Shown piece after piece: positions 1 to 64,000 of a stretch of DNA of 64,000 bases (positions are counted from its first letter, which is position 1; each line of letters begins with the position of its first letter). The DNA lies in contig JANXYU010000031.1 in the NCBI GenBank assembly GCA_025355855.1, forward strand, positions 1,530-65,529. The letters run 5' to 3'. Both the position numbers and the translations under genes were made by a program. Below the pieces are notes generated by a model. The model made no database searches. It saw only the letters and a list, made by a program, of their open reading frames with translations, and was not told where the DNA came from. The DNA is from Actinomycetota bacterium. GTDB lineage: Bacteria; Actinomycetota; JAHEXW01.

Positions 1-139
1 CGCGGGCTTTGAGAGAAGCTATCTGCTCGACGATTGCAGCCAGCCGGTCACGATCCAGCCGGCCCGTTTCCGTCGTGATGATGGCCGAGCCGACCTTAAC
101 AACTATTCGCTTGGCCTTGGCAACACAGGCTTGTCTCAT
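1..139 (-). CDS. proB: Glutamate 5-kinase, N-terminal part (runs off the window edge)
   Basis: Manual translation from ATG at 139 gives MRQACVAKAKRIVVKVGSAIITTETGRLD, containing the amino-acid kinase VVKVGS motif. It follows obgE, as in the conserved synteny. Confidence 0.9.
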   Translation of the reverse strand, partial: MRQACVAKAKRIVVKVGSAIITTETGRLDRDRLAAIVEQIASLKAR

Positions 140-193
140 GTTTCCCTTTCTTACTTCTCGACTCGCTTCGCTCGCTCGAAGAGCAATGCCGGG

Positions 194-219
194 GCACCAG
201 TCTAAAGACTGGCGCCTAC
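194..219 (-). repeat. GTAG-type REP element (hybrid of class A and class B)
   Basis: Minus strand reads GTAG-GCGCCAGTC-TTTA-GACTGGTGC, the same architecture as the REPs beside the RAYT at 45.3 kb. Confidence 0.75.
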
Positions 220-269
220 ATAGACCTTTTTATCGCGTCGTTTCCGTAGATGCCCGAGCTTACGCCCAT

Positions 270-302
270 GTCATCCTCGTACTCTTCGTACTCCTAGTAC
301 TA
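270..302 (-). repeat. 9-bp tandem repeat array at the obgE stop codon
   Basis: Plus-strand units gtcatc/gtactc/gtactc/gtacta start at 270, 279, 288 and 297. Confidence 0.7.
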
Positions 303-1304
303 GTCGCCCTTAATGTTATCAATCATGTCGGCGATGGCAAACTTTAGAGCGTCAACGCCTTCGCCTGTCGCCGCCGAGATCGCGTAGAACGGGATACCCC
401 GCTCAGCGAAAACCGCACGCATCGGCTCGATCGTCTCGCGGGCTTCCGGCAGATCGATCTTGCTACCGGCCGCGAGAACAGGCCGTTCACCCAGTTCAGT
501 ACTATACGATCCCAGCTCACCGGCAATCAGGTCATAGTCTCGCATCAGCGTGTCGACGTCGCCGACCGACAGGTCGACAATATGCACCAGGACCGTCGCG
601 CGTTCAACATGCCTGAGGAACTGGACGCCCATGCCCTTGCCTAAATGCGCGTTCTCGACCAAGCCAGGAATGTCCGCGACCACGAAGTCACGATCGTCGT
701 TTAGCCGCACCATGCCCAGATTCGGCGCTTTGGTTGTGAACGGATAGTCGCCAACCTTGGCTTTCGCAGTTGACATCCGGTTGATCAACGTTGATTTGCC
801 TGCATTCGGCAATCCGATCAAGGCCACATCCGCAAGTAATTTCAGTTCCAACGATATGTCGAATGGTTCTGTATCCTCTCCCGGCTGCGAGAACTTAGGG
901 CTGCGGTTCGTTGACGACGTAAAGTGCGCATTGCCTTTGCCGCCCCGACCGCCGGCCGCAATGACCGCTTCCTGCCCGATAGCCGTCAAGTCGGCCAGCA
1001 CATTACCGTCTTCGTTACGGATAACCGTCCCAACAGGTACCTTTACTAGTAGGTCTTCCCCATTCTTGCCGGTGCAGTTCTTGGCTTGCCCGTTGCCGCC
1101 GGCTTGGGCAAAAAAATGACGCTGATGGCGAAAATCCATCAACGTCTTTAATCCGGGATCAACTATGAAACGTACCGAGCCGCCGTGTCCGCCGTCGCCA
1201 CCGCTGGGACCTCCCAGCGGCTCGCCTTTTTCATGACGAAAAGCTACAACTCCGCTACCGCCGCGACCGCCCTTAACCGAAACATGCGCTTCGTCAACAA
1301 ACAT
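300..1304 (-). CDS. obgE: GTPase ObgE/CgtA
   Basis: MFVDEA N-terminus with the glycine-rich Obg fold, plus GLPNAGKS, FTT and DIPG G-motifs. Lies after rplU-rpmA. Confidence 0.98.
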   Translation of the reverse strand: MFVDEAHVSVKGGRGGSGVVAFRHEKGEPLGGPSGGDGGHGGSVRFIVDPGLKTLMDFRHQRHFFAQAGGNGQAKNCTGKNGEDLLVKVPVGTVIRNEDGNVLADLTAIGQEAVIAAGGRGGKGNAHFTSSTNRSPKFSQPGEDTEPFDISLELKLLADVALIGLPNAGKSTLINRMSTAKAKVGDYPFTTKAPNLGMVRLNDDRDFVVADIPGLVENAHLGKGMGVQFLRHVERATVLVHIVDLSVGDVDTLMRDYDLIAGELGSYSTELGERPVLAAGSKIDLPEARETIEPMRAVFAERGIPFYAISAATGEGVDALKFAIADMIDNIKGD

Positions 1305-1319
1305 ATGCGGTTTTGATTC

Positions 1320-1562
1320 CTATACTTCTTCGACGATATCTACCTTAGCGCCGTTGAAACTTACGAATCCCGCGCGCAGAGCGAACAGCGTGTGATCGTT
1401 ACCGATCCCGACACCGACGCCTGGTCGCAATTTTGTGCCGCGCTGGCGAACGATAATTGTGCCGGCCTTGACCTGCTGACCGCCATACGCCTTAACGCCG
1501 AGTCTTTTTGAATTACTGTCCCGACCGTTCCGAGAGCTGCCTAGCCCCTTCTTATGTGCCAT
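1320..1562 (-). CDS. rpmA: 50S ribosomal protein L27
   Basis: [24 protein letters not shown] signature. Confidence 0.99.
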
Positions 1563-1883
1563 TTAGCCTTGTCCCCTTGAAATGCTTTCAATCTTGACTT
1601 TGGTCAAATTCTGCCTGTGGCCTTGAGTCCTCTTGTAACCTTTCTTGGACTTATACTTGAAAACCAGTATCTTCGCGTCGCGATACTGCTCGACAACCGT
1701 CGCCTTAACGCTCGCTTTTTCCAAAGAGCTCGCGTCAGCCAGCGTTTCTTTATCTGTGCCTACCATCAGGACTTCGTCAAAAGTTACCGCCGCGCCGGGT
1801 TCCCCCGCCAGCTTCTCGATGTCAAGGGTTTCGCCTTCCTTGACCTTGTATTGTTTGCCCCCGGTTTTAATAACTGCGTACAT
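1563..1883 (-). CDS. rplU: 50S ribosomal protein L21
   Basis: MYAVIKTGGKQYKV ... GHRQ signature, with a GGAGG SD upstream. Confidence 0.99.
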   Translation of the reverse strand: MYAVIKTGGKQYKVKEGETLDIEKLAGEPGAAVTFDEVLMVGTDKETLADASSLEKASVKATVVEQYRDAKILVFKYKSKKGYKRTQGHRQNLTKVKIESISRGQG

Positions 1884-1921
1884 TAATACTCCTCCAAATC
1901 GAACAATTGCGTAACTAAATG

Positions 1922-1951
1922 ATTATAGAAGAAATGGGCGGGTCAACGCAA
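1922..1951 (-). promoter_or_regulatory. Putative sigma70-type promoter of rplU-rpmA-obgE
   Basis: TTGCGT-N18-TATAAT on the minus strand upstream of rplU. Confidence 0.4.
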
Positions 1952-1964
1952 GTCTGGCGTTGTT

Positions 1965-2606
1965 CTAGCCGATTAGATTGTCCCAAAGGAAGATGTGAGT
2001 GAATTCCGCCGGCGCTTTCTCTAGAATGGCGCGCTCAAGCGTCAACCACGCGACTACCAGATCGGGGTCCCACTGGCGATTTGCCCCGTCTTCCAGGCGG
2101 TTCAAAGCCATTGGAATAGACATCTTCGCGCGGTGCGGTCGATCGCTGGTCATGGCGTCAAAAGCGTCTGCGATAGACAAGATGCGGGCCCCTAATGGGA
2201 TGGCTGTTCGCGCCAAACCATCCGGATATCCGTGCCCGTTCCACCATTCGTGGTGGTGCAGGATGATTTCGGTCAGGCCGGCCGGGAAATTCAACGGCTC
2301 CAGGATGCTGATCGCGATCTTCGGGTGCTTCTGCATCTCCAGCTTCTCCTGCTCGTCCAAGACGCCCGGCTTATGCAAGACACTTTCTTCGATCGCAATC
2401 TGGCCGATATCGTGAAGCATGGCCGCGCGATATATAAGCTGAGTCTCTTCCTCTGCTACGGCGGCGATTTTTGCCAGCTCAACAGAGTACTCCGCGACCC
2501 GCAGGGAATGGCCGCGGGTAAAATGATCTTTGTGCTCGATGGCGATATTTAAGCTGCGGATAACATCCTCGACAGGGATTTTCCCGTTATTCGGCTGCGA
2601 TTCCAT
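1965..2606 (-). CDS. Stand-alone HD-GYP domain phosphohydrolase (putative cyclic dinucleotide phosphodiesterase)
   Basis: HSLRVA, HDIGQ, HHEWWNGHGYPDGL, RILSIADAFDAMTSDRP motifs. Confidence 0.9.
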   Translation of the reverse strand: MESQPNNGKIPVEDVIRSLNIAIEHKDHFTRGHSLRVAEYSVELAKIAAVAEEETQLIYRAAMLHDIGQIAIEESVLHKPGVLDEQEKLEMQKHPKIAISILEPLNFPAGLTEIILHHHEWWNGHGYPDGLARTAIPLGARILSIADAFDAMTSDRPHRAKMSIPMALNRLEDGANRQWDPDLVVAWLTLERAILEKAPAEFTHIFLWDNLIG

Positions 2607-3942
2607 TCACCACATCCCCATTCCCACTCTTCATGACATAGCCGTGGCCGCTGCAGGTCGGGCACTTCCCGGTAAAAGCCGCCAGCAATCCGGGCGTAAA
2701 ACTTTTACGAGTCATTTCTATCAACCCTAGCCGGGAAATCTCTACGACCTCGGTTTTGGCCCGATCCTGTTCCAAGACCTTTTCGAATTCTTCCAAGATA
2801 AGGTCTCGATCATTGGAACTGCCCATGTTGATGAAGTCGACGACGATCAATCCGCCGATATCTCGTAATCGGAGCTGGCGGCCGATCTCGTGTGCCGCTT
2901 CCAGGTTTGTCTTGAGAATCGTTTTATCAAGACTTACCTTGCCGACGTACCGACCCGTATTGACGTCTATCGACGTCAACGCCTCCGTGTCTTCTATTAT
3001 GATATAGCCGCCGCTTTTCAGCCATACTTTCGTGCGTAGAGCCTTCTCTATCTGCGGTTCGATCCCGTACTTCATAAAAAGCGGCTCACGGCGGTGGTAG
3101 CGGCGCACAACGCCGCCTCGGCTTGGATCGATATCCGTTATGTAGCTTTGAATCTGGTCGTATTTGGTTCGGTCGTCGACAACAATCCGCTTCACGTCAG
3201 GGCCGAAAACGTCCCGGATTATCTTCATTGCCAGGTCCATTTCGCTGTAAACGAGTGTGCTGGGGGTGGCCTTAGCCGCGTCTTTGCGGACCTTTTCCCA
3301 CAGTTCTTTCAGATACGCCAAGTCACCGATCAACGTCGGTTTGCTGATGTCGGCCGCCTGCGTCCGGATGATTATACCCATGCCTTCCGGTTTGATCTCC
3401 GCCGCGACTTTTTGCAGCCGCTCCCGTTCCTTGCCCTGAATACGGCGCGATATGCCGACGAAGTCTTTAAAAGGCGCCAGAACCATATAGCGGCTGGGCA
3501 GGGCGATCTGCGTCGTTAGCCGGGCTCCTTTGCTGCCGCTGGGCGCGCGCGTTACCTGAACCAATGTTGTTTGGCCCTTACGGACACCGATCTTGCCTTT
3601 CTTACGACGACCGCCCCGCACTTTGTTCTCGACGTCTTCAGTCTCCTCCTTGGGCAATGCTTCTTTGGTCAGGTCAAGACCTGCTTCGTCGCCCTCGCCG
3701 ATAATGTCGTCGGCAGACAGGAAAGCATTGCGTTGTTCGCCGATGTCAACAAACGCCGCCTCCATGCCCTGGAGCACATTCTGTATCCGGCCAAGATAGA
3801 TATTGCCAGTGATGTTGCCGGTGTCGCGCTTCTCGACATAAACTTCGGCCAGGTTCTTGCCGTCCAAGAGCGCCAGCTTTGTCTCCTCCGGCTCGACTGT
3901 GATAATAATCTGTTTTGTTCCATTGTTAGAGCTTAAGACCAT
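2587..3942 (-). CDS. Ribonuclease E/G family (short, RNase G-like)
   Basis: S1 domain GNIYLGRIQNVLQGMEAAFVDIG, followed by IDVNTG, LRDIGGLIVVDFI and the C-terminal CPTCSGHG. Confidence 0.95.
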   Translation of the reverse strand: MVLSSNNGTKQIIITVEPEETKLALLDGKNLAEVYVEKRDTGNITGNIYLGRIQNVLQGMEAAFVDIGEQRNAFLSADDIIGEGDEAGLDLTKEALPKEETEDVENKVRGGRRKKGKIGVRKGQTTLVQVTRAPSGSKGARLTTQIALPSRYMVLAPFKDFVGISRRIQGKERERLQKVAAEIKPEGMGIIIRTQAADISKPTLIGDLAYLKELWEKVRKDAAKATPSTLVYSEMDLAMKIIRDVFGPDVKRIVVDDRTKYDQIQSYITDIDPSRGGVVRRYHRREPLFMKYGIEPQIEKALRTKVWLKSGGYIIIEDTEALTSIDVNTGRYVGKVSLDKTILKTNLEAAHEIGRQLRLRDIGGLIVVDFINMGSSNDRDLILEEFEKVLEQDRAKTEVVEISRLGLIEMTRKSFTPGLLAAFTGKCPTCSGHGYVMKSGNGDVVNGIAAE

Positions 3943-4268
3943 TGGGATTGTCCCCCTACTTTGATCTTCCTAACCTCTCGGGCCCCCGTGATGCTGACCT
4001 CAGGTGGAAGATTACGATTTAAACGTTCGACGATGTCCCTGAGTGGTATTGGCAGGTCCAACGTGATATCTGCATTCTGTCCTTCTGATTCTACTCCTAC
4101 CGGCATGGCCGGGGTAACTGAAATCTTGGCGTGCGGGCGAAACCCTTGGGTCAAGGTAAGCGGCAGTTCGGCCCGGCGGCAGGCCCGCTCGAACAAGCGC
4201 ATGGTGTCTAAATGTGAGATGTACTTCAGCCGGCCTTTCTTGTCGAAGGTAACTCTTATCCTTGGCAT
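3933..4268 (-). CDS. TIGR03936/DUF2344-type radical SAM-associated protein (short, about 111 aa)
   Basis: Reads KKGRLKYISHLD..RACRRAELP..TQGFRPH from ATG at 4268. It is adjacent to a TIGR03960-like gene. Confidence 0.85.
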   Translation of the reverse strand: MPRIRVTFDKKGRLKYISHLDTMRLFERACRRAELPLTLTQGFRPHAKISVTPAMPVGVESEGQNADITLDLPIPLRDIVERLNRNLPPEVSITGAREVRKIKVGGQSQWS

Positions 4269-6025
4269 TCTATCCCGCAACCCGCGCAACCCGACAGACA
4301 GTCGATCGTCGTCGATGCCTCCAAAGCCTTTTCGTATTCTCCCCATAACCAGTCCTTTGACACACCGGGGGCGATGAAGTCCCACGGTAAGGCCTCGTCG
4401 GCTCCACGCGTTCGGTCGGTGATGTCTTCCAGCTTTAAGCCCTCGTCGGCGAACGCGGCCGTCCAAAGATCGAAGTCATAGTATTCGTGCCAGCTGTCAA
4501 AACGGGCACCGCGTTTATACGCCGCCTCTATTACTTTGCTCATCGAACGGTCGCCGCGCGCCAGCGCGCCTTCGAGTTTAGCCATCGTCGGCTCGTGCCA
4601 CTTGAAATTCAGATAGCTTTTCTTCAGTCGGTCGCGAAGATAATTATTCTTCTCGCGCAACGTCTCTAAGGTGTCTTGCCCGAACCACTGAAACGGGGTA
4701 TGCGCTTTGGGAATAAAGCTGGCCACGTTGATCGTGATGCCGACCCGGCCATGCTCATTCTTTGGAACAACGTCCATCGCCAAAGCGCGCAATTTGTAGG
4801 CGAGATCCACGATTCCGTCTAAGTCGTTTTGGGTCTCCGTCGGCAAACCGACCATAAAGTATAGCTTCAGCTTTCTCCAGCCGTTGCGGAAAGCAATTTC
4901 GGCGGTCCGCATGAGGTCTTCTTCAGTGACTCCCTTGTTTATCACGTCGCGCAAACGTTGCGTACCCGCCTCCGGCGCAAAAGTTAGCGATGTCTTCTTG
5001 CCGCCGCCAATAATATCGGCCAGCTCCACGGAAAAAGCGTCGACGCGTTGGCTGGGCAACGACACCGCGACCGCCTTTCGGCTCATCTCCCCGACCAATT
5101 CCTCGGTCGCGGCGACAATACCGGTGTAGTCGGTGCTGGACAGTGAAACCAATGAGACCTCGTTGTAGCCAGTGTTGGATAAACCCTCTCGCACCGCTTG
5201 CAGGACTGTCGGCACCGACCGTTCCCGGATCGGCCGATAGACCATGCCAGCTTGACAAAAACGGCAGGACCGGCCGCAGCCACGCATAATCTCAACCTGG
5301 AATCGGTCGTGGACGACTTCTAGATTCGGCACAGGCGGCCGGCACGGTGGCGGGAACGACCCTAAATCGGCGAGTATCCGGCGTTTGATGGGGCCCTGGG
5401 CTGAATCATACAAACTAGGAACATAGACGCCTTCTATGGCAGACAAGCGCCGGAGCTTCTCGCTCCTTGTACTATTTGTACTCTTCGAACTTCTCAAAAG
5501 ATCAACGACCTCTTGAATCACTTCTTCCCCGTCCCCAATAACGAACGCGTCAAAGAACGGCGCCAGGGGTTCAGGATTATAGACGCAGGGACCGCCGCCG
5601 ATAACAAGCGGTTCAGCCTCCGCCCGGTCGGCGGCGCGCAATGGGATACCGCCCAATTCGATTAACGCCAAAATGTTGCTGTAGTTAAGCTCGTATTGCA
5701 AAGTGATTCCCAGGATGTCGAAGTCGCGCAAGGGCCGCTGAGTTTCCAAAGACCACAACGGCGTCTCGGACGCGCGCAAGACCTGTTCCATGTCCGGCCA
5801 CGGCGAGAAGACGCGCTCACAGGCGGCACGAGGGTCACTATTGATGATGTCATAAAGAATGGTCAAGCCAAGATTGGGCATCCCGACCTCATAGGCGTCG
5901 GGATAGGCTAAACAGACGCTGACGTCAATATCGGCGAGCGATTTGGTAATAGAATTCCACTCCCGACCGACGTAGCGACCCGGCTTACGGACTGAACTTA
6001 ATAGGTTTTCGTGTTCAAACGTCAA
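4256..6025 (-). CDS. TIGR03960-type B12-binding radical SAM protein
   Basis: KPGRYVGRE, YPDAYEVGMPNLG, CGRSCRFC (CxxxCxxC) and APEAGTQRLR motifs. TTG start at 6025 is inferred from overlap with the upstream stop. Confidence 0.92.
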   Translation of the reverse strand: MTFEHENLLSSVRKPGRYVGREWNSITKSLADIDVSVCLAYPDAYEVGMPNLGLTILYDIINSDPRAACERVFSPWPDMEQVLRASETPLWSLETQRPLRDFDILGITLQYELNYSNILALIELGGIPLRAADRAEAEPLVIGGGPCVYNPEPLAPFFDAFVIGDGEEVIQEVVDLLRSSKSTNSTRSEKLRRLSAIEGVYVPSLYDSAQGPIKRRILADLGSFPPPCRPPVPNLEVVHDRFQVEIMRGCGRSCRFCQAGMVYRPIRERSVPTVLQAVREGLSNTGYNEVSLVSLSSTDYTGIVAATEELVGEMSRKAVAVSLPSQRVDAFSVELADIIGGGKKTSLTFAPEAGTQRLRDVINKGVTEEDLMRTAEIAFRNGWRKLKLYFMVGLPTETQNDLDGIVDLAYKLRALAMDVVPKNEHGRVGITINVASFIPKAHTPFQWFGQDTLETLREKNNYLRDRLKKSYLNFKWHEPTMAKLEGALARGDRSMSKVIEAAYKRGARFDSWHEYYDFDLWTAAFADEGLKLEDITDRTRGADEALPWDFIAPGVSKDWLWGEYEKALEASTTIDCLSGCAGCGIECQG

Positions 6026-6956
6026 TATTTGTGGCCTTCGCCTCAATTGCGCGCACGCCCGGCAAACGTACCGTCGCGTCATTAGCAAAATATTGGATTG
6101 CCGTCTTGCCGAGCGCTACGGTACCGCCGTAAGCGACACCGCCCTTGACCGCCCATCCTAAGACGGGAATAAACGAAGCTATATTACGCGCCAAGGCCCG
6201 AAACGCGATGGCGCTGCCGAAGACAACGATTAGTTCTTTGAGTCGATCCAACCCGACCTCTTGGCCGTAAACGACCGCTATCTTCAAAATCATTTTGACC
6301 TGGTTGGCCGTCATTACCGGCATATCGGCGGCCGGCAGGAAAAACAAGGTGCCGACGACGGCGTTTTCGCCGGCCGTAGCGGTTACGATCCGGTTAGCGA
6401 CCGCTCGGCGGAAAACGGGAAACCGGCGAGCCAATGGAATTTCGACCGCGCGCGCAACCGCGACTAAGCGAGGCAGAAACTCCTCCACAACATTCAAGCC
6501 CGTAAGCGCGGCGACGACCGTGATCTGGCTGGACGGCGCACCAAAGATATCTGCCAGGCGGCGCCGAACCGCGGGGCCCCCTTCGGTCGCGAGGTCTAGC
6601 TTGTTGCCGACCAGCAAGCACGGTTTCTTCAAGTCACGCAGGGCTTGCCAAACTGCCATGTCCTTCTTATAGTCGGGCGCGGCTGCGTCCACCACGAAAA
6701 CTATCACATTGGCTTTACCGGCATTGGCGATAGCCCGAACAGTCGTATCTCTTTGCCCGTCGTATTCGCACATGATAATGTCGGCCACGTCGCGGGCGGC
6801 CAGGCTAGCCCGATCGAGCAAAAGCCACGCTCCCAGCGCCGTCTTGCCTGCCCCATGCCGCCCCACGATAGCAATCGTCACGCGGGCATCGGTATCGCTC
6901 ATGACCTCGTCATAGATGTCTTTAAACTTATCGAAGTTCAGGTTCGGAAGAGCCAT
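6015..6956 (-). CDS. P-loop GTPase-like domain fused to a DUF697/YcjF-like membrane domain
   Basis: GRHGAGKT P-loop and NKLD motif, then the C-terminal PAADMPVMTANQVKMILKIAVVYG ... IPVLGWAVKGGVAYGGT pattern. Confidence 0.75.
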   Translation of the reverse strand: MALPNLNFDKFKDIYDEVMSDTDARVTIAIVGRHGAGKTALGAWLLLDRASLAARDVADIIMCEYDGQRDTTVRAIANAGKANVIVFVVDAAAPDYKKDMAVWQALRDLKKPCLLVGNKLDLATEGGPAVRRRLADIFGAPSSQITVVAALTGLNVVEEFLPRLVAVARAVEIPLARRFPVFRRAVANRIVTATAGENAVVGTLFFLPAADMPVMTANQVKMILKIAVVYGQEVGLDRLKELIVVFGSAIAFRALARNIASFIPVLGWAVKGGVAYGGTVALGKTAIQYFANDATVRLPGVRAIEAKATNIDV

Positions 6957-8083
6957 TATATTGCCGCCCTTTCGGCCACGCCGCCGTAGCGGCGCATTGC
7001 CACACTGAGGACAAGCCCCAGGCTGATCATCGTCGTCAAGAACGAACTACCCCCATAGCTTATCAGAGGGAGCGGTATTCCCGTAACCGGCATGATGCCG
7101 ATGTTCATTCCGATATTGGTAAAAGCCTGAAATAGCAAAGAAGCGATGACGCCGGCGCAAATCAAGGTGCCGAACATATCGCGGCTGTTTAGAGCGATCT
7201 TGGCGATTCGCCACAGCAACAATCCGAACAAAGTAATAAGTATAAGGATGCCGATAAAACCAAGCTGTTCCCCCAGGACGGCAAAGATAAAGTCCGTGTC
7301 GCCATGCGGGATGAAGTTCAACCTGGTTTGGCTGCCCAGAAAGAGGCCGCGGCCAAAAAACTGGCCGGAACCGATAGCGATCTTGGCTTGCGTGATGTTA
7401 TACCCAGCCCCGGTCGGGTCACTCTGGGGGTTAAGGAAGACCAGCAACCGGTTCACTTGATACTGGTGCAGGATGTTAAGTTTGACCGCCAGAAACGCGC
7501 CAACAGCCGTCGCGCCGCCCAGACCGGCCAGCATCCAAAGATTAATGCCGGCGGCGTATAGAATTCCCACAGTAATGGCGCCAAAGACAAGGGCCGTACC
7601 CAGATCCGGCTGGATGAAGACAAGCAGAATGAATACCATCGCGTACGCGACGGCGATACCGATGTCCCGGTTGTTGGCGATTCCCTCCTTGCGCTTGCTG
7701 AGTAGTGCCGCCAACATGATGATCAGCGCGATTTTGGAGAACTCCGACGGCTGCAGGTTGAAGGGGCCGATCGGGATCCATCTCTGGGCTCCCAGGGCCA
7801 CCTTGCCAATGATAAAGACCATGACCAGCAGGACCATGCAAATGCCATAAAAAACACCGGAATAGGTCTTGAGCTTTAGGTAATCGAAACTAGCCGTGAC
7901 TGCCAGTCCAACCACCCCGACTACGATCCAGCCTAGCTGTAGACGCAGTTCGCTGAAACCAACGCTAGCCTGGGTCGCGCTATATATCAATAGTGCCCCG
8001 TAGGCGGCCAGCGCAAGAGTGAGAGCGATCAGAGGCCAATCAATATGGCGCAAAGGGTGCGAAGCAGGCAGCTTGCGCGCCAT
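6956..8083 (-). CDS. rodA: Rod shape-determining SEDS protein RodA
   Basis: AQRWI, LQPSEFSK, QPDLGT, HGDTDFIF and LPLISYGGSS motifs. Downstream of PBP2. Confidence 0.97.
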   Translation of the reverse strand: MARKLPASHPLRHIDWPLIALTLALAAYGALLIYSATQASVGFSELRLQLGWIVVGVVGLAVTASFDYLKLKTYSGVFYGICMVLLVMVFIIGKVALGAQRWIPIGPFNLQPSEFSKIALIIMLAALLSKRKEGIANNRDIGIAVAYAMVFILLVFIQPDLGTALVFGAITVGILYAAGINLWMLAGLGGATAVGAFLAVKLNILHQYQVNRLLVFLNPQSDPTGAGYNITQAKIAIGSGQFFGRGLFLGSQTRLNFIPHGDTDFIFAVLGEQLGFIGILILITLFGLLLWRIAKIALNSRDMFGTLICAGVIASLLFQAFTNIGMNIGIMPVTGIPLPLISYGGSSFLTTMISLGLVLSVAMRRYGGVAERAAI

Positions 8084-10000
8084 CTAATCCACCGTGCTTT
8101 CGATACGAATACTGGAATCAGACGTTAACCCGTACAGGTTATCGAATATCTTGCGCGCGACCGGGGCCGCCGCGGAAACTCCGTGGCCGCCCTCCTCGAT
8201 CATCACGATCACCACATACTGGGGTTTGTCTGCCGGCGCATAGGCCGCGAACCATGCGTTGGCTTGCTTGCCATAACTCTCGGCGCTGCCTGTCTTTGCC
8301 GCGATCGGGATGCTGTCTAAGGGAAAACCCTCAAACGCTGTCTTAGCCGTACCGTTCGAGACGACTTGTTGCAGATCATCTCGTACGATATTGAGAATCT
8401 CCGGATCAATGCCGACGTTGCGAACTTTATACGCCTTAACGTCCTTGACTACCTTTCCGGCCGGCGTCGTGATGCGTTTAACGATGTGCGGCCGGTAGAG
8501 CGTGCCACCGTTGGCGACCGCGGAGTACGCACAGGCCATCTGAAGCGGGGTCGCCAAAACATCGCCCTGGCCGATAGCCATATTTGTTGAATCGCCCGGA
8601 TACCAGATCTGATACTCGGGGTCGTTTTTGTTCCAGGTCTTTTTCCAGGCCTTGGTCGGGACCCGGCCGCCGTCTTCGCCCGGCAGATCGACGCCGGTTG
8701 GTTTGCCCAGTCCGAAACGATATAAGTAGTCCTGCATCTTCTCGCCCTTAACGCCGATGCTTTTATAAAACGCCAAGCCGATCTCGTAGAACACGGTATC
8801 GCAGGACTGAACGATGCCCTCGTTTAAGGTTAGTCTGCCGTGCCCCTCGGGCAGCCAGCAGAATTGAGGCCACTGGTCACCGGCGCCCGTCCACTTGCCG
8901 GTACAGTTGTATTCAGATTGAGACGAGGCGATTCCCTCTTGCATAGCCCCCGAGGCCATCATTGCTTTGATCGTTGATCCAGGAGGGAAGCTATTGGTCA
9001 CGGCCCGGTTATTCAAAGGATAGTGATTGGCGGGATCGTTGAGCGCTTTCCAGTCGGCCGCGGAAATGCCATTTGTAAACAAGCGCGGGTCATAAGACGG
9101 TTGGCTGGCCAAAGCGTAGATTTCCCCGTTGTTCGGATTCATGACAACAACCGCTCCCGCGGGCGCGTTGTAATCTTTCTTCGACGTTGGATCGTAGGCC
9201 TGCCGCGCCTGTTCCAGCGCTTGGGCCAGAAGGTTCTCGCTCAACGCCTGCAGATTGGTGTCGATCGTCATGGTGATATCTTTACCCGGGCTAGGCTTTT
9301 TCACGTCCATCGACGCCACCGGGTACCCGGCGGCGTTTACCTCGATGCGCTGTTTGCCGTTATTGCCCGCCAGCTCGTTTTCATATGAGAGCTCAACGCC
9401 TTCTCGGCCGATCACATCGCCTAAGTTGTATTTACTAAATTTCTTTTGTTTCAGCTCGTCACCTGTGACCTCGCCCAGATAGCCCAGGATATGCGCGCCG
9501 ACGTTGCCTTGCGGATACTCGCGTACAGGCTTGCCTTCGATGATGACGTGTGGAAATTCCAGTTGGTGTTCCTTGATGCTCACGGCTACCTGCTCAGAGA
9601 CGTCTTCCTTAATGGGAACAGGTTTATAGGGATCGATGTTCTTGTTTTCAAGACGCAATTTGACTTGTTCGGGCGTCATGCCCAGCGTGGCCGCTAATTT
9701 CTTGACGGTGTCTTTTTGTTGTCTGATGTCGTCGTCGCTCATCGCCGCTTGCACGTCTGTCATGGCGACTACGTAACTGGCGCGGTTGCCGATCATCAGC
9801 ACCCCATTGCGATCGTAGACGCCGCCGCGCACGGCGTCGATAGGCACCTCGCGAATCTTGTTTTCCGTGGCAATGGCTACGTACTCGCTACCCTTAATGA
9901 CCTGCAAAAATAGAAGGCGCGCGACGATAATGACGAAAGCGGCCAATATGGTGATTGAGATTACAGCCAAACGGCGTTCCGTCATCTCGTTTTCGTGCAC
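8084..10000 (-). CDS. mrdA: Penicillin-binding protein 2
   Basis: N-terminal TM helix, RGGVYDRNG, PPGSTIK (SxxK), SCD (SxN position) and AAKTGSAE (KTG). Confidence 0.96.
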   Translation of the reverse strand: MHENEMTERRLAVISITILAAFVIIVARLLFLQVIKGSEYVAIATENKIREVPIDAVRGGVYDRNGVLMIGNRASYVVAMTDVQAAMSDDDIRQQKDTVKKLAATLGMTPEQVKLRLENKNIDPYKPVPIKEDVSEQVAVSIKEHQLEFPHVIIEGKPVREYPQGNVGAHILGYLGEVTGDELKQKKFSKYNLGDVIGREGVELSYENELAGNNGKQRIEVNAAGYPVASMDVKKPSPGKDITMTIDTNLQALSENLLAQALEQARQAYDPTSKKDYNAPAGAVVVMNPNNGEIYALASQPSYDPRLFTNGISAADWKALNDPANHYPLNNRAVTNSFPPGSTIKAMMASGAMQEGIASSQSEYNCTGKWTGAGDQWPQFCWLPEGHGRLTLNEGIVQSCDTVFYEIGLAFYKSIGVKGEKMQDYLYRFGLGKPTGVDLPGEDGGRVPTKAWKKTWNKNDPEYQIWYPGDSTNMAIGQGDVLATPLQMACAYSAVANGGTLYRPHIVKRITTPAGKVVKDVKAYKVRNVGIDPEILNIVRDDLQQVVSNGTAKTAFEGFPLDSIPIAAKTGSAESYGKQANAWFAAYAPADKPQYVVIVMIEEGGHGVSAAAPVARKIFDNLYGLTSDSSIRIESTVD

Positions 10001-10001
10001 G

Positions 10002-10511
10002 TTACATCACCTGCATGCGGGCGTGGCTTTCCTGCCACTTCAAAACACGAATAAAGGCGGGATAGATAAAGGGTGTAAAGAGGGTGTTGTAGAGCGCGGT
10101 CGGCAGCATCGACCAGCTGAGAATGGACCGGACCACAACGGTCTCGCCAAATAAGAAAGCGAGCAAGGCAGTCATCGCCTGGCTGATAATACTGGCGCCG
10201 AACACTGTGATCATCGGCCACAGAATGCCTTCGCGCGGTCCCATGTCGCGCAACAGAGACGAAGCGCCGCCAATAATCGTCTTAGTGACCATGTTGAAGC
10301 CCATATAGTTGGCCATGACTAAGTCTTCCAACAATCCGCCGAAAAAGCCGGTGAAGGAGCCCATGTTCATACCTTCTGTAAGCGCAAAGCAGACGATGAC
10401 GACTAACATCAGATCAGGTTGAATACCAGCGACGCTGAGGTGCGGCACCAAGACGGTCTGAGCCAGAAAAGTTCCAATCAAAACTAGCGCAGTCAGCAAG
10501 AATCTCTGCAT
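10002..10511 (-). CDS. mreD: Rod shape-determining protein MreD
   Basis: Hydrophobic protein with PDL and GFFGGLLEDL motifs, located between mreC and mrdA. Confidence 0.92.
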   Translation of the reverse strand: MQRFLLTALVLIGTFLAQTVLVPHLSVAGIQPDLMLVVIVCFALTEGMNMGSFTGFFGGLLEDLVMANYMGFNMVTKTIIGGASSLLRDMGPREGILWPMITVFGASIISQAMTALLAFLFGETVVVRSILSWSMLPTALYNTLFTPFIYPAFIRVLKWQESHARMQVM

Positions 10512-10514
10512 CCT

Positions 10515-11339
10515 CTAACGCACCCCCGTGATGATATAGACCTCTTCCAGGGTCCAGAAGTCGACAGTGGGACTTACTCTGACGTCCTGGAACAAGCCGT
10601 CGTTGTTTCGCGCGGTCGAGGTGATTGTGCCGACAACCAAGCCGGTCGGATAGACGCCTCCTAAACCAGACGTCATGACAACCTCTTTAGCCGTAGTCTT
10701 AACGCCTTTTGGCAAATAGTTAAGCTGAAGCTGCTCCTGGCCCTCGCCTTCGATTATGCCGGTCGCCCGGCTGTTCTGGAGACGGACGCCGACAGCGCTC
10801 TTTTGGTCCATAATCAATTGCACCAAGCACGAGTTGGCTGTAGTCGACATTACCTGACCGACCAAACCATCGGCCGTCGCCACGGGCATTCTTTGCTTGA
10901 CGCCGTCTAGACTGCCCTTATCTAAGATAACTGTCGCTTGCCAGGTGTTAACGGATTTTCCGATTACCGTGGCAAAAACGGTCGCGTATTGTTGCCGCAC
11001 CGGCGCGCCGATCGCCGCGCGCAACCGCTTGTTCTCTAGGTCCAATTCCTTCAGGGTCACTGTGTCTCGCCGCATCTCAGACACTTGCCTTGTAAGGGCG
11101 CGATTGTCTTCTTTCAGGCGGCTGAATTCGGTCAAACTGGCCCAGGTATCAGAGAACCCGCGCGTCACGCTAAAGGAACCCGCCTGCAGAGGGGCTAAGA
11201 GGTTAACGGAAAATCGTTGGGCGCGGTGCAGGACTCCGTTTGGGCCCTCGCGGAAATGCAGAACCAAAACGCTGATGCTGATTAGGACCAATAGTCCCAG
11301 GGTTATTTGGTTTCCCCAACTTGTTCGACGGTCTATCAT
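10515..11339 (-). CDS. mreC: Rod shape-determining protein MreC
   Basis: TM helix plus coiled coil, LDKGSLDGV, GLVGQV and TSGLGGVYPTGLVVG motifs. Confidence 0.96.
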   Translation of the reverse strand: MIDRRTSWGNQITLGLLVLISISVLVLHFREGPNGVLHRAQRFSVNLLAPLQAGSFSVTRGFSDTWASLTEFSRLKEDNRALTRQVSEMRRDTVTLKELDLENKRLRAAIGAPVRQQYATVFATVIGKSVNTWQATVILDKGSLDGVKQRMPVATADGLVGQVMSTTANSCLVQLIMDQKSAVGVRLQNSRATGIIEGEGQEQLQLNYLPKGVKTTAKEVVMTSGLGGVYPTGLVVGTITSTARNNDGLFQDVRVSPTVDFWTLEEVYIITGVR

Positions 11340-11360
11340 GATGATCAGCTCGCGACGATA

Positions 11361-12398
11361 TTACCGCCGCGAAGCTACAAGAACCTTCTTTAAGCTGTCG
11401 AATTCATCCAGGCAACGGCCCGCGCCGACCGCGACGCAGTTCAACGGCTGTTCGGCGATGTGCACTGGCATCCCGGTTTCTTGGCGCAGTCTCTCATCCA
11501 AACCGCGCAGCAGAGCACCGCCGCCGGTCAAAACGATACCGCGGTCCATGATGTCACTGGACAATTCGGGTGGCGTCTTATCCAAAGTGCTCTTAACCGC
11601 TTCGATAACCGCCGCAACCGGCTCTTCGATGGCGGCTCGTATTTCCTGCGAGCTGATCACAAGTACCTTGGGTAGCCCTGTAATCAAGTCCCGGCCGCGC
11701 ACTTCGGCTTGTTCCTCCTGGTTAAGTGGATACGCGGAACCGATTTCAATCTTCAGTTCCTCTGAAGTCCTCTCACCCAGCATAAGGTTATGCTCGCGTT
11801 TCATGTAAGCGATTATGGCCTCGTCCAGCTCATCGCCGCCGACGCGAATCGATTCCGCCGCGACGATGCCGCCCAGTGAAATGACAGCGACTTCCGTGGT
11901 GCCGCCGCCGATGTCGACCACCATATTGCCGGAAGGCTCGTGGATAGGCAGGTCAGAACCAATGGCGGCTGCCATGGGCTCTTCAATAAGGTGAGCCGAA
12001 CGCGCGCCTGCCTGCTCGGTCGCTTCTTCGACGGCGCGTTGTTCCACACCGGTGATGCCGGATGGAACACCGACGATGACACGAGGACGCGCCAGGAACC
12101 GCCTCTTGTGGACACGCTGGATGAAGTAACGCAGCATGCGCTCGGTGACATCGAAATCGGCGATAACGCCGTCCTTGAGAGGTCGGATGGCGACGATGTT
12201 GCCTGGCGTGCGCCCGATCATGCGTTTGGCTTCCAGGCCGACGGCTAAAACAGCGCCGGTCGTCTTATCCATAGCGACAACAGAAGGCTCGTTTAAGACG
12301 ATACCCCGGCCGCGTACGTATACTAGAGTGTTAGCTGTTCCTAAATCCACGGCCATGTCGCGGCCGAAAATATTCATGAAGCTATCAAACATGCGCAT
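11361..12398 (-). CDS. mreB: Actin-like MreB
   Basis: [24 protein letters not shown] and LTGGGALL motifs. Confidence 0.99.
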
Positions 12399-12449
12399 AA
12401 AACCCCTTGGTTGTCTGTTACTCTATTTTACCATATGTGCAGTTCGAGC

Positions 12450-12851
12450 CTAAAAGAACAGGCTGAGCTCGTATTCCGCTCGCTCCGGGGCATCGCTGGC
12501 ATGAACGGCGTTGGCATCGATCACCAGGGCATAGTCGCCGCGAATCGTCCCCGGTTCGGCCTCCGCCGGATTCGTCGCGCCTACCATTTTGCGGATAACC
12601 TTGATGACCTCGGGACCCTCGACGTGCAGAGCGACAATGGGGCCGCTGGTAATGAAGGCAACTAAATCGTTGAAGAACGGCTTGCCTTCATGGATATCGT
12701 AAAGACGACTCGCTAAAGCTGTGTCGACATCTAATTGACGCAAGCCCTTGATGGTCAGACCTCTTTTTTCGAAACGCGAAATGATTTCGCCGCGCAAACC
12801 TCGCCCCACGGCGTCAGGTTTGATCAATACCAGTGATTTCTGCATTTCCAT
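12450..12851 (-). CDS. ndk: Nucleoside diphosphate kinase
   Basis: LIKPDAV, GATNP, PGTIRGDY and NAVHASD (active-site His). Confidence 0.98.
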   Translation of the reverse strand: MEMQKSLVLIKPDAVGRGLRGEIISRFEKRGLTIKGLRQLDVDTALASRLYDIHEGKPFFNDLVAFITSGPIVALHVEGPEVIKVIRKMVGATNPAEAEPGTIRGDYALVIDANAVHASDAPERAEYELSLFF

Positions 12852-12876
12852 TTTGAACTCCTTGTCTTGTCGTTTT

Positions 12877-12937
12877 GTAGCTGCCGGTCTTTAAGACCGG
12901 CAGACGAGCCGGTGTCGACCCTAAAGACGACACCTAC
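12877..12937. repeat. Convergent REP doublet: class A on + (12877-12903) and class B-like on - (12911-12937)
   Basis: GTAG-CTGCCGGTC-TTTAA-GACCGGCAG on +, and GTAG-GTGTCG-N10-CGACAC on -. Confidence 0.8.
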
Positions 12938-12978
12938 ACAACCGTGAATTACGTCGTTTTGGTCAGTACTTACGAAGT

Positions 12979-14289
12979 TTACCCGCTGTCTTTTTGGCGG
13001 GCGATCTCACCGATTACGTACAACGACCCCGCTATTAATATCAGGTCGGCCGGTCTCGCCTTTTCTTTCGCCCTCTCCAGCGCCTTTGTCACTGACGCCT
13101 CTATCTCAACATTCGAGCCGAACTTCTTTATCAAGCTAGCCAACTCGTCCGCCGGCAGAGCCCTGCTGTAGTCCGGCGCCGTCGTGATGGTCTCGTTGGC
13201 CAGCGGAACCAGGGCCGCCGCAATTCCAGCCGCGTCCTTGTCCGCTAAAACCCCCAAGACCAGGATAAGTTTATCATATTCAAACTCGTTTCCCACGGCC
13301 TCAGCCAAGCGCGCGGCGCCGGCTGGATTATGGGCTCCGTCCAAGACGACCCAAGGCTCGCGGCCTATTATCTCCAGGCGTCCCGGTGACGTTGTTTGCG
13401 GCAGCGCCGTGCGCACCGCCGCCGCCAGAAGCCCGGTCGCAGCCTGATGCTTGTCTAGCAAGAAGGCCTCGACAGCGGTAACCGCCGTAGCCGCGTTTTG
13501 GGCCTGATGTTCCCCGCGCAAGACTATTTCCACGTCCGCGTAGACACTACGCAAGCCCTTGATCGTGAGAACGTAACCGCCCTCCGGCCGCCGTTCACTG
13601 CCCAGGACATCGAAATCACGGCCGTATTCATACAACCTTGCCCCAGCCAGCTTGGCCTGTTCGCTGATTATCCGAAGAGCCTCAGGTTGAGCGGCGGCTG
13701 TTACCACTTTCGCTCCGGTTTTGATGATGCCGGCCTTCTCTCCCGCAATGGCTTCGATCGTAGTGCCTAGACGCTCGGTGTGCTCCAGTTCGATATTGGT
13801 GATTACAGCGACATCGCCGCGCGCGACATTGGTCGCGTCCCACCGGCCGCCCATACCGACCTCGATAACCGCGGCTTCTACTCCCCGTTCGGCAAACCAT
13901 TTAAAACCCAGGGCGGTCAAAAACTCGAACTGGGTGACGTCCCCGCCCAACCCGGCGCGATTTGCCTCTTTTACCAGCGGAATCAGCGATTCACATTGCG
14001 CCGCGAACTCAGCCTCGGTAATCTCGACGCCATCGATGGAGTAGCGTTCGACGTATGTTACCAAATGAGGTGATGTATACTGGGCTGTCTTGAAGCCAAG
14101 CTCAGTCAGAATGCCGCGCGTCAGTCGCGCAGTCGAGGTCTTACCGTTAGTGCCGGTTATGTGGATTATGGGAAAAGCGCGTTCGGGATGATCGAGTAAA
14201 CGGCAGAGATGGGCGATGCGGGAGATGTCGGGATTGATGCCCTCGGACGTTTCGGAGGCGAGGTATTCTACCGCAGCCGCATAATCCAT
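12979..14289 (-). CDS. folC: Folylpolyglutamate synthase / dihydrofolate synthase
   Basis: HITGTNGKTST, TSPHL, EVGMGGRWDATN, LDGAHNP and GSLY motifs. Confidence 0.97.
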   Translation of the reverse strand: MDYAAAVEYLASETSEGINPDISRIAHLCRLLDHPERAFPIIHITGTNGKTSTARLTRGILTELGFKTAQYTSPHLVTYVERYSIDGVEITEAEFAAQCESLIPLVKEANRAGLGGDVTQFEFLTALGFKWFAERGVEAAVIEVGMGGRWDATNVARGDVAVITNIELEHTERLGTTIEAIAGEKAGIIKTGAKVVTAAAQPEALRIISEQAKLAGARLYEYGRDFDVLGSERRPEGGYVLTIKGLRSVYADVEIVLRGEHQAQNAATAVTAVEAFLLDKHQAATGLLAAAVRTALPQTTSPGRLEIIGREPWVVLDGAHNPAGAARLAEAVGNEFEYDKLILVLGVLADKDAAGIAAALVPLANETITTAPDYSRALPADELASLIKKFGSNVEIEASVTKALERAKEKARPADLILIAGSLYVIGEIARQKDSG

Positions 14290-16952
14290 TAGCCACCCAG
14301 TGTTTCTAGCTGGTGCCGGAGTTTTTCCTGTTTACCGGCCAGCGCGCCGGCGTCTGCCTTAACTTTGGCGACGATTTCCGGCGCGGCTTTGTTGATGAAG
14401 CCCTCATTTGCCAGCTTCGCCTGGCATTTCTTCAAATCTGTGTCAATCGACTTGAGCTCGTTGTTAAGCCGGACGATTTCTTGATCGACATCAACCAGTC
14501 CGGCCAGCGGCACAAATATATCGAACTCGCCCACAACCGCTTTAGCAGCCTGTCCCAACTTATGCCCAGCCGGTTCATATGTCACGTTACCTAAACCCGC
14601 CAAAATCTTAGTTTCCTCTTCGTGCGCTTTAATCAGCCCTATCCCGCTCGTGTCCGAGCCGGCGAACACCGCGTCGATCGGCCGCTTGGGTGATAGTTTT
14701 AATTCGTGCCTGATCTGGCGCAAGGCGACGGTCGCCTCGATTATCAAGGTCGCCTCGCGCACGGCAGCGGGATCGATCGCCGTTTTGTCGGCTTCCGGCC
14801 ACGGCGCCAACATAATGGTCTCGCCCGCGTTGGGGAGTTTCTGCCAGATCTCTTCCGTAACGAACGGCATCACGGGATGGAGCAATCTCAGAACGTTATC
14901 AAGTACGTTGACCAGAACATGCTGCGCCGTCGCCCGGTCCGTACCGTTCAAACGCTGCTTCGACCATTCGATATACCAATCGCAATAATCTCCCCAGACA
15001 AACGCGTACAGTAAGCGGCACGCCTCGCTGAAGTTAAACGTTTCGATATTTTGATCAACCGCCTGGGTCACCTCCGCCAAACGGCTTAGTATCCAGCGGT
15101 CGGCGACCCTCAGGTCATCCTTGGCCGGAACGAAACTCACGTCATATCCATCCAGGTTCATCAGCACGAACCGGCTGGCGTTCCACAATTTGTTGACGAA
15201 ATGACGGTTGCCCTCGACCCTTTCTTCGCTCATTAAAACGTCGCGCCCGGGGATGGCCATTGAGGCCAGGGTGAAGCGCAGCGCGTCCGTTCCGCTCCAA
15301 GCCATGACGTCCAGCGGGTCGATGACGTTCCCGCGTGACTTACTCATCTTCTGCCCGTGCGCGTCGCGGATCAGCGCGTGGACATAGACGTCATGGAATG
15401 GCACTTCGCCCATGAAATGAATGCCTGCCATCATCATGCGCGCCACCCAGAAAAAGATGATGTCAAAGGCGGTGGAGAGCAGGTTTGTCGGGTAGAAGTA
15501 GGCTAGTTCGGCAGTCTTCTCCGGCCATCCCATTGTCGCGAACGGCCATAGCCAAGATGAGAACCAGGTATCCAACACGTCTTCGTCCTGCGTCAGCGAG
15601 GCGCCGCCGCACTTGGGACAGACTGCCGGGTCTTCCAAGGCGACAATCGTCTCACCGCAAGCGGCACAATACCAGACCGGGATGCGATGGCCCCACCATA
15701 ATTGGCGCGATATGCACCAGTCCCGAATATTGTCCATCCACTCGTAATAGATTTTCTCCCAGCGCTTGGGATGAAAGACGGTCGTGCCGTCCTTGACCGC
15801 GGCGATGGCTGGCTCCGCCAGGGGTTTCATTTTTACAAACCATTGCAGGGACTGATACGGCTCGACAACCGTGTGGCAGCGATAACAGTGACCGACGGCG
15901 TGCAGATGTTCCTCTTCCTTAACAAGATAGCCGCCCGCGGCCAGGTCCTTTAAGACAGCTTCCCGGCCCGCGTAGCGCTCCAGTCCCTCGTAAGGTCCGG
16001 CTTGCTCGTTTAAGATGGCGTCTTCGGTCAAGATATTGATCTGGGGCAGGTCATGCCGTTGACCCATGTCAAAGTCGTTTGGATCATGCGACGGAGTCAC
16101 CTTAACGGCGCCTGTGCCAAAGTCAGCGTCTACAAAGGCGTCAGCGATTACCGGTATCTCCCGGTTCATCAAAGGCAGGACAAGGGTCTTGCCGACCAGG
16201 GCGCTATAGCGTTCGTCCTTGGGATTAACGGCGACCGCCGTATCCCCTAGCATTGTTTCCGGCCTTGTCGTCGCGACAGTAACGAACTCGGTCTGGCTCT
16301 CCGCTCTCGGCTCTCCGCTCTCTGCTTTCAGCGGATACTTGATGTACCAGAGCTTGCCGGGCTTGTCCTCGTGCTCTACTTCGATATCAGAGAGCGCGGT
16401 GCGGCAACGCGGACACCAATTTATGATGTAGCTGCCGCGATAGATCAGGCCTTCGTCGTAGAGGGTTTTGAAAACCACGCGGACGGCGTGGGAATAGGGT
16501 TCGTCAAAGGTAAAGCGTTCGCGGTCCCAATCGCAACTGCAGCCGATCAGCTTCAGTTGGTTGATTATCGTCTCGCCGTACTTGGCTTTCCATTCCCAAA
16601 CACGGTCGTTGAACGCTTCCCGGCCCAGGTCTTGCCTGGTCTTTCCCTCTTTGGCGAGCTCCCGCTCGACGACATTTTGGGTGGCTATGCCGGCGTGATC
16701 GGTACCGGGCAGCCACATTGCCGCGTAGCCCTGCATGCGTTTACGGCGGATGACAACATCCTGCAAGGTGTTATTGAAGGCGTGCCCGACGTGCAGAGAT
16801 CCTGTCACGTTAGGCGGTGGGATCACAATGGAGTATGGTTTCTTGTCCGGATCGACATCGGCGTGAAAATAGCCGCGCGCCAGCCAGGTGTCATACCATT
16901 TACGCTCAACGTCCTGGTGAGTATACGCCTTGGCCAGCGGCTCGTTTTCCAC
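14289..16952 (-). CDS. valS: Valine--tRNA ligase
   Basis: PPPNVTGSLHVGH (HIGH-like), ATTRPETMLGD, KMSKS and a C-terminal coiled coil. Confidence 0.99.
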   Translation of the reverse strand: MENEPLAKAYTHQDVERKWYDTWLARGYFHADVDPDKKPYSIVIPPPNVTGSLHVGHAFNNTLQDVVIRRKRMQGYAAMWLPGTDHAGIATQNVVERELAKEGKTRQDLGREAFNDRVWEWKAKYGETIINQLKLIGCSCDWDRERFTFDEPYSHAVRVVFKTLYDEGLIYRGSYIINWCPRCRTALSDIEVEHEDKPGKLWYIKYPLKAESGEPRAESQTEFVTVATTRPETMLGDTAVAVNPKDERYSALVGKTLVLPLMNREIPVIADAFVDADFGTGAVKVTPSHDPNDFDMGQRHDLPQINILTEDAILNEQAGPYEGLERYAGREAVLKDLAAGGYLVKEEEHLHAVGHCYRCHTVVEPYQSLQWFVKMKPLAEPAIAAVKDGTTVFHPKRWEKIYYEWMDNIRDWCISRQLWWGHRIPVWYCAACGETIVALEDPAVCPKCGGASLTQDEDVLDTWFSSWLWPFATMGWPEKTAELAYFYPTNLLSTAFDIIFFWVARMMMAGIHFMGEVPFHDVYVHALIRDAHGQKMSKSRGNVIDPLDVMAWSGTDALRFTLASMAIPGRDVLMSEERVEGNRHFVNKLWNASRFVLMNLDGYDVSFVPAKDDLRVADRWILSRLAEVTQAVDQNIETFNFSEACRLLYAFVWGDYCDWYIEWSKQRLNGTDRATAQHVLVNVLDNVLRLLHPVMPFVTEEIWQKLPNAGETIMLAPWPEADKTAIDPAAVREATLIIEATVALRQIRHELKLSPKRPIDAVFAGSDTSGIGLIKAHEEETKILAGLGNVTYEPAGHKLGQAAKAVVGEFDIFVPLAGLVDVDQEIVRLNNELKSIDTDLKKCQAKLANEGFINKAAPEIVAKVKADAGALAGKQEKLRHQLETLGG
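16296..16330. repeat. Heptamer tandem repeat (GCTCTCN x4 plus a partial unit) inside valS
   Basis: Units gctctcc gctctcg gctctcc gctctct gctttca lie within codons for KAESGEPRAES. Confidence 0.85.
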
Positions 16953-16971
16953 TAGATATCGCCTTTTTCCG

Positions 16972-18258
16972 TTAGGCCGATTCTTCGGCCAACGGCTTCG
17001 TGTCGCCGTCGGAGGAGGGAGCTTCCGTAACCAAAGTCGGCGTCAGACCTTTCCGGATGACATCCTTAGTGACAATGCACTGGGTGACGTCAGGCAACGA
17101 CGGGATGTCATACATCACATTTAGCAAGGCGCCCTCCAGGATGGCCCGCAGCCCTCGCGCGCCGGTGCGGCGCTTAACCGATTCGCTCGCGATCGCTCGC
17201 AGGGCGTCAGGTTTAAAGATTAGGTCCACATTTTCCATCCCGAATACCTTCTTATACTGTTTGACAAGAGCATTCTTCGGCTCTGTCAACACGCGGACCA
17301 GGTCGTCCTCGGTCAGATTAAGCAGGTGTGTGACGACGGGCATCCGACCGACGAATTCGGGGATCAACCCGAAAGCCACCAGATCCTCCGGTAGAAGTTG
17401 TCCTAGCGCCGCGGCCGTTCTGGCGTCGCCGCTCTTCTTTAATTCAGCTCCGAAGCCTAAGCCTTTGTTACCGATCCGATTGTCGACGATCTTGTCTAAA
17501 TCGACAAACGTACCGCCGCAAATGAATAGAATGTTAGACGTGTTGATCTGGATGAATTCCTGATGCGGATGTTTACGGCCGCCCTGAGGCGGAACCGAAG
17601 CGTCGCATCCTTCCAAAATCTTCAGCAGGGCTTGCTGGACGCCTTCGCCCGACACATCGCGAGTTATGGACGGGTTCTCCGCCTTGCGAGCGATTTTGTC
17701 GATCTCGTCGATATAGATGATGCCCATCTCGGCGCGTTTGACGTCGAAATCGGCGGCTTGGATCAGCTTCAACAATATGTTCTCGACGTCCTCACCCACA
17801 TAACCGGCTTCCGTCAGAGCGGTCGCGTCGGCGATAGCGAAGGGAACGTTCAAGAAGCGGGCCAGCGTCTGGGCCAGCAAGGTCTTGCCGCAGCCGGTCG
17901 GCCCGATGAGGAGGATGTTACTCTTCTCCACCTCGACGTCGTCGTCAGCTAAGGGCGCTTCGGGGATAGCGATTCGTTTGTAGTGATTGTAGACCGCAAC
18001 GCTCAGCGCTTTCTTAGCGTCGTCTTGCCCGATCACATACTCGTTAAGGAATTCAAATATATCGCGCGGTTTAGCCAGCTCAGCGGTCGCAACCTCTTCC
18101 TCCGGCTCAAGTTCTTCCAAAATGATGTCGTTGCAGAGATCGATGCATTCGTCGCAGATGTAGACGCCCGGGCCCGCAATCAGCTTCTTGACCTGGCGCT
18201 GGCTTTTGCCACAAAAAGAACAGGTTAACAGTTCTCCGTCTTCACCTTCTCGCGACAT
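16972..18258 (-). CDS. clpX: ATP-dependent Clp protease ATP-binding subunit ClpX
   Basis: Zinc finger [31 protein letters not shown] and IGF-like loop LGF. Confidence 0.99.
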
Positions 18259-18261
18259 AGG

Positions 18262-18861
18262 CTACGCCTCCTCGGCTTCACTTAAACTAGTGATTACGTG
18301 GTCAACCACGCCGTACGTTTTAGCCTCGTCTGCCGTCATGATGTAGTCACGTTCCGTGTCAGTTGTGATTTTCTTAGCGGACTGGCCGGTATGTTTTGCC
18401 AGTATGCCGTCCAAGAGTTTGCGCGTGCGCAGAATCTCTTTGGCATGGATCTCGATATCAGTCGCCTGTCCCTGCGAGCCGCCTAGGGGCTGATGAATCA
18501 GCACCCGGCAGTTCGGCAGCGCGAAACGCTTACCCTTGGCCCCCGACGCCAGTAATACAGCCGCACCGCTGGCTGCTTGACCGATGCATGTGGTCGCGAC
18601 ATCCGCCTTGATGTACTGCATAGTATCGTAGATAGCCAGGCAGGACGTTACGACGCCGCCCGGCGAATTGACGTATAGGTTGATGTCTTTGTCGGGGTCT
18701 TCGCTCTGCAAAAACAGCAGCTGCGCGATGATTAGGTTGGCCACGTCGTCGTTTATCTCAGTGCCCAGGAAGATGACCCGGTCTTTCAGCAGCCGGGAAT
18801 ATATGTCGTAGGATCGTTCTCCGCGTGAGGTTTGCTCAACTACCATCGGAATCAAGCTCAT
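18262..18861 (-). CDS. clpP: Clp protease proteolytic subunit
   Basis: [27 protein letters not shown] and IHQP motifs. Confidence 0.99.
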
Positions 18862-20243
18862 TTCGACTCCTCCTTTTTGCCCGCTGGGGCGGGCTTGTCC
18901 GCCGGGGCTTTCTTGGCGTCTTCTTTCGGTTTCTGGCTGATTTCGTCAATCAAAAACTCGACCGTCTTAGCCCGAATTACATCAAGTTTGACCGCGGAGC
19001 GCAGCCGCGTACGATTCGCGGGAGCGTCCGCACCCTCCGTAAAGTAGTTCCCTTCTTCCCCCATCTTCTCGATGTATGTTTTTAGCGTCTCATCCAGCTC
19101 ATCATCGCCAACAACGATCTGTTCTTGTTTGGCAATCGCTTCCAAGACCAGGTCCGATTTGGCGGCCTTGGCGGCGTCGGCGGCTATATTTTTCCGGAAA
19201 TCCTCCATCCTGATATCCTGACTTTCCAGATAGTCGTTCAGGCTGGCGCCGACTTGGCTGAGCTGCCGCACGAAATTCGACAACATCCGGTCGGTATAAT
19301 CGTCGACCATGGTTTGAGGCGCGTCAACTTTTACCGTGTCAGCGACCGCTTCGATGACCTTGCTGCCGAAAATGTCGTCGGCTTGTGATTCCTTGACGCG
19401 CAAGATGTTCTCCTTAACGTCCTTACGGAAACCTTCGACCGATTCGAACCCGACCTTCTTGGCAAATTCCGCATCCAGAGCCGGCATGATCTTAGTCTTC
19501 AGCTCTTTGATCTTGACTTTAAAGGACGCTTTCTTGCCGGCGAGTGCCTCTTCGAAATACTGCTCGGGGATGTCGACCTCGAGTACCCGCTCTTCCCCCG
19601 GCTTCATGCCGATAATCTTGTCCTCGAAACCGGGCCAAAAAGCGCCTGAGCCGATTTCCAGCAGGTAGTCGGTGGCCTGGCCGCCTTCGAGCGGTTTGCT
19701 GTCGACCGTTCCCTCGAAGTCGATCAAAGCGAACAAGCCTTTCTCGGCTTTGTCTTTTAAGGTATCTTTGATCTCGGCAAACCGGTCCCGCAGAGCCTCG
19801 ACCTCGCGGTCGACCTCTTCGTCGGTGACCTCGACCTTGTCCTTTTTAACCTTGATCTTGTTATAGCCGGTCAGATCTATCTGCGGCTTAACCTCCACAG
19901 TAGCTTTAAAGATGAATGGTTTGCCGGACTCGGGACCTTGTTTGACTTCGACCTGAGGCGCCGCGATGGGATCGTATTCCGTCTGGCTGATCGCGAGGCT
20001 GTAGATAGTTCCCAAACCCTCACCGTTTAGGAATTCCTCAGCGATGGCTTCCTTGCCAGCCTTGGCCTCGACAACGGAGCGCGGCGCGCTGCCCTTGCGG
20101 AACCCCGGGATGTTCAACTTCTGCGATATCTGTTTGGCTGCTTCATTGAGCAAATTGTCGACATCGGCCGCCGGCACCTCGATTGTCAAAAGTATCTTGC
20201 TGCCGTCTAGTTTCTTAACGTCAGTTTTCAAAACTACCTCCAC
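18858..20243 (-). CDS. tig: Trigger factor
   Basis: IPGFRKG ribosome-binding motif and an FKBP domain. Upstream of clpP. Confidence 0.97.
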
Positions 20244-20365
20244 TTAGCTCGGGCGCTACTGCGCCCTTGTAGCGCATGGCAGATGGCCCGCTCACTTCAT
20301 TCTCTCTATTACTAAAACCGAACATGCCTTTGCTCTGTGCTAACTGCTATTAGCTATTCGCTATG

Positions 20366-20433
20366 TCTGGTGCGAGGGAACCTTTCCCCCTTAGGCATCC
20401 CCCTTGCTTGGGGGTTCTGGTTCTGGTGCGAGG
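20366..20433 (-). repeat. 12-bp duplication of the tRNA-Leu 3' end bracketing a 44-bp insert
   Basis: tctggtgcgagg occurs at 20366-20377 and 20422-20433. Confidence 0.65.
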
Positions 20434-20508
20434 AGGGGGACTCGAACCCCCAAGCCTTTCGGCACCAGGTCCTAAACCTGGCGCGTCTGCCAATTCCGCC
20501 ATCCTCGC
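20424..20508 (-). tRNA. tRNA-Leu(TAG)
   Basis: GCGAGGATGGCGGAATTGGCAGAC..., anticodon arm CCAGG-TTTAGGA-CCTGG, long variable arm, GGTTCGA and encoded CCA. Confidence 0.97.
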
Positions 20509-20670
20509 ACGAAAAGATGAAACCGGCCCGACTTCGCCAAACGCTGCCTTCGTTACACTCCGGCTTCCGGGCTACGCCGGACACATTCTTCTTGTCCGAA
20601 TTAATGGCCTGCCATTCGTAGCGGCATTAAGACGGAGCCTTACAAATCATCGCAGTCTAACCGCGAAGAA

Positions 20671-20746
20671 TGGTAGGCCGTACAGGGATCGAACCTGTGA
20701 CCTTGGGATTAAGAGTCCCCTGCTCTACCAGCTGAGCTAACGGCCC
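20671..20746 (-). tRNA. tRNA-Lys(CTT)
   Basis: GGGCCGTTAGCTCAGCTGG..., anticodon loop CTCTTAA, GGTTCGA and CCA. Confidence 0.97.
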
Positions 20747-20781
20747 GTATTATTATGTTTGTACTAATATGTTTGTGCTCT

Positions 20782-20976
20782 GTTGAAGGTTCTTAGTCTG
20801 GTACGCCCGGGAGGACTCGAACCATCCAACCGGCTATTCGCCTCCAGAGGGGCAACCAAGGGTTTCCCCTCTGGTATCTCCCCTTCCTTAACAGAGATTC
20901 AAGGGGGAACTTTCCCCCTTACGAATCCCCCTGGGTTGAAGGTTCTTAGTCTGGTACGCCCGGGAGGACTCGAACC
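20782..20976 (-). repeat. 42-bp direct repeat (tRNA-Arg 3' end plus flank) bracketing a 111-bp insert, att-like
   Basis: gttgaaggttcttagtctggtacgcccgggaggactcgaacc is identical at 20782-20823 and 20935-20976. Confidence 0.9.
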
Positions 20977-21028
20977 TCCAACCCTCGGATTAGAAGTCCG
21001 ATGCTCTATCCAGTTGAGCTACGGGCGC
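20952..21028 (-). tRNA. tRNA-Arg(TCT)
   Basis: GCGCCCGTAGCTCAACTGGATAGAGC, anticodon arm TCGGA-CTTCTAA-TCCGA and CCA. Confidence 0.97.
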
Positions 21029-21100
21029 ATATTAAAGGGTTTCTCACCCTTTCTTTTCCAATTCTAGAACCGACCGACGTTTGTTTGTCGATTCTAGAAT

Positions 21101-21176
21101 TGGGGTGACCGAGGGGACTCGAACCCCCAACCACCGCAGCCACAGTGCGGTGCTCTGCCTTTGAGCTACGATCACC
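21101..21176 (-). tRNA. tRNA-His(GTG)
   Basis: G-1 present, anticodon arm CCGCA-CTGTGGC-TGCGG and CCA. Confidence 0.96.
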
Positions 21177-21193
21177 ATATCAACTTATGAATC

Positions 21194-21268
21194 TGGAGCG
21201 GGAGACGGGATTCGAACCCGCGGCATCCAGCTTGGAAGGCTAGCGCTCTACCACTGAGCTACTCCCGC
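21194..21268 (-). tRNA. tRNA-Gly(TCC)
   Basis: GCGGGAGTAGCTCAGTGG..., anticodon arm CTAGC-CTTCCAA-GCTGG and CCA. Confidence 0.97.
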
Positions 21269-21282
21269 ATGTTTTGAAAGAA

Positions 21283-21360
21283 TGGTCGGGGTGAGAGGAT
21301 TCGAACCTCCGGCCTCGTGCTCCCAAAGCACGCGCGCTAACCAAGCTGCGCCACACCCCG
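21283..21360 (-). tRNA. tRNA-Pro(TGG)
   Basis: CGGGGTGTGGCGCAGCTTGG..., anticodon arm CGTGC-TTTGGGA-GCACG and CCA. Confidence 0.97.
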
Positions 21361-21461
21361 CCTTAAGTTACGCGCCGTTTTCTTCCGTCCATGTCAAAGA
21401 ACACACGACCTAACACTCTAACCTTACTATATTAAAGGAATGGTTGTCCGACCCGCAACTT

Positions 21462-22058
21462 TCAGGACAGACGCTGGGTAATAACCTCGGCCATCTGGCG
21501 CAAAGCCTGGCCCCGGTGACTGATTTTGTTCTTCTCCGCTAGGTCCAACTCGGCCATGGTGCGGTCGTATCCGATAGGTATGAACAGGGGATCATATCCG
21601 AATCCCTTATCACCGGAGGGATGCATAACAATATGGCCGGCGACCAAACCTTCTGTGGCCGTGACGTCGCCATCCGGCTCCGCGAAAGCGATGACGCAGC
21701 TAAAATGGGCCGTGCGCTGCTCGTAGGGCACTTCGGCTAGTTCGGCCAGAAGCTTCTCGTTGTTGCGTTCCGTCGTCGCATCCGGATCGGAGAAACGCGC
21801 GCTCATAACCCCCGGGCGCCCGCCGAGCGCGTCTACTTCCAACCCGGAATCGTCGGCCAGCGCGCTCTTCCCGAAATATCCGGCCAGCGTCGCGGCCTTC
21901 TTACGGGCGTTACCCTCGAACGTCGGCTCCGTTTCCTCGACCTCCGGCCAATCCTCGAAATCGGCCGCCGTCAGCCATTTAACGTCGGCATCGGCAAACG
22001 CGGCTTTGATTTCTTTGATTTTGTTCTCGTTGCCGGTTGCCAGGATGATTTCAGTCAT
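21462..22058 (-). CDS. rdgB: Non-canonical purine NTP pyrophosphatase (RdgB/HAM1)
   Basis: ATGNENK, DDSGLEVDALGGRPGV, GFGYDP and KNKISHRG motifs. Confidence 0.97.
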   Translation of the reverse strand: MTEIILATGNENKIKEIKAAFADADVKWLTAADFEDWPEVEETEPTFEGNARKKAATLAGYFGKSALADDSGLEVDALGGRPGVMSARFSDPDATTERNNEKLLAELAEVPYEQRTAHFSCVIAFAEPDGDVTATEGLVAGHIVMHPSGDKGFGYDPLFIPIGYDRTMAELDLAEKNKISHRGQALRQMAEVITQRLS

Positions 22059-22061
22059 GAT

Positions 22062-22784
22062 TTAAGGCAACTCCAGAGCGCTTTTCTGAAGTTTGATAAG
22101 TTCATTGATGCCGCCGGTTGCCATATCAATCATAGAATCCAAGCCGTCACGGCTAAACGGATATGCTTCAGCCGTTCCCTGTATCTCGATTATCTTGCCC
22201 GACTCGGTCATGACGACGTTCATGTCGACTTCCGCCTTGCTGTCTTCTTCATAGTTCAGGTCGAGACAATACTGGCGTCCGACGATACCCACGCTGGTCG
22301 CGGCCAAAAACTCGGTAATTGGAGGCGTTTTCCAGCCCCGGTCAGGCGCCAGCGTCATCAGCGCGTCATAGAGCGCGACGAAACCGCCGGTAACTGCGGC
22401 CGTCCGTGTGCCGCCATCGGCTTGCAGAACGTCGCAGTCGATCCAGATCGTGACTTCACCTAGCTTGTCCAGGTGAACGACGCTGCGCAGGGCCCGTCCG
22501 ATCAGGCGCTGAATCTCGTGCGTCCGTCCTCCCTGCTTGCCCCTTGATGCTTCCCTAGGACTGCGGGTATGCGTCGAGCGAGGCATCATGCCGTACTCTC
22601 CGGTAATCCAGCCTCTACCCGTGTCGCGCATCCAGCGCGGCACTTTCGTGTCTATGCTCGCGGCGCAAATAACCTTAGTGCGGCCCGATTCATACAAACA
22701 AGAACCTTCCGCGTATTCCAAGAAATGCCTGGTGATCTTGACTTCTCTCAACTCTTTGAAGTCCCGTCCGTCTATTCTTATCAT
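22062..22784 (-). CDS. rph: Ribonuclease PH
   Basis: [24 protein letters not shown] and [10 protein letters not shown] motifs. Confidence 0.98.
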
Positions 22785-22785
22785 A

Positions 22786-23589
22786 TTATTCTCCTAGAAC
22801 GACTTTGTCGACGTTATCGGCGTTTCTGCCGAGGAACAGCGTTATCAGGTCCTGGAATTCTGCCGTATCTCCGCTGACGATGAACCGGTGCGACACGCCC
22901 CCGTTGCCCTGCTTGAGATACCCGCGCCGGATCAGATTCTCTTCGACTTCCGCCGCCGTTTCGGTAGCTGAACTTATTAGTCTCACTTTTGGTCCCATGA
23001 CCTCGCCGATCACGTCCGCCAGCAACGGATAGTGGGTACAACCAAGAATCACAGTGTCGACACCGGCGTTTTTGAGCGGCGTCAGATATTCCTCGGCTTG
23101 CCGCTCGACCGTCGCCCCGGCAACCTCGCCTCGCTGGGCAAACTCGACGAACCTCGGACAGGCTTGGGCCGTCACCTCGATGCCGGCGTCGTAGGCGGCA
23201 ATCGCCCTCTGGTAACTGCCGCTGGCAATGGTGCCTTCCGTTCCGATGACTCCGACGCGGCGATTGACCGTAGCTAGCGCCGCCCCGCGGGCACCCGGCT
23301 CGACGACTCCGATTATGGGAACGTCGAAAGCTTGCTGCGCCTCGGCCAGTCCGGCCGCGGTTCCGGTATTACACGCCAGGATTATGATCTTAACGCCCTG
23401 GTCAATCAGGTACTCAGCAATCTGGAAAACAAACTCTCGGACTTCGGTTAGGTCGCGCGGCCCATACGGAAAGCGTGCCGTATCACCGTAATAAATAATA
23501 TCTTCTTGCGGTAAGTGGTCCAAAACGGCCCGGACGACGGTCAAACCGCCGACCCCCGAATCGAAGATTCCGATCGGCCGGTTATTCAA
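22786..23589 (-). CDS. murI: Glutamate racemase
   Basis: [17 protein letters not shown] and ILGCTHYP motifs. TTG start at 23589 lies behind an AGAGGGGG SD. Confidence 0.97.
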
Positions 23590-23783
23590 AACAGAATACC
23601 CCCTCTTGACTAGCAAAGATAATATTATAGCAGATGTGATATACTTTCTTTAGTTGTTTTCCACAAGGTTTGACCCTTTAAGCCTGGTTGTTCATCCCCT
23701 CCTTGAGTGTTTGGACTCTAGCTCTTATTATTCTTCAAGCCTTGCGAGACAATACAATGTCTGTTTTACAAGGAGAAGAGAAT

Positions 23784-25370
23784 ATGAGTTTTACCGACAC
23801 TACCCTGTTGTGCCGCGATTGCGACACATCCTTTACGTTTACCGCGGAGGAACAGGAATCGTACGAAGCCCGCGGGTTCAAGCAACCCGCCCGCTGCCCG
23901 GAATGCCGGGCGAAGAAACGCACGAACCAGCGCCGCGGCGTCGAATCACATCTCAAGAGGGAGACTGTTAGCCCCGTCTTGGCCAACACCCAGATTCGCC
24001 ATCGCGCGCTCCATCCCGAGCACAAGCCTGTAAGCGCTGCGGCAGCGGTTGCCGCAGGTGGATTGGTGTTTGCTGACTTCGAGCTGGACGAGATGCTGCA
24101 GAAGAGCATCGACATGGCCGGCTATGTTACGCCAACCCCGATTCAGGCCAGCGCCATCCCGATACTATTGGACGGCAAAGACATCATCGGAACGGCGCAA
24201 ACCGGCACCGGCAAAACCGCCGCTTTCGCCATCCCGATCATTCAGTATCTGATCGACCATCCCGTAAACCATAAAGCCACACGAGTTTTGATATTAGCGC
24301 CAACACGCGAGCTAGCCGAACAGATTCATGAGGCGTTCCAGGTGTTGTGCCGGTTTACGGATGTCCGGTCGGCAACCGTCTACGGCGGCGTCGGCTTTAA
24401 CCCGCAGGAAAAGGCGTTGCGCGACGGCACGGAGATTATCGTGGCCTGTCCGGGACGACTATTAGATCATATGACTCGCGCGACGGGCGATGTCTCGCGT
24501 GTCGAGATCACGGTCTTAGACGAGGCGGACCGCATGCTCGACATGGGCTTCATCCCCGACGTCACACGCATCCTCGGCGAGATGCCGAAGGAACGGCAGA
24601 CGATGCTGTTCTCGGCTACCTTCCCGACCGGTTTAAAGCCGTTGACGGGCGCCTTGAAAAATCCGGAACGCGTATCGGTCGACTTGATCGCACCGGCTAA
24701 GACCGTTTCACACGCCTTATACCCTTGCGACCACCATCTGAAGACATCGCTCTTGGTGCACCTGCTGCGTGAGACTGATACGGCGTCGATCCTTGTCTTT
24801 ACCCGGACCAAACACCGCGCCAACAAGGTCGCGACCCAAATGGCCAAGACGGGCTACAAGACCGGCGTCCTGCACTCCAACAAAAGCCAAACACAGCGCC
24901 AAGAGGCCTTGAAAGACTTCAAGTCAGGCCGCATCCAGTTGCTGGTAGCGACAGATATCGCCGCTCGCGGCCTGGACATCGCGACAGTATCGCACGTCAT
25001 CAACTACGACATTCCCGACGGCGCCGACTCCTACATCCACCGTATCGGCCGGACCGGCCGGGCGGAACGCGAAGGCGACGCCATTACGTTGGTTACCAGA
25101 GAAGACAAAGCGACCGTTAGAGAAATCGAGGCGGCTTTGGGCTCTCCCATAGAACGGAAGACGCTGGAAGATTTCGACTACAACAAGCCCGCGCCGGAAG
25201 GCATGGGTTCCGTTGGCGGAGGCGGCGCCAACCGCCGCTCCGGCGGAGGCTCCGGAAGACCTGGCGGCCGAACCGGCGGTTCCGGCCGGCCCGGCGGCTC
25301 GAGTGGTTCCGGCCGGCCCGGCGGCTCCGGCGGCAACCGCCCTTCCCGACCGGCGGCCCGTTACCGCTAG
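23784..25370 (+). CDS. DEAD-box RNA helicase (RhlE/CshA-like) with an N-terminal zinc-ribbon domain and a Gly/Arg-rich tail
   Basis: ATG at 23784 follows AAGGAG. CRDC..CPEC zinc ribbon, then TPTPIQ, AQTGTGKT, PTRELA, LDEADRMLDMGF, SAT and HRIGRTGR. Confidence 0.95.
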   Translation: MSFTDTTLLCRDCDTSFTFTAEEQESYEARGFKQPARCPECRAKKRTNQRRGVESHLKRETVSPVLANTQIRHRALHPEHKPVSAAAAVAAGGLVFADFELDEMLQKSIDMAGYVTPTPIQASAIPILLDGKDIIGTAQTGTGKTAAFAIPIIQYLIDHPVNHKATRVLILAPTRELAEQIHEAFQVLCRFTDVRSATVYGGVGFNPQEKALRDGTEIIVACPGRLLDHMTRATGDVSRVEITVLDEADRMLDMGFIPDVTRILGEMPKERQTMLFSATFPTGLKPLTGALKNPERVSVDLIAPAKTVSHALYPCDHHLKTSLLVHLLRETDTASILVFTRTKHRANKVATQMAKTGYKTGVLHSNKSQTQRQEALKDFKSGRIQLLVATDIAARGLDIATVSHVINYDIPDGADSYIHRIGRTGRAEREGDAITLVTREDKATVREIEAALGSPIERKTLEDFDYNKPAPEGMGSVGGGGANRRSGGGSGRPGGRTGGSGRPGGSSGSGRPGGSGGNRPSRPAARYR

Positions 25371-25406
25371 TCAACATTAATATTATTGAATGATCTTTTT
25401 GAATGT

Positions 25407-25442
25407 AAAAGACCCGAGGACGAATCCTCGGGTCTTTTTTTA
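25407..25442. terminator. Intrinsic terminator, probably bidirectional
   Basis: AAAA-GACCCGAGGA-CGAA-TCCTCGGGTC-T-run after the helicase stop. Confidence 0.9.
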
Positions 25443-25525
25443 AACACGCTTCCGCATTTACTGATGCCCGTAATGCAAACCCTGACTTCCTGTCCATACC
25501 ATAAATCGCAAACGTCTAATGTCTA

Positions 25526-25545
25526 TTGTCCAATTAATTGGACAA
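25526..25545. promoter_or_regulatory. Perfect 20-bp palindrome, candidate operator
   Basis: TTGTCCAATT|AATTGGACAA lies 66 bp upstream of the TrpR-like gene. A 16/20 copy is at 26101-26120. Confidence 0.6.
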
Positions 25546-25611
25546 AAGGTTTTAAGATATTTGGTTATACTGTATTGCTAATCATTATTATCTATGCAAT
25601 ATTGGTTTTAG

Positions 25612-26088
25612 ATGTCGAACACAAAGAATCATGCGCATCTTTCTGACCAAAAGATGCTGACAATTGTCATCGGTTTATGTGTCGGAATTGCCAAAGCGAA
25701 AACCGCTTACGACGCGGCTGAACTAATGACCGCCATTCTCACTCCGCAGGAGACTCGCACAATCGCAATCCGCCTCAAGATCAGAGAGATGCTCAAAAAG
25801 GGCTGTGGTTACGACCACATCAAGTCCGACCTGTCTGTCTCCACAGGAACAATCTCGCGCGTAAAGCTTACGATGGAACAAATGGATCGACGTCCAAAGC
25901 ATACCGAAGGAAAACCAGACGTAAGCGGGATATTGAGAAACGATCAATCCAGCGATTCGGGTTCAGGCAACGCACGCGTCAAACCGTCTCATAAACACGT
26001 CCCCTATGAGGAAGGCATGTGGCCGATCGAGCTCCTCGGTAACTTGTTCCGCGCTGTTTTCGCCAAAGATCATCACTCCGGAAAATAG
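25612..26088 (+). CDS. TrpR-like (YerC/YecD family) helix-turn-helix protein
   Basis: ILTPQETRTIAIRLKIREMLKKGCGYDHIKSDLSVSTGTISRV matches the TrpR/YerC pattern. Confidence 0.8.
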   Translation: MSNTKNHAHLSDQKMLTIVIGLCVGIAKAKTAYDAAELMTAILTPQETRTIAIRLKIREMLKKGCGYDHIKSDLSVSTGTISRVKLTMEQMDRRPKHTEGKPDVSGILRNDQSSDSGSGNARVKPSHKHVPYEEGMWPIELLGNLFRAVFAKDHHSGK

Positions 26089-26100
26089 ATATAAAGCCTA

Positions 26101-26120
26101 TTATCCAATTAATTAAATAA
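26101..26120. promoter_or_regulatory. Degenerate second copy of the candidate operator
   Basis: TTATCCAATTAATTAAATAA is 16/20 identical to 25526-25545. Confidence 0.45.
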
Positions 26121-26229
26121 TAGGCTTTGCTGAGGTGCCATATATATTATGGGGTCGCTGTATCGGACCAGGGAGATGGACACTCAGACAACAACCCTTG
26201 CGCGTCCAAGCTATACTTGGAAAATGCCA

Positions 26230-26609
26230 ATGGATACCAGAAACGACAACTATAAAACGATACACGAATACATCGCGCTTTTCCCGGAGGACGTTCGGGT
26301 GATTCTGGAGAAGGTGCGGCAGACGATAAAGCGGGCAGCGCCGGAGGCGGTAGAGGCCATTGCCTACCAGATGCCTACCTTTAAGCTCAACAGCAAGAAT
26401 CTGGTGCATTTGCCGGCTGGAAGAACCATATAGGCTTCTACCCGACGCCGTCGGGAACCGAGAACTTCCAAAAGGAGTTGTCGCCGTACAGGGCGGCTAA
26501 GGGTTCGGTGCAATTCCCCCTGGACCGGCCGATTCCCTACGACTTGATAAAGAAGATTACTTTGTTCCGCGGGCGGGAGATTCAAGAAAAGAAAGCTGGG
26601 AAATACTAG
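26230..26609 (+). pseudogene. DUF1801/YdhG-like protein with a 1-nt frameshift
   Basis: Reads TIHEYIALFP..VRQTIKRAAPEAVEAIAYQMPTF..LVH, then shifts near 26410. Restoring one T gives FAGWKNHIGFYPTPSG..KGSVQFPLDRPIPYDLIKKI up to TAG at 26607-26609. Confidence 0.85.
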
Positions 26610-26627
26610 AGGACCTTGCATACTGCC

Positions 26628-26816
26628 CTATGTTCTAGAGACTGTGATGGCGTCCGCCGGACACCGTTTCTGGCATCAACCGCCGCCGCTGCAGGCATAG
26701 GGGTCTTCAACTCTAGCCACATCGTCCATGACCTCGATCATATTGTTCGGGCAAACCTCGGCACATTTGCCGCAGCCTTCGCATTTAGCGGAGTCGATTT
26801 CCACATAGAAGCCCAT
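26628..26816 (-). CDS. 2x[4Fe-4S]-type ferredoxin with an in-frame TGA at codon 47 (selenoprotein candidate or pseudogene); absent from the ORF track
   Basis: GGAGG SD and ATG at 26816. Translation: MGFYVEIDSAKCEGCGKCAEVCPNN...ACSGGG*CQKRCPADAITVSRT-stop. Confidence 0.8.
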
Positions 26817-26900
26817 TAACAAATCCTCCCATCTCATAATCAACTTCATACAGTATATTAACGCCTGTTTATATTCTATCAGATAAGCGTGTCGGTGTGG

Positions 26901-28160
26901 CTATTTCGAGGTGTGCCTGATGGCTGCGTTAAAGGCCGTGATGGTGGCAGGCGTAGGGATTTTTATGGCGATGCCCAAACGCATAATAGCGCCGCCAAAC
27001 AGTTGCAGTTCGTTCGGTTTGCCCGCCTGCTCAACGTCGCGCTGCAGCGATGTCTTGGTATCATACGGAAAAGCGCCGGCTTTATCGAACGTGGCCTCAA
27101 TGATGTTTGCCGGCAAGTAAATCCCCTTCGCGTCCGCAATCGCCTTGATCTCGCACATTATTTGCCTCGTCTGGTCGGCAAGCTCGGGGTCAGCCATGAC
27201 CTCGCCAATAGTCTTGTCATGAGCTGACGTAACCAAGCCAAATGGCGCGATAAAAATAAACTTGGTCCAGATGGCGTTTAGGGGGTCGGCGCTCCACTCG
27301 ACCGGCAGGCCGGCCCGCTCGAAAATGTTCAGCATTTCATCCGGCTTGAAACCGGGATGCGCCGGATCCTCTCCCGTGATGATTATCCCTTGCCCGCTGG
27401 CGTACGTTACTTGCCCCGGGGCGCTGACGTGCACGCTGATTGTGACTGTGGCCGGCAAAACGATTCCGTGGGGAAGCCCGGCGCGCACTCGATCAAAGAT
27501 ATCAACCCCGTTGAGCAAAGGCATGATCACGGTCCGGTCAGCGACAACCGGCGCGAGCGCTTGAGTAGCCCCAGCCAGGTCGTACGCCTTCACGCACAGC
27601 AGAACAAGGTCCGGCGCTGGCGCTTCGCCGACGTCATCGGTTACCAAATATGGACGGGCAATGTGGCGCTGACCGTCGGGAGAAGTAAGCTCTAACCCGT
27701 TTGACCGTATCGCCGCCAAGCCCGCGTTGCGCGCAATCAGCGTAACTCTGACACCCGGCTCCTCGGCCAGAACCAAGCGGGCGCCAAAATATCCGCCAAC
27801 ACCGCCGGTTCCGTAGACGCAGACGTCGTAGACAGCTTCACTAGCCTCGTCGGTCCACTTCTTGGCCAGCAGCTTCAGGTCCGCTATATAATCATATACA
27901 GGGCTTTTGTCCCGATTCACGACTTCCAGCACGATCAATTCCAGCTCGTCCGGAGCGGCATCGAAGTCTTTCTGGAAGCCTTTGTCCATGAACGAACCCG
28001 ACGCCAGTTGGGCGCGAATGCCATTGACCTTGCCCTCCAGGTTGGTCACCCCAAAAATGAAAGCCTGCCCGGTCCGTTTGTTCCGAACCTGCAGGACGCC
28101 CATTTCCGGTCGGTTTTCCTTATATTGGCGTTTGAGCGTGCGTCTTTTGTCGGAGTCCAT
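26901..28160 (-). CDS. Ketopantoate reductase (PanE/ApbA family) fused to an N-terminal degenerate GIY-YIG-like domain
   Basis: C-terminal part has GTGGVGGYFG, LLCVKAYD, PLLNG, WTKF and TSLQRD..KPNEL. The first ~105 aa read MGVLQVRNKRTGQAFIFG..LEVV. Confidence 0.8.
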   Translation of the reverse strand: MDSDKRRTLKRQYKENRPEMGVLQVRNKRTGQAFIFGVTNLEGKVNGIRAQLASGSFMDKGFQKDFDAAPDELELIVLEVVNRDKSPVYDYIADLKLLAKKWTDEASEAVYDVCVYGTGGVGGYFGARLVLAEEPGVRVTLIARNAGLAAIRSNGLELTSPDGQRHIARPYLVTDDVGEAPAPDLVLLCVKAYDLAGATQALAPVVADRTVIMPLLNGVDIFDRVRAGLPHGIVLPATVTISVHVSAPGQVTYASGQGIIITGEDPAHPGFKPDEMLNIFERAGLPVEWSADPLNAIWTKFIFIAPFGLVTSAHDKTIGEVMADPELADQTRQIMCEIKAIADAKGIYLPANIIEATFDKAGAFPYDTKTSLQRDVEQAGKPNELQLFGGAIMRLGIAIKIPTPATITAFNAAIRHTSK

Positions 28161-28402
28161 TGCTCTATTTTAACCTACGAGGGCGGACAGCTAAACGCCA
28201 TCCAGCATCTCTCGTGGCGCAGTCGCTGGTCGTCAAGGACTACCTCTCTGATCTCGTCCGAAAGTTGGGCGCGTTGCCAGGCTCATTCTTGACGACCGTC
28301 TGCTCGCCTCCACCTTCCGGAGCGGCCGCCGCGCAAGTCTGCCAGCCTGTATACAAGACCCGCCAGTCCCTTCTGTGGTTAAATATCGTTATGGAGGCAA
28401 AT

Positions 28403-28720
28403 ATGAGCGCAATACGGCTTGGCATAGTAATGGGACTCGTGTTTGGGATTTTGGACGTCGCCATAATGATCCCTTTAAAATTCGACACGCCGCGTAAGAA
28501 ATGGGAAGCCCTAATCGGCGCGTTTATCGAGCGCTTCATGCTCGGGTTTTTAATCCCGGTCGTTGACTTAGGCATCCACCCTGCCCTGACAGGTCTTCTG
28601 ATCGGTCTGGGCCTTAGTATCCCGACCGCGGTCATAACCCGAACCTATGCACCGATTATCGGCATCGGCGTCGCAGGCGGCGTGATAATGGGCTTCGTGA
28701 CGAAATTTCTCCTAGGCTAG
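28403..28720 (+). CDS. Small multi-pass membrane protein of unknown function
   Basis: GGAGG SD before ATG at 28403, then 105 aa with about four hydrophobic segments. Confidence 0.75.
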   Translation: MSAIRLGIVMGLVFGILDVAIMIPLKFDTPRKKWEALIGAFIERFMLGFLIPVVDLGIHPALTGLLIGLGLSIPTAVITRTYAPIIGIGVAGGVIMGFVTKFLLG

Positions 28721-28752
28721 GTTGCCCATACGTCAGCTAAATAGTTAAGCCG

Positions 28753-29250
28753 ACAACCCCCGAGGATCAGAAACCGAAACCGATAATGCAAGACCTGACC
28801 TCTTGTACATTCCTTGCGCACGTGTGAAAGTTATGGGAGCATATGTTCAGCAGTCTTTATTCAGGTTGAACAATATGGAGGTTGTAGTGGCAGAAGGACC
28901 AAAAAAAAACGAAAGCTTGACCCTGGTATTGTCGTCATTATAGTTTTTATGCTGCTCGCCTTGTTTTTTGTTGTCGGTATGGCGCTATTTGATGATGGGG
29001 GACCGTTTGAAAAGAAGCCAACGCCCCAGGTTGAATCAACAAGCGTTCCTTTACACAAATAACAAAACTACACCCTATCTGTAAATTCTTGAATTCCTGC
29101 GAATTGATTATTCCTAGAATATGGGGGAGTTTTTCTAAACCGCTTGCAGAAAAAAACAGAAGCCGCAGTCGCCGTCATTAGGTCATTGCGAGGAACCCAA
29201 TAACCTCCGAGGATCAGAAGCCAAGATGTTAGGATGCGTGACCTGACCCT
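28753..29250 (+). repeat. Two related ~50-bp elements in direct orientation (28753-28802 and 29200-29250)
   Basis: Both share aYaaccYccgaggatcagaaRcc...atgcRWgacctgacc. Confidence 0.65.
28875..29062 (+). pseudogene. Small single-TM protein apparently out of frame at an A9 tract
   Basis: GGAGG-N5-GTG (28887) frame shifts at A9 (28901-28909). Ten or seven As would join it to RKLDPGIVVIIVFMLLALFFVVGMALF...-stop at 29062. Confidence 0.45.
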
Positions 29251-29400
29251 TAATATGGTTTGCAGGTCACACGCTTTCTGCTCTCCAGGCCTACCTTATG
29301 ACTAAGACAAGAGAAAACACAGACATTACGAGCGTTGATATTCCGAGAACGATGCAAATAAAACTCGAGCGAAGAGCTTTGTTTGGTCGCCTGTTTCTTG

Positions 29401-29452
29401 ATCCACCACGTACGAGATTTGCTGGTAAAGTAAGCTGCGTCTCAGTTCCTGC
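29401..29452 (-). repeat. Conserved element, copy A (core); copy B is at 33031-33082
   Basis: The two cores are 47/52 nt identical in inverted orientation, with further patchy similarity on both sides. Confidence 0.85.
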
Positions 29453-29530
29453 GGCAGCAAATATCAGCAGCCCCAGGATGACCGTTATTGTTTTTGGTTC
29501 TTGTTTCTGTTTCCGCTTGTGCAGAAATGC

Positions 29531-29558
29531 AGAAAGGCCGCCGGTTGGCGGCCTTTCT
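29531..29558 (-). terminator. Hairpin terminator immediately after tmRNA
   Basis: AGAAAGGCCGCC-AACC-GGCGGCCTTTCT, a perfect 12-bp stem. Confidence 0.85.
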
Positions 29559-29561
29559 AAT

Positions 29562-30138
29562 TGGTGGAGGTGGCGGGACCTGGTGCCCCGGCGTTTGCGC
29601 CGGGCAGGGACTATGTCTTCATCCTCGATGTTGGTCGAGGAGCGAGGCGTATAATAGCCGTCTCAGATTTGCCTATTGGCACTGACAGCTATGTAAGTCT
29701 CTACAGGGCATCTCTACCCCTCGGCGTTGCCTTATCCCCTAAAAGGGACTTAGGGTTCACCGATGTAAGCCTCGTTTTCCGTGTGGCGTTACCGCCACAG
29801 GCGACCATTTTGTTGATCGAACCCGCGTCCTAAACGGCCTTAGTAAGAGCATCTTCGAGCGTAGTCCGCGATTTAATCTCGCCTTCCAACCCCCGCGGAC
29901 GGGGTTTAGTCGGCCATCCCGCTGGTTACCGCAAGCGTTAGCGGGAGTCCCGCTTTACGGTTTCCCACTTGTGACGCCAGGTCCTGAGCCGTGGGACTCC
30001 CAGGCTGACGACGCTACTTATTAAGCAGCGTAGGCTAGTTCAGTGTTGGCATTTATAGCCGTTCCGGTTGTTTAACGAGTACCAGCCCTCGGCTCGCTTC
30101 TCTTACCTCATCTGTCCAGTCGATACCTTTACACCCCC
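29562..30138 (-). ncRNA. ssrA: tmRNA interrupted by a group I intron in the T-loop; tag peptide (A)ANTELAYAA
   Basis: 5' GGGGGTG pairs with 3' CACCTCC-ACCA. Resume ORF GCC AAC ACT GAA CTA GCC TAC GCT GCT TAA at 30050-30021. Lies next to smpB. Removing 29579-29815 restores GCGGG-TTCGATT-CCCGC and gives a 340-nt RNA. Confidence 0.97.
29579..29815 (-). mobile_element. Group I self-splicing intron (237 nt, no ORF, IA-like with P7.1/P7.2)
   Basis: P1 CGAU^CA/UGGUCG with a U-G pair at the splice site; P3 CGAGGC/GCCUCG; P-like CAUCGGUGAAC; Q-like GGCAACGCCGAGG; R GUAGAGACU; S GAAGACAUAGUCC; P8; P9; terminal omega-G. Confidence 0.95.
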
Positions 30139-30283
30139 TTGCGCCGTCTCAAATTCTACGGTTACCTTAGAATTATCGTCGGGAAAAGTTTTGTGTGGTG
30201 TAATTGCCTGGTTGTCAAAGATCCTGACTTCTCGATTCGTCCGACTATGTCGGACTCACTTGAAGAGCCTTTTTGGTTGCCTT

Positions 30284-30316
30284 GTAATCCTTGTACTCTT
30301 CGTAATCTTCGTATTC
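30284..30316 (-). repeat. 9-bp tandem repeat array at the smpB stop codon
   Basis: gtaatc/gtactc/gtaatc/gtattc units start at 30284, 30293, 30302 and 30311. Confidence 0.75.
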
Positions 30317-30775
30317 CTATTTCCTAGGTTTGTGTTTTTCCTTGAAGGCGCGGGCGACGTCCCGTTTGGCTTCCTTTTCCGCGATCGTATGCCGCTTGTC
30401 GTACTGCGCCTTGCCCTTCCCCAGCCCCAGTTCCAGCTTGGCGAATCCGTGCTTGAAATATATCTTGAGCGGGATCAGCGTGTATCCTTTTTCCTTAACC
30501 CTGCCCGCCAATCGGTTGATCTCGGCCTTGTTAAGCAAGAGCTTCCGTTCCCGGGTCGGCTCCACATTAACGATGTTGCCTTGCTCATATGGACTGATGT
30601 GGAGGTTGTTGATGAAAACCTCGCCGTTCTTTATCCGCCCGAAGCCGTCTACCAAGTTTGCCCGACCAGCGCGCAGAGACTTGACCTCGGTGCCGGTCAG
30701 CACCATGCCGGTTTCGTAAGTCTCTTCGATGAAGTAATCGTGATAGGCTTTGCGGTTCGTGGCGACGGTTTTCAA
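30317..30775 (-). CDS. smpB: SsrA-binding protein SmpB
   Basis: [21 protein letters not shown] and [10 protein letters not shown] motifs. TTG start at 30775 follows GGAG/GAGG. Confidence 0.98.
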
Positions 30776-30783
30776 AAGACCTC

Positions 30784-32154
30784 TTACTCCATTATAGCAC
30801 TTGGACTCGACGTTTCCGGTTCCGCAGATGCGCCGCCGAACGCCAGCCAGGCCAGGAAGAAGAACGATATCGCGTAGTAAAAGTAGTTGTTGTGAGTGAA
30901 ATACGAAAAGACAATGAAAACGAGCGTTGTAATCGCGGAGGCCAGCATCACGATTTGCAGTGTGTTCCGCCGGCGCTGCCACCATAATAGCAGGGCCATC
31001 AGAGGCGCCAGGAAGACGATGTAAAAGATTTGCGACGGGAACGAACTACCGGCGTTTTTGACTAGCCCCATGTGCAAGGCGATTGCGCTGGCAGTCCAGC
31101 CGTCGATGTGGGCGCCGTTCTTGGTCAGGCCGTTCGGATATTTAACGATGTCGTTGATGAAATGCCCCGGGCTCCACAAGAAGAATGGCACCGCGAAGAC
31201 AAGAATCATCACGCCCAAGATAAGAACAGTGATCGCCAAAGGTGTCAGTTTTCCGTCCGACCCGCGCACCCAGCCGCTATCCTTGATATGTTGGCCGGCC
31301 ACGTAAAGCAGATAGAAAGGCAGAACAAGCAACATGAACTGCTTGGACAGTAGGCTCATTCCGAAGAACACCGCGGACCAACCGTAGCGACGCTTCGTCA
31401 GGAATAACAGTGACAGAACAAGGCCGGTCATCGCCGCCACCTCATTTGAACCGGCGACAAAATAGAAGACCACATCGGGATTGAGACCGAAGACGATCAT
31501 CATCGCCAGTTTGGATTCCCTCGTCGGCGCGAGCCGGTACAAGGCCCAGAGCAACAGGAAGAATATCGGCAGATAAACAAACCTCAGGTCAAAATAGCCG
31601 ACCGTATAGTGCACAAAAAGATAACCCGGCAGAGGCATCAGGAAGGTCATGGGGAGATAGACATAGTGCTCCAGCGGGCCGGCGGTCTCTCCCGCCATAT
31701 GAGCCATCGGTGTGTTGTAGTAGGTCTGACTGTACGGGTTTTGCCCATGCAGCAGCATCTTCATGGCCTCTTCCGTCTGAACGGCTGAGTCCATAATGCG
31801 ATGGCTGGGACCGGCGACATAACGGCCGCCAATGCTTAGACTCATCGGCCCGATGACGGTCAACGCGATCAAGACCCCCAGTATCGTCAACTTGGCCGCG
31901 TGCCTGCGCCGGGCGTTGCTCAAAAAGAACTCAGTCATGAGATACCCAGCGACCAGCAGGATAACCAACATAGCGTCAATATGTAGCAGCAGATCGGCGG
32001 TCCGGTTCGCCGGTGTGACGTAACGGATGTACCACAAAGACATGGTAAACATCAGCACCAGAAGACCTGTATCGATAGAGATGTTTAGGGGCTTAGGGTC
32101 GGCCACAACCGACTCCGCTTGCACTTTGGGGTCATTTGTCATGCTGATTATCAT
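30784..32154 (-). CDS. Multi-pass membrane glycosyltransferase, GT-C fold (GT87/DUF2029-like)
   Basis: Many TM segments, with [28 protein letters not shown] and KQF motifs. Confidence 0.65.
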
Positions 32155-32165
32155 ATACTAAAAGC

Positions 32166-32576
32166 ATGAAGCTGGAGTGGACGACCAAACATAGCGTCAA
32201 CGTCAAAGAGATTGACGAGCAGCACAAATATTTTATCGGCTTGATAAACGAGATGTTTGAGGCCTTGGAGCGCCGCGAAGTCGAAGCCGTAGTCGACGAT
32301 ACGTTGAACCAGCTGGCGACGTATGCGCAGTTCCATTTCGCGACGGAAGAGAAATTGATGGCGCAGTGCGGTTACGAGGGCTTGAAGCGACAAAAAGACG
32401 CGCATGCCGATCTGACGAACCGTCTGATCGAACTACTCGACGAACGCAAGGTCACGCTGGACATCTACAAATACTACTACGACCTTTTGGATTTCCTTAA
32501 GGAATGGTTGCTAGACCACTTGCTCACCGAAGACGTTAAATTCTCCAAGTGTATGAACGACCACGGGATTTTCTAG
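32166..32576 (+). CDS. Bacteriohemerythrin-like protein with one His ligand replaced
   Basis: IDEQH, HFATEE, QKDAH (where HxxxH is expected) and HLLTED. Confidence 0.9.
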   Translation: MKLEWTTKHSVNVKEIDEQHKYFIGLINEMFEALERREVEAVVDDTLNQLATYAQFHFATEEKLMAQCGYEGLKRQKDAHADLTNRLIELLDERKVTLDIYKYYYDLLDFLKEWLLDHLLTEDVKFSKCMNDHGIF

Positions 32577-32593
32577 GTCGCGCTGGTTTCCGG

Positions 32594-32619
32594 CTGCCGG
32601 TCTGAAGACCGGCAGCTAC
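32594..32619 (-). repeat. GTAG-type REP, class A
   Basis: Minus strand reads GTAG-CTGCCGGTC-TTCA-GACCGGCAG. Confidence 0.85.
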
Positions 32620-32643
32620 ACTAAACCCAAGTACGTGCTGCCA

Positions 32644-32789
32644 AGTGCTGTAGTGCTTTACAGCGCTACAGTGTTGCTTGCTAAAGCGCTTTACCGCCTT
32701 AGCGCACCAAAGCGCTCCGCCAACTCAATCCCCAATAGTAAAAGGTTGCCAGCTCGTCGCATCACTTCAGCGCTACGTAGCGCTGAAGT
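32644..32789. repeat. Cluster of AGYGCT-core palindromes and short repeats
   Basis: Five AGCGCT sites, a perfect 26-bp palindrome at 32764-32789, a 12-bp palindrome at 32682-32693 and a 10-bp hairpin at 32648-32671. Confidence 0.75.
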
Positions 32790-33030
32790 ATTACCAGGTC
32801 GAAGTGTTTCGCCGCAAGAATGACAGCAGAAAGCGCCAGAGCCGCCCTCTATGTCTCGCGAACGCGTAGGCATTAGTTATTACGGGGTTGTGATAAGCGG
32901 GTGGTGCGACTGGGGGGACCCTCCCCAGAACGGGCACAGGAATCTGAAACAAGAAACAAGAGTCGCGTCATTCGGTCCTTGTGCGGAATAGGGATGCGAA
33001 CGGTCATCTGGGTCCGCGCTTTTTGCGGGC

Positions 33031-33082
33031 GCAGGAACTGACACGCTGCTTACTTTACCGGCAAATATCGTGCGTGGTGGAT
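33031..33082 (+). repeat. Conserved element, copy B (core)
   Basis: 47/52 nt identical to the reverse complement of 29401-29452. Confidence 0.85.
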
Positions 33083-33171
33083 AAAGGAACAAAGCCGGGG
33101 TCGCGAACCTTGAGAGCCATGAACAAGACTAAAAGACTTTGAGTGATCCTCTCAGCGAGACTACTGCCCGT

Positions 33172-34389
33172 CTAGTTCTTTAGTGTCTTCCAGTCGGTTC
33201 CGCCCAACATCAACTGCAAAACCTCTAAGGCCTTGTTCAGCTGGGCATCTGTCGCGTCTCCGGCCGGCGGCTGAGCCACTTTGATATCGGGAGTGACGCC
33301 GACCTTGTTAATGGTGCGGCCTTTCGGAGTGTAGTATTTGGCGGTCGTGATTATCAAGCCGCTGCCGTCGGACAGATCCATGACTGTTTGTACACTACCC
33401 TTGCCGTAGCTTTGTTCGCCAATAATCGGTCCGCGGCCGTAGTCTTGAATGGCTCCCGCGACGATCTCGGAAGCCGACGCGCTTCCCTTATTGACCAGTA
33501 CACACATGGGAATCTCGGTGTCGGCGGTGCCGGTGGCCGTGTATCTCTGTTCCGCTTTGTTCTTCTCGCGGATAGACACGATCACACCCTTGCCGATAAA
33601 AGCGCTGGCGACGTCAACGCCACTGATCAACAGGCCTCCCGGGTTGTTGCGCAAATCGAACACGATGCCCTTGGCGCCTTCGGCTTTCAGTTTTAGTATC
33701 TCTTTGCGCACATCAGGCCCGGCCGACGAATCGAAACTATGTATCAGACGGATATAACCGATGTTGCCTTCCAGCTTGGATTGGATGTTGGGCACGCGGA
33801 TCTCGGCTCGGGTCAGCGTAACGTCGCGCGCCGGGGTGTCGCCGGTGACGACGGTGATGGTAACCTTCGTGCCGCTCTTGCCTTTGATTTTGTTGACTGC
33901 GGTGTCAAGCGGCATGTCTTTGGTCGGCTTGCCGTCGATCGCTGTGATCTTGTCGCCAGCCTTGAGACCGGCCTGGCCGGCTGGGGTGCCATCGATGGGG
34001 CTGACCACCGTCAGCTGGCCATCGGTGAGCTCCAGCGTCATGCCCACCCCTTCAAAACGTCCCTCGGTGACCTCATTGACGTGCTGGAAATCGGTCTTGC
34101 TGAAGTGCATTGTATGAGGATCTCCCAAGGCGTCTAACATGCCGTTGATGGCGCCGTTAACCAGTTTGGTTTTGTTTGGCGTCTCCACGTACTGAGTCAT
34201 CGTAATGTTGTAGATCTCTTCCAAAACGCTGAACGTCGAACCGTTGCTGTTCGATAGCGAAGCATGGTTGGCAACGAAGCCATTCAGAGCGACTCTCTCG
34301 CCGAGGAAGAGACCGCCGGCAAAGACGCACGCGGCAATGAAGACGGCCAATAAGGTGACTCCGGTGATTTTCATGGCTTTCTTAGGCAA
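33172..34389 (-). CDS. S41 family carboxy-terminal processing protease (CtpA-like)
   Basis: PDZ domain, DLRNNPGG, SASASEIVAGA and SYGKGSVQ motifs. Confidence 0.95.
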   Translation of the reverse strand: MPKKAMKITGVTLLAVFIAACVFAGGLFLGERVALNGFVANHASLSNSNGSTFSVLEEIYNITMTQYVETPNKTKLVNGAINGMLDALGDPHTMHFSKTDFQHVNEVTEGRFEGVGMTLELTDGQLTVVSPIDGTPAGQAGLKAGDKITAIDGKPTKDMPLDTAVNKIKGKSGTKVTITVVTGDTPARDVTLTRAEIRVPNIQSKLEGNIGYIRLIHSFDSSAGPDVRKEILKLKAEGAKGIVFDLRNNPGGLLISGVDVASAFIGKGVIVSIREKNKAEQRYTATGTADTEIPMCVLVNKGSASASEIVAGAIQDYGRGPIIGEQSYGKGSVQTVMDLSDGSGLIITTAKYYTPKGRTINKVGVTPDIKVAQPPAGDATDAQLNKALEVLQLMLGGTDWKTLKN

Positions 34390-34404
34390 TCTTAAGGCTC
34401 CTTT

Positions 34405-35661
34405 TTAGGGCAGCCAACCCAATGGGTTGACTGTATACGCGCGATTGTAAGTATTATAGGGACCGACCGCGTCGTCATTGGACAAAGCGTAATCGTAAAC
34501 CTCAAAATGCAAATGAGCGCCCGTTGTTGAACTGCCGGTGTTGCCGACGCGTGCGAACTGCTGGCCCGCGGCCAGATAATTGCCTTCAAAAACTGAGATC
34601 GAACCGGTCTGTAGATGGCAGTACCGCGTTTTGACGCCGCCCCCGTGATCGATTTCGACGGTATTCCCAACAACGTCATTCCAGCCGGTATAGAGGACCG
34701 TGCCCGCGGTCGGCGCAACAACAGGCACCCCCTCGTCGACACCTATGTCGACGCCGTAATGAAAGCGGACATCGCCGTAAATGGGATGATTCCTGTAACC
34801 GTATTTGCGCATCGCGTCCAATGAGCCGTCGCCCATGATCCCAGGCGCGTAGCTGGCGTCACCCGCCGGCCAGACAGCGAAATATCCGGGGCGTTCTCCG
34901 CCTCCGACCCTCCGGTTGGCGGCCTCCTGTTGTTGCCTGCGGGCATCAGCGATAACCGCGTCTTGCGCCGCAACGTCATTTTTAAGGGCAACTAGCAGGT
35001 TTTCCTTATTGGCTTTCTCGGCAGTGATCTCTTCGTTCTTACGATCTAGAGGAGCTTTAATGGTTTGAATGGACCGCTCTTGGCTAAGAATGTCCTGTTT
35101 TTTTGAGTCGGCCAGATCGCGGTCGGACTGGACCTGGTCACGTGCGGCTTTGCATTTTTGCATTACGCGGGCGTCGCTCTTGACGATCATCGCCAGATAG
35201 GTCATGCGGGAAACGAAATCGTCGAAGCTAGAGGCGCCCAGGATCACGTCTAGATAGCCGGTGTCGCCTTGCTTGTATATTCCCGTAAGGCGGGTGTCGA
35301 TCAGATCGTTCTGGGCGTTAAGCTGGTCTTCCGCCGCCGCCAGACGGGTCTCAATTTTCAGGAGAGCTTGCTCCGCGTTAACGCGGGAGGACTGGACAAC
35401 GGTCAGCTGGTCCTGCAAAACTCCGATATCCAGTTCCAGCGTATGCAGGCGATTCTCTGTGTCGGCCAGTTGTTGGGCCAGGGTTTTCTGCTGCGCTTCA
35501 TCGGCCGCTTTCTGCCGGGTCGCGTTGTTAAGGTCTTGCTGGATCTCTTCCAGCGTGCGCGCGCCCACCGTGGCTCCGGGCAAGTAGAGAAAAAGCGTCA
35601 GCGCCAGCAACGCCGCCAGGACTTTTTTGATGGATTCCGGCCGTTTTCTCATAAGCCGCAT
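34405..35661 (-). CDS. EnvC-like murein hydrolase activator / M23 peptidase with a coiled coil
   Basis: Signal/TM segment, long coiled coil, then HYGVD, HGGG..TRYCHL and TGAHLHFE. Downstream of ftsEX. Confidence 0.9.
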   Translation of the reverse strand: MRLMRKRPESIKKVLAALLALTLFLYLPGATVGARTLEEIQQDLNNATRQKAADEAQQKTLAQQLADTENRLHTLELDIGVLQDQLTVVQSSRVNAEQALLKIETRLAAAEDQLNAQNDLIDTRLTGIYKQGDTGYLDVILGASSFDDFVSRMTYLAMIVKSDARVMQKCKAARDQVQSDRDLADSKKQDILSQERSIQTIKAPLDRKNEEITAEKANKENLLVALKNDVAAQDAVIADARRQQQEAANRRVGGGERPGYFAVWPAGDASYAPGIMGDGSLDAMRKYGYRNHPIYGDVRFHYGVDIGVDEGVPVVAPTAGTVLYTGWNDVVGNTVEIDHGGGVKTRYCHLQTGSISVFEGNYLAAGQQFARVGNTGSSTTGAHLHFEVYDYALSNDDAVGPYNTYNRAYTVNPLGWLP

Positions 35662-35686
35662 CCTTGCATACGAGTCTTACTCCTAT

Positions 35687-36577
35687 TTATATTTTTAGGA
35701 AACGCCGCAGCGCGAACAGGCTGCCGCCGGCGCCAATGACACCGCCGACCGTGAACAATGCGAGCACGACGTAGAGGAACGTTGTCGCGCTAACGGTGAA
35801 GGCCATAAACGGCACCATAGTCTCAACCCGCTGGAACAACTGGTTGTTAGCAATTAAGAGCAGCAGCGTCGCGGCCAGTGCCCCCAAGAACCCGGACAAA
35901 ACGCCTTCGATGACAAACGGCCAGCGAATGAACCAGTTGGACGCGCCAACCAAACGCATGATCTCAATCTCTTTGCGTCTCGCGTATATTGCCAGCCGGA
36001 TAGCATTGATGATCAGCGTCATGCCCGCGAAGACCATTAACACGATAATGGTGATGAAAATCCAGCGAGCGATGGTCGCGATGGCGAACAATCGCTTGAC
36101 GACTTCCTGGCCGATGATCTCGTCCACGGCCTTGTTGTTCTTCAGGCTGGCCTTAAGTTTATCGATGGACGCCGAATTCTGGTCGCCTGTCTTGAATTTG
36201 ACTTCGAAGCTGGCCGGCAGCGGATTGCCGCTAAGCGCGTCCAGTAATCCCGGCGAGTCTTTCATCCGCACCTTGAAGCGCCGCAGAGCCTCCGCCTTGG
36301 AGATATAGGTCGCCGTTTGGACCTGGGGCAGGGTTTTAATTGTACGATTGACGGTATTGGTCTGAGCGACCGAAATGTCATCCTTCAGATAGACGTTGAT
36401 ATTTGCCTCGGCTTCCAACCCGCCGAACTTGGCGCTAAATATCAAAGCGACGATGGTGAAGAAACCCAGCATGAACAGTGAAATAGCGACAGTGGAAATG
36501 GCCGCCAGGCTCATTATCCAGTTACGTTTGAAGCTAACAAAAGCTTCTCGGAAATAATACGCGATGGAGGTAATCAA
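35687..36577 (-). CDS. ftsX: Cell division permease FtsX
   Basis: Four TM segments, NPLPASFEV, RRKEIEIMRLVGA and IRWPF. Confidence 0.96.
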   Translation of the reverse strand: MITSIAYYFREAFVSFKRNWIMSLAAISTVAISLFMLGFFTIVALIFSAKFGGLEAEANINVYLKDDISVAQTNTVNRTIKTLPQVQTATYISKAEALRRFKVRMKDSPGLLDALSGNPLPASFEVKFKTGDQNSASIDKLKASLKNNKAVDEIIGQEVVKRLFAIATIARWIFITIIVLMVFAGMTLIINAIRLAIYARRKEIEIMRLVGASNWFIRWPFVIEGVLSGFLGALAATLLLLIANNQLFQRVETMVPFMAFTVSATTFLYVVLALFTVGGVIGAGGSLFALRRFLKI

Positions 36578-37254
36578 TGTCCGTACACGCCCCTTGCCTG
36601 GTCTCTGACGACCCGGCCGGCCTCCAGGGCGACAACTCGCTTGCGCATGCTGTCGACCATTTCCTTGTCATGTGTCGCGACAACGACTGTTGTGCCCAAC
36701 CGGTTGATACGGTTGAACAATTTCATCAGGCCCATTGTCGTTACAGGGTCAAGGTTTCCGGTCGGTTCGTCCGCCAAAAGGATCGGCGGATGGTTTACGA
36801 AAGCTCGGGCGATTGAAACGCGCTGCATCTCGCCGCCTGAAATCTCATTCGGGTAACGGTCCATCTTACCGCCCAAGCCAACCAGCTTTAAAACGTCTTC
36901 GACCTGGTTTTTGGTCATATAGCGCGGTTTCCCGATGACCTCCAGGGCGAAGCTGACGTTCTCGTACACCGTCTTATTGGGCAGAAGTTTGAAATCCTGA
37001 AACACACAGCCGATGTTGCGGCGCAGATACGGGACCTTTGATTGTGACAGTCGGCCTATGTCGCGCCCCGCCACGAATATAGTACCGGCAGTCGGCTCCA
37101 ATTCCTTAAGAAGACAACGGACTAACGTAGATTTACCCGAGCCGCTGGGGCCCACTAAGAAGACGAACTCTCCCTTTTCAATGTCGAGGTTGACATTATC
37201 GAGAGCCAAATGGCCACCCGGATAAGTCTTGGTGACCCCTCGCATTTTTATCAC
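36574..37254 (-). CDS. ftsE: Cell division ATP-binding protein FtsE
   Basis: GPSGSGKST, VFQDFKLL, ISGGEMQR and ADEPTGNLD motifs. Confidence 0.97.
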   Translation of the reverse strand: MIKMRGVTKTYPGGHLALDNVNLDIEKGEFVFLVGPSGSGKSTLVRCLLKELEPTAGTIFVAGRDIGRLSQSKVPYLRRNIGCVFQDFKLLPNKTVYENVSFALEVIGKPRYMTKNQVEDVLKLVGLGGKMDRYPNEISGGEMQRVSIARAFVNHPPILLADEPTGNLDPVTTMGLMKLFNRINRLGTTVVVATHDKEMVDSMRKRVVALEAGRVVRDQARGVYGH

Positions 37255-37336
37255 AGAACCAACTCCTCATTTCTATCTCTAAACAAACATAAGGCCTGTT
37301 GACACGCAGGCCATATCTTCCCTATTCAACTACGGT

Positions 37337-37352
37337 TATTATACTACATATG
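37337..37352 (+). promoter_or_regulatory. Possible -10 element directly before the acpS ATG (leaderless transcript)
   Basis: TATTAT/TATACT lie 4-7 nt upstream of ATG 37350, with no SD. Confidence 0.35.
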
Positions 37353-37736
37353 GATATTCACGGCACAGGCGTCGACCTTATCGAAATAGACAGAATCCGG
37401 CAAATCATCGAGCGTTTCGGCGGCAAAGTACTAGCCCGCGTATTCAGCCCGCGCGAGATAGCCTATGCGGCCGACAAGGCAAACCCATATCCTCATCTGG
37501 CTGCGCGGTTCGCCGCCAAAGAGGCGTTTATCAAAGCGCTGGCCCCGTTGCCGATCGCGAAAGTCAATCTCAGGGATATCGAACTGGTTGCGGCGGAAGG
37601 AATGGTCAAACCGGAGATCGTGTTATATGGACCCGCGGCGGCATTGTTCTCGAGCGCTGAACTTGGCAACATAATGGTCAGCGTGTCGCACAGCCGGACC
37701 TATGCCATAGCGACGGTGACTTTGCTAAGACGGTGA
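37350..37736 (+). CDS. acpS: Holo-ACP synthase
   Basis: GTGVDLIE, LAARFAAKEAFIKAL and VSVSHS motifs. Confidence 0.96.
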   Translation: MDIHGTGVDLIEIDRIRQIIERFGGKVLARVFSPREIAYAADKANPYPHLAARFAAKEAFIKALAPLPIAKVNLRDIELVAAEGMVKPEIVLYGPAAALFSSAELGNIMVSVSHSRTYAIATVTLLRR

Positions 37737-37745
37737 CTTTGCTAA
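37712..37745. repeat. Perfect 17-bp tandem duplication spanning the acpS stop
   Basis: gacggtgactttgctaa x2. Confidence 0.9.
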
Positions 37746-37760
37746 AAGAGATAGCGCGCC

Positions 37761-38681
37761 CTAAAGCATCTCGCGGGCGGCGGCTGCGATCTCGTCGGCG
37801 GTGATACCGAAGAACGCGAACAATTCCTCGTAGGGCGCCGATTTACCATAGCGGTCCGCCAGTCCGACCCGGCGCAACGGCGTCGGCAGATTCTCGCCCA
37901 AAACCTCAGCCACAGCTCCGCCTAAACCACCGATAACGGAATGCTCCTCGGCCGTGACCACATGCCCGGTCTTAGCGGCTGAGGCAATGATGGTATCCTC
38001 GTCCAAGGGTTTGATGGTCGCCGCGTTTATTACCTCGGCGCTGATCCCGTCTTCCGCCAGCGCCTCGGCGGCGTCCAAGGCCATCTTGACAGTTATGCCG
38101 CAGGCCACGAGGGTTACGTCCTCGCCCGGCCGCAGCACTTCCGCCTGCCCTAACTCGAATCTATAAGACTCGTCATAGACAAACGGAACCTTAGGCCGCC
38201 CGATGCGTATGAAGACTGGTCCCTCAAGGGCGGCGGCCGCTCGCAGCATTTCGGCGGCTTGCCAGTAATCGGCCGGCACCAATATTTTCATTGTCGGTAA
38301 CATGCGCAACAGCGCGATGTCCTCGAATGTCTGGTGAGTCGCCCCATCCTCACCGACGCTGATGCCAGCGTGGCTGGAGCAGATTTTCACATTCAGATTG
38401 GCATAGCATGTGACGTTGCGCAGTTGGTCCCAGGCCCGGCCCACTGTGAAGACGGTAAAACCACCCACAAAAGCTGTTTTGCCGGCGGCGGCCAGACCAT
38501 TCGCCGTGCCGATCATATTTTGTTCCGCGACACCGCAATCAAAGAACCGGTCGGGATAAAGGGCGGCGAATTTGTCCAGTCCCGTCGATTTAGCCAAGTC
38601 GGCATCGAGCGCCACAATGTCGGCGCCTCGTTGGGCGAGTTCTATGAGTACGGCCGGGATGGCTTCGCGCGTGGCTTTCAT
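37761..38681 (-). CDS. Transketolase, C-terminal subunit
   Basis: DADLAKST, GVAEQNM, GEDGATHQ and EEHSVIGGLG motifs. Start forms an ATGA overlap with the N-terminal subunit. Confidence 0.95.
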   Translation of the reverse strand: MKATREAIPAVLIELAQRGADIVALDADLAKSTGLDKFAALYPDRFFDCGVAEQNMIGTANGLAAAGKTAFVGGFTVFTVGRAWDQLRNVTCYANLNVKICSSHAGISVGEDGATHQTFEDIALLRMLPTMKILVPADYWQAAEMLRAAAALEGPVFIRIGRPKVPFVYDESYRFELGQAEVLRPGEDVTLVACGITVKMALDAAEALAEDGISAEVINAATIKPLDEDTIIASAAKTGHVVTAEEHSVIGGLGGAVAEVLGENLPTPLRRVGLADRYGKSAPYEELFAFFGITADEIAAAAREML

Positions 38682-39541
38682 GCCCCCACCTCCGGTACGC
38701 ATGATAATTCTGCCAAGGCTTGCCTTAGCTCGTCGTCATTGGGAGCTTTACCGTGCCAGTCCGCTTTGTTTTCCATGAATGACACGCCCTTGCATTTTAC
38801 TGTGCGGGCCAAAATAACGGTCGGTTTGCCGTGCATCATGTCGGCTTCTTTCAAGGCGTCCTCAATTGCGATGACGTCGTGGCCGTCGACCTCAAGGACA
38901 TGCCATCCGAAAGCGCGCCATTTGTCCTTTAATGGCTGGACCTCGACAATATCGCTGACGTGCCCGTCTATCTGCAGATTGTTGTAATCGACAAAAGCGG
39001 TGACCCGGTCGAGCTTGTGGTGGGCACCGAACATCGCTGCCTCCCAGATCATGCCCTCTTGGCTCTCGCCGTCACCGATCAGAACATAAACGCGATAGTC
39101 GCGGCCATCGATGCGTCCGGCCAGCGCCATCCCATTGGCGGCGCTCAACCCCTGCCCCAAAGAGCCGGATGTGATGTCAACACCAGACACCTTATTCATG
39201 TCCGGGTGACCTTCCAGTCGGCTGTCCAATTGGCGTAAGCCCTGCAGGTCCTGAAGGGGGAAATACCCATTCTCCGCCAGCGCCGCGTACAATACGGGGG
39301 CCGCATGACCTTTGCTTAGGACGAACCGGTCCCGATCGGGATCCCGGGGATTCTTGGGATCTTGGCGCATATGATGGAAATATAGGACGGCCACAATGTC
39401 GGCGGCCGACAAAGAACCGCCCGGGTGACCTGACTTGGCTCGGCCAATCATCTCCAGACAATGGCGGCGCAGCGTTAGGGCGCGCTCTTCCAAGTAGCGT
39501 TTGAGATCGCCGCGGCTCAAATCCTTAGTTGCTGCCATCAT
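38678..39541 (-). CDS. Transketolase, N-terminal (TPP-binding) subunit
   Basis: SGHPGGSLS, LSKGH, GSLGQG and GDGESQEG..N motifs. Confidence 0.95.
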   Translation of the reverse strand: MMAATKDLSRGDLKRYLEERALTLRRHCLEMIGRAKSGHPGGSLSAADIVAVLYFHHMRQDPKNPRDPDRDRFVLSKGHAAPVLYAALAENGYFPLQDLQGLRQLDSRLEGHPDMNKVSGVDITSGSLGQGLSAANGMALAGRIDGRDYRVYVLIGDGESQEGMIWEAAMFGAHHKLDRVTAFVDYNNLQIDGHVSDIVEVQPLKDKWRAFGWHVLEVDGHDVIAIEDALKEADMMHGKPTVILARTVKCKGVSFMENKADWHGKAPNDDELRQALAELSCVPEVGA

Positions 39542-40337
39542 TTATCCCCGCCTTAATGAAATCAAAATTGTTTATCTTAGCGTCTATAAGCGCCTGGCCC
39601 GGCTGGAGGGTTATCTTGCTCAACTCGATGCCGTCCGGAATGTCGTATAACTTGTAGTCGACCGTGAACGCGTCCCGCAGATAATCCTGAATGTCCTGCG
39701 GCAGACCCAGTTTCTCAATCGTCCCGGCCAGAGGTTGCAACTGAATCGTATTGTCCGGCTTCACGATGATCAAACCTGGGACGTCCACAACCACACCGGG
39801 CATTAACGTCGAGATATCGTCCTGGTACCGAAAACGGTTCCGCTCAAGCTTGATTGTCGCCCCCGGCAAACGAGCTGCCACAAGTCGGTTAACGGCTTCT
39901 TCTGATAATACTATTCGGGCGCTGCCAGAGTCTAGACTCTTCAGCGCCGATAATTGACGAGTTTTGGCCAGTGACCAAAAATCAACCTTGACTCCCTTGA
40001 CGTCAAAGTGCGCCTTTTGCACGTTGAGACCGTATTTCATCTTGAAACCTTCGACATCCAGGCTTATCTCGTCAACGCGGCCCTGGAACAATCTAACGAT
40101 GATCGGGTGCATTGTTAGAGTGACGCTCGAGGGCATATCCGGTTTTAATATCTCATCTACCTGAGTGGCGGCCAAGGCTTCCGTCTTATAGGTAATGGTG
40201 TATTCCAAAGCCAGGCTAAGCACCGCCAAAACGCTGAGGATAATAAGTGTCGTCGCCAGGTTGCGACGCCAGTTGCTCTGGCCGGATCCCGGCGTTTGCT
40301 TTTTGGCCGTCTGCTTGATCGGTTCGGCCGCCGTCAT
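39525..40337 (-). CDS. DUF2993/LmeA-like membrane-anchored protein
   Basis: Single N-terminal TM helix followed by a beta-rich domain (RLFQGRVDEISL..., ARIVLSEEAVN). Confidence 0.55.
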   Translation of the reverse strand: MTAAEPIKQTAKKQTPGSGQSNWRRNLATTLIILSVLAVLSLALEYTITYKTEALAATQVDEILKPDMPSSVTLTMHPIIVRLFQGRVDEISLDVEGFKMKYGLNVQKAHFDVKGVKVDFWSLAKTRQLSALKSLDSGSARIVLSEEAVNRLVAARLPGATIKLERNRFRYQDDISTLMPGVVVDVPGLIIVKPDNTIQLQPLAGTIEKLGLPQDIQDYLRDAFTVDYKLYDIPDGIELSKITLQPGQALIDAKINNFDFIKAGINDGSN

Positions 40338-41056
40338 TGGGTCTCCCTTTTGGAGCGGAGAAAACGCATAACGCGATCAGGATCCGTGTTGATTATCCGC
40401 TCCGCCCCGAAACCGATAGCCGTCGCCTCGGCCTCGGCTTGTTCGAATCCGCCGACCAACGAAGCTAAATGCGCGTCGCTGCCTAGGATGATGTCCAGGC
40501 CTGACTCGAAGGCCGCTCGCGCCACCTCGCGGGTCATCTCCTCCCCGCCCGGCCGGCTCTTCACAAAGCTGCTGTTGTTTATCTCCAGCAATACGTTATT
40601 GCGCCCAGCGGCCTCAACGATCCGCTCGGAATCGATTGGAAACCAGGGGTTGCCCGGGTGCGCCAAGATATGAACGTTCGGGTTGCTCATCGCTCTAATC
40701 AGGACATCCGTATTCTGCGCGGCATTGCCGGGCTCGTAACCGCACAACGGGTGCAGACCGACCAGGACAACATCCAGCTGACGCAGCGAGTCATTATCAA
40801 GGTCAAGTTCACCTTTAGCATTGACGATATTCGCTTCCACGCCTGTCAAGATTCGTACACCTTTGATTTCATCGGGCAGAATCCTCATGTTCCAGAAGTG
40901 ATACTCGTGCGCCCCGCCTGGCAGGGCCGGCCCGTGGTCGGTTACAGCCATTATCTTAAGGCCTCGCTCAGCGGCCGCCGCGGCGTTCTCATATACGGTG
41001 CTGTAAGCGTGCCCGCTGGCCACGGTGTGGGTATGCAAGTCGACTAAGAAGTCCAT
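40334..41056 (-). CDS. PHP domain phosphatase (YcdX-like)
   Basis: DLHTHT..SGHAYST, TDHG, GVEAN, AHP, LEINN and GSDAH motifs. Confidence 0.93.
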   Translation of the reverse strand: MDFLVDLHTHTVASGHAYSTVYENAAAAAERGLKIMAVTDHGPALPGGAHEYHFWNMRILPDEIKGVRILTGVEANIVNAKGELDLDNDSLRQLDVVLVGLHPLCGYEPGNAAQNTDVLIRAMSNPNVHILAHPGNPWFPIDSERIVEAAGRNNVLLEINNSSFVKSRPGGEEMTREVARAAFESGLDIILGSDAHLASLVGGFEQAEAEATAIGFGAERIINTDPDRVMRFLRSKRETQ

Positions 41057-41078
41057 TGGGCTCTCTGTAAAACCGGAA

Positions 41079-41185
41079 GATTATTGGGATTATAAAGAGT
41101 ATCATGATTATGAAAACCATTTGGACATGGTGTTTTGAATCGCATAATCCTTATAATCCCCATACTCCTTATACTCCCTTAACTC
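41079..41185. repeat. Two inverted arrays of 9-bp repeats (4 units on +, 5 units on -) between prfB and the PHP gene
   Basis: GATTAT/GAGTAT units start at 41079, 41088, 41097 and 41106. Complementary units start at 41144, 41153, 41162, 41171 and 41180. Confidence 0.75.
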
Positions 41186-42270
41186 TTGTTAGATACGCTT
41201 CAATAAACGGGTCTAGATTCCCGTCCATCACCTTTTGGATATCACCAGTTTCGGCATCCGTGCGATGATCCTTAACCATTTGATACGGGTGAAATACATA
41301 CGACCTGATTTGACTGCCGAAAGCGATGTCGCTCATGGCGCCGCGCAGGGCCGCCACCTTCTTCTCTTGCTCTTCGCGGCGCAGATTGAAAAGGCGGGCT
41401 TTCAGGATCTTCAGCGCGCCTTGCTTGTTCTTTAACTGACTGCGCTCATTCTGACACTGCACAACCAGGCCGGTGGGAATATGGGTTATCCGGACGGCCG
41501 AGTCGGTCTTGTTGACATGCTGGCCGCCAGCGCCGCTGGCCCGATAGGTGTCGATGCGCAGGTCCTCCGGCTTAATCTCTATGTCAGTGTCTTCTTCAAC
41601 AATCGGTATCACGTCCACCGAAGCAAATGAGGTGTGTCGTCGTTTGGCCTGGTCATAAGGGGAAATTCGGACCAGACGGTGGACGCCCTTTTCCCCATCC
41701 AACATCCCGAAAGCGTAGCGGCCGTGAATGGACAAGGTGACGCTCTTGAGGCCCGCTTCGTCGCCTACTAGATAGTCATTGATCTCAACCTTGAAGCTCT
41801 TCTTCTCCGCCCACATCACATACATGCGCAAAAGCATCTCAGCCCAGTCTTGACTCTCCGTGCCGCCGGCTCCCGGGTGAATACTCATCAGAGCGTCATT
41901 GCCGTCGTACCGTCCGGAGAAATGGCTTTGAATCTCTAACCGGTTGACTTCCGCCGCCAGTGTCTCTAGCTCACGCTCGAGTTCATCCGATAAAGCGGCG
42001 TCCTCCTCCACCAGATTCATCTCATTCAAGCCGGCCAGATCGGCGGCAGCCTGCTGGAGATGTTCGAAAAGAACAACCTCGCTTTCCAGCTGAGATAGTT
42101 CGCTGGTAACCTTACGAGCGTTGTCCGGGTCGTCCCAAATGTTGGGAGCGGCCGCAAGCTTACGGAGAGCGGCGACGCGGTCTACCTTACCAGCCAGGTC
42201 AAAGATAATCCTTGAGCTTGACTATCTTATTAGTAATATCATCTATGTCTTGCTTATGGTCTACATGCAT
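41169..42270 (-). CDS. prfB: Peptide chain release factor 2 with a programmed +1 frameshift
   Basis: ATG at 42270 gives MHVDHKQ...KDYL, then CTT-TGA-C at 42204-42198, continuing DLAGK..IWDD. SPF-like SPY motif and GGQ are present. Confidence 0.96.
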
Positions 42271-42287
42271 TTGGTTTTGGTTTCCTT

Positions 42288-42320
42288 GTACTCTTAGTAC
42301 ACATTGTAATCCTCGTAATC
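42288..42320 (-). repeat. 9-bp tandem repeat array just after the secA stop
   Basis: gtactc/gtacac/gtaatc/gtaatc units start at 42288, 42297, 42306 and 42315. Confidence 0.75.
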
Positions 42321-42327
42321 GTCAGTT

Positions 42328-44925
42328 TTACGCGCCGCAGCATTTCTTGTATTTCTTACCGCTGCCGCAAGGACATGGATCGTTTCGGCCGACGCGGGGT
42401 GCGCTGCTGCCCGGCGGAGGCGATGACTTACGCCGTTTTTCCGGCTCAGGTGAATCCAGCGACGGTCCGCTCTCGGCGACGGCGCGCAATACCGGTTGCC
42501 GCGCTTCCACCGGCTCGGCCTCCGATATCTCCACGTGGAAGACAAGCCGCACAAAATCGTCCTTAACCGAATCCACCATCGCCGCGAAGATGCGGAAGCC
42601 TTCATTCTTGTACTCAACTAGAGGATCCCTCTGACCGATGGCGCGCAGGCCGATGCCTTCGCGCAGGTAGTCCATCTCATAGAGGTGCTCACGCCAGTGG
42701 TTATCGATGACGCTCAGCATGATGATACGCTCCAGACGGCGCATCATATCAGCCCCGATTTCTTCTTCTTTCTTCGCATAGGCGGCGTGGGCGTCTTCCA
42801 GGAATGTTACGGTAATGCCCTCAGGCGCCTCGGTTAGGGGATCGACGTCATCGGCCCCCAGGGAAACGGGATATAGCTGCTCCATATAGGTAAAGAGGCC
42901 GGCCATGTCCCATTCTTCCGGGTGAATGTCGCGATTGACGAACATCGCGACCGAACCTGTTATGATCTCCTCGATCGCCTCGTCAACATGCTTGCGAATA
43001 TCGAGTCCATCCAGGATCTCGTCGCGCTCGTCGTAAATCAAGGAGCGTTGGGTATTCATCACGTCGTCGTATTCCAGGACGTGTTTACGGATCCCGAAGT
43101 TTTGCTGTTCCACTTGTTTCTGAGCGGTTTCAATCGCCCTATTGATCAAGGGATGCTCGATCGGCACATCGTCGGGAAAGTTCATCCGCTCCATCAGCCC
43201 GGCAATCCGGTCGCGCGCGAACAGGCGCATCAAGTCGTCCTCGAGACTGATGTAGAAACGGGTCGAGCCATGGTCGCCTTGCCGTCCCGCCCGGCCGCGC
43301 AGCTGATTGTCGATTCGCCGCGCCTCATGCCGCTCCGTACCCAGGACGTGCAGACCGCCGATATCGGCGACTCCGTCACCCAGAATGATGTCGACGCCGC
43401 GGCCGGCCATGTTGGTGGCGATGGTCACGGCGCCTCTCTGGCCGGCGCCCTCGATGATGTGTGCCTCACGCTCGTGTTGCTTCGCGTTCAAAACCTCGTG
43501 CTTTACCCCTCGCTTAGACAGAAGCCTGCTTAGGACCTCACTTTTTTCGATTGAGATGGTGCCGACCAGCACAGGCTGGCCGTTCTCATTTCGCTCCGCG
43601 ATGTCTTCGATAACCGCGTTGAATTTGGCTTCCTCGTTGCGATAGATAAGGTCGGCCAGATCTTGGCGGATCAAGGGCCGGTTCGGCGGGATGATGACGG
43701 TTTCCAGCTTATAGGTGTGCAGGAACTCGTCCGCTTCGGTGGCCGCCGTACCGGTCATGCCGGCCAGCTTGTCATAGAGACGGAAATAATTCTGAATGGT
43801 GATCGTCGCCAGCGTTTGGTTTTCCTCTTTGACCGGCACGTTCTCTTTGGCTTCTATGGCTTGATGCAGACCCTCGCTGTAGCGCCGTCCTTCCATCAAG
43901 CGGCCTGTGAACTCGTCGACGATGATAACTTCGCCGTCCTTCACGATATAGTCTTTGTCGTTTTTAAACAGCGCGTGAGCGCGCAGAGCTTGATTGAGAT
44001 GATGCACCAATCCGGTGTTGGCGAAATCATAGAGATTATCGACATTCAGCTCGTCCTCGACCCGGGCCACACCTGCTTCCTTGATGGAGACGGTTTGGGT
44101 CTTCTCATCAACCTCGTAATCCTCGCCTTTCTTTAGGCCTGGAACCAGTCGTGCGAACTGGCGATAGGTTTGGGCGGCTTGCTCGGGCGCGCCAGAGATG
44201 ATGAGCGGCGTGCGCGCCTCGTCTATAAGAATGCTGTCGACCTCGTCAACTATGGCGAAATCGTGGCTACGCTGGACCTTTTCCTCTACCGAAGTCGCCA
44301 TATTATCCCGCAAATAATCGAATCCGAACTCAGAGTTAGTACCGCACGTGATGTCCGCTTGATAGGCCTCGTCACGATAGATGGGACGCAGCATCTCCAG
44401 ACTCTCATCTGGGTTTTCGAAGCTCGGGTCCAGCAAGAACGCCGAGTCGTGCTGCAGCACTGAGACTTTCAGGCCCAGGAAATGGTACAGCGGACCCATC
44501 CACTGCACATCGCGTTTGGCCAGGTAATCGTTGACGGTTACAATGTGGACGCCGGCGCCGCCCAAGGCATTAAGGTAAACCGGCAATGTGGCGACCAGCG
44601 TCTTGCCCTCGCCCGTTTTCATTTCAGAGATCTTGCCCTGGTGCAAAACGACGCCACCCATGATCTGAACGTCGAAGTGGCGCATATCCAAGACGCGCCG
44701 TGACGCCTCCCGCACGACCGCGAAGGCCTCGGGCATGATGTCGTCTAGCGTCTCGCCGGCGGCCAAGCGAGTCTTGAACTCATGGGTTTTCGCCGCTAAT
44801 TCCGCGTCGCTTAAAGGGGAGATAGCCGGTTCGTGTGACCCAACCGCCTCGACCCGCGTTTCCAGGTCTTTAATCTGCTTGGCCTCGCCAAAGCGCAACA
44901 TTTTTTCAAGTCGTTTAAAAGCCAA
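42328..44925 (-). CDS. secA: Preprotein translocase subunit SecA
   Basis: [32 protein letters not shown] and the C-terminal SEC-C motif [21 protein letters not shown] start at 44925 follows GAGGT. Confidence 0.99.
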
Positions 44926-44995
44926 AACATACCTCTTTAACGTGTCTGACAATGCCTTTCAGTATATCATAGGGGTTAAGTCAGCTGACCCCGGG

Positions 44996-45287
44996 CCGAC
45001 TGCCGGTCTAAAGACCGGCAGCTACATCAAGCAATACCGACCCATGCTTGGATGGCGCGCTGTTGACGCGGATCTGGGTTCCATGTAGGCGCCAACCTTC
45101 AGGTCGGCGCCCGTGTCCGACTGCCGGTCTAAAGACCGGCAGCTACATCAAGCAATACCGACCCATGCTTGGATGGCGCGCTGTTGACGCGGATCTGGGT
45201 TCCATGTAGGCGCCAACCTTCAGGTTAACGCGGGTCTGGTTCCATGTAGGCGCCAACCTTCAGGTCGGCGCCCGTGTGCGACTGCCG
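44996..45287. repeat. BIME/REPIN-like array: 121-bp tandem unit with alternating inverted class A and class B GTAG-REPs
   Basis: A(-) 45000-45025, B(+) 45085-45110, A(-) 45121-45146, truncated B(+) 45206-45226, B(+) 45246-45271. The unit repeats at 44996 and 45117. Confidence 0.9.
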
Positions 45288-45295
45288 CTTAATGC

Positions 45296-45754
45296 CTAAC
45301 AATCGCAATAATCCCTATCTGATACCCACGAATAGGCATAATTGGTTTCATCTTGGACCAACCCACGCCGGACCGGGTTGTGTAGGATGTAGTCAGTCAC
45401 TCCCGCCAAACTCTCTTCTTTCCGAAGAATATGATCATAAAAGCTTCGTTGCCATAACCGCTTGTGTCGGCGCAGTTGGAACCAAAACTCACTCATTTGC
45501 TTAAACAGCCGGACGAATGCGCGTAAGTCAGCAACATTTTTTACCGTGCTCACCAACAAGTGCGCGTGTTCGGGCATTAAGCAATATGCGATTACTTCGA
45601 ATCCCGTAGCCTCAGCGCTCCTGGTAAGACAGGTTCGAATCATGCAGGCAACGTCGTCCGCAACAATCAACTTTTGTCCGTCGCAACAGCATGGCGTTAT
45701 TGAGTATGCATTCGCGCCAATATAACTATCCTCATCCAATCTGTTTTTTGTCAT
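45296..45754 (-). mobile_element. REP-associated tyrosine transposase (RAYT, HUH/Y1 family)
   Basis: AYSIT, YCLMPEHAHLL (HUH), LWQRSFYDHILR and YILHNPVRRGLV (catalytic Tyr, NP). REPs flank it on both sides. Confidence 0.92.
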
Positions 45755-45781
45755 ATATATCCTTACTTTATGTTGGTCGAG

Positions 45782-45807
45782 CTGCCGGTCTAAAGACCGG
45801 TAGCTAT
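45782..45807 (-). repeat. Degenerate class A REP upstream of the RAYT
   Basis: Minus strand reads ATAG-CTACCGGTC-TTTA-GACCGGCAG. Confidence 0.75.
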
Positions 45808-45835
45808 GCGTGAGCGCACCAACGACGACGCGCGG

Positions 45836-46576
45836 TCATTTGACCATGCTGACTATCAGAGGACCGGCGCTCAGGAGGATAAACGCCGGCAGAATCATGA
45901 AGACCAAGGGAAACAGCATTTTGACCGGCAGTTTCTGCGCCTCCGCTCGAACGGCCGCTGCCTGCTTGCCTCGCAGATTGGTGGCCATGTCTCGCAGGGG
46001 ACGGCCCAGCGGTTGGCCAAAGCGCTCGGCATCCGCCAGCAACTCGACAAAACGAGCGAAATCGCGTGACGGCGTCTGTGCGGCCGCCTGCGCTAAGGCC
46101 TGGCGCCGGGGCACTCCCAGATTGATCGCAGCTATGGCGGTATCTAGAGACATTCGCAACGGCCCCCCGCAATCCTCAACGGCGCGCGGCAAAGCCAGCG
46201 TCGGGCTTAAGCCCGCCGTCGTCATAACCGCCAGCAGTTCCGCCAAACGCGGCAACTCTGCGTCGATTGCCTGGCTGGCTTTGGCTCTGGCCGCCTTGAC
46301 GGCCAGCTCCGGCAGCAGCGTGGCAAGATAATACAAGGGAATCGTCGCCAAAACCCCGACCACGACGGGAAATACTACCAGAGCGGCAGCGCCGGCCACT
46401 ACACCGCAGGCGCGTTTGGCTCTATCAAAATCAGTCTCATTGAGGCTGTCCGCGTCGCCCTGCCCCGTCACCTGGCCGGCCAAGGCCCACGTGCTCGGCG
46501 TCGGCGCGACCGGCAACCAGTCAGGCAGATATCCACCCAGCGTAGCCAGCCCCGACCAGACATTGACGGTCAGCAT
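45836..46576 (-). CDS. TadC-like type II secretion system F family protein
   Basis: IDAELPRLAELLAV..AGLS, ERFGQPL, AEAQKLPVKMLFPLVFMILPA. Start chosen at the ATG overlapping the tadB stop; the ORF track start is 46657. Confidence 0.85.
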   Translation of the reverse strand: MLTVNVWSGLATLGGYLPDWLPVAPTPSTWALAGQVTGQGDADSLNETDFDRAKRACGVVAGAAALVVFPVVVGVLATIPLYYLATLLPELAVKAARAKASQAIDAELPRLAELLAVMTTAGLSPTLALPRAVEDCGGPLRMSLDTAIAAINLGVPRRQALAQAAAQTPSRDFARFVELLADAERFGQPLGRPLRDMATNLRGKQAAAVRAEAQKLPVKMLFPLVFMILPAFILLSAGPLIVSMVK

Positions 46577-47193
46577 AGGCGCTCCGGCGCCGCCAACCAG
46601 CGCAAGATCGCGTACCCGCCGCAATCCAGCGCCAGACCGAGGCCAACTATCAGCCACCCCATCGGGGTCCGCAGGGCCGCCTGCCCGCCGCCCCCCGGAA
46701 AAAAAAGCCAGAAACCAACCGGCAGAACCCCTAATACAACCGCTGAAAAGCGCGCCTGTGCAGTCAAAGACTCGATCTCTCGCCGCATGGCCAGTCGGCC
46801 CAAGGAGACTGTCGCCAACGAATCCAAAGCGGCGGCCGCATCCCCACCTTGCCGTAAAGCTACGCCCAAGACTGCGGCGGCGCTAGCCGCGTCACGCGTA
46901 TCCGCTCGATCCGCCAAACCGCGCAGCGTTTCATCGATAGACAAGCCGGCTGACAGTTCACCCGCGGCCAAAGCCAATTCTCCCGCCAGCGGACCCGAGA
47001 GGCGCCCCGCCGCCTCGCCCAAGATTTGCCTAATGGACCAACCAGCCCGCAAGGCCATCCCGCAGAACCGCAGAAACTCGGGCAGCTCTTCCTCTATTCC
47101 GCGGCGTCGGTCGGCCGTTCGACGAGAGTGAGATAGGCGCGCCCATAAGAGCCGGGCCGCGCTGAGCGCCTGCACTGTTGTCGGGTTAAACAT
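46570..47193 (-). CDS. TadB-like type II secretion system F family protein
   Basis: EELPEFL..ALRAGWS, QGGDAAAALDSLA, LTAQARFSA. Start chosen at the ATG overlapping the tadA stop. Confidence 0.8.
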   Translation of the reverse strand: MFNPTTVQALSAARLLWARLSHSRRTADRRRGIEEELPEFLRFCGMALRAGWSIRQILGEAAGRLSGPLAGELALAAGELSAGLSIDETLRGLADRADTRDAASAAAVLGVALRQGGDAAAALDSLATVSLGRLAMRREIESLTAQARFSAVVLGVLPVGFWLFFPGGGGQAALRTPMGWLIVGLGLALDCGGYAILRWLAAPERLC

Positions 47194-48274
47194 AAGCGCC
47201 TGCGGCGACATCGAATACGCCCGTGACATGGCGCACGCCGCGCTTATCCCGCTCGGTTTGAACGATCATCTCCACAGTCGCGCTCAACATGTCGCGCAAG
47301 GCGTTAAATGGCACATGGATATCGCTGGCAGCCATCATGACCTCCAGGCGTCGCAAAGCGTCCTCGCATGAGTTGGCGTGGACTGTGGTCAGTGAACCGG
47401 CGTGGCCTGTATTCATCGCCTGGATCATGTCCAAGGCTTCAGCGCCCCTGACTTCGCCGACGATTATCCTGTCCGGTCTCATCCGGAGCGCGTTGCGAAC
47501 CAGATCCCGAATCGTGACCTCCCCAAAACCTTCCAGGTTGCGCGGCCGGCTCTGCAGTCTGATCACGTGCGCTTTACCCAACCTCAGTTCCGCGGTATCT
47601 TCTATGGTCACGATCCGTTCGGCTGCAGGTATAAAGCCCGCCAGTACATTAAGGAGAGTTGTCTTGCCCGAACCGGTGCCGCCTGATATAACGAGGCTGC
47701 GTTTAGCGGCGACGGCGCCGCCCAATAAGCGTAACTGCGACCTCGTTAAGAACTCTGCCGCAACCAGTTCTTCGGCCGTCAGAGCCCGCGCCGGAAACCG
47801 GCGCACCGTCAGAACGGGGCCATCGACAGCCAGCGGCGGCAGGATGACATTGACGCGGGAGCCGTCGAGCAAGCGCCCGTCAGCGTACGGAACACTCTCA
47901 TCGACCCGTAACCCCAGCGGCCCCAACATTCTTTCCGCCAAATCGACTATGGCGGCATTGTCCGCGAAACAGATGGCGGCCGGTTCGATCAGGCCGGCCC
48001 GCTCGACAAATACGCTGTCCGGGCCATTCACCATGACTTCGGTTATCTCGGGATCATCAAAGACGGCCTCTAGGGGTCCATAGCCGGTGATTTCGGCGAA
48101 AAGCTGATCAACGCACGTCTCCATGTCCGCGGCTTTCATTATCAGCCGCTCGCGCCGGACAAAACCCTCAAAAGCACGCCCAAGGTCGTCCCGTCCGGCA
48201 CCCAGTGCTCCCTCGCCTGCCGCCACGTCATGTTTGAAACGTTGCTTTACCTTTTCCAACCAGCGCTTTTCCAT
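47186..48274 (-). CDS. TadA/CpaF pilus assembly ATPase
   Basis: ITEVMVNG, DGRLLDGSRVN, SGGTGSGKTT, IEDTAEL, RMRPDRIIVGEVRG and MNTGH. Confidence 0.95.
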   Translation of the reverse strand: MEKRWLEKVKQRFKHDVAAGEGALGAGRDDLGRAFEGFVRRERLIMKAADMETCVDQLFAEITGYGPLEAVFDDPEITEVMVNGPDSVFVERAGLIEPAAICFADNAAIVDLAERMLGPLGLRVDESVPYADGRLLDGSRVNVILPPLAVDGPVLTVRRFPARALTAEELVAAEFLTRSQLRLLGGAVAAKRSLVISGGTGSGKTTLLNVLAGFIPAAERIVTIEDTAELRLGKAHVIRLQSRPRNLEGFGEVTIRDLVRNALRMRPDRIIVGEVRGAEALDMIQAMNTGHAGSLTTVHANSCEDALRRLEVMMAASDIHVPFNALRDMLSATVEMIVQTERDKRGVRHVTGVFDVAAGAYV

Positions 48275-49516
48275 TTATCCAATAAGCCGTTGCCACAGCC
48301 GGCGCGGTTGCGCCAACTCGTCAAAAGGCCTTATACGCTGCGCAACTGCTACCAAAGCTCTCGTTATCGCCAGGTCCGTTCTCTCCGCCAAAACGGTCCC
48401 GTCACGATCAAATAAAATCCCGGCCCCTGTGTCCTCGGGAACGCTGACGGCAGCCTGGAGACCTGACAAACGCTCGACCTCAGATAGCTTTAAGGCGCCA
48501 GGCCGGTCACTCCGGTTAACAATCGCGGCCGCGCACAGCGGCCCGCCGGACACTGCCAGGTTCGTCGCCAAAGAACGGGCGCAAGTTGCCGAGCTTCGAT
48601 CAGGCGTCATTACCACCCAAACCTGGTCGAATAGAACCGCGATTTCCGCGGTAGGCCCCGGTGCCGGCCAGTCGACGATTATGACGTCAAAATGTTCAGC
48701 GGACACAGTCAGCAAACCGGTGAGCAGGGCTACCGCATCGGCGCCTTCGCCCGTTTCGACCGGTCCTGCCAGCCAACTAAAACCAAGGGGATGAGTTTGG
48801 ATAACGCTGGCGATATGATGCCAACGCAGCTCGGGCAATACCGGGACAATGTCGGCCAAGGATCGGTCATGATTATCAGGCCGCCTTATATGTCCGCCCA
48901 AAGCCCCGTATCTGAGGTCGCCGTCGATCAAACAGACGCGCGCCGCCGCGTGATGCGACAACATGCCGGCCAGCTGTAAGGCGACGAAACTCTTACCCGT
49001 GCCGCCGTCTGCCCCGCTAACCATGACTCTGATCACCCCTTTGCCAGCTGGGGATTCGTCCGCCTGGTCCGATTGAGCTTCGGAGTTCAGCTCGTCCTGA
49101 CTATTTAAAACGCGTTGCCGGTCCTTGGCCTCCGCCCAGCGGCGATAGATTCGGGCCTGCCAAACGCCCGGGTGCTCGTCCGGTAAAACTAGATCGCACG
49201 CGCCGCGGTCAAGCGCGGAGTGCAGTTCCGTCCAATCCCGTACTTCGGCCGCTCCGATAAGTAAGGCTATAGGATTGCCAAGTCCAGCGGCGCTTTTTAC
49301 CGCTCGCGGAAGCAAGGCAAGGAAACTAGTTGATATGAGAAATATGTCTATATCAGGCCGCGCCAAAGCCGGAATCAAAAGGTCCAATTCGGTTGCGGTG
49401 CCCGCGACCTGCCAACCGCAATCGTTTTGTACCGCCTGCCGCCAGGCTGTTACTATGTCACCTACCGAGTGAGCCAAAAAGATACGCGGTGAACAGGGTG
49501 CCGGGTTAGAGGTCAC
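48275..49516 (-). CDS. CpaE/TadZ-like MinD-family ATPase with a degenerate receiver-like N-terminus
   Basis: GADGGTGKS deviant P-loop, LIDGDL, FDVIIVD and VNR motifs. Upstream of tadA. Confidence 0.75.
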   Translation of the reverse strand: MTSNPAPCSPRIFLAHSVGDIVTAWRQAVQNDCGWQVAGTATELDLLIPALARPDIDIFLISTSFLALLPRAVKSAAGLGNPIALLIGAAEVRDWTELHSALDRGACDLVLPDEHPGVWQARIYRRWAEAKDRQRVLNSQDELNSEAQSDQADESPAGKGVIRVMVSGADGGTGKSFVALQLAGMLSHHAAARVCLIDGDLRYGALGGHIRRPDNHDRSLADIVPVLPELRWHHIASVIQTHPLGFSWLAGPVETGEGADAVALLTGLLTVSAEHFDVIIVDWPAPGPTAEIAVLFDQVWVVMTPDRSSATCARSLATNLAVSGGPLCAAAIVNRSDRPGALKLSEVERLSGLQAAVSVPEDTGAGILFDRDGTVLAERTDLAITRALVAVAQRIRPFDELAQPRRLWQRLIG

Positions 49517-50042
49517 CGAACGTCACCCCGTCTGTCGGCCGGCCGGTGTCCGGGCCGGCTGGGCATAGTGCCAATGATAATCGCGCGTTGGCCGCCGCGA
49601 AGGCAAGCGCTTCCGCCTCCTGAGGCGTGACAGATACGGTCAATCCGACGGTGGCGCCCTGCCGGGCCGCCGTAATAACGAGAACATGGTTGAGGATAGT
49701 GCGGGCCAGAGGTTGGCCATCGGGCGCCGTAGCAAACGCGCCCGTTACATCAATCCGGTCTCCCGCGCGCACGGCGCTCGCAACGGGATCAGCGGCCGGA
49801 AAACCCAAACCCACAGCGCGTTGCCCGCGTTGAGTCACCTCGACCAGTCTGATCTCTTCTAAAGGCTTGGAAGCCCGCCCGATATCATTCTTCACTCTCG
49901 ACGGCCCGGACGATTGCCAGGCCGACCCAAGTATCAGCATAAGCAGGAGTGAACATAGCCAGCCTGCATTGCGGCGCCATGTCCGGGCGACGCCGATTTT
50001 CCTGCCCCGCGTTAGACGCGAAGATGTTGTGTGCTTCTTCAT
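49506..50042 (-). CDS. RcpC/CpaB-like protein (short)
   Basis: TM helix, VRAGDRIDV, ILNHVLVI and TVSVTPQEAEALAFA. First gene of the tad cluster. Confidence 0.7.
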   Translation of the reverse strand: MKKHTTSSRLTRGRKIGVARTWRRNAGWLCSLLLMLILGSAWQSSGPSRVKNDIGRASKPLEEIRLVEVTQRGQRAVGLGFPAADPVASAVRAGDRIDVTGAFATAPDGQPLARTILNHVLVITAARQGATVGLTVSVTPQEAEALAFAAANARLSLALCPAGPDTGRPTDGVTFGDL

Positions 50043-50153
50043 ATCTTATTAATTAACGTATTCGTTCCAGATTGTCAAGATATTTATATATAAATGAGCA
50101 AAACTGGGTGCGCTAAAGTCCGGAGTAAAAGAAGTTGGCAAGCCTAGATGGTA

Positions 50154-51065
50154 TTACGCAGTCAAACGCCGATAGACCAGTGTCCAAGCAACAGAGCTGT
50201 AGGCCACGAATACGCCGTTTAGTATGGCCATAACCAGTGTGGCCAACAAGCCGACAAATATGCCCGCGGCGACTATCAGTACGCTCTTCGCGGCTACACC
50301 GCCGACCAGCATGGCGAGAGCCGGCAAGCCTATGGCCGCCCCCGGGATCAAAAGCACCACCCCGACCACGGCGCCGATAACACCCATCAGCAAGTACATC
50401 AGTAAAGTGTCGATCCAGCGCAGGCGCATTAACGAGAAGCCGCGACGCAATGCGTCGATGACCCCCGCGCCACCTAGGACAATATAGCGTGAGGCATAAT
50501 TAGCCGATACCCCCAGCAAGACAGCGATAACCACAAATACGGCGAAGAAGACAAGGCCCAACGGAATTAGGCAAAATAGAGCGGGTGTCATCGAAGACCC
50601 GGCCGAAGACCCGGCAATTACCGCTACGGCGACAATAGCAATCGGAACGGCAACGATCACCAATATGACGAAGCCAACCAAAAGGCTTAGACCGAGCAGC
50701 CGCCAGAAGTTCTTAAGTCCGATGCGCCAGCCTAGGCCCAAGCTGGCTGGTTCTTCTCTATCGGCGGCCGCCGCGCTGCCAATCAGGGCCCCTTGCGCGA
50801 TAATTGACGCTATCGTTATCGCTAGTCCAATCAGTATCAGCAAGAGTACCGCGAAGATAATAAGGACAAGATACGTCGAGACGAATTGGCCGAAGTTAGC
50901 GCCGGCCGAGGACGTGTTGCCGGACTTGGTTGAATAGTTAGAGATGTTGCTGAAGTTTGAACCGCCTGACCCCAGCGCGGCAAAGAAACCGAATAGCCAG
51001 AGCCATTTGTATTTCCAGACTATCTGCCAAGCTTTTTTAATGATGTCGGCATAATCAAGCTTCAT
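50154..51065 (-). CDS. Multi-pass membrane protein of unknown function
   Basis: 303-aa ORF with 6-7 hydrophobic segments and KAWQIVWKYKWLWLFG ... WTLVYRRL ends. Confidence 0.75.
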   Translation of the reverse strand: MKLDYADIIKKAWQIVWKYKWLWLFGFFAALGSGGSNFSNISNYSTKSGNTSSAGANFGQFVSTYLVLIIFAVLLLILIGLAITIASIIAQGALIGSAAAADREEPASLGLGWRIGLKNFWRLLGLSLLVGFVILVIVAVPIAIVAVAVIAGSSAGSSMTPALFCLIPLGLVFFAVFVVIAVLLGVSANYASRYIVLGGAGVIDALRRGFSLMRLRWIDTLLMYLLMGVIGAVVGVVLLIPGAAIGLPALAMLVGGVAAKSVLIVAAGIFVGLLATLVMAILNGVFVAYSSVAWTLVYRRLTA

Positions 51066-51198
51066 TCTTTGGCCTCCTTGGTTCGCGGTTTGTTCTAAGG
51101 ATACCGTTGCGCCTGTTTTTTTGCTAGCACGAGTTTAATAAGCGAAGTGGATATCAAAGCAAGGAATTCGTGTCGCGAGTTTCCTGCTGCCCCTAAAC

Positions 51199-53280
51199 TT
51201 AGGCAGTAAGAATCTTCCATATTAAGGATGAGAAGGCGAGAACAAGTAAGGCCAATAAAGTAGCGGCGCTCGATGTACTAATAGCCGAGACTCTCTTGAC
51301 ATTATCAGCGCGAGCGCGCGCGGCTGTGTGAGTGAGGGTTTTGGCGGCAGCGATCCCCGCTGGGCTCCCCGCTAGCGTAGACGCATCGTTTTGCGAACTT
51401 TCAAAAACTGGCAGCCCTGGCGCATCTAGAGCGAGCATCTGATCAACGGACGGCGCGGCGTTATCACCACTCGAAACCGCCGTAGGATTGACATCACCGA
51501 ATGAGTTCCTTTTGTTGTTGATTTCCGCGTATTGGACTATCGGCTGGTTGAGGAGCAGGCTGGCCATATGGGCGACTGATACGCCCGCCGGCACCGTAAA
51601 CGTATACCAGCCAGCGGGGTTACTTTTTACCGAGGTCAAACCGAACATTTGCACGAGGCTGGTGATAGCCGTTTGAGACGTACCTGTCTTGAATTTTACC
51701 AGCACCGCCTTATATCCCGTGAGTGAGGTAACTTGGCTATCGACTGACACGGTAATTGTCGCGGTCGCGCTGTTCCCCGCCGCGTCGTAGGCCTTCGCGC
51801 TTATTAAATGATTGCCTTTTGCGTAATATGTCAGATAGCAGGTCGTTCCATAGGGTGCCCCCGCGTCAGTCGTATCTAGTTCTCCGTCAATATAGAACTC
51901 GACCTTTGTGACCCCGATGTCATCACTAGCGTTGGCTGACAAGATAACTTTCCCATTGATCACCGCGCCGTCAGCCGGTGAACTGAAACTGACTATTGGC
52001 GCCGAGGCGCCTGCTACCTTAGTCAGGATCGTCCCGCTCTTGGGCGCCAGACTGATAGACGTAACAGTTTGACCATCTATGGTGCGATAGGAGCCGCCCA
52101 GAGGCACATTAAACGTCTGCCCGGAATCGGTGGGGTTGACTAGCACCTTTCCGTCCGTGAAATCCCGTTGATAGACATTGTTCAACGCATAATATGCCGA
52201 CAGGGGTTGCCCGACCGAAATCTCCCACAACGCTTCATAGGGCTGAACTGATGCGGCCACCGGAGGCAAGAAACTATAGCCCGTGGTTGGCCCCGATACA
52301 AGCAAGTATGAACTCAAACTATATATGTGCATCGCCTTCATCTGCTCAGCCGTTGCGTTGATATCTGAGTAGACAGCCGTCATCGCGTAGACCTTTTTGC
52401 CCAGTTGCGCGACGGCGCTCAACGCGTCAATGTCTTTCTTCCATTCCGTTTCAGTCTTATTAAAACTGGCCGCCTGCTGGCCCCACCGTAGAAAGCCTTC
52501 CATCAGCCCCGCGTCGGCTTTGGTCATGTAGGCTGCTACGTCCCAACTGTAATACGTGTCACCGTTTGATAACCCGTTGATCATAAGGGTTTTGGCCGGC
52601 CCGATCGCTTGTTTCATAGAGTCCAAGAATCCGATGTTAGCCTGCTTCCATTCGGCGTTCGTAAAAAGACCGCCGGTTGCCGGATTAACCGGCTGAGCAT
52701 TGTAATAGATTGTGCCGCTGTTTATCCACGGCAGGATAACGTCCAGATAGACGCCATCATAGCCTTTCGCCACCGTGTAATCTTGCAGTTGCTGCGCGCG
52801 GTAGGCTTTCCAATCCACGTTATTCGGGTTCAGCAGGAAGTTATTGGGAAAACTCTTTTCATATACGCGGTTCCCGCTGGCGTCTTTGAGAAACCAATCC
52901 GGATGATTAGCGTTGATGTAGGCCCAATCCGATTCATTCTTCACCGCGACAAGCGCATTTAAATACGGCAGGACCTGCAAAGATGGGTTCTGCTGATGCA
53001 GGTATGCGACCTTGCCATTGTAATAGGAATACCCATCGGTAACGAGGACATTATAATAAGCCGCCAGATACTGCAGATCCGCGTCGGTCTGGGCCGAATC
53101 CCAACGGTCAAAAGTAATGACTTTTAGATTTGCGTTCTTGGAGACCAGAGAGGGATAAACTTTGGGGACAATCATAAACAACAGTAAACCGATTGCAGGA
53201 ATAACGAATATCTTTGCTAACTTAACCAGCAAGCGCCTATTTTCGATACTAATTAGTGTCCCTTTTGGCAACCAAGCCAT
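51199..53280 (-). CDS. Membrane-anchored putative glycoside hydrolase (TIM barrel) with an Ig-like domain, a subtilase-prodomain-like module and a C-terminal TM helix
   Basis: HPDWFLKD, GYDGVYLD, MINGL and GLMEGF; SASDDIGVTKVEFYIDG (Big-type); VLVKFK...VQYAEIN (prodomain-like). Both termini are hydrophobic. Confidence 0.65.
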   Translation of the reverse strand: MAWLPKGTLISIENRRLLVKLAKIFVIPAIGLLLFMIVPKVYPSLVSKNANLKVITFDRWDSAQTDADLQYLAAYYNVLVTDGYSYYNGKVAYLHQQNPSLQVLPYLNALVAVKNESDWAYINANHPDWFLKDASGNRVYEKSFPNNFLLNPNNVDWKAYRAQQLQDYTVAKGYDGVYLDVILPWINSGTIYYNAQPVNPATGGLFTNAEWKQANIGFLDSMKQAIGPAKTLMINGLSNGDTYYSWDVAAYMTKADAGLMEGFLRWGQQAASFNKTETEWKKDIDALSAVAQLGKKVYAMTAVYSDINATAEQMKAMHIYSLSSYLLVSGPTTGYSFLPPVAASVQPYEALWEISVGQPLSAYYALNNVYQRDFTDGKVLVNPTDSGQTFNVPLGGSYRTIDGQTVTSISLAPKSGTILTKVAGASAPIVSFSSPADGAVINGKVILSANASDDIGVTKVEFYIDGELDTTDAGAPYGTTCYLTYYAKGNHLISAKAYDAAGNSATATITVSVDSQVTSLTGYKAVLVKFKTGTSQTAITSLVQMFGLTSVKSNPAGWYTFTVPAGVSVAHMASLLLNQPIVQYAEINNKRNSFGDVNPTAVSSGDNAAPSVDQMLALDAPGLPVFESSQNDASTLAGSPAGIAAAKTLTHTAARARADNVKRVSAISTSSAATLLALLVLAFSSLIWKILTA

Positions 53281-53412
53281 CTTTTAAACCTTTGTTAGAG
53301 ATTTTCTCACGAGGCAAGACATCAAGCTTCTTGATGGACTCCCTTTAATACTGTTTATCGGCCAGAAATAGCCGTCACCTTAGCCGTTAATGGCCGCAAT
53401 CGTCAACAAGGT

Positions 53413-54318
53413 TTAGTATGTTTTCTTGCGACAGACAAAAACGACTTTGCGTGTGACAAGGTCATTCTTTGTATAGCCGCCGTCTAGCAAAGCAGCCTCA
53501 ATGTCGGGCCCCAGCAGCTTCTCGCCTTCCCGCGTCAGTTCTTCAGATTCAACGTTGATGTGCCGGTTGAACATCTCGCGATACTCGTCTAGGCGCATTT
53601 TGTTCAAATACGTGTTAACAGGAAAGCGACTCTCTAAAAGGTGGTCCCAAGGAGGAACTCGTGCCGAAGGGTTCGTGTCCGGAGCTTCCCAGCTCAGATT
53701 ATGGCCGCCTGACAGGCTAGGCCACAAATGCACGCCGATCCAGGCAATTCCGCCAGGCTTTAGTACCCGGTTGACCTCTTTGATTGCGCCTAAAACGTCA
53801 TCGATGTGCTCAAAAACCCAAGCGCTATAAATTACATCAAAATAACTTTCGGGAAAGGCAAGGTCGGCCGCGTTCATAAGCCGAGTATCAAGGCCGTCAA
53901 GGCCAACCCCTGTGTCATACCTAGACGTGAGCAACGCAAAATATTTGCGATCGAAAAGATAATGTCGCAAAAGAGACTTGAGCGCTCGTTCCATGCCGTT
54001 GGTCTTTAGAACCTGCGCCAGAACGGGGAGACTCATGCGATAGGTCGGCACTTCCATATCTACGCCGGTGACGTCAGCTCCGTCGGCCTTGAATAGAAGC
54101 GTTTGGTCGGCGCGCTGGCCGCATCCCAAATCCAAAATCCTAGCTTTCGCCACGGAAACGTTCGTCTTAGCTTTGACGAGGTCGCATAGCTCATTATGAA
54201 ATTCTATCGTCTTTTCAACATTCCCGAACACGCCGGTCTGATAGCGGCGCAGGATGTTCCATGAAGACGCCAAACGCCGGGTTTTTGAAATGTTCTGACT
54301 GCTCATTGCGGATTTCAT
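53413..54318 (-). CDS. Class I SAM-dependent methyltransferase
   Basis: ILDLGCGQ, FDVIYSAWVFEHI and RVLKPGG motifs. Start forms an ATGA overlap with the upstream stop. Confidence 0.9.
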   Translation of the reverse strand: MKSAMSSQNISKTRRLASSWNILRRYQTGVFGNVEKTIEFHNELCDLVKAKTNVSVAKARILDLGCGQRADQTLLFKADGADVTGVDMEVPTYRMSLPVLAQVLKTNGMERALKSLLRHYLFDRKYFALLTSRYDTGVGLDGLDTRLMNAADLAFPESYFDVIYSAWVFEHIDDVLGAIKEVNRVLKPGGIAWIGVHLWPSLSGGHNLSWEAPDTNPSARVPPWDHLLESRFPVNTYLNKMRLDEYREMFNRHINVESEELTREGEKLLGPDIEAALLDGGYTKNDLVTRKVVFVCRKKTY

Positions 54319-55727
54319 GTGCCCTCTGCTTCCTGTGGCCCAGCTAAGACGCCCGCGGCCGCGAGGCTCTTTGTTCGATTCACGACAGTTCGCAAGACGA
54401 CGGCCGCAATGATCCAGAAATACCACTGCATCGCGACACCTTTAACAAGGTTGTCCGCCACGCTCATCACCAGATAGGCCGCCAAAAAAGCCAGAAAACC
54501 GACAGCTATCGCGATGTCGAATGGCTCAACCAACTTCTTTAGACCTTGCCAGGCCGTTCTGCCGACAACAAAAAGCGTGCCGAGGTAGAGAAGCAGCCCG
54601 GGTATGCCAACCTCGACAGCCAATCGTAAGTAATCATTGTGCGCATCGTGCCCTGTAAAGAGGGCGAATGAGCCAATGCCATAGCCGAGCAATGGTCTTT
54701 GTTTGACAAGATCAATAAACCCTTGATCCCAGAAATTCAGCCGCCAGCCCAGCGAGCCGGCTGCTTGTCCACTCTGCACTACATCCTGAAATCGGTTCGC
54801 GATCTGGGGAAACAAAATGATCGCGGCAATCAGAATAAGCGGCAACCAGTAGAACATCTTCCTGTAGCGCATAGCGGCCATAACAAGCAGCGCTACGAGC
54901 AAACCGATCCAGGCGCCTCGCGCAAACGTCAGACCGAGCATTATGGAACACGCCGCGATAAGCAACCCGACTAGTATCTTCTTGGTCGGCTCGGCGTTCT
55001 CAAAGAAAAGCGGAATGGCAATGGCGAGAATCAAAACGAGATAGAAACCAAAAGAGTTCGGGTGTCCAAAGGTGCCCAAGATCCGTTCGAATTCCCCCCC
55101 GGCGGTGACGGCGACCGATCCGGCGTTGTTGACTAGTTGATACGCGCCCACCGCGAGAGGAACGATTGAGGAAACAAGGACCGCGTCTACCAGCCTTTTG
55201 ATGCTTCTCCTAGAGTTGAACACCTGGATGACGACAAGGAATATCACAAAGGTGCTGGCCACCCTCAGCCAATCGGCGACACCCGCCAACTTTGCTGATG
55301 AAGTTAGAATGCTCGCGAACGCTACGAAAATGAACAAAGCATAAGGGATCACTGCCGGGAGTTTCGAGAGTCTTGTCCTGTTTGACGCTAAATACACAGC
55401 CCCGGCGGCGATAAGTAAAACGCTTAGCAGGCTCGCGACATTAAGGTCGAAAGCCTGGGTAGATATGATGTTGACGTCCTTGAGAGCGTCCAGGCTGCTT
55501 CTTATCAGAACCAAAAGCAAGATACCCAGCTCGATCTTGTAGACCAGCAGACAAGTGATTAAGACTATTAAACTGATCTCGAAAACCAGCACCGGCGGAA
55601 ACAGGAAAAGCAGACCGGCTACAACAGCTCCAACCAGCAACGCCGCCGCCCACATTATGAGGTATGCTGACGTTCTATTTCCCGCTGAATAGTTTAATTT
55701 TCCCGGCGCCACACTTTCTATGTTCAC
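54315..55727 (-). CDS. O-antigen ligase / Wzy polymerase family protein
   Basis: About 12 TM segments, RILGTFGHPNSFG, TFARGAW, GYGIG, AHNDYL and GIPGL. Confidence 0.9.
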   Translation of the reverse strand: MNIESVAPGKLNYSAGNRTSAYLIMWAAALLVGAVVAGLLFLFPPVLVFEISLIVLITCLLVYKIELGILLLVLIRSSLDALKDVNIISTQAFDLNVASLLSVLLIAAGAVYLASNRTRLSKLPAVIPYALFIFVAFASILTSSAKLAGVADWLRVASTFVIFLVVIQVFNSRRSIKRLVDAVLVSSIVPLAVGAYQLVNNAGSVAVTAGGEFERILGTFGHPNSFGFYLVLILAIAIPLFFENAEPTKKILVGLLIAACSIMLGLTFARGAWIGLLVALLVMAAMRYRKMFYWLPLILIAAIILFPQIANRFQDVVQSGQAAGSLGWRLNFWDQGFIDLVKQRPLLGYGIGSFALFTGHDAHNDYLRLAVEVGIPGLLLYLGTLFVVGRTAWQGLKKLVEPFDIAIAVGFLAFLAAYLVMSVADNLVKGVAMQWYFWIIAAVVLRTVVNRTKSLAAAGVLAGPQEAEGT

Positions 55728-55728
55728 G

Positions 55729-56553
55729 CTATTCCTTGCCTTGGGAGAACTCCATTAAGAGTACGCTACCTGCGCCCAGCATAAGCCCAACGACGAGCGC
55801 GGCAAACATGTTGAGCGGCCACGAAGGACTGGCCGGTGATCTAGGCTCCGTGGCACCGTAAGCCAACTGCAACGAACCATGTGATACCAAATCATTCAAT
55901 GCCAGCTGGGATAACACATCGGAGTAGCCCTTTCGAGACGTTTCCTGGGCGCCAATTTGGTCTTGAATCTGTCCCAGCGCCGCGGCTTTCTTTATATCGG
56001 TTTCCCCTGTCTGTTGAGCCACCGCCGTCAGCTGCTGCCGCAAGGCCGCCAAATCCTTGTCAATCAAATCAATCCGACTCGGGATTTGCGTCTTTAGCGC
56101 GTCGGTTTTGCCGTACTCAAGCTGGAATGTCTTCTTCACTAGTAATTCTGAGCCTGCGTCCGCTAACGCCTTAGCCATTGCCGGACTATCCGCGGTGGCG
56201 GAGAACGTCAAATAGGCAGTCTGCTTGATGCCCGCGACGGTCAAGTCAAAATCGCCTAGGGCGACCGCGCTGGTCCCGAGCTTCAGTTTGGCCGCATTCA
56301 AGGTTTCTTTTTTAAATTGAGGATCGTCGGCTAGCTGCTGGTAAACCGTAAAATCAACGGCGTCCGCGGTAATTTGAGGGGTACTTAGATTGGAAATATC
56401 GACGGTCTTTAGAACGCGCAGTTTGCTGGTCGCGGTATAGGTCGTGGGCATATACAGGGTCGCGACGAAAGTAGCGGCAACAGTAATCAACGTAATCACC
56501 GCCACGGCCACTCTGTGCTGCCAAACGACTTTCACATACTCAATCAGCTCCAT
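55729..56553 (-). CDS. Wzz-like chain length determinant
   Basis: MELIEYV..W, two terminal TM helices, YTATSKL, a coiled coil and P..PASP motif. Confidence 0.85.
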   Translation of the reverse strand: MELIEYVKVVWQHRVAVAVITLITVAATFVATLYMPTTYTATSKLRVLKTVDISNLSTPQITADAVDFTVYQQLADDPQFKKETLNAAKLKLGTSAVALGDFDLTVAGIKQTAYLTFSATADSPAMAKALADAGSELLVKKTFQLEYGKTDALKTQIPSRIDLIDKDLAALRQQLTAVAQQTGETDIKKAAALGQIQDQIGAQETSRKGYSDVLSQLALNDLVSHGSLQLAYGATEPRSPASPSWPLNMFAALVVGLMLGAGSVLLMEFSQGKE

Positions 56554-59104
56554 TTAGACTTCTCCTCCTTAAACCGTTTTGATCGTTGGGCCGGCGGATT
56601 AGCCGCAAGCCAAGCAGTAACGGGTAGAACGGATAATATGCCGGTTCGGGCAGCTTTGGCAGAAACGGATAGAACCGGCGAAACCAAGCGACACTGGGAA
56701 ACAACCGCCACCTCACTGCTCGCGCTCTGTCCGCATAATCGTCCCGTAGAATCATCCAAGTCTGCTGGGCCCAGGCCCGCCGATCGTTGGCAATCTCCAT
56801 GACTCCTTCCTTGTTAACGAATCTATCAAATAATCGCGCGCTCAGAAACGCTGGATGGAGCTGACGCAGCACCGTTTCAGGCACGGGCGCGTCGAGCAGA
56901 TCCCTGGTAAACCGAAGCGAGTAATAGCATATCGTCATCATCCTATATTGGCGCGCCAGCCTGACGACACTGCCCCAATCCAATGATGGCTGATAGCGTA
57001 ACGTCTGCTCAATATCCTTGAGAAGAATCAATTTAGAGAAGTTGTGATGAACCGCGGCATGGGTGCATTGATAGATTAACAGGACTTCCGGCGACATTGA
57101 TCTTATCTTTCCGTCCTGAAAGTCGGCGTAGACCGCGTTGTTCCAGATATTCTCTTCAAAAAACTTGCTCAGGGTTGGATACCATCGGTTGTTGACCAAA
57201 CCCCAATGGAGATCCACAATCACGCCTGCATCATTGACAAAATGATATTGCGTTCGGCCGTCTTTCTTAGCCAGAGCGTCCTTTTCCCCCGTCGACGCAA
57301 AGCCCAGGCCTTTCAGCAGGGTCGCCGCCTCGGCCAGATCGGCGGGCTGAACGAGAATGTCAATATCGGTGTAGGCCCGCATACCCGGCCTGCGGTAGAC
57401 GACTTCATCGAGTAGCGCTCCCTTTATGGGCATACACTTGATTCCCCGCGTTTCAAACTCTTGGAGAAGCTTCGACAGCTCTTCCCTCAGCACTAAGCCT
57501 CTCGCGTTTCCGGCCAGCCAAGAATCTCTGAGCCGACCCATGAGTTCAACGGGGACAATTTCGGCATCGGCTCGCTCAAGCGCTTGATAGACGAACGCGG
57601 TCACGCCGTGCAAGTTTGATCGGTCAAGCAGCTCTTGCCAATCCACACCATCCAGTATGTAGGTTATTCCCGCGTCCGACGCGTTTGACTCGTCTTGCCT
57701 CACGCAGCGGACGATCAGGCGGTCGACATCATTTAGCTTGTCCGTCATATTTAATGCCGGGCTCGCGGTCGGCTCTTTTATCGCCAGCTCGCAGCTCCTG
57801 AATATGTCGTTAAAGTCGCCCGCGATGTTTGGCCAAGCAAATTTTTTCGTGTCGTTAACCCGCTCTGATTGCGACCAGCCCTTTTCATGCTGTCGGCACA
57901 AATCAAATAAGGCCTCTTTTATTAGCCCGACGTCGTCCGGCGGAACAATTGAAACGAGACCTGACGCCTCCAACAGATTCGTCGCCGCTCCGCGTGCCGC
58001 CAAAGCGAGAATAGGTTTCTGCGCGGCCATATATTCAAAAACTTTGGCTGGAATACTGCCAACATAGTCTTTTCCCACAATCAATAACAAGACATCCGCT
58101 TGCTGCAAATACCGCAAGCATTGCTTATGAGTCATATATCCCAGGTCGCTGACGGCACGCTCCAACCCCAATCCGGTTATTACGTTGCCGACATCTCCCG
58201 AGCCGATAAAGTTCACATTCATAACCTCGTCCAGACCGGGGTTCTCCGCCAACAGTTCTTTGACGGCTTCCAAAAAATAGGCCGGCGTGATTTGATCATC
58301 TTTGCCGTAGCTGTAAAAACTGCCTGCATAAGTGATGTTAAGCTTGCCATCGGCGGGACTGGCAAGCGACGAATCGAAATCATCGGGATCAAACCCGTTC
58401 GTTATCGTTTGGAATTTATCGCGGTAAGCCGGATAAGTTTTTAGGAAGTCTGCCGTCAGGTCAGGGCTAGTGCTGACGACCCGGCAGGCCGTTCGCATAA
58501 CAAGCGCTTCCAGCTTATCGACGGTCCGACGATGGAATCCGGTCGGGAGCTTCGAGAACGGGTTGTTTCGCCAGGGGTCGCGGAAGTCGGCCACCCAGGG
58601 CTTTCCCGATAGTTTATGCAGCAGGTAGCCGGTCAGATGACATGTATTGGGCGGAGAGCTGGAATAAATCAGGTCGATATCGTTCCGTTTAATGACTGCG
58701 AGGCCTTGTCTGACCGCAAAAGGAAGCCAATTGATTACTTCGTCAGCGTTGAGAGTCCAGGCGCTTATTCTCGCCTGCAGGCCGCCGCGTCTTGCCCCAG
58801 CGTTGCCCGTCGCGCGCGTTTTCTTGGACGTTTGGTTTCTCACCATCCGTTTTATAAACGATTGCAGACGATCTAAGCCCAGTGTAGAGGTCCTGAAGAC
58901 CACAGCGTCATCCGGAATCTCTGCCATCAGGCTGGCGTCTTGATTATGTTTTCGATTTTCTTTGATTGTCAGAACAAAAGGCCGCCAACCTAAGGCGGGC
59001 AGGTATTTGGTGAGTTTCAGCGCCCTGATGGTTCCAACTGTGCCTTGAGGCGGAAAATAGTAGGCTACCATCAGCACGTTCTTTTGCGTCGTTGGTTTAG
59101 TCAT
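56540..59104 (-). CDS. GT4-like glycosyltransferase fused to a C-terminal nucleotidyltransferase (PF14907-like)
   Basis: N-terminal YYFPP..GTIR, DFRDPW, YAGSFY and PAKVFEYMAA; C-terminal IKGALL..YRRPGMRAYTDIDILV and VDLHW. Confidence 0.85.
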   Translation of the reverse strand: MTKPTTQKNVLMVAYYFPPQGTVGTIRALKLTKYLPALGWRPFVLTIKENRKHNQDASLMAEIPDDAVVFRTSTLGLDRLQSFIKRMVRNQTSKKTRATGNAGARRGGLQARISAWTLNADEVINWLPFAVRQGLAVIKRNDIDLIYSSSPPNTCHLTGYLLHKLSGKPWVADFRDPWRNNPFSKLPTGFHRRTVDKLEALVMRTACRVVSTSPDLTADFLKTYPAYRDKFQTITNGFDPDDFDSSLASPADGKLNITYAGSFYSYGKDDQITPAYFLEAVKELLAENPGLDEVMNVNFIGSGDVGNVITGLGLERAVSDLGYMTHKQCLRYLQQADVLLLIVGKDYVGSIPAKVFEYMAAQKPILALAARGAATNLLEASGLVSIVPPDDVGLIKEALFDLCRQHEKGWSQSERVNDTKKFAWPNIAGDFNDIFRSCELAIKEPTASPALNMTDKLNDVDRLIVRCVRQDESNASDAGITYILDGVDWQELLDRSNLHGVTAFVYQALERADAEIVPVELMGRLRDSWLAGNARGLVLREELSKLLQEFETRGIKCMPIKGALLDEVVYRRPGMRAYTDIDILVQPADLAEAATLLKGLGFASTGEKDALAKKDGRTQYHFVNDAGVIVDLHWGLVNNRWYPTLSKFFEENIWNNAVYADFQDGKIRSMSPEVLLIYQCTHAAVHHNFSKLILLKDIEQTLRYQPSLDWGSVVRLARQYRMMTICYYSLRFTRDLLDAPVPETVLRQLHPAFLSARLFDRFVNKEGVMEIANDRRAWAQQTWMILRDDYADRARAVRWRLFPSVAWFRRFYPFLPKLPEPAYYPFYPLLLGLRLIRRPNDQNGLRRRSLNGAD

Positions 59105-60306
59105 GCGTACCGCCCGCCGGACACATCGTCATAAATGGCCTCGAGCTTCAAAACTTGTTTCTTGACGTCGTAATCTTTTTCGACATGTCCTCTGCCGGCC
59201 CATCCGATCTCGGCCCACCGGTCGCTATTGATAACCAAGTACATCAGCCTCTCAGCCAAGGCCGCGACGTCTTTTTCGGGCACTAAGAAGCCGCCTGCGC
59301 CGTCAATAACGACTTCCGGTATGTCGCAATGCGTCGTCGCCAAAATCGGCATACCGGAGGCGGACGCCTCTATTATGGAAACGGGTGCTCCGCCCTCAGT
59401 ATCGCCATCACCAGCCCGGACGCTTGGCGACAGAAATATGTGATGTTCATATAGTTCTTTTATGAATACGGCATGCGGTTGATACCCCGTTATCGTCACA
59501 CAGTCTTTCAACCCGTGTCGCTCGATCAGGCCCAAGATGACTCTTTTCTGTTCCTCTTCTCTTGGCTGCCCGCTTGAGTCTCCCATTATGGTCAGGCTCA
59601 TAGGTATGTCGGGTTTGGCTTTCTTGACCCGGCCGAACGCTTCAACGGCGTCGGGGATGCCCTTTTTCTCGCGAAAGCTGGCGGAGATCAAGATTTTCAC
59701 TGCGCCGTTATCTCCCGCTTCTCTAGGGGCGAATCTGATCTGCTCGAGATCGACGCCCAGATGCTGGACAATGATCTTCCCTTCCGGACAGCCCAGCTCT
59801 ACTAGACAGTCTTTCATGTGGTTACCCTCAACCAGAAAAGCGTCGCCCCGGCGAAACAGTCTTTTAAATCGCTTCTTCCACTTGGGCTGCTGTTCCGGGA
59901 GCATGCTTAGATCATAGCCATAGAACGTAGTGATCAACGGCAATCCAAAGAGGCTCTTAAGCCTCAAGAAATGATATCCGGAAGGACCGAAATGGGCGTG
60001 CACTAAGTCTGGTTTGTCCCCAAACAAGGCGAACAGGAAGCCGGGATAGAATCCAAAAAGCTTGTTCCATCCCTTGTTGAAAACTGTCCTTAAATCACCA
60101 AAGCCGTCGCTCAACTCCAACGACTTGATCTCCCCTAAAGGGTATACGTCCCTATTCTCTGTCCGGTAGGCGTAAACGATCGGCCGATATCGGCTGAGAT
60201 TCTGTATCTGCCCGTATATCCAGGTTTCCGTAAGTGACAGATAAGAACCGGCCAGGTAATCAACAACAGTTTTCATGGAACTCTCTTCTATCCCTTTTTG
60301 GCTCAT
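59101..60306 (-). CDS. GT4 glycosyltransferase (WcaL-like)
   Basis: SETWIY-like TETWIY, HAHFG, TTFYGYD, HLGVD, EKKG and GDTEGGAPVSIIEASASG. Confidence 0.9.
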   Translation of the reverse strand: MSQKGIEESSMKTVVDYLAGSYLSLTETWIYGQIQNLSRYRPIVYAYRTENRDVYPLGEIKSLELSDGFGDLRTVFNKGWNKLFGFYPGFLFALFGDKPDLVHAHFGPSGYHFLRLKSLFGLPLITTFYGYDLSMLPEQQPKWKKRFKRLFRRGDAFLVEGNHMKDCLVELGCPEGKIIVQHLGVDLEQIRFAPREAGDNGAVKILISASFREKKGIPDAVEAFGRVKKAKPDIPMSLTIMGDSSGQPREEEQKRVILGLIERHGLKDCVTITGYQPHAVFIKELYEHHIFLSPSVRAGDGDTEGGAPVSIIEASASGMPILATTHCDIPEVVIDGAGGFLVPEKDVAALAERLMYLVINSDRWAEIGWAGRGHVEKDYDVKKQVLKLEAIYDDVSGGRYA

Positions 60307-61781
60307 GACGACTCCGGAACGTCCGTTAGCGGCCGTGGCTTTAAGTGGCGAAGAAGTTGACGCACTTCTTTAATGAGCTGCCTGTCAAAAATGAATAACA
60401 GAACGGCAAAGGAGATGATGCCTGCTGCGACAAGCAATATCAACGCTAACAAGTCGCTGGCCCACTTCGCGTTCTCCAGATATACTCGCAGACCGGCGGT
60501 TAACAATGCCATTCCGGCGCTTGCCAAAAATATGGTGTCAAACTGCCTGATAAAACGACTGACCTTTAGATTAATCAGTTTGAAGGGAATGGCGAGGGCC
60601 GGATACAGTATTAGGAGAGAGGACGTAGCGTAGGCAACGGCCACTCCTTCGGCATTCCAACGTAAACCGATGACAAAGGCCATGGCGGTAATGGTCGTGG
60701 CGAATATCGACCACCGGAACATTATGTCAGTCCTGCCTTGTGACTGGAATATCCAGCCTACCGACCCTCCCACAGACTGCTCTATCCCGACAATCGCAAA
60801 AACTTGCACCAAGAATATCGATCGGCCCCATTGCGGCCCAAAAATCACGCGGATGAATTGGGGCGCCACGACGAGCAGGCCCATAAGCATCGGAAAACTG
60901 ATGGCCGCAATGTAGCGGGTGGCTCGCAAATAAACCAGTCGCACTTTGTCCTTGTCGTCTTGAACAACGGATAGACTGGGGAACATCACCCTGCCGACAA
61001 CCGCGGATATGTTGTTTAAGGGGAATAGAAGCAAACGATAGGCCAGGTTGTAAAACCCGAGCGGAACCGCTCCTAAAACCTTGCCTATCAGAAGGTTGTC
61101 GAGATTGCGGCTAAAATAGTTGACGAACTGGAACCCCGTGAGGTTTAGACCGAAACCGAGAAGCTCTTTGATCCGCTGCCAGCGAAAAAGAAACTTCGGA
61201 CGCCAGCTGGACAAGACCCATAAAAGAACCACCGTCGTAACGCTCGAGATTACAAGCTGTAAGACGAGACTCCAGACGCCAAAACCAGCGAATGCCAAAA
61301 CGACAGCCACGGTTCCGGAAATGGCCACACTAGAAACATCGACAATACCTAAGGTCTTGAATCTCAACTCTTTGGTCAACAGCGCGGTTTGGACGATGCC
61401 GAAAGATGATACAAGAAAGGTCGAAGCTATCGTTATGGTAATGAGCGTCAAGCTACTTTCTTTATAAAAATAGGCGACCGCCGGAGCCAAAGCGGACAAG
61501 GCTAGCGCCAAGACCAACCCCGCCAAAATGTTTGTCCAGAAACTGGAAGAGAGGTGTTCGTCGGTAATTTCCTTGCGCTGAACCACGGCAGCGGTCAAGC
61601 CAAAATCGCTGAAGGAGGTGACAAGGTTCGTGAATACTAATACCATCGCGATCAAACCGAAGTCAGCAGGCCGCAGCAAATGCGCCAGAATCGCGGTAAT
61701 CGTGAACTGAAACAGGACGCGCAAGAATTGTGACGCGCCGGACCAACCGACGCCCTTGACGGTTTTCTTCTCCAGATTCAT
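60303..61781 (-). CDS. Wzx flippase (WzxC-like)
   Basis: LLRPADFGL, DFGLTAAVVQ, DNLLIGKVLG..LGFYNLAY and RVMFPSLS; multi-pass TM. Confidence 0.92.
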   Translation of the reverse strand: MNLEKKTVKGVGWSGASQFLRVLFQFTITAILAHLLRPADFGLIAMVLVFTNLVTSFSDFGLTAAVVQRKEITDEHLSSSFWTNILAGLVLALALSALAPAVAYFYKESSLTLITITIASTFLVSSFGIVQTALLTKELRFKTLGIVDVSSVAISGTVAVVLAFAGFGVWSLVLQLVISSVTTVVLLWVLSSWRPKFLFRWQRIKELLGFGLNLTGFQFVNYFSRNLDNLLIGKVLGAVPLGFYNLAYRLLLFPLNNISAVVGRVMFPSLSVVQDDKDKVRLVYLRATRYIAAISFPMLMGLLVVAPQFIRVIFGPQWGRSIFLVQVFAIVGIEQSVGGSVGWIFQSQGRTDIMFRWSIFATTITAMAFVIGLRWNAEGVAVAYATSSLLILYPALAIPFKLINLKVSRFIRQFDTIFLASAGMALLTAGLRVYLENAKWASDLLALILLVAAGIISFAVLLFIFDRQLIKEVRQLLRHLKPRPLTDVPESS

Positions 61782-61783
61782 GG

Positions 61784-62851
61784 TTAAGAAACCTGAGGCA
61801 AATTATTGTGCCGTCGCGCCAATCTTCTGCCCTGCCTGAACATGACTCGCAACCTGTCCGCAGACCCGTAAACAGGCGTCCCCCGCGTCCAATATCGATA
61901 AGGGACTTGCGTGGCGCCGAAAGATTCCTTGTAGGCAATGAGTCCAGCCGCGTCGGGCGGCGAAGAGCCAAAATCATACTCTTTGTACCCCTCCTGAACG
62001 CCCTCTTCTATCATCGTGCTGACGAGTAAATGGTTAGGCCTCAAGTCAAGATATTCCGAATAGGAGCCGCTCATCCAGTTATAGATCCTGCCCCCGAACA
62101 AGAAGTGCATAGAGCCGCCGATCGGCTGTCCCCTGTACCGGGCAAGATGAACCCTGATCATGCCTTGCGGCGCCAGAAAAGAATAGAGGTTTCGGTAAAG
62201 GTCTCGCGGGTAGACCGGGTCTCGGCCGTGTTTTTGCCATATTGACGTGGCAATATCATAGAAGGCGTCTAGGTCTCCCGCGTCTTGAATCGCCCCGACA
62301 GACACTTCACTCCGTTCCGCTCTCTTTATGTTCTGCCTTACCGTTCGGCTAAAATTCTGCTTGACACTCTCCAGGCTTCCGCCAAGGTTCAGCGTATGAG
62401 TATAGAGGGTTTTGGCTGAGAACCCATAAGGAGCAAAGTAGTTTGGGTCATGTCGATTGTCCACGATAGCGATAGACCGGGCCCGCCAAACCCGCATGAT
62501 ATCGTCAAGCTTCCCTAGTACGGAATCCAACAAATCCGCCTCAACAGCGCCGCGCCGAAAAATCGGACCGCCGTACAAACCGAATGTAGCCGATTGAAAC
62601 TCGTGGATCGGGATGATTCTCTTTAGCCGCTTTCCCTCGAAGACAATAAAAGGGAGCCCCGCGATGATTCGGCCGGCCTTGTCTCTGGCGATCGCAAACA
62701 GGGGGGACGCCTCGTCGAACGATTCGACCACGGCCGCTTGCCATTCCAGCGTGTGAAATACGGAAGCCCCGCGGCTGTTGGCAACCAAGTCGCGCCACTC
62801 GCCCGGATCTACCTTATCTGCGAATTGACAGTCCGGCACTTGTTTAATCAA
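61784..62851 (-). CDS. GNAT-fold FemAB-like (Acetyltransf_6-type) protein
   Basis: VFHTLEW, VRQNIKRAER, RPNHLL, YDFGSS and YKESFGA motifs. Confidence 0.8.
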   Translation of the reverse strand: MIKQVPDCQFADKVDPGEWRDLVANSRGASVFHTLEWQAAVVESFDEASPLFAIARDKAGRIIAGLPFIVFEGKRLKRIIPIHEFQSATFGLYGGPIFRRGAVEADLLDSVLGKLDDIMRVWRARSIAIVDNRHDPNYFAPYGFSAKTLYTHTLNLGGSLESVKQNFSRTVRQNIKRAERSEVSVGAIQDAGDLDAFYDIATSIWQKHGRDPVYPRDLYRNLYSFLAPQGMIRVHLARYRGQPIGGSMHFLFGGRIYNWMSGSYSEYLDLRPNHLLVSTMIEEGVQEGYKEYDFGSSPPDAAGLIAYKESFGATQVPYRYWTRGTPVYGSADRLRVMFRQGRRLARRHNNLPQVS

Positions 62852-64000
62852 GTCCTCAAACTCCTATTCTTGTCGGCAACGGCCAAGATGTGTTTGCCTG
62901 GCATCCTGGAAGATAAACGGCTTAGACCGGTTTCCGTCCTGACAAAACGGATAATTCGGTCAACGTCTCTGGCTGTCACTTTAAGGTGCGTTGGGAAATT
63001 TATGACGTGCTCAACTGCGTCTTCAGCGCGGGGACAACTGCCTAACTTGTAGCCGGTCCGCTCTAAAGAACATTCTTCAGGGTAGATTACTGAATTAAAC
63101 CAGGTGCCAAATCCGATCTGATGCTTCCGGGCGGCGGCGACCGCCCTGGGCTTATCGGAAACGACAAAAGCGTATCTCAAGTAGACTGGCCTGACGTTAT
63201 CGGCCAAACGGGTCTCGGCAAATCCCATCTCGGCCAGGCCTCTTCGGTATCGGCCCGCCATTTCCCTTCTGTGCCTCAAGTTCGTCTCGAGATTCCGGAG
63301 TTGATTTAGGCCGACTTTCGCTTGAGCGTTTGTCAGAGACTTTTCGTAATGGGGAGGTTTCTCACAAACGTATTCTTCTTGGGCGAGCGGCGCGACAAAA
63401 GCATGACGTTTATCCAGTAGACGGTGGGCGATCGTTCCCCAAGTGAAATTTACCGGGCGAAACAATAGGTCTAACAAGACCAACTGGCGCAGGAGTTTCC
63501 CTACGTCAGGTGCTGCGGGGGGCGCACATTCTTGCTGAAACGCCTGGATCTTTTCGGCAACCGACGCGTCGTTGGTTACGGCGACTCCTCCCATGCCCGT
63601 TGAAATAACCTTAGATTGTTCCATGCTGAAAAACGAGGCGTCACCGAATAACCCAACTTTTTGCCCTTTGTACTCAGCTCCTAAAGCATGCGCGCAATCC
63701 TCGATAACCAGAAGATCATGTTTCCCGGCGAGCTTGACTATCGGATCCAAATCAGCCGGCAGCCCGAAGGTGTGCTGCACGATAATGGCCTTTGTTCGAT
63801 CCGTGATCCGTGACTCGATCTCTTTATAATCAATATTGTATGTTCCGCTATCGATGTCGACAAAGATCGGGACAGCACCCGTGTACTGAATCGCGTTCGG
63901 GACAACGACGCAGGTAATACCGGGCAAGATGACCTCGTCACCTTGGCCTATTTCCAGTGCGGTCAATATTGCAGAGAGACCTGTTCGGCCGCTGCCAAAG
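62848..64000 (-). CDS. DegT/DnrJ/EryC1/StrS aminotransferase (5' end lies beyond the window)
   Basis: The frame stays open to the edge (FGSGRTGLSAILTAL). GDEVILP, IEDCAHA and FFSMEQSK (PLP lysine) are present. Confidence 0.93.
   Translation of the reverse strand, partial: FGSGRTGLSAILTALEIGQGDEVILPGITCVVVPNAIQYTGAVPIFVDIDSGTYNIDYKEIESRITDRTKAIIVQHTFGLPADLDPIVKLAGKHDLLVIEDCAHALGAEYKGQKVGLFGDASFFSMEQSKVISTGMGGVAVTNDASVAEKIQAFQQECAPPAAPDVGKLLRQLVLLDLLFRPVNFTWGTIAHRLLDKRHAFVAPLAQEEYVCEKPPHYEKSLTNAQAKVGLNQLRNLETNLRHRREMAGRYRRGLAEMGFAETRLADNVRPVYLRYAFVVSDKPRAVAAARKHQIGFGTWFNSVIYPEECSLERTGYKLGSCPRAEDAVEHVINFPTHLKVTARDVDRIIRFVRTETGLSRLSSRMPGKHILAVADKNRSLRT

Follow-up and report, generated by a model that had tools for sequence, protein, structure and literature searches.

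Four-unit nonamer arrays behind actinobacterial stop codons are probably arms of a genus-restricted palindromic intergenic repeat

Why should short tandem arrays of a 9-nt unit recur directly behind stop codons in an actinobacterial genome? We addressed this question in a window of 64,000 nt from an Actinomycetota bacterium (GCA_025355855.1 JANXYU010000031.1:1530-65529), in which a first-pass annotation had placed arrays at the 3' ends of four housekeeping genes and a fifth array inverted against one of them. A scan of the window for (GAKTAY N3)x3, allowing no more than two mismatches, gave 11 overlapping matches where dinucleotide shuffles predict 0.02. The matches lie at 270–302 on the minus strand and at the four other array intervals of Table 1, and the annotated coordinates were right. 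Pfam identifies the upstream genes as Obg, SmpB, RF2 and SecA. An Rfam search of the window returned only tmRNA and tRNAs above threshold. Our analysis indicates that the arrays are probably the arms of small non-coding palindromic intergenic repeats, REPIN- or MITE-like and restricted to one genus, that have spread behind stop codons. An arm consists of four nonamers in phase, built on the core G-A-K-T-A-Y; within this lineage the family has multiplied to occupy about 35 loci, and copies are missing from several orthologous junctions of a sister species.

The arrays in the window differ in how they meet the stop codon. The obg stop (TAG, 300–302) is in the same phase as its array and is followed by TAC TAG and then by the units; the inner module behind this array also lies behind many C/H-type arrays of the genome of the window (G000, 91% complete) and of the sister species (G001). 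The first hexamer of the smpB array begins at the base after the stop (TAG, 30317–30319), and the secA array begins 7 nt after its stop (TAA, 42328–42330). These two arrays share the ending TACAAGG[C/A]AACCAAAA, as had been claimed. The prfB stop (TAA, 41169–41171) falls within its array, so that about two units are coding, again as annotated. The complete prfB element has a predicted fold of -33.4 kcal/mol (z = -3.0), and its second arm ends 22 nt before the start (41056) of the next gene, a PHP-domain gene (Pfam) on the same strand for which an exact-protein look-up returned no record. The fifth array does lie on the plus strand, inverted against the prfB array, but it is the second arm of one palindromic element and no convergent gene is involved. 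Facing pairs in general sit between co-directional genes, and a convergent-gene reading of them was rejected on that basis.

Table 1. Arrays, arms and associated modules in the window
Feature	Position	Strand	Description
C-type array behind obg	270..299	-	minus-strand reading TAC TAG GAGTAC GAA GAGTAC GAG GATGAC
Inner module ATGGGCGTAAGC after obg array	258..269	-	extends C-type consensus GATGAC-ATGGSCGTAAAACC
C-type array behind smpB, 4 units	30284..30316	-	GAATAC GAA GATTAC GAA GAGTAC AAG GATTAC
Inner clamp AAGGCAACCAAAAAGG after smpB array, common to secA array	30268..30283	-	
Arm 1 (sense), prfB T-type palindromic element	41144..41185	-	GAGTTA AGG GAGTAT AAG GAGTAT GGG GATTAT AAG GATTAT
Loop of prfB element, clamp CAAAAC...GGTTTTC	41112..41143	-	
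Arm 2 of prfB element	41079..41111	+	GAKTAT x4 on plus strand; inverted in prfB transcript
C-type array behind secA, 4 units	42288..42320	-	GATTAC GAG GATTAC AAT GTGTAC TAA GAGTAC
Inner clamp AAGGAAACCAAAACCAA after secA array	42271..42287	-	reaches prfB start codon at 42270

Genome-wide, a strict detector found 48 arrays against none in five Markov-3 shuffles, and a relaxed detector found 47, where Markov shuffles gave none and the reversed genome gave 5. Taken together, the two detectors yield 51 arrays at 35 loci. Of these loci, 32 lie between genes (P about 1e-32): 29 in tandem spacers, 3 in convergent ones and none in divergent ones. The earlier proposal of a dispersed family with a 3'-end and sense bias beyond base composition is thereby borne out, while its link to housekeeping genes falls away: any gene end qualifies, and the neighbouring genes share no common function. 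Nor is the lone tandem array the unit of the family, which is instead an inverted pair of arrays forming an imperfect palindrome of roughly 95 nt. Its elements follow the order stop codon, four nonamers (GAKTAT + RRG), a GAAAACC…GGTTTTC clamp enclosing a unique loop, four inverted nonamers, next gene. There are 15 facing pairs, with loops of 14–81 nt; outer flanks and loops are unique to each element, and the clamp is common to them. The 33-nt arms constitute terminal inverted repeats about 74% identical, each arm consisting of four direct 9-nt units with no internal dyad, so that only the pair is palindromic. Exactly four units are present in 27/32 T-type arms, and C-type arms have three units plus one GATGAC unit. 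The TAC subtype is frequently a lone arm in sense orientation, as behind obg, smpB and secA.

The sense (first) arm starts between -18 and +24 nt from the stop codon, mostly 0–17 nt after it and at exactly 0 in seven cases. Lone arms are in sense orientation in 14 of 15 cases by visual classification, and G001 follows the same placement rule. The same rule would also result from purifying selection after untargeted insertion into a genome that is 92% coding. Two junctions suggested that a stop codon read as GAK-TAR might seed an array; in general the phase of stop codons relative to the arrays lends this no support, and we rejected the possibility.

The usual explanations for small intergenic repeats are hairpins (REPs, terminators) or G-quadruplexes (heptamer arrays). 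In the present family, hexamer positions G1, A2, A5 and Y6 are essentially invariant, and 20 of the 29 tolerated mismatches fall at position 4 (P about 1e-9). Predicted hairpins range from -19 to -41 kcal/mol (z -1.5 to -8.4). Arms of the same element are no more alike than arms of different elements (identity 0.735 within versus 0.751 between), and at free positions they pair slightly worse than arm-swapped controls (0.538 versus 0.619 +/- 0.026). It is therefore the phased motif that is conserved and not the stem, and selection for a perfect hairpin was discarded. Conservation of the phased hexamer but not of stem complementarity points to a protein that would read a 9-nt register. The protein- or RNA-binding signal proposed in the first-pass annotation is in keeping with this, as invariant hexamer positions together with a unit number fixed at four would fit a binding platform. 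The roles in termination, mRNA stability and DNA phasing proposed alongside it gained no support from the analysis, and no intrinsic terminator or U-tract is predicted at the window elements (prfB, secA). Loops and free positions differ among all copies, unlike those of a recent copy-and-paste MITE family, and a host function, not only recognition for mobility, could account for the invariant positions; both observations run counter to a mobile-repeat reading.

Individual elements contribute sequence to their neighbours. At C1:100027 the element encodes the C-terminus ...EYKDY* of a protein, and at C31:34642 the AAGGAG of the last unit is the Shine-Dalgarno (SD) sequence for a GTG start. Sense arms carry about two SD-like motifs each, and the last unit is the SD in some spacers. 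An array at C26:8231 lies in frame inside a long ORF. Promoter-like hexamer pairs occur in 6/15 elements, compared with 3% of random windows. They face each direction in 6/15, which therefore lends no support to directional selection, and a directional portable promoter was rejected.

The family occurs only in a single genus, which belongs to a deep actinobacterial lineage. The pattern matched 41 times in G000, 6 times in G001 and once in a further genome, G002, and 38 other genomes of the phylum gave no match except a coding repeat in G026. The single G002 array, situated in a gene downstream of an ECF-sigma-like gene, was considered as an ancestral member and dismissed: it is coding low-complexity sequence, and the G000 orthologue has no array. 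Pattern scans of genome_contigs and metagenome_contigs yielded, among the matches listed, only scattered unrelated ones. Orthologous G001 junctions are empty at loci 5, 6, 12, 20, 28, 30 and 31 and at secA, and among them are clean empty sites at which the genes overlap as ATGA or TAATG. Other junctions carry a different subtype in each species (for example prfB, C16:68598 and C23:5479), and some G001 junctions hold an unrelated repeat family in the same slot. The family has therefore proliferated and turns over, and the dispersal suggested by the first-pass annotation is real. G001 has an orthologous array behind obg, there with the stop codon within it. The same superfamily is present in both species at at least 12 of about 30 junctions, far above independent random insertion; this shared occupancy could mean old, conserved and hence functional elements, or conversion between copies. 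Eight filled/empty junctions revealed no clear direct repeat of the kind left by target-site duplication, and a short duplication may have decayed because the flanks of the two species are about 80–88% identical.

The closest published counterparts are four-unit arrays of the heptamers GGGAATC and GGGGA(C/T)T in Xanthomonas and Nostoc, which are related to cyanobacterial STRR repeats (Rehm et al. 2015, PMC4692102). Those arrays likewise consist of short tandem units with a clear four-copy preference, are over-represented between co-oriented ORFs and under-represented between divergent ORFs and within genes, and lie in sense orientation up to 50 bp after or overlapping a stop codon or in antisense orientation up to 50 bp upstream of an ORF; they too form inverted pairs, neighbour genes of all functional classes and have no linked mobile element (PMC4692102). 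The present arrays differ in their period (9 versus 7), in a nearly fixed unit number (2 to 26 in the heptamers), in their confinement to one genus with a genome of 1.3–1.4 Mb, and in an AT-rich GAKTAY core in place of a G-tract. Because of that core, the G-quadruplex explanation of four units is not transferable; indeed, a GAKTAY + RRG unit contains no more than a GG step, and many C-type units have none.

MITEs (Correia/NEMIS, ERIC, RUP) and Rickettsia palindromic elements resemble the family as palindromic non-autonomous inserts of about 100 bp with filled and empty orthologous sites, which may contribute stop codons, promoter-like boxes and coding residues and occasionally insert in frame into genes (here C26:8231). 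Unlike MITEs, the elements described here show no clear target-site duplication, have yielded no parent IS, vary in internal sequence between copies, and have terminal inverted repeats that are internally periodic. MIRUs, like the present arrays, are actinobacterial, lie between operon genes oriented with transcription and touch both stop and start codons; they are direct tandem units of 40–100 bp with small coupling ORFs and differ in this from inverted nonamer arrays. REPs associated with RAYTs form GTAG- and CGTC-tagged superfamilies with a conserved tetranucleotide at one end (PMC3733652). The likeness to REPs and REPINs lies in small extragenic repeats at gene 3' ends, also found as singlets, in a replicating-looking unit that is a hairpin-capable inverted doublet of about 100 nt, in lineage-specific expansion, and in spacers shared with true REPs. 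The arms here are tandem nonamers and not 20–40-nt palindromes, have no excess complementarity, and begin with GAKTAY, with no GTAG or CGTC head; the RAYT-like gene of this genome is flanked by another, classical GTAG REP.

A gene consistently linked to the arrays, which the first-pass annotation had envisaged, did not emerge. Neither G000 (91% complete) nor G001 has a gene between inward-facing arrays, as an autonomous parent element would have, and no mobilising enzyme was found in G000, from which at this completeness a partner gene could be missing. PDDEXK_3 (PF13366) is absent from G000–G002, with controls working; PF05635 four-helix-bundle genes are absent from G000, and the sole G001 copy is framed by TTCATAG repeats and not by GAKTAY; TIGR04258 gave no match in a search to which the control genomes were silent too. 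There remains the RAYT-like Y1_Tnp gene beside secA (45296–45754), syntenic in G001. Its Y1 transposase might spread the arrays as preferred targets of a RAYT/REP system or as its accessory motifs, in the manner of the additional motifs in E. coli BIMEs, and TTAC in GATTAC and GTAC in GAGTAC presumably resemble IS200/IS605-type tetranucleotide targets. A GTAG REP does follow the obg array (193–219), and for 4/17 C/H-type arrays of G001 one lies on the same strand no more than 110 nt away (P about 6e-8). We nevertheless consider this reading quite unlikely. The flanks of the Y1_Tnp gene hold GTAGCTGCCGGTCTTTAGACCGGCAG repeats, which are classical GTAG REPs, and no arrays; true GTAG and CGTC REPs are separate families in the same genome, and the arms are tandem repeats and not hairpins headed by either tetranucleotide. 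In G000 none of 18 C/H arrays has an adjacent REP in a strict test and T-type pairs are not beside REPs, and G002 has three Y1_Tnp genes and no arrays, so that the abundance of arrays does not follow the number of Y1_Tnp genes.

The post-stop position invites two further explanations. Since GAK TAY RRG reads as Asp/Glu-Tyr-Lys/Arg/Glu/Gly, the arrays might be decayed or conditionally translated (D/E)-Y-(K/E) C-termini reached by stop read-through or frameshifting, as the in-frame obg and smpB arrays behind TAG, the seven arrays beginning at the base after the stop, and the in-frame arrays of the C26:8231 ORF and the G002 gene would suggest. Frames relative to the upstream ORF are mixed, however, at 13/9/7 (a hand tally including smpB; chi-square computed by hand with no script, P about 0.4), and the arrays are therefore not coding tails: those of prfB and secA are out of frame, as is the G001 smpB array, and half of the arms are inverted upstream of start codons. 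In-phase stop codons occur in inverted arms too, as expected because T precedes RR in the spacer. Mixed frames and inverted arms together rule out a coding-tail origin, which we hold to be extremely improbable. A doubtful but weightier alternative is a host cis-element, bound as DNA or RNA by an oligomeric protein, or bound by the ribosome through its SD-like AAGGAG units, whose spread is secondary and which would stabilise the upstream mRNA 3' end, insulate operon neighbours, or couple termination to re-initiation. The strong constraint on 4/6 hexamer positions, the unit count fixed at four, the tight 0–17 nt placement repeated in two species, the orthologous obg array, shared junction occupancy well above chance, the SD-like motifs of sense arms (with the last unit as SD in some spacers) and the sense bias of lone arms all argue for it. 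Against it stand functionally unrelated neighbours, G001 junctions that lack the element and have overlapping genes instead, wholly different repeat families at other junctions, the absence of the family from the sister genus and all other relatives searched, promoter-like pairs with no directional selection, and the lack of a terminator-like U-tract.

A spreading palindromic repeat is the probable reading. A putative trans-acting protein, possibly a tetramer, would recognise the phased hexamers and copy or convert the element, and purifying selection in a 92%-coding genome would leave survivors only where they do no harm, between co-directional genes in the slot that separates a stop codon from the following ribosome-binding site. 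An inserted element would be co-transcribed and could fold as an imperfect hairpin; its neighbours would incidentally gain stop codons, SD sequences, TATAAT-like boxes and a few residues at protein C-termini. Lone arms may be tolerated only in sense orientation, where they are purine-rich with an SD-like AAGGAG; inverted, they would set an anti-SD-like CUCCUU beside the start codon. A tentative extension, which we hold at well below even confidence, is that GAKTAY arrays belong to a broad, undescribed class of four-nonamer repeats, each a docking platform for an oligomeric protein. Each 9-nt unit would seat one subunit, and the protein would copy or convert the elements independently of RAYT and IS transposases. 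If so, the four-unit count, the invariant positions, the avoidance of complementarity between arms and the replacement of subtypes at identical junctions would be signatures of its machinery.

If a reader of the 9-nt register exists, it would open a new way into the spread of very small repeats through streamlined genomes. In two sister species, different repeat families have expanded reciprocally at the same junctions, which marks these spacers as permissive 'landing slots'. Annotators of genomes from this lineage should expect gene ends, SD sites, TATAAT boxes and short extensions of protein C-termini that are made by the elements.

The first-pass annotation had placed nonamer arrays, each unit a GAKTAY hexamer followed by a three-nucleotide spacer (N3), at the stop codons of obg, smpB, prfB and secA. 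A search of the window for (GAKTAY N3)x3 with up to two mismatches recovered these four arrays and a fifth near prfB (11 overlapping matches versus 0.02 in shuffled sequence), and the upstream genes were confirmed by Pfam as those of Obg, SmpB, RF2 and SecA. The stop codons of obg and smpB share the phase of their arrays, and the prfB array does run into the coding sequence, with the prfB TAA stop inside the array. In secA the stop codon precedes the array by 7 nt and is in a different frame. The fifth array is inverted relative to the prfB array, as described, and is not attached to a convergent gene: the next gene, encoding a PHP-domain protein, starts at 41056 on the prfB strand. The facing prfB arrays therefore make up a single palindromic unit, one arm each, in a spacer between co-directional genes.

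Coordinates of arrays, adjoining genes and REP-related features in the window
Feature	Position	Strand	Remarks
Array behind obg	270-302	-	(GAKTAY N3)x3 pattern; C-type
Array behind smpB	30284-30316	-	(GAKTAY N3)x3 pattern; C-type
prfB array, sense arm	41144-41185	-	(GAKTAY N3)x3 pattern
Inverted second arm of prfB element	41079-41111	+	(GAKTAY N3)x3 pattern
Array behind secA	42288-42320	-	(GAKTAY N3)x3 pattern; C-type
Obg gene	300-1304		Upstream of array; Pfam
SmpB gene	30317-30985		Upstream of array; Pfam
RF2 (prfB) gene	41169-42029 + short frameshifted first ORF		Upstream of array; Pfam
SecA gene	42328-44952		Upstream of array; Pfam
RAYT-like Y1 transposase gene	45296-45754	-	Adjoins secA; syntenic in G001
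Repeats by RAYT-like gene	45002-45025, 45123-45146	-	Duplicated GTAG-headed REPs (GTAGCTGCCGGTCTTTAGACCGGCAG) downstream
Further GTAG REP copies	12877-12901, 32596-32619, 193-219		Last copy comes after obg array

The prfB gene retains the classical programmed +1 frameshift site CTT TGA C (window 42198-42204, minus strand), 24 codons past the ATG (42268-42270), and the site is conserved in G001, a sister species of the same genus. The secA-prfB spacer is wholly filled by the secA array and clamp, as far as the prfB ATG. A tmRNA (Rfam; window 29814-30130, minus strand) lies directly downstream of the smpB array, where ARAGORN reports none.

The source genome, G000 (1.34 Mb, 55% GC, 35 contigs; the window corresponds to C1:1530-65529), contains 48 arrays of at least three phased GAKTAY hexamers, compared with 0 in five Markov-3 shuffles. 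A relaxed GANYAY detector gave 47 arrays, as opposed to 5 when the genome was reversed and none in Markov shuffles; the combined detectors gave 51 arrays at 35 loci. T-type arms (GAKTAT + RRG) have exactly four units in 27 of 32 cases and almost always form a plus-then-minus pair separated by 14-81 nt, in the order stop codon, arm, GAAAACC, unique loop, GGTTTTC, inverted arm, 10-36 nt, next start codon. C-type arrays (GAKTAC + RAR), which include those behind obg, smpB and secA, are frequently single arms, typically with three units plus a GATGAC unit and running on into ATGGSCGTAAAACC. A C-type variant with GAGCAC or GAACAC hexamers predominates in G001 (C-type and variant together: C/H-type). 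The longest and most regular array is G000:C11:19904-19953 (-), (GAGTAC AAG GAATAC AAG) x about 3. Among 13 T-type pairs of G000, the outermost hexamer is GAG in 8 of the stop-proximal arms and GAT in 11 of the start-proximal arms, an asymmetry with respect to transcription.

By our own crude longest-ORF calls, under which 92% of G000 is coding, 32 of the 35 loci lie outside coding sequence (P about 1e-32), bearing out the suspected bias toward gene ends. These 32 comprise 29 tandem and 3 convergent spacers and 0 divergent ones (3.2-5.3 expected; P = 0.003-0.03). Sense arms in G000 start between -18 and +24 nt relative to the same-strand stop codon, in seven cases exactly at +1 after it; the placement rule is repeated in G001, again with several arms exactly at +1. 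The common orientation noted in the window extends to the genome: 14 of the 15 single arms have the sense orientation with respect to the gene before them, in a class assigned by eye that includes some arms with decayed partners (e.g. C27:33198 and C23:5479). The sole clear exception is the C11:19904 array, antisense between two plus-strand genes.

Across 185 units, G1, A2, A5 and Y6 are nearly invariant, G and T share K3 about 50:50, and 20 of the 29 mismatches tolerated by the detector fall at position 4 (T to C or A; chi-square P about 1e-9). The spacer triplet is chiefly AAG, AAA, AGG, GAA or GAG. Similarity between the arms of one element is 0.735 overall versus 0.751 to arms of other elements, and 0.40 versus 0.49 at free positions. 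In-register pairing at free positions, with G-U allowed, is 0.538 within elements versus 0.619 +/- 0.026 after arm swapping (0 of 2000 permutations as low as observed), and it is also lower on the other strand and with Watson-Crick pairs only. What is maintained is the phased motif and the four-unit count rather than a stem, and perfect palindromes are, if anything, disfavoured. Folding is nonetheless possible, since the invariant positions of one arm are complementary to those of the other: predicted energies are -19 to -41 kcal/mol (z between -1.5 and -8.4) for 15 pairs and -33.4 kcal/mol (z = -3.0) for the prfB element.

The four-unit pattern, sought in 40 relatives, is present 41 times in G000, 6 times in G001 and once in G002, a genome of the same family; elsewhere there was none, except an unrelated coding repeat. 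In G002 the match is to low-complexity coding sequence close to the N-terminus of an ORF following an ECF-sigma-like gene, and the G000 orthologue of that ORF is without the array. With the pattern thus confined to G000 and G001, the family is restricted to one genus, an outgroup argument based on pattern searches and not on aligned G002 junctions.

We compared 32 array-bearing junctions between G000 and G001, with nearly all of G001 covered and coding flanks about 75-92% identical. A few are clearly orthologous (loci 7, 11, 14 and obg), and these diverge to a degree similar to the coding flanks. Several G001 junctions are clean empty sites at which the genes overlap (ATGA or TAATG) or abut, where G000 has 60-140 extra nt between the stop codon and the Shine-Dalgarno sequence (SD) and start codon; no target-site duplication was visible at filled/empty junctions. 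At prfB, C16:68598, C20:31499 and C23:5479 the same junction carries a T-type element in G000 and a C/H-type element in G001. Unrelated repeats occupy other G001 junctions, either a CGTC-headed REP (cgtcattgcgagg...gaagcaacctcc) or a GACCACAGA-type palindrome, and the CGTC REP core, with 9 copies in G000 and 50 in G001, shows the reverse of T-type abundance. Since junctions are empty, subtype-switched or repeat-replaced in G001, the family has multiplied within the genus and turned over, with certain spacers serving as shared landing slots, and the dispersal suspected in the first-pass annotation is upheld.

The CGTC-headed REP family (ggttgcttcg...ctcgcaatgacg / cgtcattgcgagg...gaagcaacctcc; e.g. 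G000:C2:37150-37200) is found at G001 junctions 3, 4, 10, 15, 18 and 23, where G000 has T-type elements. At G001 junctions 21 and 29 (C33 about 4240-4340; C16 about 71720-71830), GACCACAGA / GACCACACG-like palindromes stand where G000 has GAKTAY elements. These palindromes may represent a second nonamer family; a strict three-unit search returned no arrays.

Elements contribute to neighbouring genes in individual cases. One provides the prfB stop codon, another encodes the final residues ...EYKDY* of the protein ending at C1:100042, and at C31:34642 a GTG start has the last unit, AAGGAG, as its SD (in the G001 counterpart the stop codon is followed directly by ATG). Within a long gene (ORF 7526-9349), the G000:C26:8231-8263 (-) array is read through in frame, as is a CGTC REP about 100 nt beyond it (...KQDYKEYKEHEEHEATN...GEVASGEVAS...RHSVIASDSEAN...), resembling the in-frame repeat insertions known for Rickettsia palindromic elements. 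A GAGTAC array at G000:C8:92467-92499 (+), close to the end of an ORF of 728 aa, is read there in a different frame, giving K-S-T repeats, and may have been co-opted as coding sequence; in the G001 orthologue a comparable tail with three-residue periodicity (NSTRKTGGTRKTGKT) is encoded by other codons.

Could the arrays in general be coding tails? The units resemble Asp/Glu-Tyr-Lys codons, but array frame relative to the upstream ORF is mixed (13/9/7, no departure from uniform) and the smpB array is in frame in G000 and out of frame in G001; contradicted by these frame data, such tails are very improbable. A host cis-element for mRNA 3'-end protection or for ribosome or protein docking is a possible, though rather unlikely, alternative. 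Sense arms carry about two SD-like motifs each; a search for intrinsic-terminator-like sites at the elements of the window found none. Promoter-like -35/-10 pairs (TTTTCA clamp + TATAAT units) face downstream in 6 of 15 elements and upstream in 6 of 15, compared with 3% in random windows; equal both ways, they give no sign of directional selection and were set aside as a by-product of sequence.

It is doubtful that the arrays are an accessory or target of a RAYT/REP system, in which a REP-associated Y1 transposase is linked to extragenic REPs. In G001, 4 of 17 C/H-type arrays share their strand with a true REP no more than 110 nt away (P about 6e-8). The RAYT-like gene beside secA is flanked by classical GTAG REPs (GTAGCTGCCGGTCTTTAGACCGGCAG), not nonamer arrays, and is syntenic in G001, as a RAYT should be. 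Gene and REPs together have the look of a classical RAYT/REP system distinct from the arrays. A second palindrome, GGCGCCGACCTGAAGGTTGGCGCC, lies downstream of this gene. Another Y1 transposase gene, G000:C4:25446-25775 (-), with an open frame of about 295 aa, lies between roughly 30-bp inverted repeats (CCAAGGGGTCACGTCTTGTATCTTAACATC) in an IS200-like layout and has no G001 counterpart. Among other candidate partners, PDDEXK_3 is absent from G000, G001 and G002 (controls worked), and TIGR04258 had no match, with control genomes equally silent. PF05635 is absent from G000, the array-richest genome. Its single G001 copy, a 23S-rRNA-IVP / Avd-like four-helix-bundle gene at C35:5255-5572 (+), is inserted in a sugar-nucleotide operon, with short TTCATAG / CTATGAA repeats on either side. 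In neither G000 nor G001 did inward-facing arrays frame a gene.

No description of nonamer-phased palindromic repeats turned up in literature searches. Their nearest counterparts in print are the four-unit heptamer arrays known from Xanthomonas and Nostoc, which follow the same positional rules and are likewise without explanation (PMC4692102); the GAKTAY family differs from them in period and composition. It cannot form G-quadruplexes, and the four units therefore require another explanation. We lean, somewhat beyond even, toward a palindromic repeat that is non-coding, REPIN/MITE-like and specific to the genus, each arm being an array of a recognised hexamer in 9-nt register. Such arms would be served by a putative reader or copier protein, possibly a tetramer. 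The repeat itself has multiplied and turned over. Its location after stop codons and the mostly sense orientation of single arms would most simply reflect selection in a very compact genome: sense arms resemble an SD, and inverted arms beside a start codon would resemble an anti-SD.

Follow-up and report, generated by a model that had tools for sequence, protein, structure and literature searches.

The ssrA gene, which encodes tmRNA, lies on the minus strand of the stretch of DNA analysed here (64,000 nt, hereafter the window) at 30138..29562 and is 577 nt long, insert included. Read in the direction of the RNA, the gene runs through ...GGACGCGGGTTCGAT to U29816, is interrupted by an insert that begins with CAACAAAATGG and closes with GGGGCACCAGG (29815..29579), and resumes with TCCCGCCACCTCCACCA (29578..29562). 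The initial annotation had described a T-loop split at 29579-29815 by 237 nt ending in G, and these coordinates are exact on the minus strand. The 5' exon of 323 nt (29816..30138, minus strand) starts with GGGGGUGU at 30138 and carries the 5' strand of the acceptor stem (GGGGGUG), the tag frame, the pseudoknot region and the 5' strand of the T-stem together with T-loop nucleotides 1-6 (GCGGG UUCGAU). The 3' exon, 17 nt at 29562..29578 on the same strand, reads UCCCGCCACCUCCACCA and supplies T-loop nucleotide 7, the 3' strands of the T-stem and of the acceptor stem, the discriminator A and an encoded CCA. The tag reading frame called by ARAGORN on the spliced sequence (30018..30050, minus strand) is GCC AAC ACU GAA CUA GCC UAC GCU GCU UAA UAA, that is ANTELAYAA followed by two stop codons. 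As read from the sequence, the acceptor strands GGGGGUG and CACCUCC form a G3.U70 pair, and the locus thus combines the features that define a tmRNA gene, namely a tRNA-Ala-like acceptor with G3.U70, a tag frame with its resume codon and stop, an encoded CCA and an SmpB partner.

Standard tools do not recover this gene as a whole. ARAGORN reported six tRNAs and no tmRNA in the window, and the Rfam tmRNA model RF00023 matched 29814..30130 (120.5 bits, E 1.6e-46) with an alignment that ends at ...GGACGCGGGUUCGAU, T-arm and acceptor stem each lacking their 3' half and the 17-nt 3' exon being omitted. The expectation of the initial annotation that ssrA would be missed or truncated here is thereby borne out. 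The permuted-tmRNA model of Rfam gave a weak partial match that overlaps the match of the standard model (33.7 bits, below its cut-off of 47). When positions 29816 and 29578 were joined in silico ARAGORN called a 340-nt tmRNA with the tag ANTELAYAA and its two stops, whereas the unspliced form gave no call. The T-arm of the joined sequence, GCGGG-UUCGAUU-CCCGC, agrees with the Rfam consensus, and the junction that had been predicted, GGTTCGATTCCCGCC, yields a canonical T-arm.

The source genome (1.34 Mb in 35 contigs, estimated to be 91% complete) contains one tmRNA match, the remaining hits being tRNAs of at most 45.6 bits. A second, intron-less ssrA that would be the functional copy, which the initial annotation had named as the finding that would overturn its reading, was not found in this genome, although at 91% completeness a second ssrA could sit on the missing DNA. 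The smpB ORF (30317..30985, minus strand; Pfam PF01668, 208 bits, E 7e-62) contains no internal stops and is separated by 178 nt from ssrA, which follows it on the same strand; as the SmpB domain covers 30338..30766 only, the true start of smpB is probably downstream of the first ATG. Further upstream on the same strand are an ORF of 456 aa without a family match (30784-32154) and an S41 C-terminal processing peptidase with a PDZ domain (33172-34389). A sigma-70 promoter scan, which is uninformative for this lineage, found no match upstream of ssrA. Straight after the CCA, a 12-bp GC-rich hairpin (29531..29558, minus strand) is probably a terminator or a 3'-processing signal; the terminator consensus scan made no call there because a long T run is missing.

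On comparison with the same-genus genome G001, the DNA beyond the putative ssrA terminator is a variable spot. The ~1.3 kb directly downstream of ssrA (window 28160-29560) has no counterpart in G001 and all of its ORFs are without a family match, and at the matching place G001 has a specific 1.6-kb stretch of its own with AHSA1/SRPBCC, Imm5-like and DUF3795 genes. Two plus-strand ORFs overlie the intron, 29298-29654 and 29561-29833, both antisense to the RNA; for the former, as for the ORFs downstream of ssrA, no Pfam or NCBIfam match was found.

Group I architecture of the insert

The insert (29579..29815, minus strand) is a 237-nt group I intron without an ORF, inserted after the sixth nucleotide of the T-loop, at subsite 7 (UUCGAU/U), an assignment that draws on the RF00028 match, the fold z-score, covariation and 19 other tmRNA loci with a homologue at the same site. 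It starts with CAACAAAAUGG and ends with CACCAGG, U29816 preceding it and G29579 being its last base. The searches with group I and tmRNA models that the initial annotation had proposed as a check gave, beside the tmRNA match above, an Intron_gpI (RF00028) match that spans the insert end to end with 35.6 bits (E 3e-7 in a search of 900 nt and 1.1e-7 in the whole genome), obtained with permissive thresholds and below the curated gathering score of 50 bits. The minimum free energy (MFE) of the insert is -99.4 kcal/mol compared with -70.9 +/- 4.4 for shuffled sequences (z -6.54), and this fold, computed without comparative input, recovers P2-P6, the peripheral hairpin, P8 and P9.

Pairing was counted for P1, P2, P3, P4, P5, P6, P7 (written as a pseudoknot) and P9 in a MAFFT alignment of 11 tmRNA introns. 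In these core helices 94.5% of the cells are paired, and compensatory changes occur in 21 of the 45 pairs; covariation scored 0.408, as against at most 0.072 with slid partners, and none of 500 shuffles reached the observed values. As MAFFT is unreliable between clades for P5a, P7.1 and P8, each sequence was folded separately for these elements, and the P5a, P7.1-region and P8 hairpins formed in every homologue from differing sequences. The insert thus has the marks of a group I intron, a -1 U in a P1 wobble with an internal guide, a terminal omega-G and a P3-P9 core with a covarying P3/P7 pseudoknot, in agreement with the intact-looking core that had been proposed for it.

Most helices listed by the initial annotation are present as described (P1 with its U-G pair, P2 with a GUAA loop, P3, P4-P6, P7 as GACU/AGUC, P8 and P9). 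All of the following coordinates refer to the minus strand. P1 (29802..29819) is read as 6 bp between exon CGAU plus intron CA (29819..29814) and the internal guide UGGUCG (29807..29802), and includes the splice-site wobble U29816.G29805; the U.G is kept in 11/11 homologues and the adjacent pair covaries (CG, UG, UA). P2 (29782..29799), 7 bp closed by the GUAA tetraloop of GNRA type, has all seven pairs changed on both sides among the 11 sequences and is recovered in the MFE fold. P3 (29643..29774) pairs CGAGGC (29774..29769) with GCCUCG (29648..29643), with 100% of cells paired and 3/6 pairs compensatory; between its two strands lie the P4-P6 domain, the P7.1-region hairpin and the 5' strand of P7, and P3 and P7 together make up the core pseudoknot. 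The P4-P6 domain (29706..29763) comprises P4 (UCGGUG/CGCCGA, 29763..29758 with 29726..29721), P5 (CCU/AGG, 29754..29752 with 29732..29730), P5a (29749..29744 with 29739..29734) and P6 (29720..29718 with 29708..29706), P4 and P6 being paired in 100% of cells, and a CCUAAG...UAAGG motif around P5 resembles a tetraloop receptor.

P7 (29609..29699) consists of GACU (29699..29696) paired with AGUC (29612..29609) and is invariant in 11/11 sequences; its 3' strand is preceded by J8/7, AUGAAGACAU, and the region aligns to the Rfam consensus AGACU...GAAGAUAUAGUC. A P7.1 and a P7.2 had been proposed as well, and there is indeed a hairpin at that position (29654..29692), but it is one compound hairpin rather than two separate ones, made of a 9-bp stem (29692..29684 with 29662..29654) and a distal 4-bp hairpin (29681..29678 with 29673..29670). 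In six Actinomycetota sequences 53 of the 54 cells of the stem are paired, several pairs having changed on both sides. P8 (29623..29640; CCUCGA/UCGAGG with the loop CCAACA) is a hairpin in every homologue, and in P9 (29579..29607) an outer stem, CUG/CAG, is topped by an inner one of 7 bp with the loop CAAA and followed by omega-G 29579, 8/10 pairs being compensatory. The putative P10 pairing with the 3' exon amounts to 1-2 bp at best.

At the positions that are otherwise unanimous in the family the source intron has a single unique departure, the relatives having 0 to 3 each in the 11 sequences. It is C29597, the first base of L9, which gives CAAA in place of the GAAA found in 10/10 aligned relatives and could weaken an L9-P5 tertiary contact. 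This base may be a real mutation or an error of the assembly consensus, and the CAAA loop is the only sign that we see of a possible impairment of the intron.

Relatives of the intron and the gene of a sister species

When 60 relatives were searched at the DNA level, four genomes proved to have the intron in the same position, namely G002 of the same family (85% identity), G003 of the same order, and G036 and G050 of another family of Actinomycetota; as G003 belongs to the Actinomycetota, the actinobacterial lineage suspected from the window was correct. A search with a 22-nt P3-P5 pattern returned eight loci from named genomes and 12 metagenome contigs, the named genomes being G003, G036, Ca. 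Aquicultor primus and five Bacillota, among them Ca. Formimonas warabiya and a Desulfitobacteriaceae MAG. When ten of the pattern-search loci were scanned with Rfam, the tmRNA match ran into the insert in 10/10 and Intron_gpI matched in 9/10. The homologous tmRNA introns score 36.8-57.1 bits with Intron_gpI, three Bacillota loci (51.4-57.1) exceeding the curated 50. In all 20 extracted loci the intron is preceded by GGTTCGAT, ends with the omega-G and is followed by TCCC, indicating the same subsite.

The intron phylogeny, likewise proposed as a check, was obtained as a maximum-likelihood tree in which an Actinomycetota-type clade (100/99 support), which takes in three metagenome sequences without a known host, is separate from a Bacillota-type clade. 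The two types also differ in the P7.1 region, which forms one compound hairpin in the Actinomycetota type and two separate hairpins in the Bacillota type. The class to which the source organism belongs holds five species genomes; three of the five carry the intron (the source genome, G002 and G003), G001 carries a fossil of it, and in G004, a fragmented genome, no ssrA was detected. The intron therefore appears to be ancestral in this poorly sampled class, and its compensatory changes, together with its persistence across the family and the order, indicate selection on the intron fold.

Two further observations were made among the relatives. The metagenome contig Ga0214473_10010584 (L038:9680-10010, minus strand) has a related tmRNA intron of 358 nt, which exceeds the 237-nt intron by roughly 100-110 nt in the segment separating the P5 strands. 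Near several intron-form tmRNA genes of Bacillota and metagenome contigs, pieces of group II introns were found at distances of ~160 nt to 3 kb from the gene's 3' end (L046:1-65, minus strand; L043:4256-6051 and L026:2186-4830, plus strand). Some bacterial group II introns target sites adjoining terminators, which may explain their presence near these genes.

The sister species G001 has a standard, intron-less ssrA (189 bits) with its own terminator and the same tag, ANTELAYAA. Its 5' exon is 94% identical to that of the source gene, and its junction, GGTTCGACTCCCGCC, departs from the predicted spliced product at a single base. A fossil lies some 296 nt beyond the 3' end of this gene, in which the intron's final 13-17 nt are followed by the former 3' exon, TCCCGCCACCTCCACCA, and by the former terminator with the GC-rich hairpin; it is 87% identical to window 29597..29519 (gene and fossil together at G001:C15:19229-19948, L019:230-949). 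The locus is syntenic between the two genomes on both flanks, and synteny and fossil together indicate that the ancestor of the genus had the intron, which G001 then lost by rearrangement of its DNA. As a tentative and rather doubtful reading of that event, the ssrA of G001 would be a reversion of the intron form to the standard form, in which an intron-less 3' exon with its own terminator replaced the 3' end of the gene from the T-loop on at the DNA level, possibly via small T-loop-targeting insertions, and stranded the old intron end and 3' exon ~300 bp downstream. In the G001-specific DNA that follows the fossil no integrase was found, only the AHSA1/SRPBCC, Imm5-like and DUF3795 genes, which leaves the idea of a collapsed island without direct support. 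If small T-loop-targeting insertions did carry out the replacement, such elements would be a general route for evicting introns from tRNA-like genes.

Splicing model and alternative explanations

We propose that the sole tmRNA gene found in the source genome is split by a group I intron that self-splices and thereby restores a standard tmRNA, and we consider this very probable; that splicing takes place in vivo and in vitro, and its chemistry, we infer from membership of the family. The gene would be transcribed as a 577-nt precursor in which the 237-nt ribozyme folds around the T-loop, exon CGAU pairing with guide GUCG as P1 with the U.G at the splice site. An external guanosine would attack after U29816, and then the terminal G29579 would be bound where that guanosine had been and the 5' exon, now free, would attack after G29579, joining the exons as GGUUCGAU-UCCCGCC. 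The expected junction in the ligated RNA is GGUUCGAUUCCCGCC, and ligation would rebuild the T-arm and acceptor stem of a 340-nt tmRNA, the partner of the SmpB encoded just upstream. The endonuclease-free intron would be a vertically inherited passenger in a small actinobacterial class, one that must splice if trans-translation is to occur.

It is conceivable, albeit unlikely, that the intron is spliced in vivo and yet is not autonomous, alignment of its 3' splice site requiring either the tRNA-like domain in its folded state or a host protein, for instance a tRNA-binding factor or an RNA chaperone. The very weak P10, the non-GNRA L9 tetraloop of the source copy and the lack of a maturase or endonuclease encoded in or near the intron would fit such a dependence, but the core of this copy is complete, and the C. 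botulinum tmRNA intron had earlier been shown to self-splice according to PMC2729099. The CAAA loop, along with an Rfam score of 35.6 bits below the curated cut-off and the replacement of the intron-bearing gene end in G001, would also be in line with an intron that is real but splices poorly or no longer, in which case ssrA would be a pseudogene or nearly so and ribosomes would be rescued by another route. We find this improbable given that just one unique deviation occurs in 237 nt with all core helices intact, that the intron persists across the family and the order with compensatory changes, and that the tag frame, the acceptor stem with G3.U70, the T-arm and smpB, which has no stops, are all preserved.

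There remains the concern that the insert is an artefact, as the genome is a 35-contig draft that is probably metagenome-derived, so that the contig might be mis-binned or chimeric, or as tmRNA genes are common integration sites (PMC11915505), so that an integrated mobile element might merely interrupt ssrA. This we regard as scarcely credible. On either side of the locus the contig shares synteny with G001, and its ssrA region matches G002; the intron recurs at this very site in G002, in G003 and in several metagenome contigs; a search of the window at up to 3 mismatches detected neither a duplicated gene end nor an att-like repeat, and there was no integrase among the scanned ORFs neighbouring ssrA; and the insert has a group I architecture with an exact -1 U and omega-G. 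The self-splicing intron in an otherwise standard tmRNA gene is therefore the explanation that we adopt in what follows.

Comparison with known systems and significance

An intron form of ssrA at subsite 7 of the T-psi-C loop was reportedly described in C. botulinum by Williams in 2002. The initial annotation considered such introns rare, a view that is out of date: the tmRNA database of 2025 (PMC11915505), in which the intron form is one of three ssrA gene forms, lists 883 unique intron-form sequences from 21 phyla, most of them at T-loop position 7, the originally known site, and among 33,359 Actinomycetota genomes it counts 18 instances at position 7. A homing endonuclease is present in just 4.1% of the intron-form tmRNAs, the mean intron length is 293 bp for the 843 founding sequences and 414 bp for 40 later additions, and the smallest intron-form gene reported has 545 bp (PMC11915505). 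Compared with these, the source intron of 237 nt is shorter than the mean of 293, and the 577-nt gene is close to the smallest. The database covered NCBI genomes up to GTDB release 214, and at least the relatives with older accessions (Ca. Aquicultor MELI01, of 2016 style, and G003, JAGVPG01) were probably already screened in it, judging from their accession numbers.

The source gene fits every defining feature of the intron form that was tested and falls short of the generic Rfam gathering score alone. It shares with the other intron-form tmRNA genes the host gene, subsite 7, the -1 U and omega-G boundaries and the rebuilding of the T-loop, and its intron has direct sequence homology to the tmRNA introns of Bacillota and of other Actinomycetota. 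No difference from these genes is one of kind. It differs from the Bacillota introns in belonging to the Actinomycetota-type clade and in having the compound hairpin in place of P7.1 and P7.2. Neither in the intron nor beside it did a survey of the ORFs and family searches around the locus find a homing endonuclease or maturase, as the initial annotation had anticipated in calling the intron ORF-less, and this is a property shared with ~96% of the catalogued intron-form tmRNAs.

Group I introns also occur in the anticodon loops of bacterial tRNAs, among them tRNA-Leu UAA and tRNA-fMet (10.1101/2020.01.27.920355). Like these, the ssrA intron is a small ORF-less group I ribozyme in a tRNA-like RNA and obeys the same splice-site rules, but it sits in the T-loop. 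The source genome has a second group I intron, outside the window, in the anticodon loop of tRNA-Asn(GUU) (CUGU/intron/UAA, 239 nt, G000:C27:963-1204, minus strand), which scores 83.6 bits with Rfam compared with 35.6 for the ssrA intron, and ARAGORN calls this tRNA only once it is spliced in silico. The permuted, two-piece tmRNA involves neither a ribozyme nor ligation, and its mature RNA stays in two pieces; its genes resemble the source ssrA in departing from the standard form and in escaping the standard finders.

The intron form of ssrA in Actinomycetota is thus an already known gene form, uncommon in the phylum but recorded, and since the gene form, the subsite and the occurrence in Actinomycetota have all been published, our findings introduce no new principle. 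What they add is modest, an intron that is apparently ancestral in its class and an Actinomycetota-type clade that is distinct from the Bacillota type, and the most interesting by-product is the intron fossil beside the intron-less ssrA of the sister species. In annotation, ssrA would be reported as missing or truncated in the source genome. As for the organism itself, ribosome rescue in this reduced genome would depend on a ribozyme, if the intron splices as its family membership suggests.

Follow-up and report, generated by a model that had tools for sequence, protein, structure and literature searches.

The RAYT gene and the array beside it

The locus lies in a stretch of 64,000 nucleotides (the window) from contig JANXYU010000031.1 of a metagenome-assembled genome (MAG) of 1.34 Mb, which consists of 35 contigs, has 55% G+C and is 91% complete. 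A RAYT (TnpA-REP) gene is found there between a tad-type T2SSF gene and secA, accompanied by REP hairpins headed by GTAG that fall into two classes, A and B (Table 1). RAYT is encoded on the minus strand, which places the array 3' of the gene, between RAYT and secA. Read along the RAYT strand, the order is T2SSF, a degenerate class A REP, a ribosome-binding site, RAYT, an A stump, B', a broken B', a 65-nt linker, A, a 10-nt spacer, B', another 65-nt linker, A and the secA leader. The degenerate copy lies 28 nt upstream of the RAYT start and has lost its GTAG, and the first complete REP downstream of RAYT is inverted with respect to it. Neither a REP inside the RAYT coding sequence nor an in-frame embedded RAYT was found at the locus, and no Rfam family was found to cover the region.

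Table 1. Positions of the RAYT locus features and of the other REPs in the window (window coordinates; C1 coordinates are given in the last column where available).
Feature	Position	Strand	Basis or detail
Dispersed REP, A-like core	194-219	minus	covariance model (C1:1723-1748)
Dispersed tail-to-tail REP pair	12877-12903 and 12912-12937	plus and minus	covariance model (C1:14406-14432 plus, C1:14441-14466 minus)
Dispersed class A REP, TTCA loop	32594-32619	minus	pattern and covariance model
secA, conserved downstream neighbour marking the fixed RAYT position	42328-44952	minus	
121-bp tandem unit, A - 10 nt - B' - 65 nt	44996-45225		TRF: 1.9 copies, 100% matches
Class A REP, last of the array, before the secA leader	45000-45025	minus	
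Class B REP, GTAG on the plus strand	45085-45110	plus	one A-C mismatch
Class A REP, GTAG-CTGCCGGTC-TTTA-GACCGGCAG	45121-45146	minus	
40-bp internal duplication, junction in class B REP loop	45183-45265		TRF: 2.0 copies, 93% matches
Class B REP, 3' arm replaced at the 40-bp duplication junction	45206-45231	plus	covariance model, 20.4 bits
Class B REP, GTAG-GCGCCAACC-TTCA-GGTCGGCGC, inverted relative to RAYT	45246-45271	plus	one A-C mismatch
Stump (6-8 nt) of a third class A REP, CGGCAG plus spacer, abutting the RAYT stop codon	45280-45287	minus	direct reading
RAYT (TnpA-REP) gene, 152 aa	45296-45754	minus	HUH H63/H65, Tyr122 and Y-x3-NPV-x-x-G intact
Degenerate class A REP, ATAG-CTACCGGTC-TTTA-GACCGGCAG (ATAG, CTACC)	45782-45807	minus	37.9 bits
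tad-type T2SSF gene, conserved upstream neighbour	45836-46657	minus	

Across its 2.x units the array alternates between A and B', with linkers of 10 nt and 65 nt; the A copy starting at 45121 is the tail-to-tail partner of the B copy starting at 45085, with a spacer of 10 nt. These A and B copies are also the commonest A and B sequences genome-wide, and the class A and class B hairpin patterns are expected 0.07 and 0.00 times in shuffled sequence. The two copies of the 40-bp duplication differ at three positions whereas the 121-bp copies are identical, which implies at least two duplication events, the last presumably recent, and the 40-bp duplication appears to be the older. In the closest sequenced relative (G001, the congener), the array 3' of RAYT is a single B'-65 nt-A unit; the window genome has this unit twice, plus the A stump and the inner 40-bp duplication. 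Judged by this comparison, the array would have expanded after the split from the nearest sequenced species. The system would be active, and the expansion recent, on the grounds of selection, turnover and the 100% identity of the copies. An earlier note on this DNA had described a nearly exact 121-bp repeat with a re-duplication of about 40 bp, an array in expansion and a BIME-like architecture. TRF recovers both repeats, the congener has one B..A unit to set against more than two here, and the two subtypes do alternate in tandem with regular linkers, though with no sequence homology to the Y/Z REPs or linkers of E. coli.

The gene and the REPs could be real and the array nonetheless a product of replication slippage, unequal recombination or faulty assembly, in which case present RAYT activity is not indicated. 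The 40-bp junction lies at a GT.G.CGC microhomology within a hairpin loop and not at GTAG, the exact duplication of 121 bp leaves the tandem phase indeterminate, and in a MAG of this kind the copy number of an exact 121-bp tandem could be an assembly error. Against this, the repeated stretch of 109 bp is resolvable by common k-mer sizes and paired reads, and BIME-like clusters exist away from the gene, at C27:17379-17485 (A-B'-A) and C23:30186-30396. REP occupancy also differs between the congeners in both directions, and RAYT is under purifying selection with its catalytic residues intact (see below). An origin of this sort is possible, though less likely than not. The junction between RAYT and the array was not found by an exact-word scan of JGI metagenomes.

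The 152-aa protein matches Pfam Y1_Tnp (E = 1e-9). It passes the NCBIfam equivalog model REP_Tyr_transpos (NF047646) with 97.2 bits against a cut-off of 80, and fails the transpos_IS200 model (NF033573) with 24.1 bits against a cut-off of 55. The closest solved structure by sequence is E. coli TnpA-REP (4ER8, E = 4e-8), while IS200/IS605 transposases match at E values of 1e-3 or worse. H63, H65, Tyr122 and the N126-P127-x-R129 that follows the tyrosine are all invariant in an alignment of 24 relatives. The AlphaFold model (pLDDT 91.6) has 4ER8 as its top PDB fold match, with TM scores of 0.78/0.72 and an rmsd of 2.5 A over 142 columns; the TnpAs of ISDra2 and IS608 reach a TM of only about 0.57, with an rmsd of 5.6-8.5 A. 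The claim of an intact HUH/Y1 RAYT is thus upheld by the RAYT HMM, the fold and the invariant catalytic residues.

A RAYT phylogeny had been proposed in the earlier note as a check. We built a quick maximum-likelihood tree that included E. coli RayT, seven genuine IS200 TnpAs of the same phylum and longer Y1 proteins. A branch with an SH-aLRT support of 100 splits the IS200 TnpAs from all other proteins in the tree, the window protein and E. coli RayT among them. The tree also held four mis-framed long junk branches (IS200_G113b, IS200_G079b, IS200_G093 and long_G019b), which are to be disregarded; RAYT is separated from IS200 on the evidence of the remaining seven IS200 rows.

These results bear on the alternative that the element is an autonomous IS200/IS605-type insertion sequence and the "REPs" its subterminal hairpins. 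The Pfam match would suit such an element, as would the hairpins on both sides of the gene and the G+C content of RAYT, which is 47% compared with 57-64% in its neighbours (and 46% in the congener as well) despite long residence at the site. The IS200 model score, however, is far under the cut-off, and both the tree and the fold side with TnpA-REP. There is one copy of this type of RAYT in the genome and no tnpB; the other Y1 gene encodes a protein only 28% identical and has different ends. The chromosomal site is common to three lineages, and about 34 of the hairpins lie far from the gene. This alternative is already contradicted, and we give it almost no credence.

REPs and other repeats across the genome

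REPs were counted genome-wide in two ways. A strict pattern (GTAG, a 9-bp stem with at least eight pairs and a TYNA loop) gave 31 matches and none in 10 shuffles, and a covariance model gave about 41 REPs in 22 clusters on nine contigs. These replaced a loose regular expression, which had 244 matches against about 190 in shuffles; an early hairpin scan (stem of at least 7, offsets 0-2), where background was as high as signal, was dropped. Twenty of the 22 clusters are outside ORFs, in a crude ORF set covering 90% of the genome. The covariance model finds four related copies elsewhere in the window (Table 1), where the earlier note had claimed at least four, and the genome-wide count that it had suggested returns some 40 copies, which occur well beyond the ends of elements.

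The hairpins comprise 23 distinct sequences, whose apical cores are of two types: A (GGTC..GACC) and B (RRCC..GGTC). The two REP classes that had been claimed are present as hairpins at the locus, but genome-wide they are two types of apical core and not two fixed sequences. Compensatory changes occur at six of the nine stem pairs and the GTAG and C-TT-N-A-G tip are nearly invariant; because the hairpin set was chosen for pairing, only the covariation is informative. The commonest unit is a tail-to-tail pair with a spacer of 4-13 nt, and all ten clear pairs combine an A core with a B core, the latter usually with one mismatch. Since their A and B stems are not alike, the A+B pairs have, as single-stranded DNA, a minimum-energy fold of two separate hairpins and not one long hairpin.

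Most clusters are 14-80 nt from the flanking ORFs and between co-directional genes, where mRNA hairpins could act, and such roles are known for the REPs of E. coli (PMC3733652, PMC6006769). One could suppose that the hairpins serve the host in regulation, as terminators, as stabilisers of mRNA or as sites bound by proteins, and that an unrelated relic transposase lies among them by coincidence. In the flanks scanned by eye, however, no T-run was seen after the hairpins. The combination of GTAG and a C-TTYA-G tip is conserved beside RAYTs of this clade in many phyla, and the REP variant tracks the RAYT lineage, as described below. We consider this explanation improbable, and a role in the host would in any case be compatible with spread driven by RAYT.

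In several genomes of the order, inspection by eye often shows short tandem motifs of 7-9 nt immediately beyond the GTAG end of a REP, such as CTCGTAC-TCTTCGTAC-TCCTAGTAC at C1:1760-1800 (window about 230-270) and, in G003, TTCTCGT three times and CTTGCTT twice. Similar motifs at REP heads were noted, again by eye, at loci L109, L110, L098 and L104.

The genome holds other repeats as well. A perfect palindrome of 26-28 bp, ACTTCAGCGCTAC-GTAGCGCTGAAGT, has 27 copies with at most one mismatch in the 18-nt core, of which 21 are outside ORFs and one is in the window at 32768-32785 (C1:34297-34314); the congener has one copy and G002, of the same family, has three. Some copies are in tandem (C20:33139, 33189), and many have flanks that are variable yet mutually complementary, as if these copies had entered the tips of hairpins already in place. 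The whole looks like a species-specific burst. We considered whether the 28-bp palindrome with a central CTAC-GTAG (palC) might be a third REP class but think it unlikely: its GTAG has no hairpin on the 3' side, and the congener, with an orthologous RAYT, has almost no copies. Another palindrome, TTACTCCATTTAAATGGAGTAA, occurs in eight copies (including C8:1-40 and C30:1-30), twice exactly at contig ends, and so probably breaks the assembly.

The second Y1 gene (C4:24893-25907; loci L001 and L013) encodes 292 aa, with a RAYT-like N-terminal domain that scores 83.5 bits on the RAYT model and a C-terminal tail resembling a helix-turn-helix. The gene lies between copies, three in all, of a 29-nt inverted repeat, ATGTTAAGATACAAGACGTGACCCCTTGG, of which two degenerate solo copies are found elsewhere, and near-identical proteins occur in G002. 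This gene resembles the published "TIR-associated" tyrosine transposases.

Conservation and turnover among relatives

The best named relatives of the SecA protein are Actinomycetota, with Ca. Subteraquimicrobiales at 64% followed by Ca. Hakubella, Rubrobacteridae and Thermoleophilia, which agrees with the actinobacterial host proposed in the earlier note. The closest RAYT homologue (77% identity) is that of the congener, assembly GCA_023251915.1, a member of the same genus whose SecA is 97% identical. Its gene order is T2SSF-RAYT-secA-prfB, and REPs of class A and class B are on both sides of RAYT. The next homologue (49% identity) is on ENA contig L142 (SecA 75%), again between T2SSF and secA, and is flanked by three copies of its own lineage REP, GTAGGGGGTGACCTTTAGGTCGCCCC. 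The three RAYTs form one clade with a support of 95-99. Between the window genome and the congener, RAYT has a dN/dS of 0.08, with a dN of 0.18 compared with 0.16 in the neighbouring T2SSF and a dS near saturation. In a relative with 81% SecA identity, T2SSF and secA are 55 bp apart with no RAYT between them, which means either a loss or more than one entry. Going by synteny and substitution rates, RAYT is single-copy, chromosomally fixed, vertically inherited and under purifying selection.

The public gene call for the L142 RAYT (198 aa) begins inside the upstream REPs (L142 3001-3150), so that its N-terminus, with GRGGPSGPP repeated, is translated hairpin DNA. The true start is probably about 45 codons later.

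When 15 REP sites of the congener were mapped onto the window genome, three were shared, at least four were empty there, with only 2-28 bp between the flanks, and the rest were ambiguous. In the opposite direction, at least three of nine sites of the window genome are empty in the congener and one more is probably empty; at C27:31195, for example, the congener has 5 bp where the window genome has 76 bp. In one neighbourhood the two genomes have a REP pair in different, adjacent spacers. When JGI metagenomes were scanned with the class A 26-mer, a single contig matched; it comes from a third relative and has a class A REP where the site of the window genome is empty. Comparison of these sites indicates that REP occupancy has changed in both lineages, but the boundaries between filled and empty sites are unclean and the intergenic DNA has diverged (dS about 0.9), so that gain is indistinguishable from loss. 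The indels at the compared sites are larger than a REP pair, and exact insertion boundaries and target sites are undefinable.

Across 41 genomes of the phylum, the REP model has 35 matches in the window genome, 25 in the congener, 18 in G003, 23 in G004 and none in the other 37. These four genomes belong to one order, and all have genes that pass the RAYT model. The short RAYT of G003 is 38% identical to that of the window, adjoins rnpB and is bracketed by inverted copies of its own REP, GTAGC(A/C)GCCGACCTTTAGGTCGGC. G004 has REPs of the window family and four genes that pass the RAYT model, but these reach only about 29% identity to the window RAYT. In G002 we found neither window-family REPs nor a RAYT orthologue; its Y1 genes are of the long type only, with 26-30% identity, and are flanked by other palindromes. 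The REP variant shifts in step with the RAYT lineage in G003 and L142. A GACC-TTTA-GGTC core is found in G003, G004 and L142, and from this shared core class B is probably ancestral and class A an innovation of the window genus.

In both G003 and G004, a RAYT-type gene is about 165-180 nt from the RNase P RNA (Rfam RF00010, 319 and 302 bits), at L003 907-1337 (G003, short type) and L004 936-1321 (G004, long type). This suggests that the vicinity of the RNase P RNA is a second recurrent docking site for RAYT-type genes.

We also surveyed 80 loci of the wider clade, with RAYTs 32-45% identical, from Acidobacteriota, Dehalococcoidia, Ignavibacteria, Planctomycetota and others. Hairpins headed by GTAG are beside the RAYT in 41 of the 80. 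There are 115 such hairpins; most control tetramers give 5-25, and TAGG, whose sequence overlaps GTAGG, gives 52. With the 80 loci taken at full length, the C-TTYA-G tip is present in 72/174 GTAG hairpins and in 19/281 controls, and in eight of the 14 testable loci the two orientations have different apical stems. Both the architecture and the use of two classes therefore characterise the clade as a whole, not this genome in particular.

The locus as a probable REPtron and its known counterparts

Taken together, the locus is very probably a REPtron, in which a fixed RAYT is embedded in copies of its cognate GTAG hairpins, including a BIME-2-like array that formed after the split from the congener. 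If it works like E. coli TnpA-REP, the HUH/Tyr enzyme would bind the REP hairpin on single-stranded DNA, reading the 5' GTAG and probably also the invariant C-TTYA-G tip. The strand would then be cut and rejoined, so that REPs, mostly as tail-to-tail A+B pairs, are cut out of extragenic DNA, inserted into it or multiplied there, while the RAYT gene itself stays put. Class B, with its GACC..GGTC core, would be ancestral in the order and class A a genus-specific derivative that arose via compensatory transitions. In the 121-bp repeats, the unit A-10 nt-B'-65 nt would have been amplified in tandem in the manner of BIME-2. Catalysis on the window REPs, present activity and the part of the enzyme, as opposed to slippage, in making the array are inferred. 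Several observations count against the REPtron reading: besides the nature of the assembly and the unclean boundaries of filled and empty sites, these are the low identity of the RAYT-model genes of G004, G002 with neither REPs nor an orthologue, the relative with no RAYT between T2SSF and secA, the loss of GTAG from the REP upstream of the gene, and the number of REPs, since about 40 is few next to classic REP hosts.

One further hypothesis is that the array beside RAYT is the source of new REP pairs, with the A-B' unit amplified in tandem by the enzyme, through cutting and rejoining at GTAG sites, and then seeded elsewhere. The enzymes of this clade, found in eight phyla or more, would recognise just GTAG and the C-TTYA-G tip; the stems would be left to drift, and a second stem class would avoid long perfect palindromes. 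The derivation of class A from an ancestral B type would be one example. We think this hypothesis rather unlikely.

In its significance, the locus is a REPtron of the canonical type, with repeats that resemble BIMEs, in a lineage new for such systems, the Actinomycetota; it extends the range of these systems and adds no new principle. Heterodimeric REP pairs are published, a PGAP model already names such proteins, and the architecture of GTAG and TTYA loop is known or recurrent across phyla. What it provides is a documented, complete GTAG-REP/RAYT system in Actinomycetota, in the very small 1.3-Mb genome of an uncultured, deep-branching host. The three syntenic RAYTs with diverging REPs, together with one empty site, make a small natural series for the co-evolution of enzyme and hairpin, and the C-TTYA-G tip, shared across the clade, suggests a rule of recognition that can be tested. 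Text searches of main texts in a limited set of literature found no report that links RAYTs or GTAG REPs to Actinobacteria.

The REPtron of E. coli K-12 (RayT/TnpA-REP, yafM, b0228, 4ER8) is the best match of the window protein in both sequence and structure. The two share the Y-x3-NPV-x-x-G that follows the catalytic tyrosine, the 5' GTAG of the hairpins, two REP subtypes (Y and Z in E. coli) that alternate in orientation, and a tandem array beside a single-copy gene. Unlike the E. coli system, the RAYT here has 152 aa and not 165, at 23% identity, the REP stems and TTYA loop are unrelated in sequence, the pairs are compact (spacers of 4-13 nt), and there are about 40 copies and not several hundred; the host, a deep-branching actinobacterium, has a genome of 1.3 Mb.

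The main text of a survey of the GTAG REP superfamily describes elements with a GTAG head, a 6-9-bp stem, a short loop and an associated tyrosine transposase gene, for which 24 family consensus sequences are published (PMC3733652). For GTAG repeats that text names Proteobacteria, Cyanobacteria, Chloroflexi and PVC; Actinobacteria are absent from it. Tail-to-tail dimers made from two stem variants, as seen here, are described there too, and the preference for heterodimers is suggested to protect from palindrome-cleaving enzymes (PMC3733652).

The REPIN-RAYT systems of Pseudomonas and Enterobacteria (PMC3116915, PMC5581495) likewise have a single-copy RAYT at a conserved extragenic site, vertically inherited and under purifying selection, with a REP doublet as the repeated unit and copies that turn over between relatives. 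The doublets here differ in that their minimum-energy fold is two hairpins and not one long one, and their population is far smaller. The TnpAs of the IS200/IS605 family (IS608, ISDra2) share the HUH/Y1 core and, as predicted for the enzyme here, the recognition of hairpins on single strands. The window protein is set apart from them by the family HMM score, the TM of about 0.57, the separate clade, the single copy, the missing tnpB and the hairpins dispersed without the gene. The locus fits the REPtron concept (PMC6006769), the GTAG superfamily with its tail-to-tail heterodimers (PMC3733652) and the domesticated RAYT (PMC5581495).
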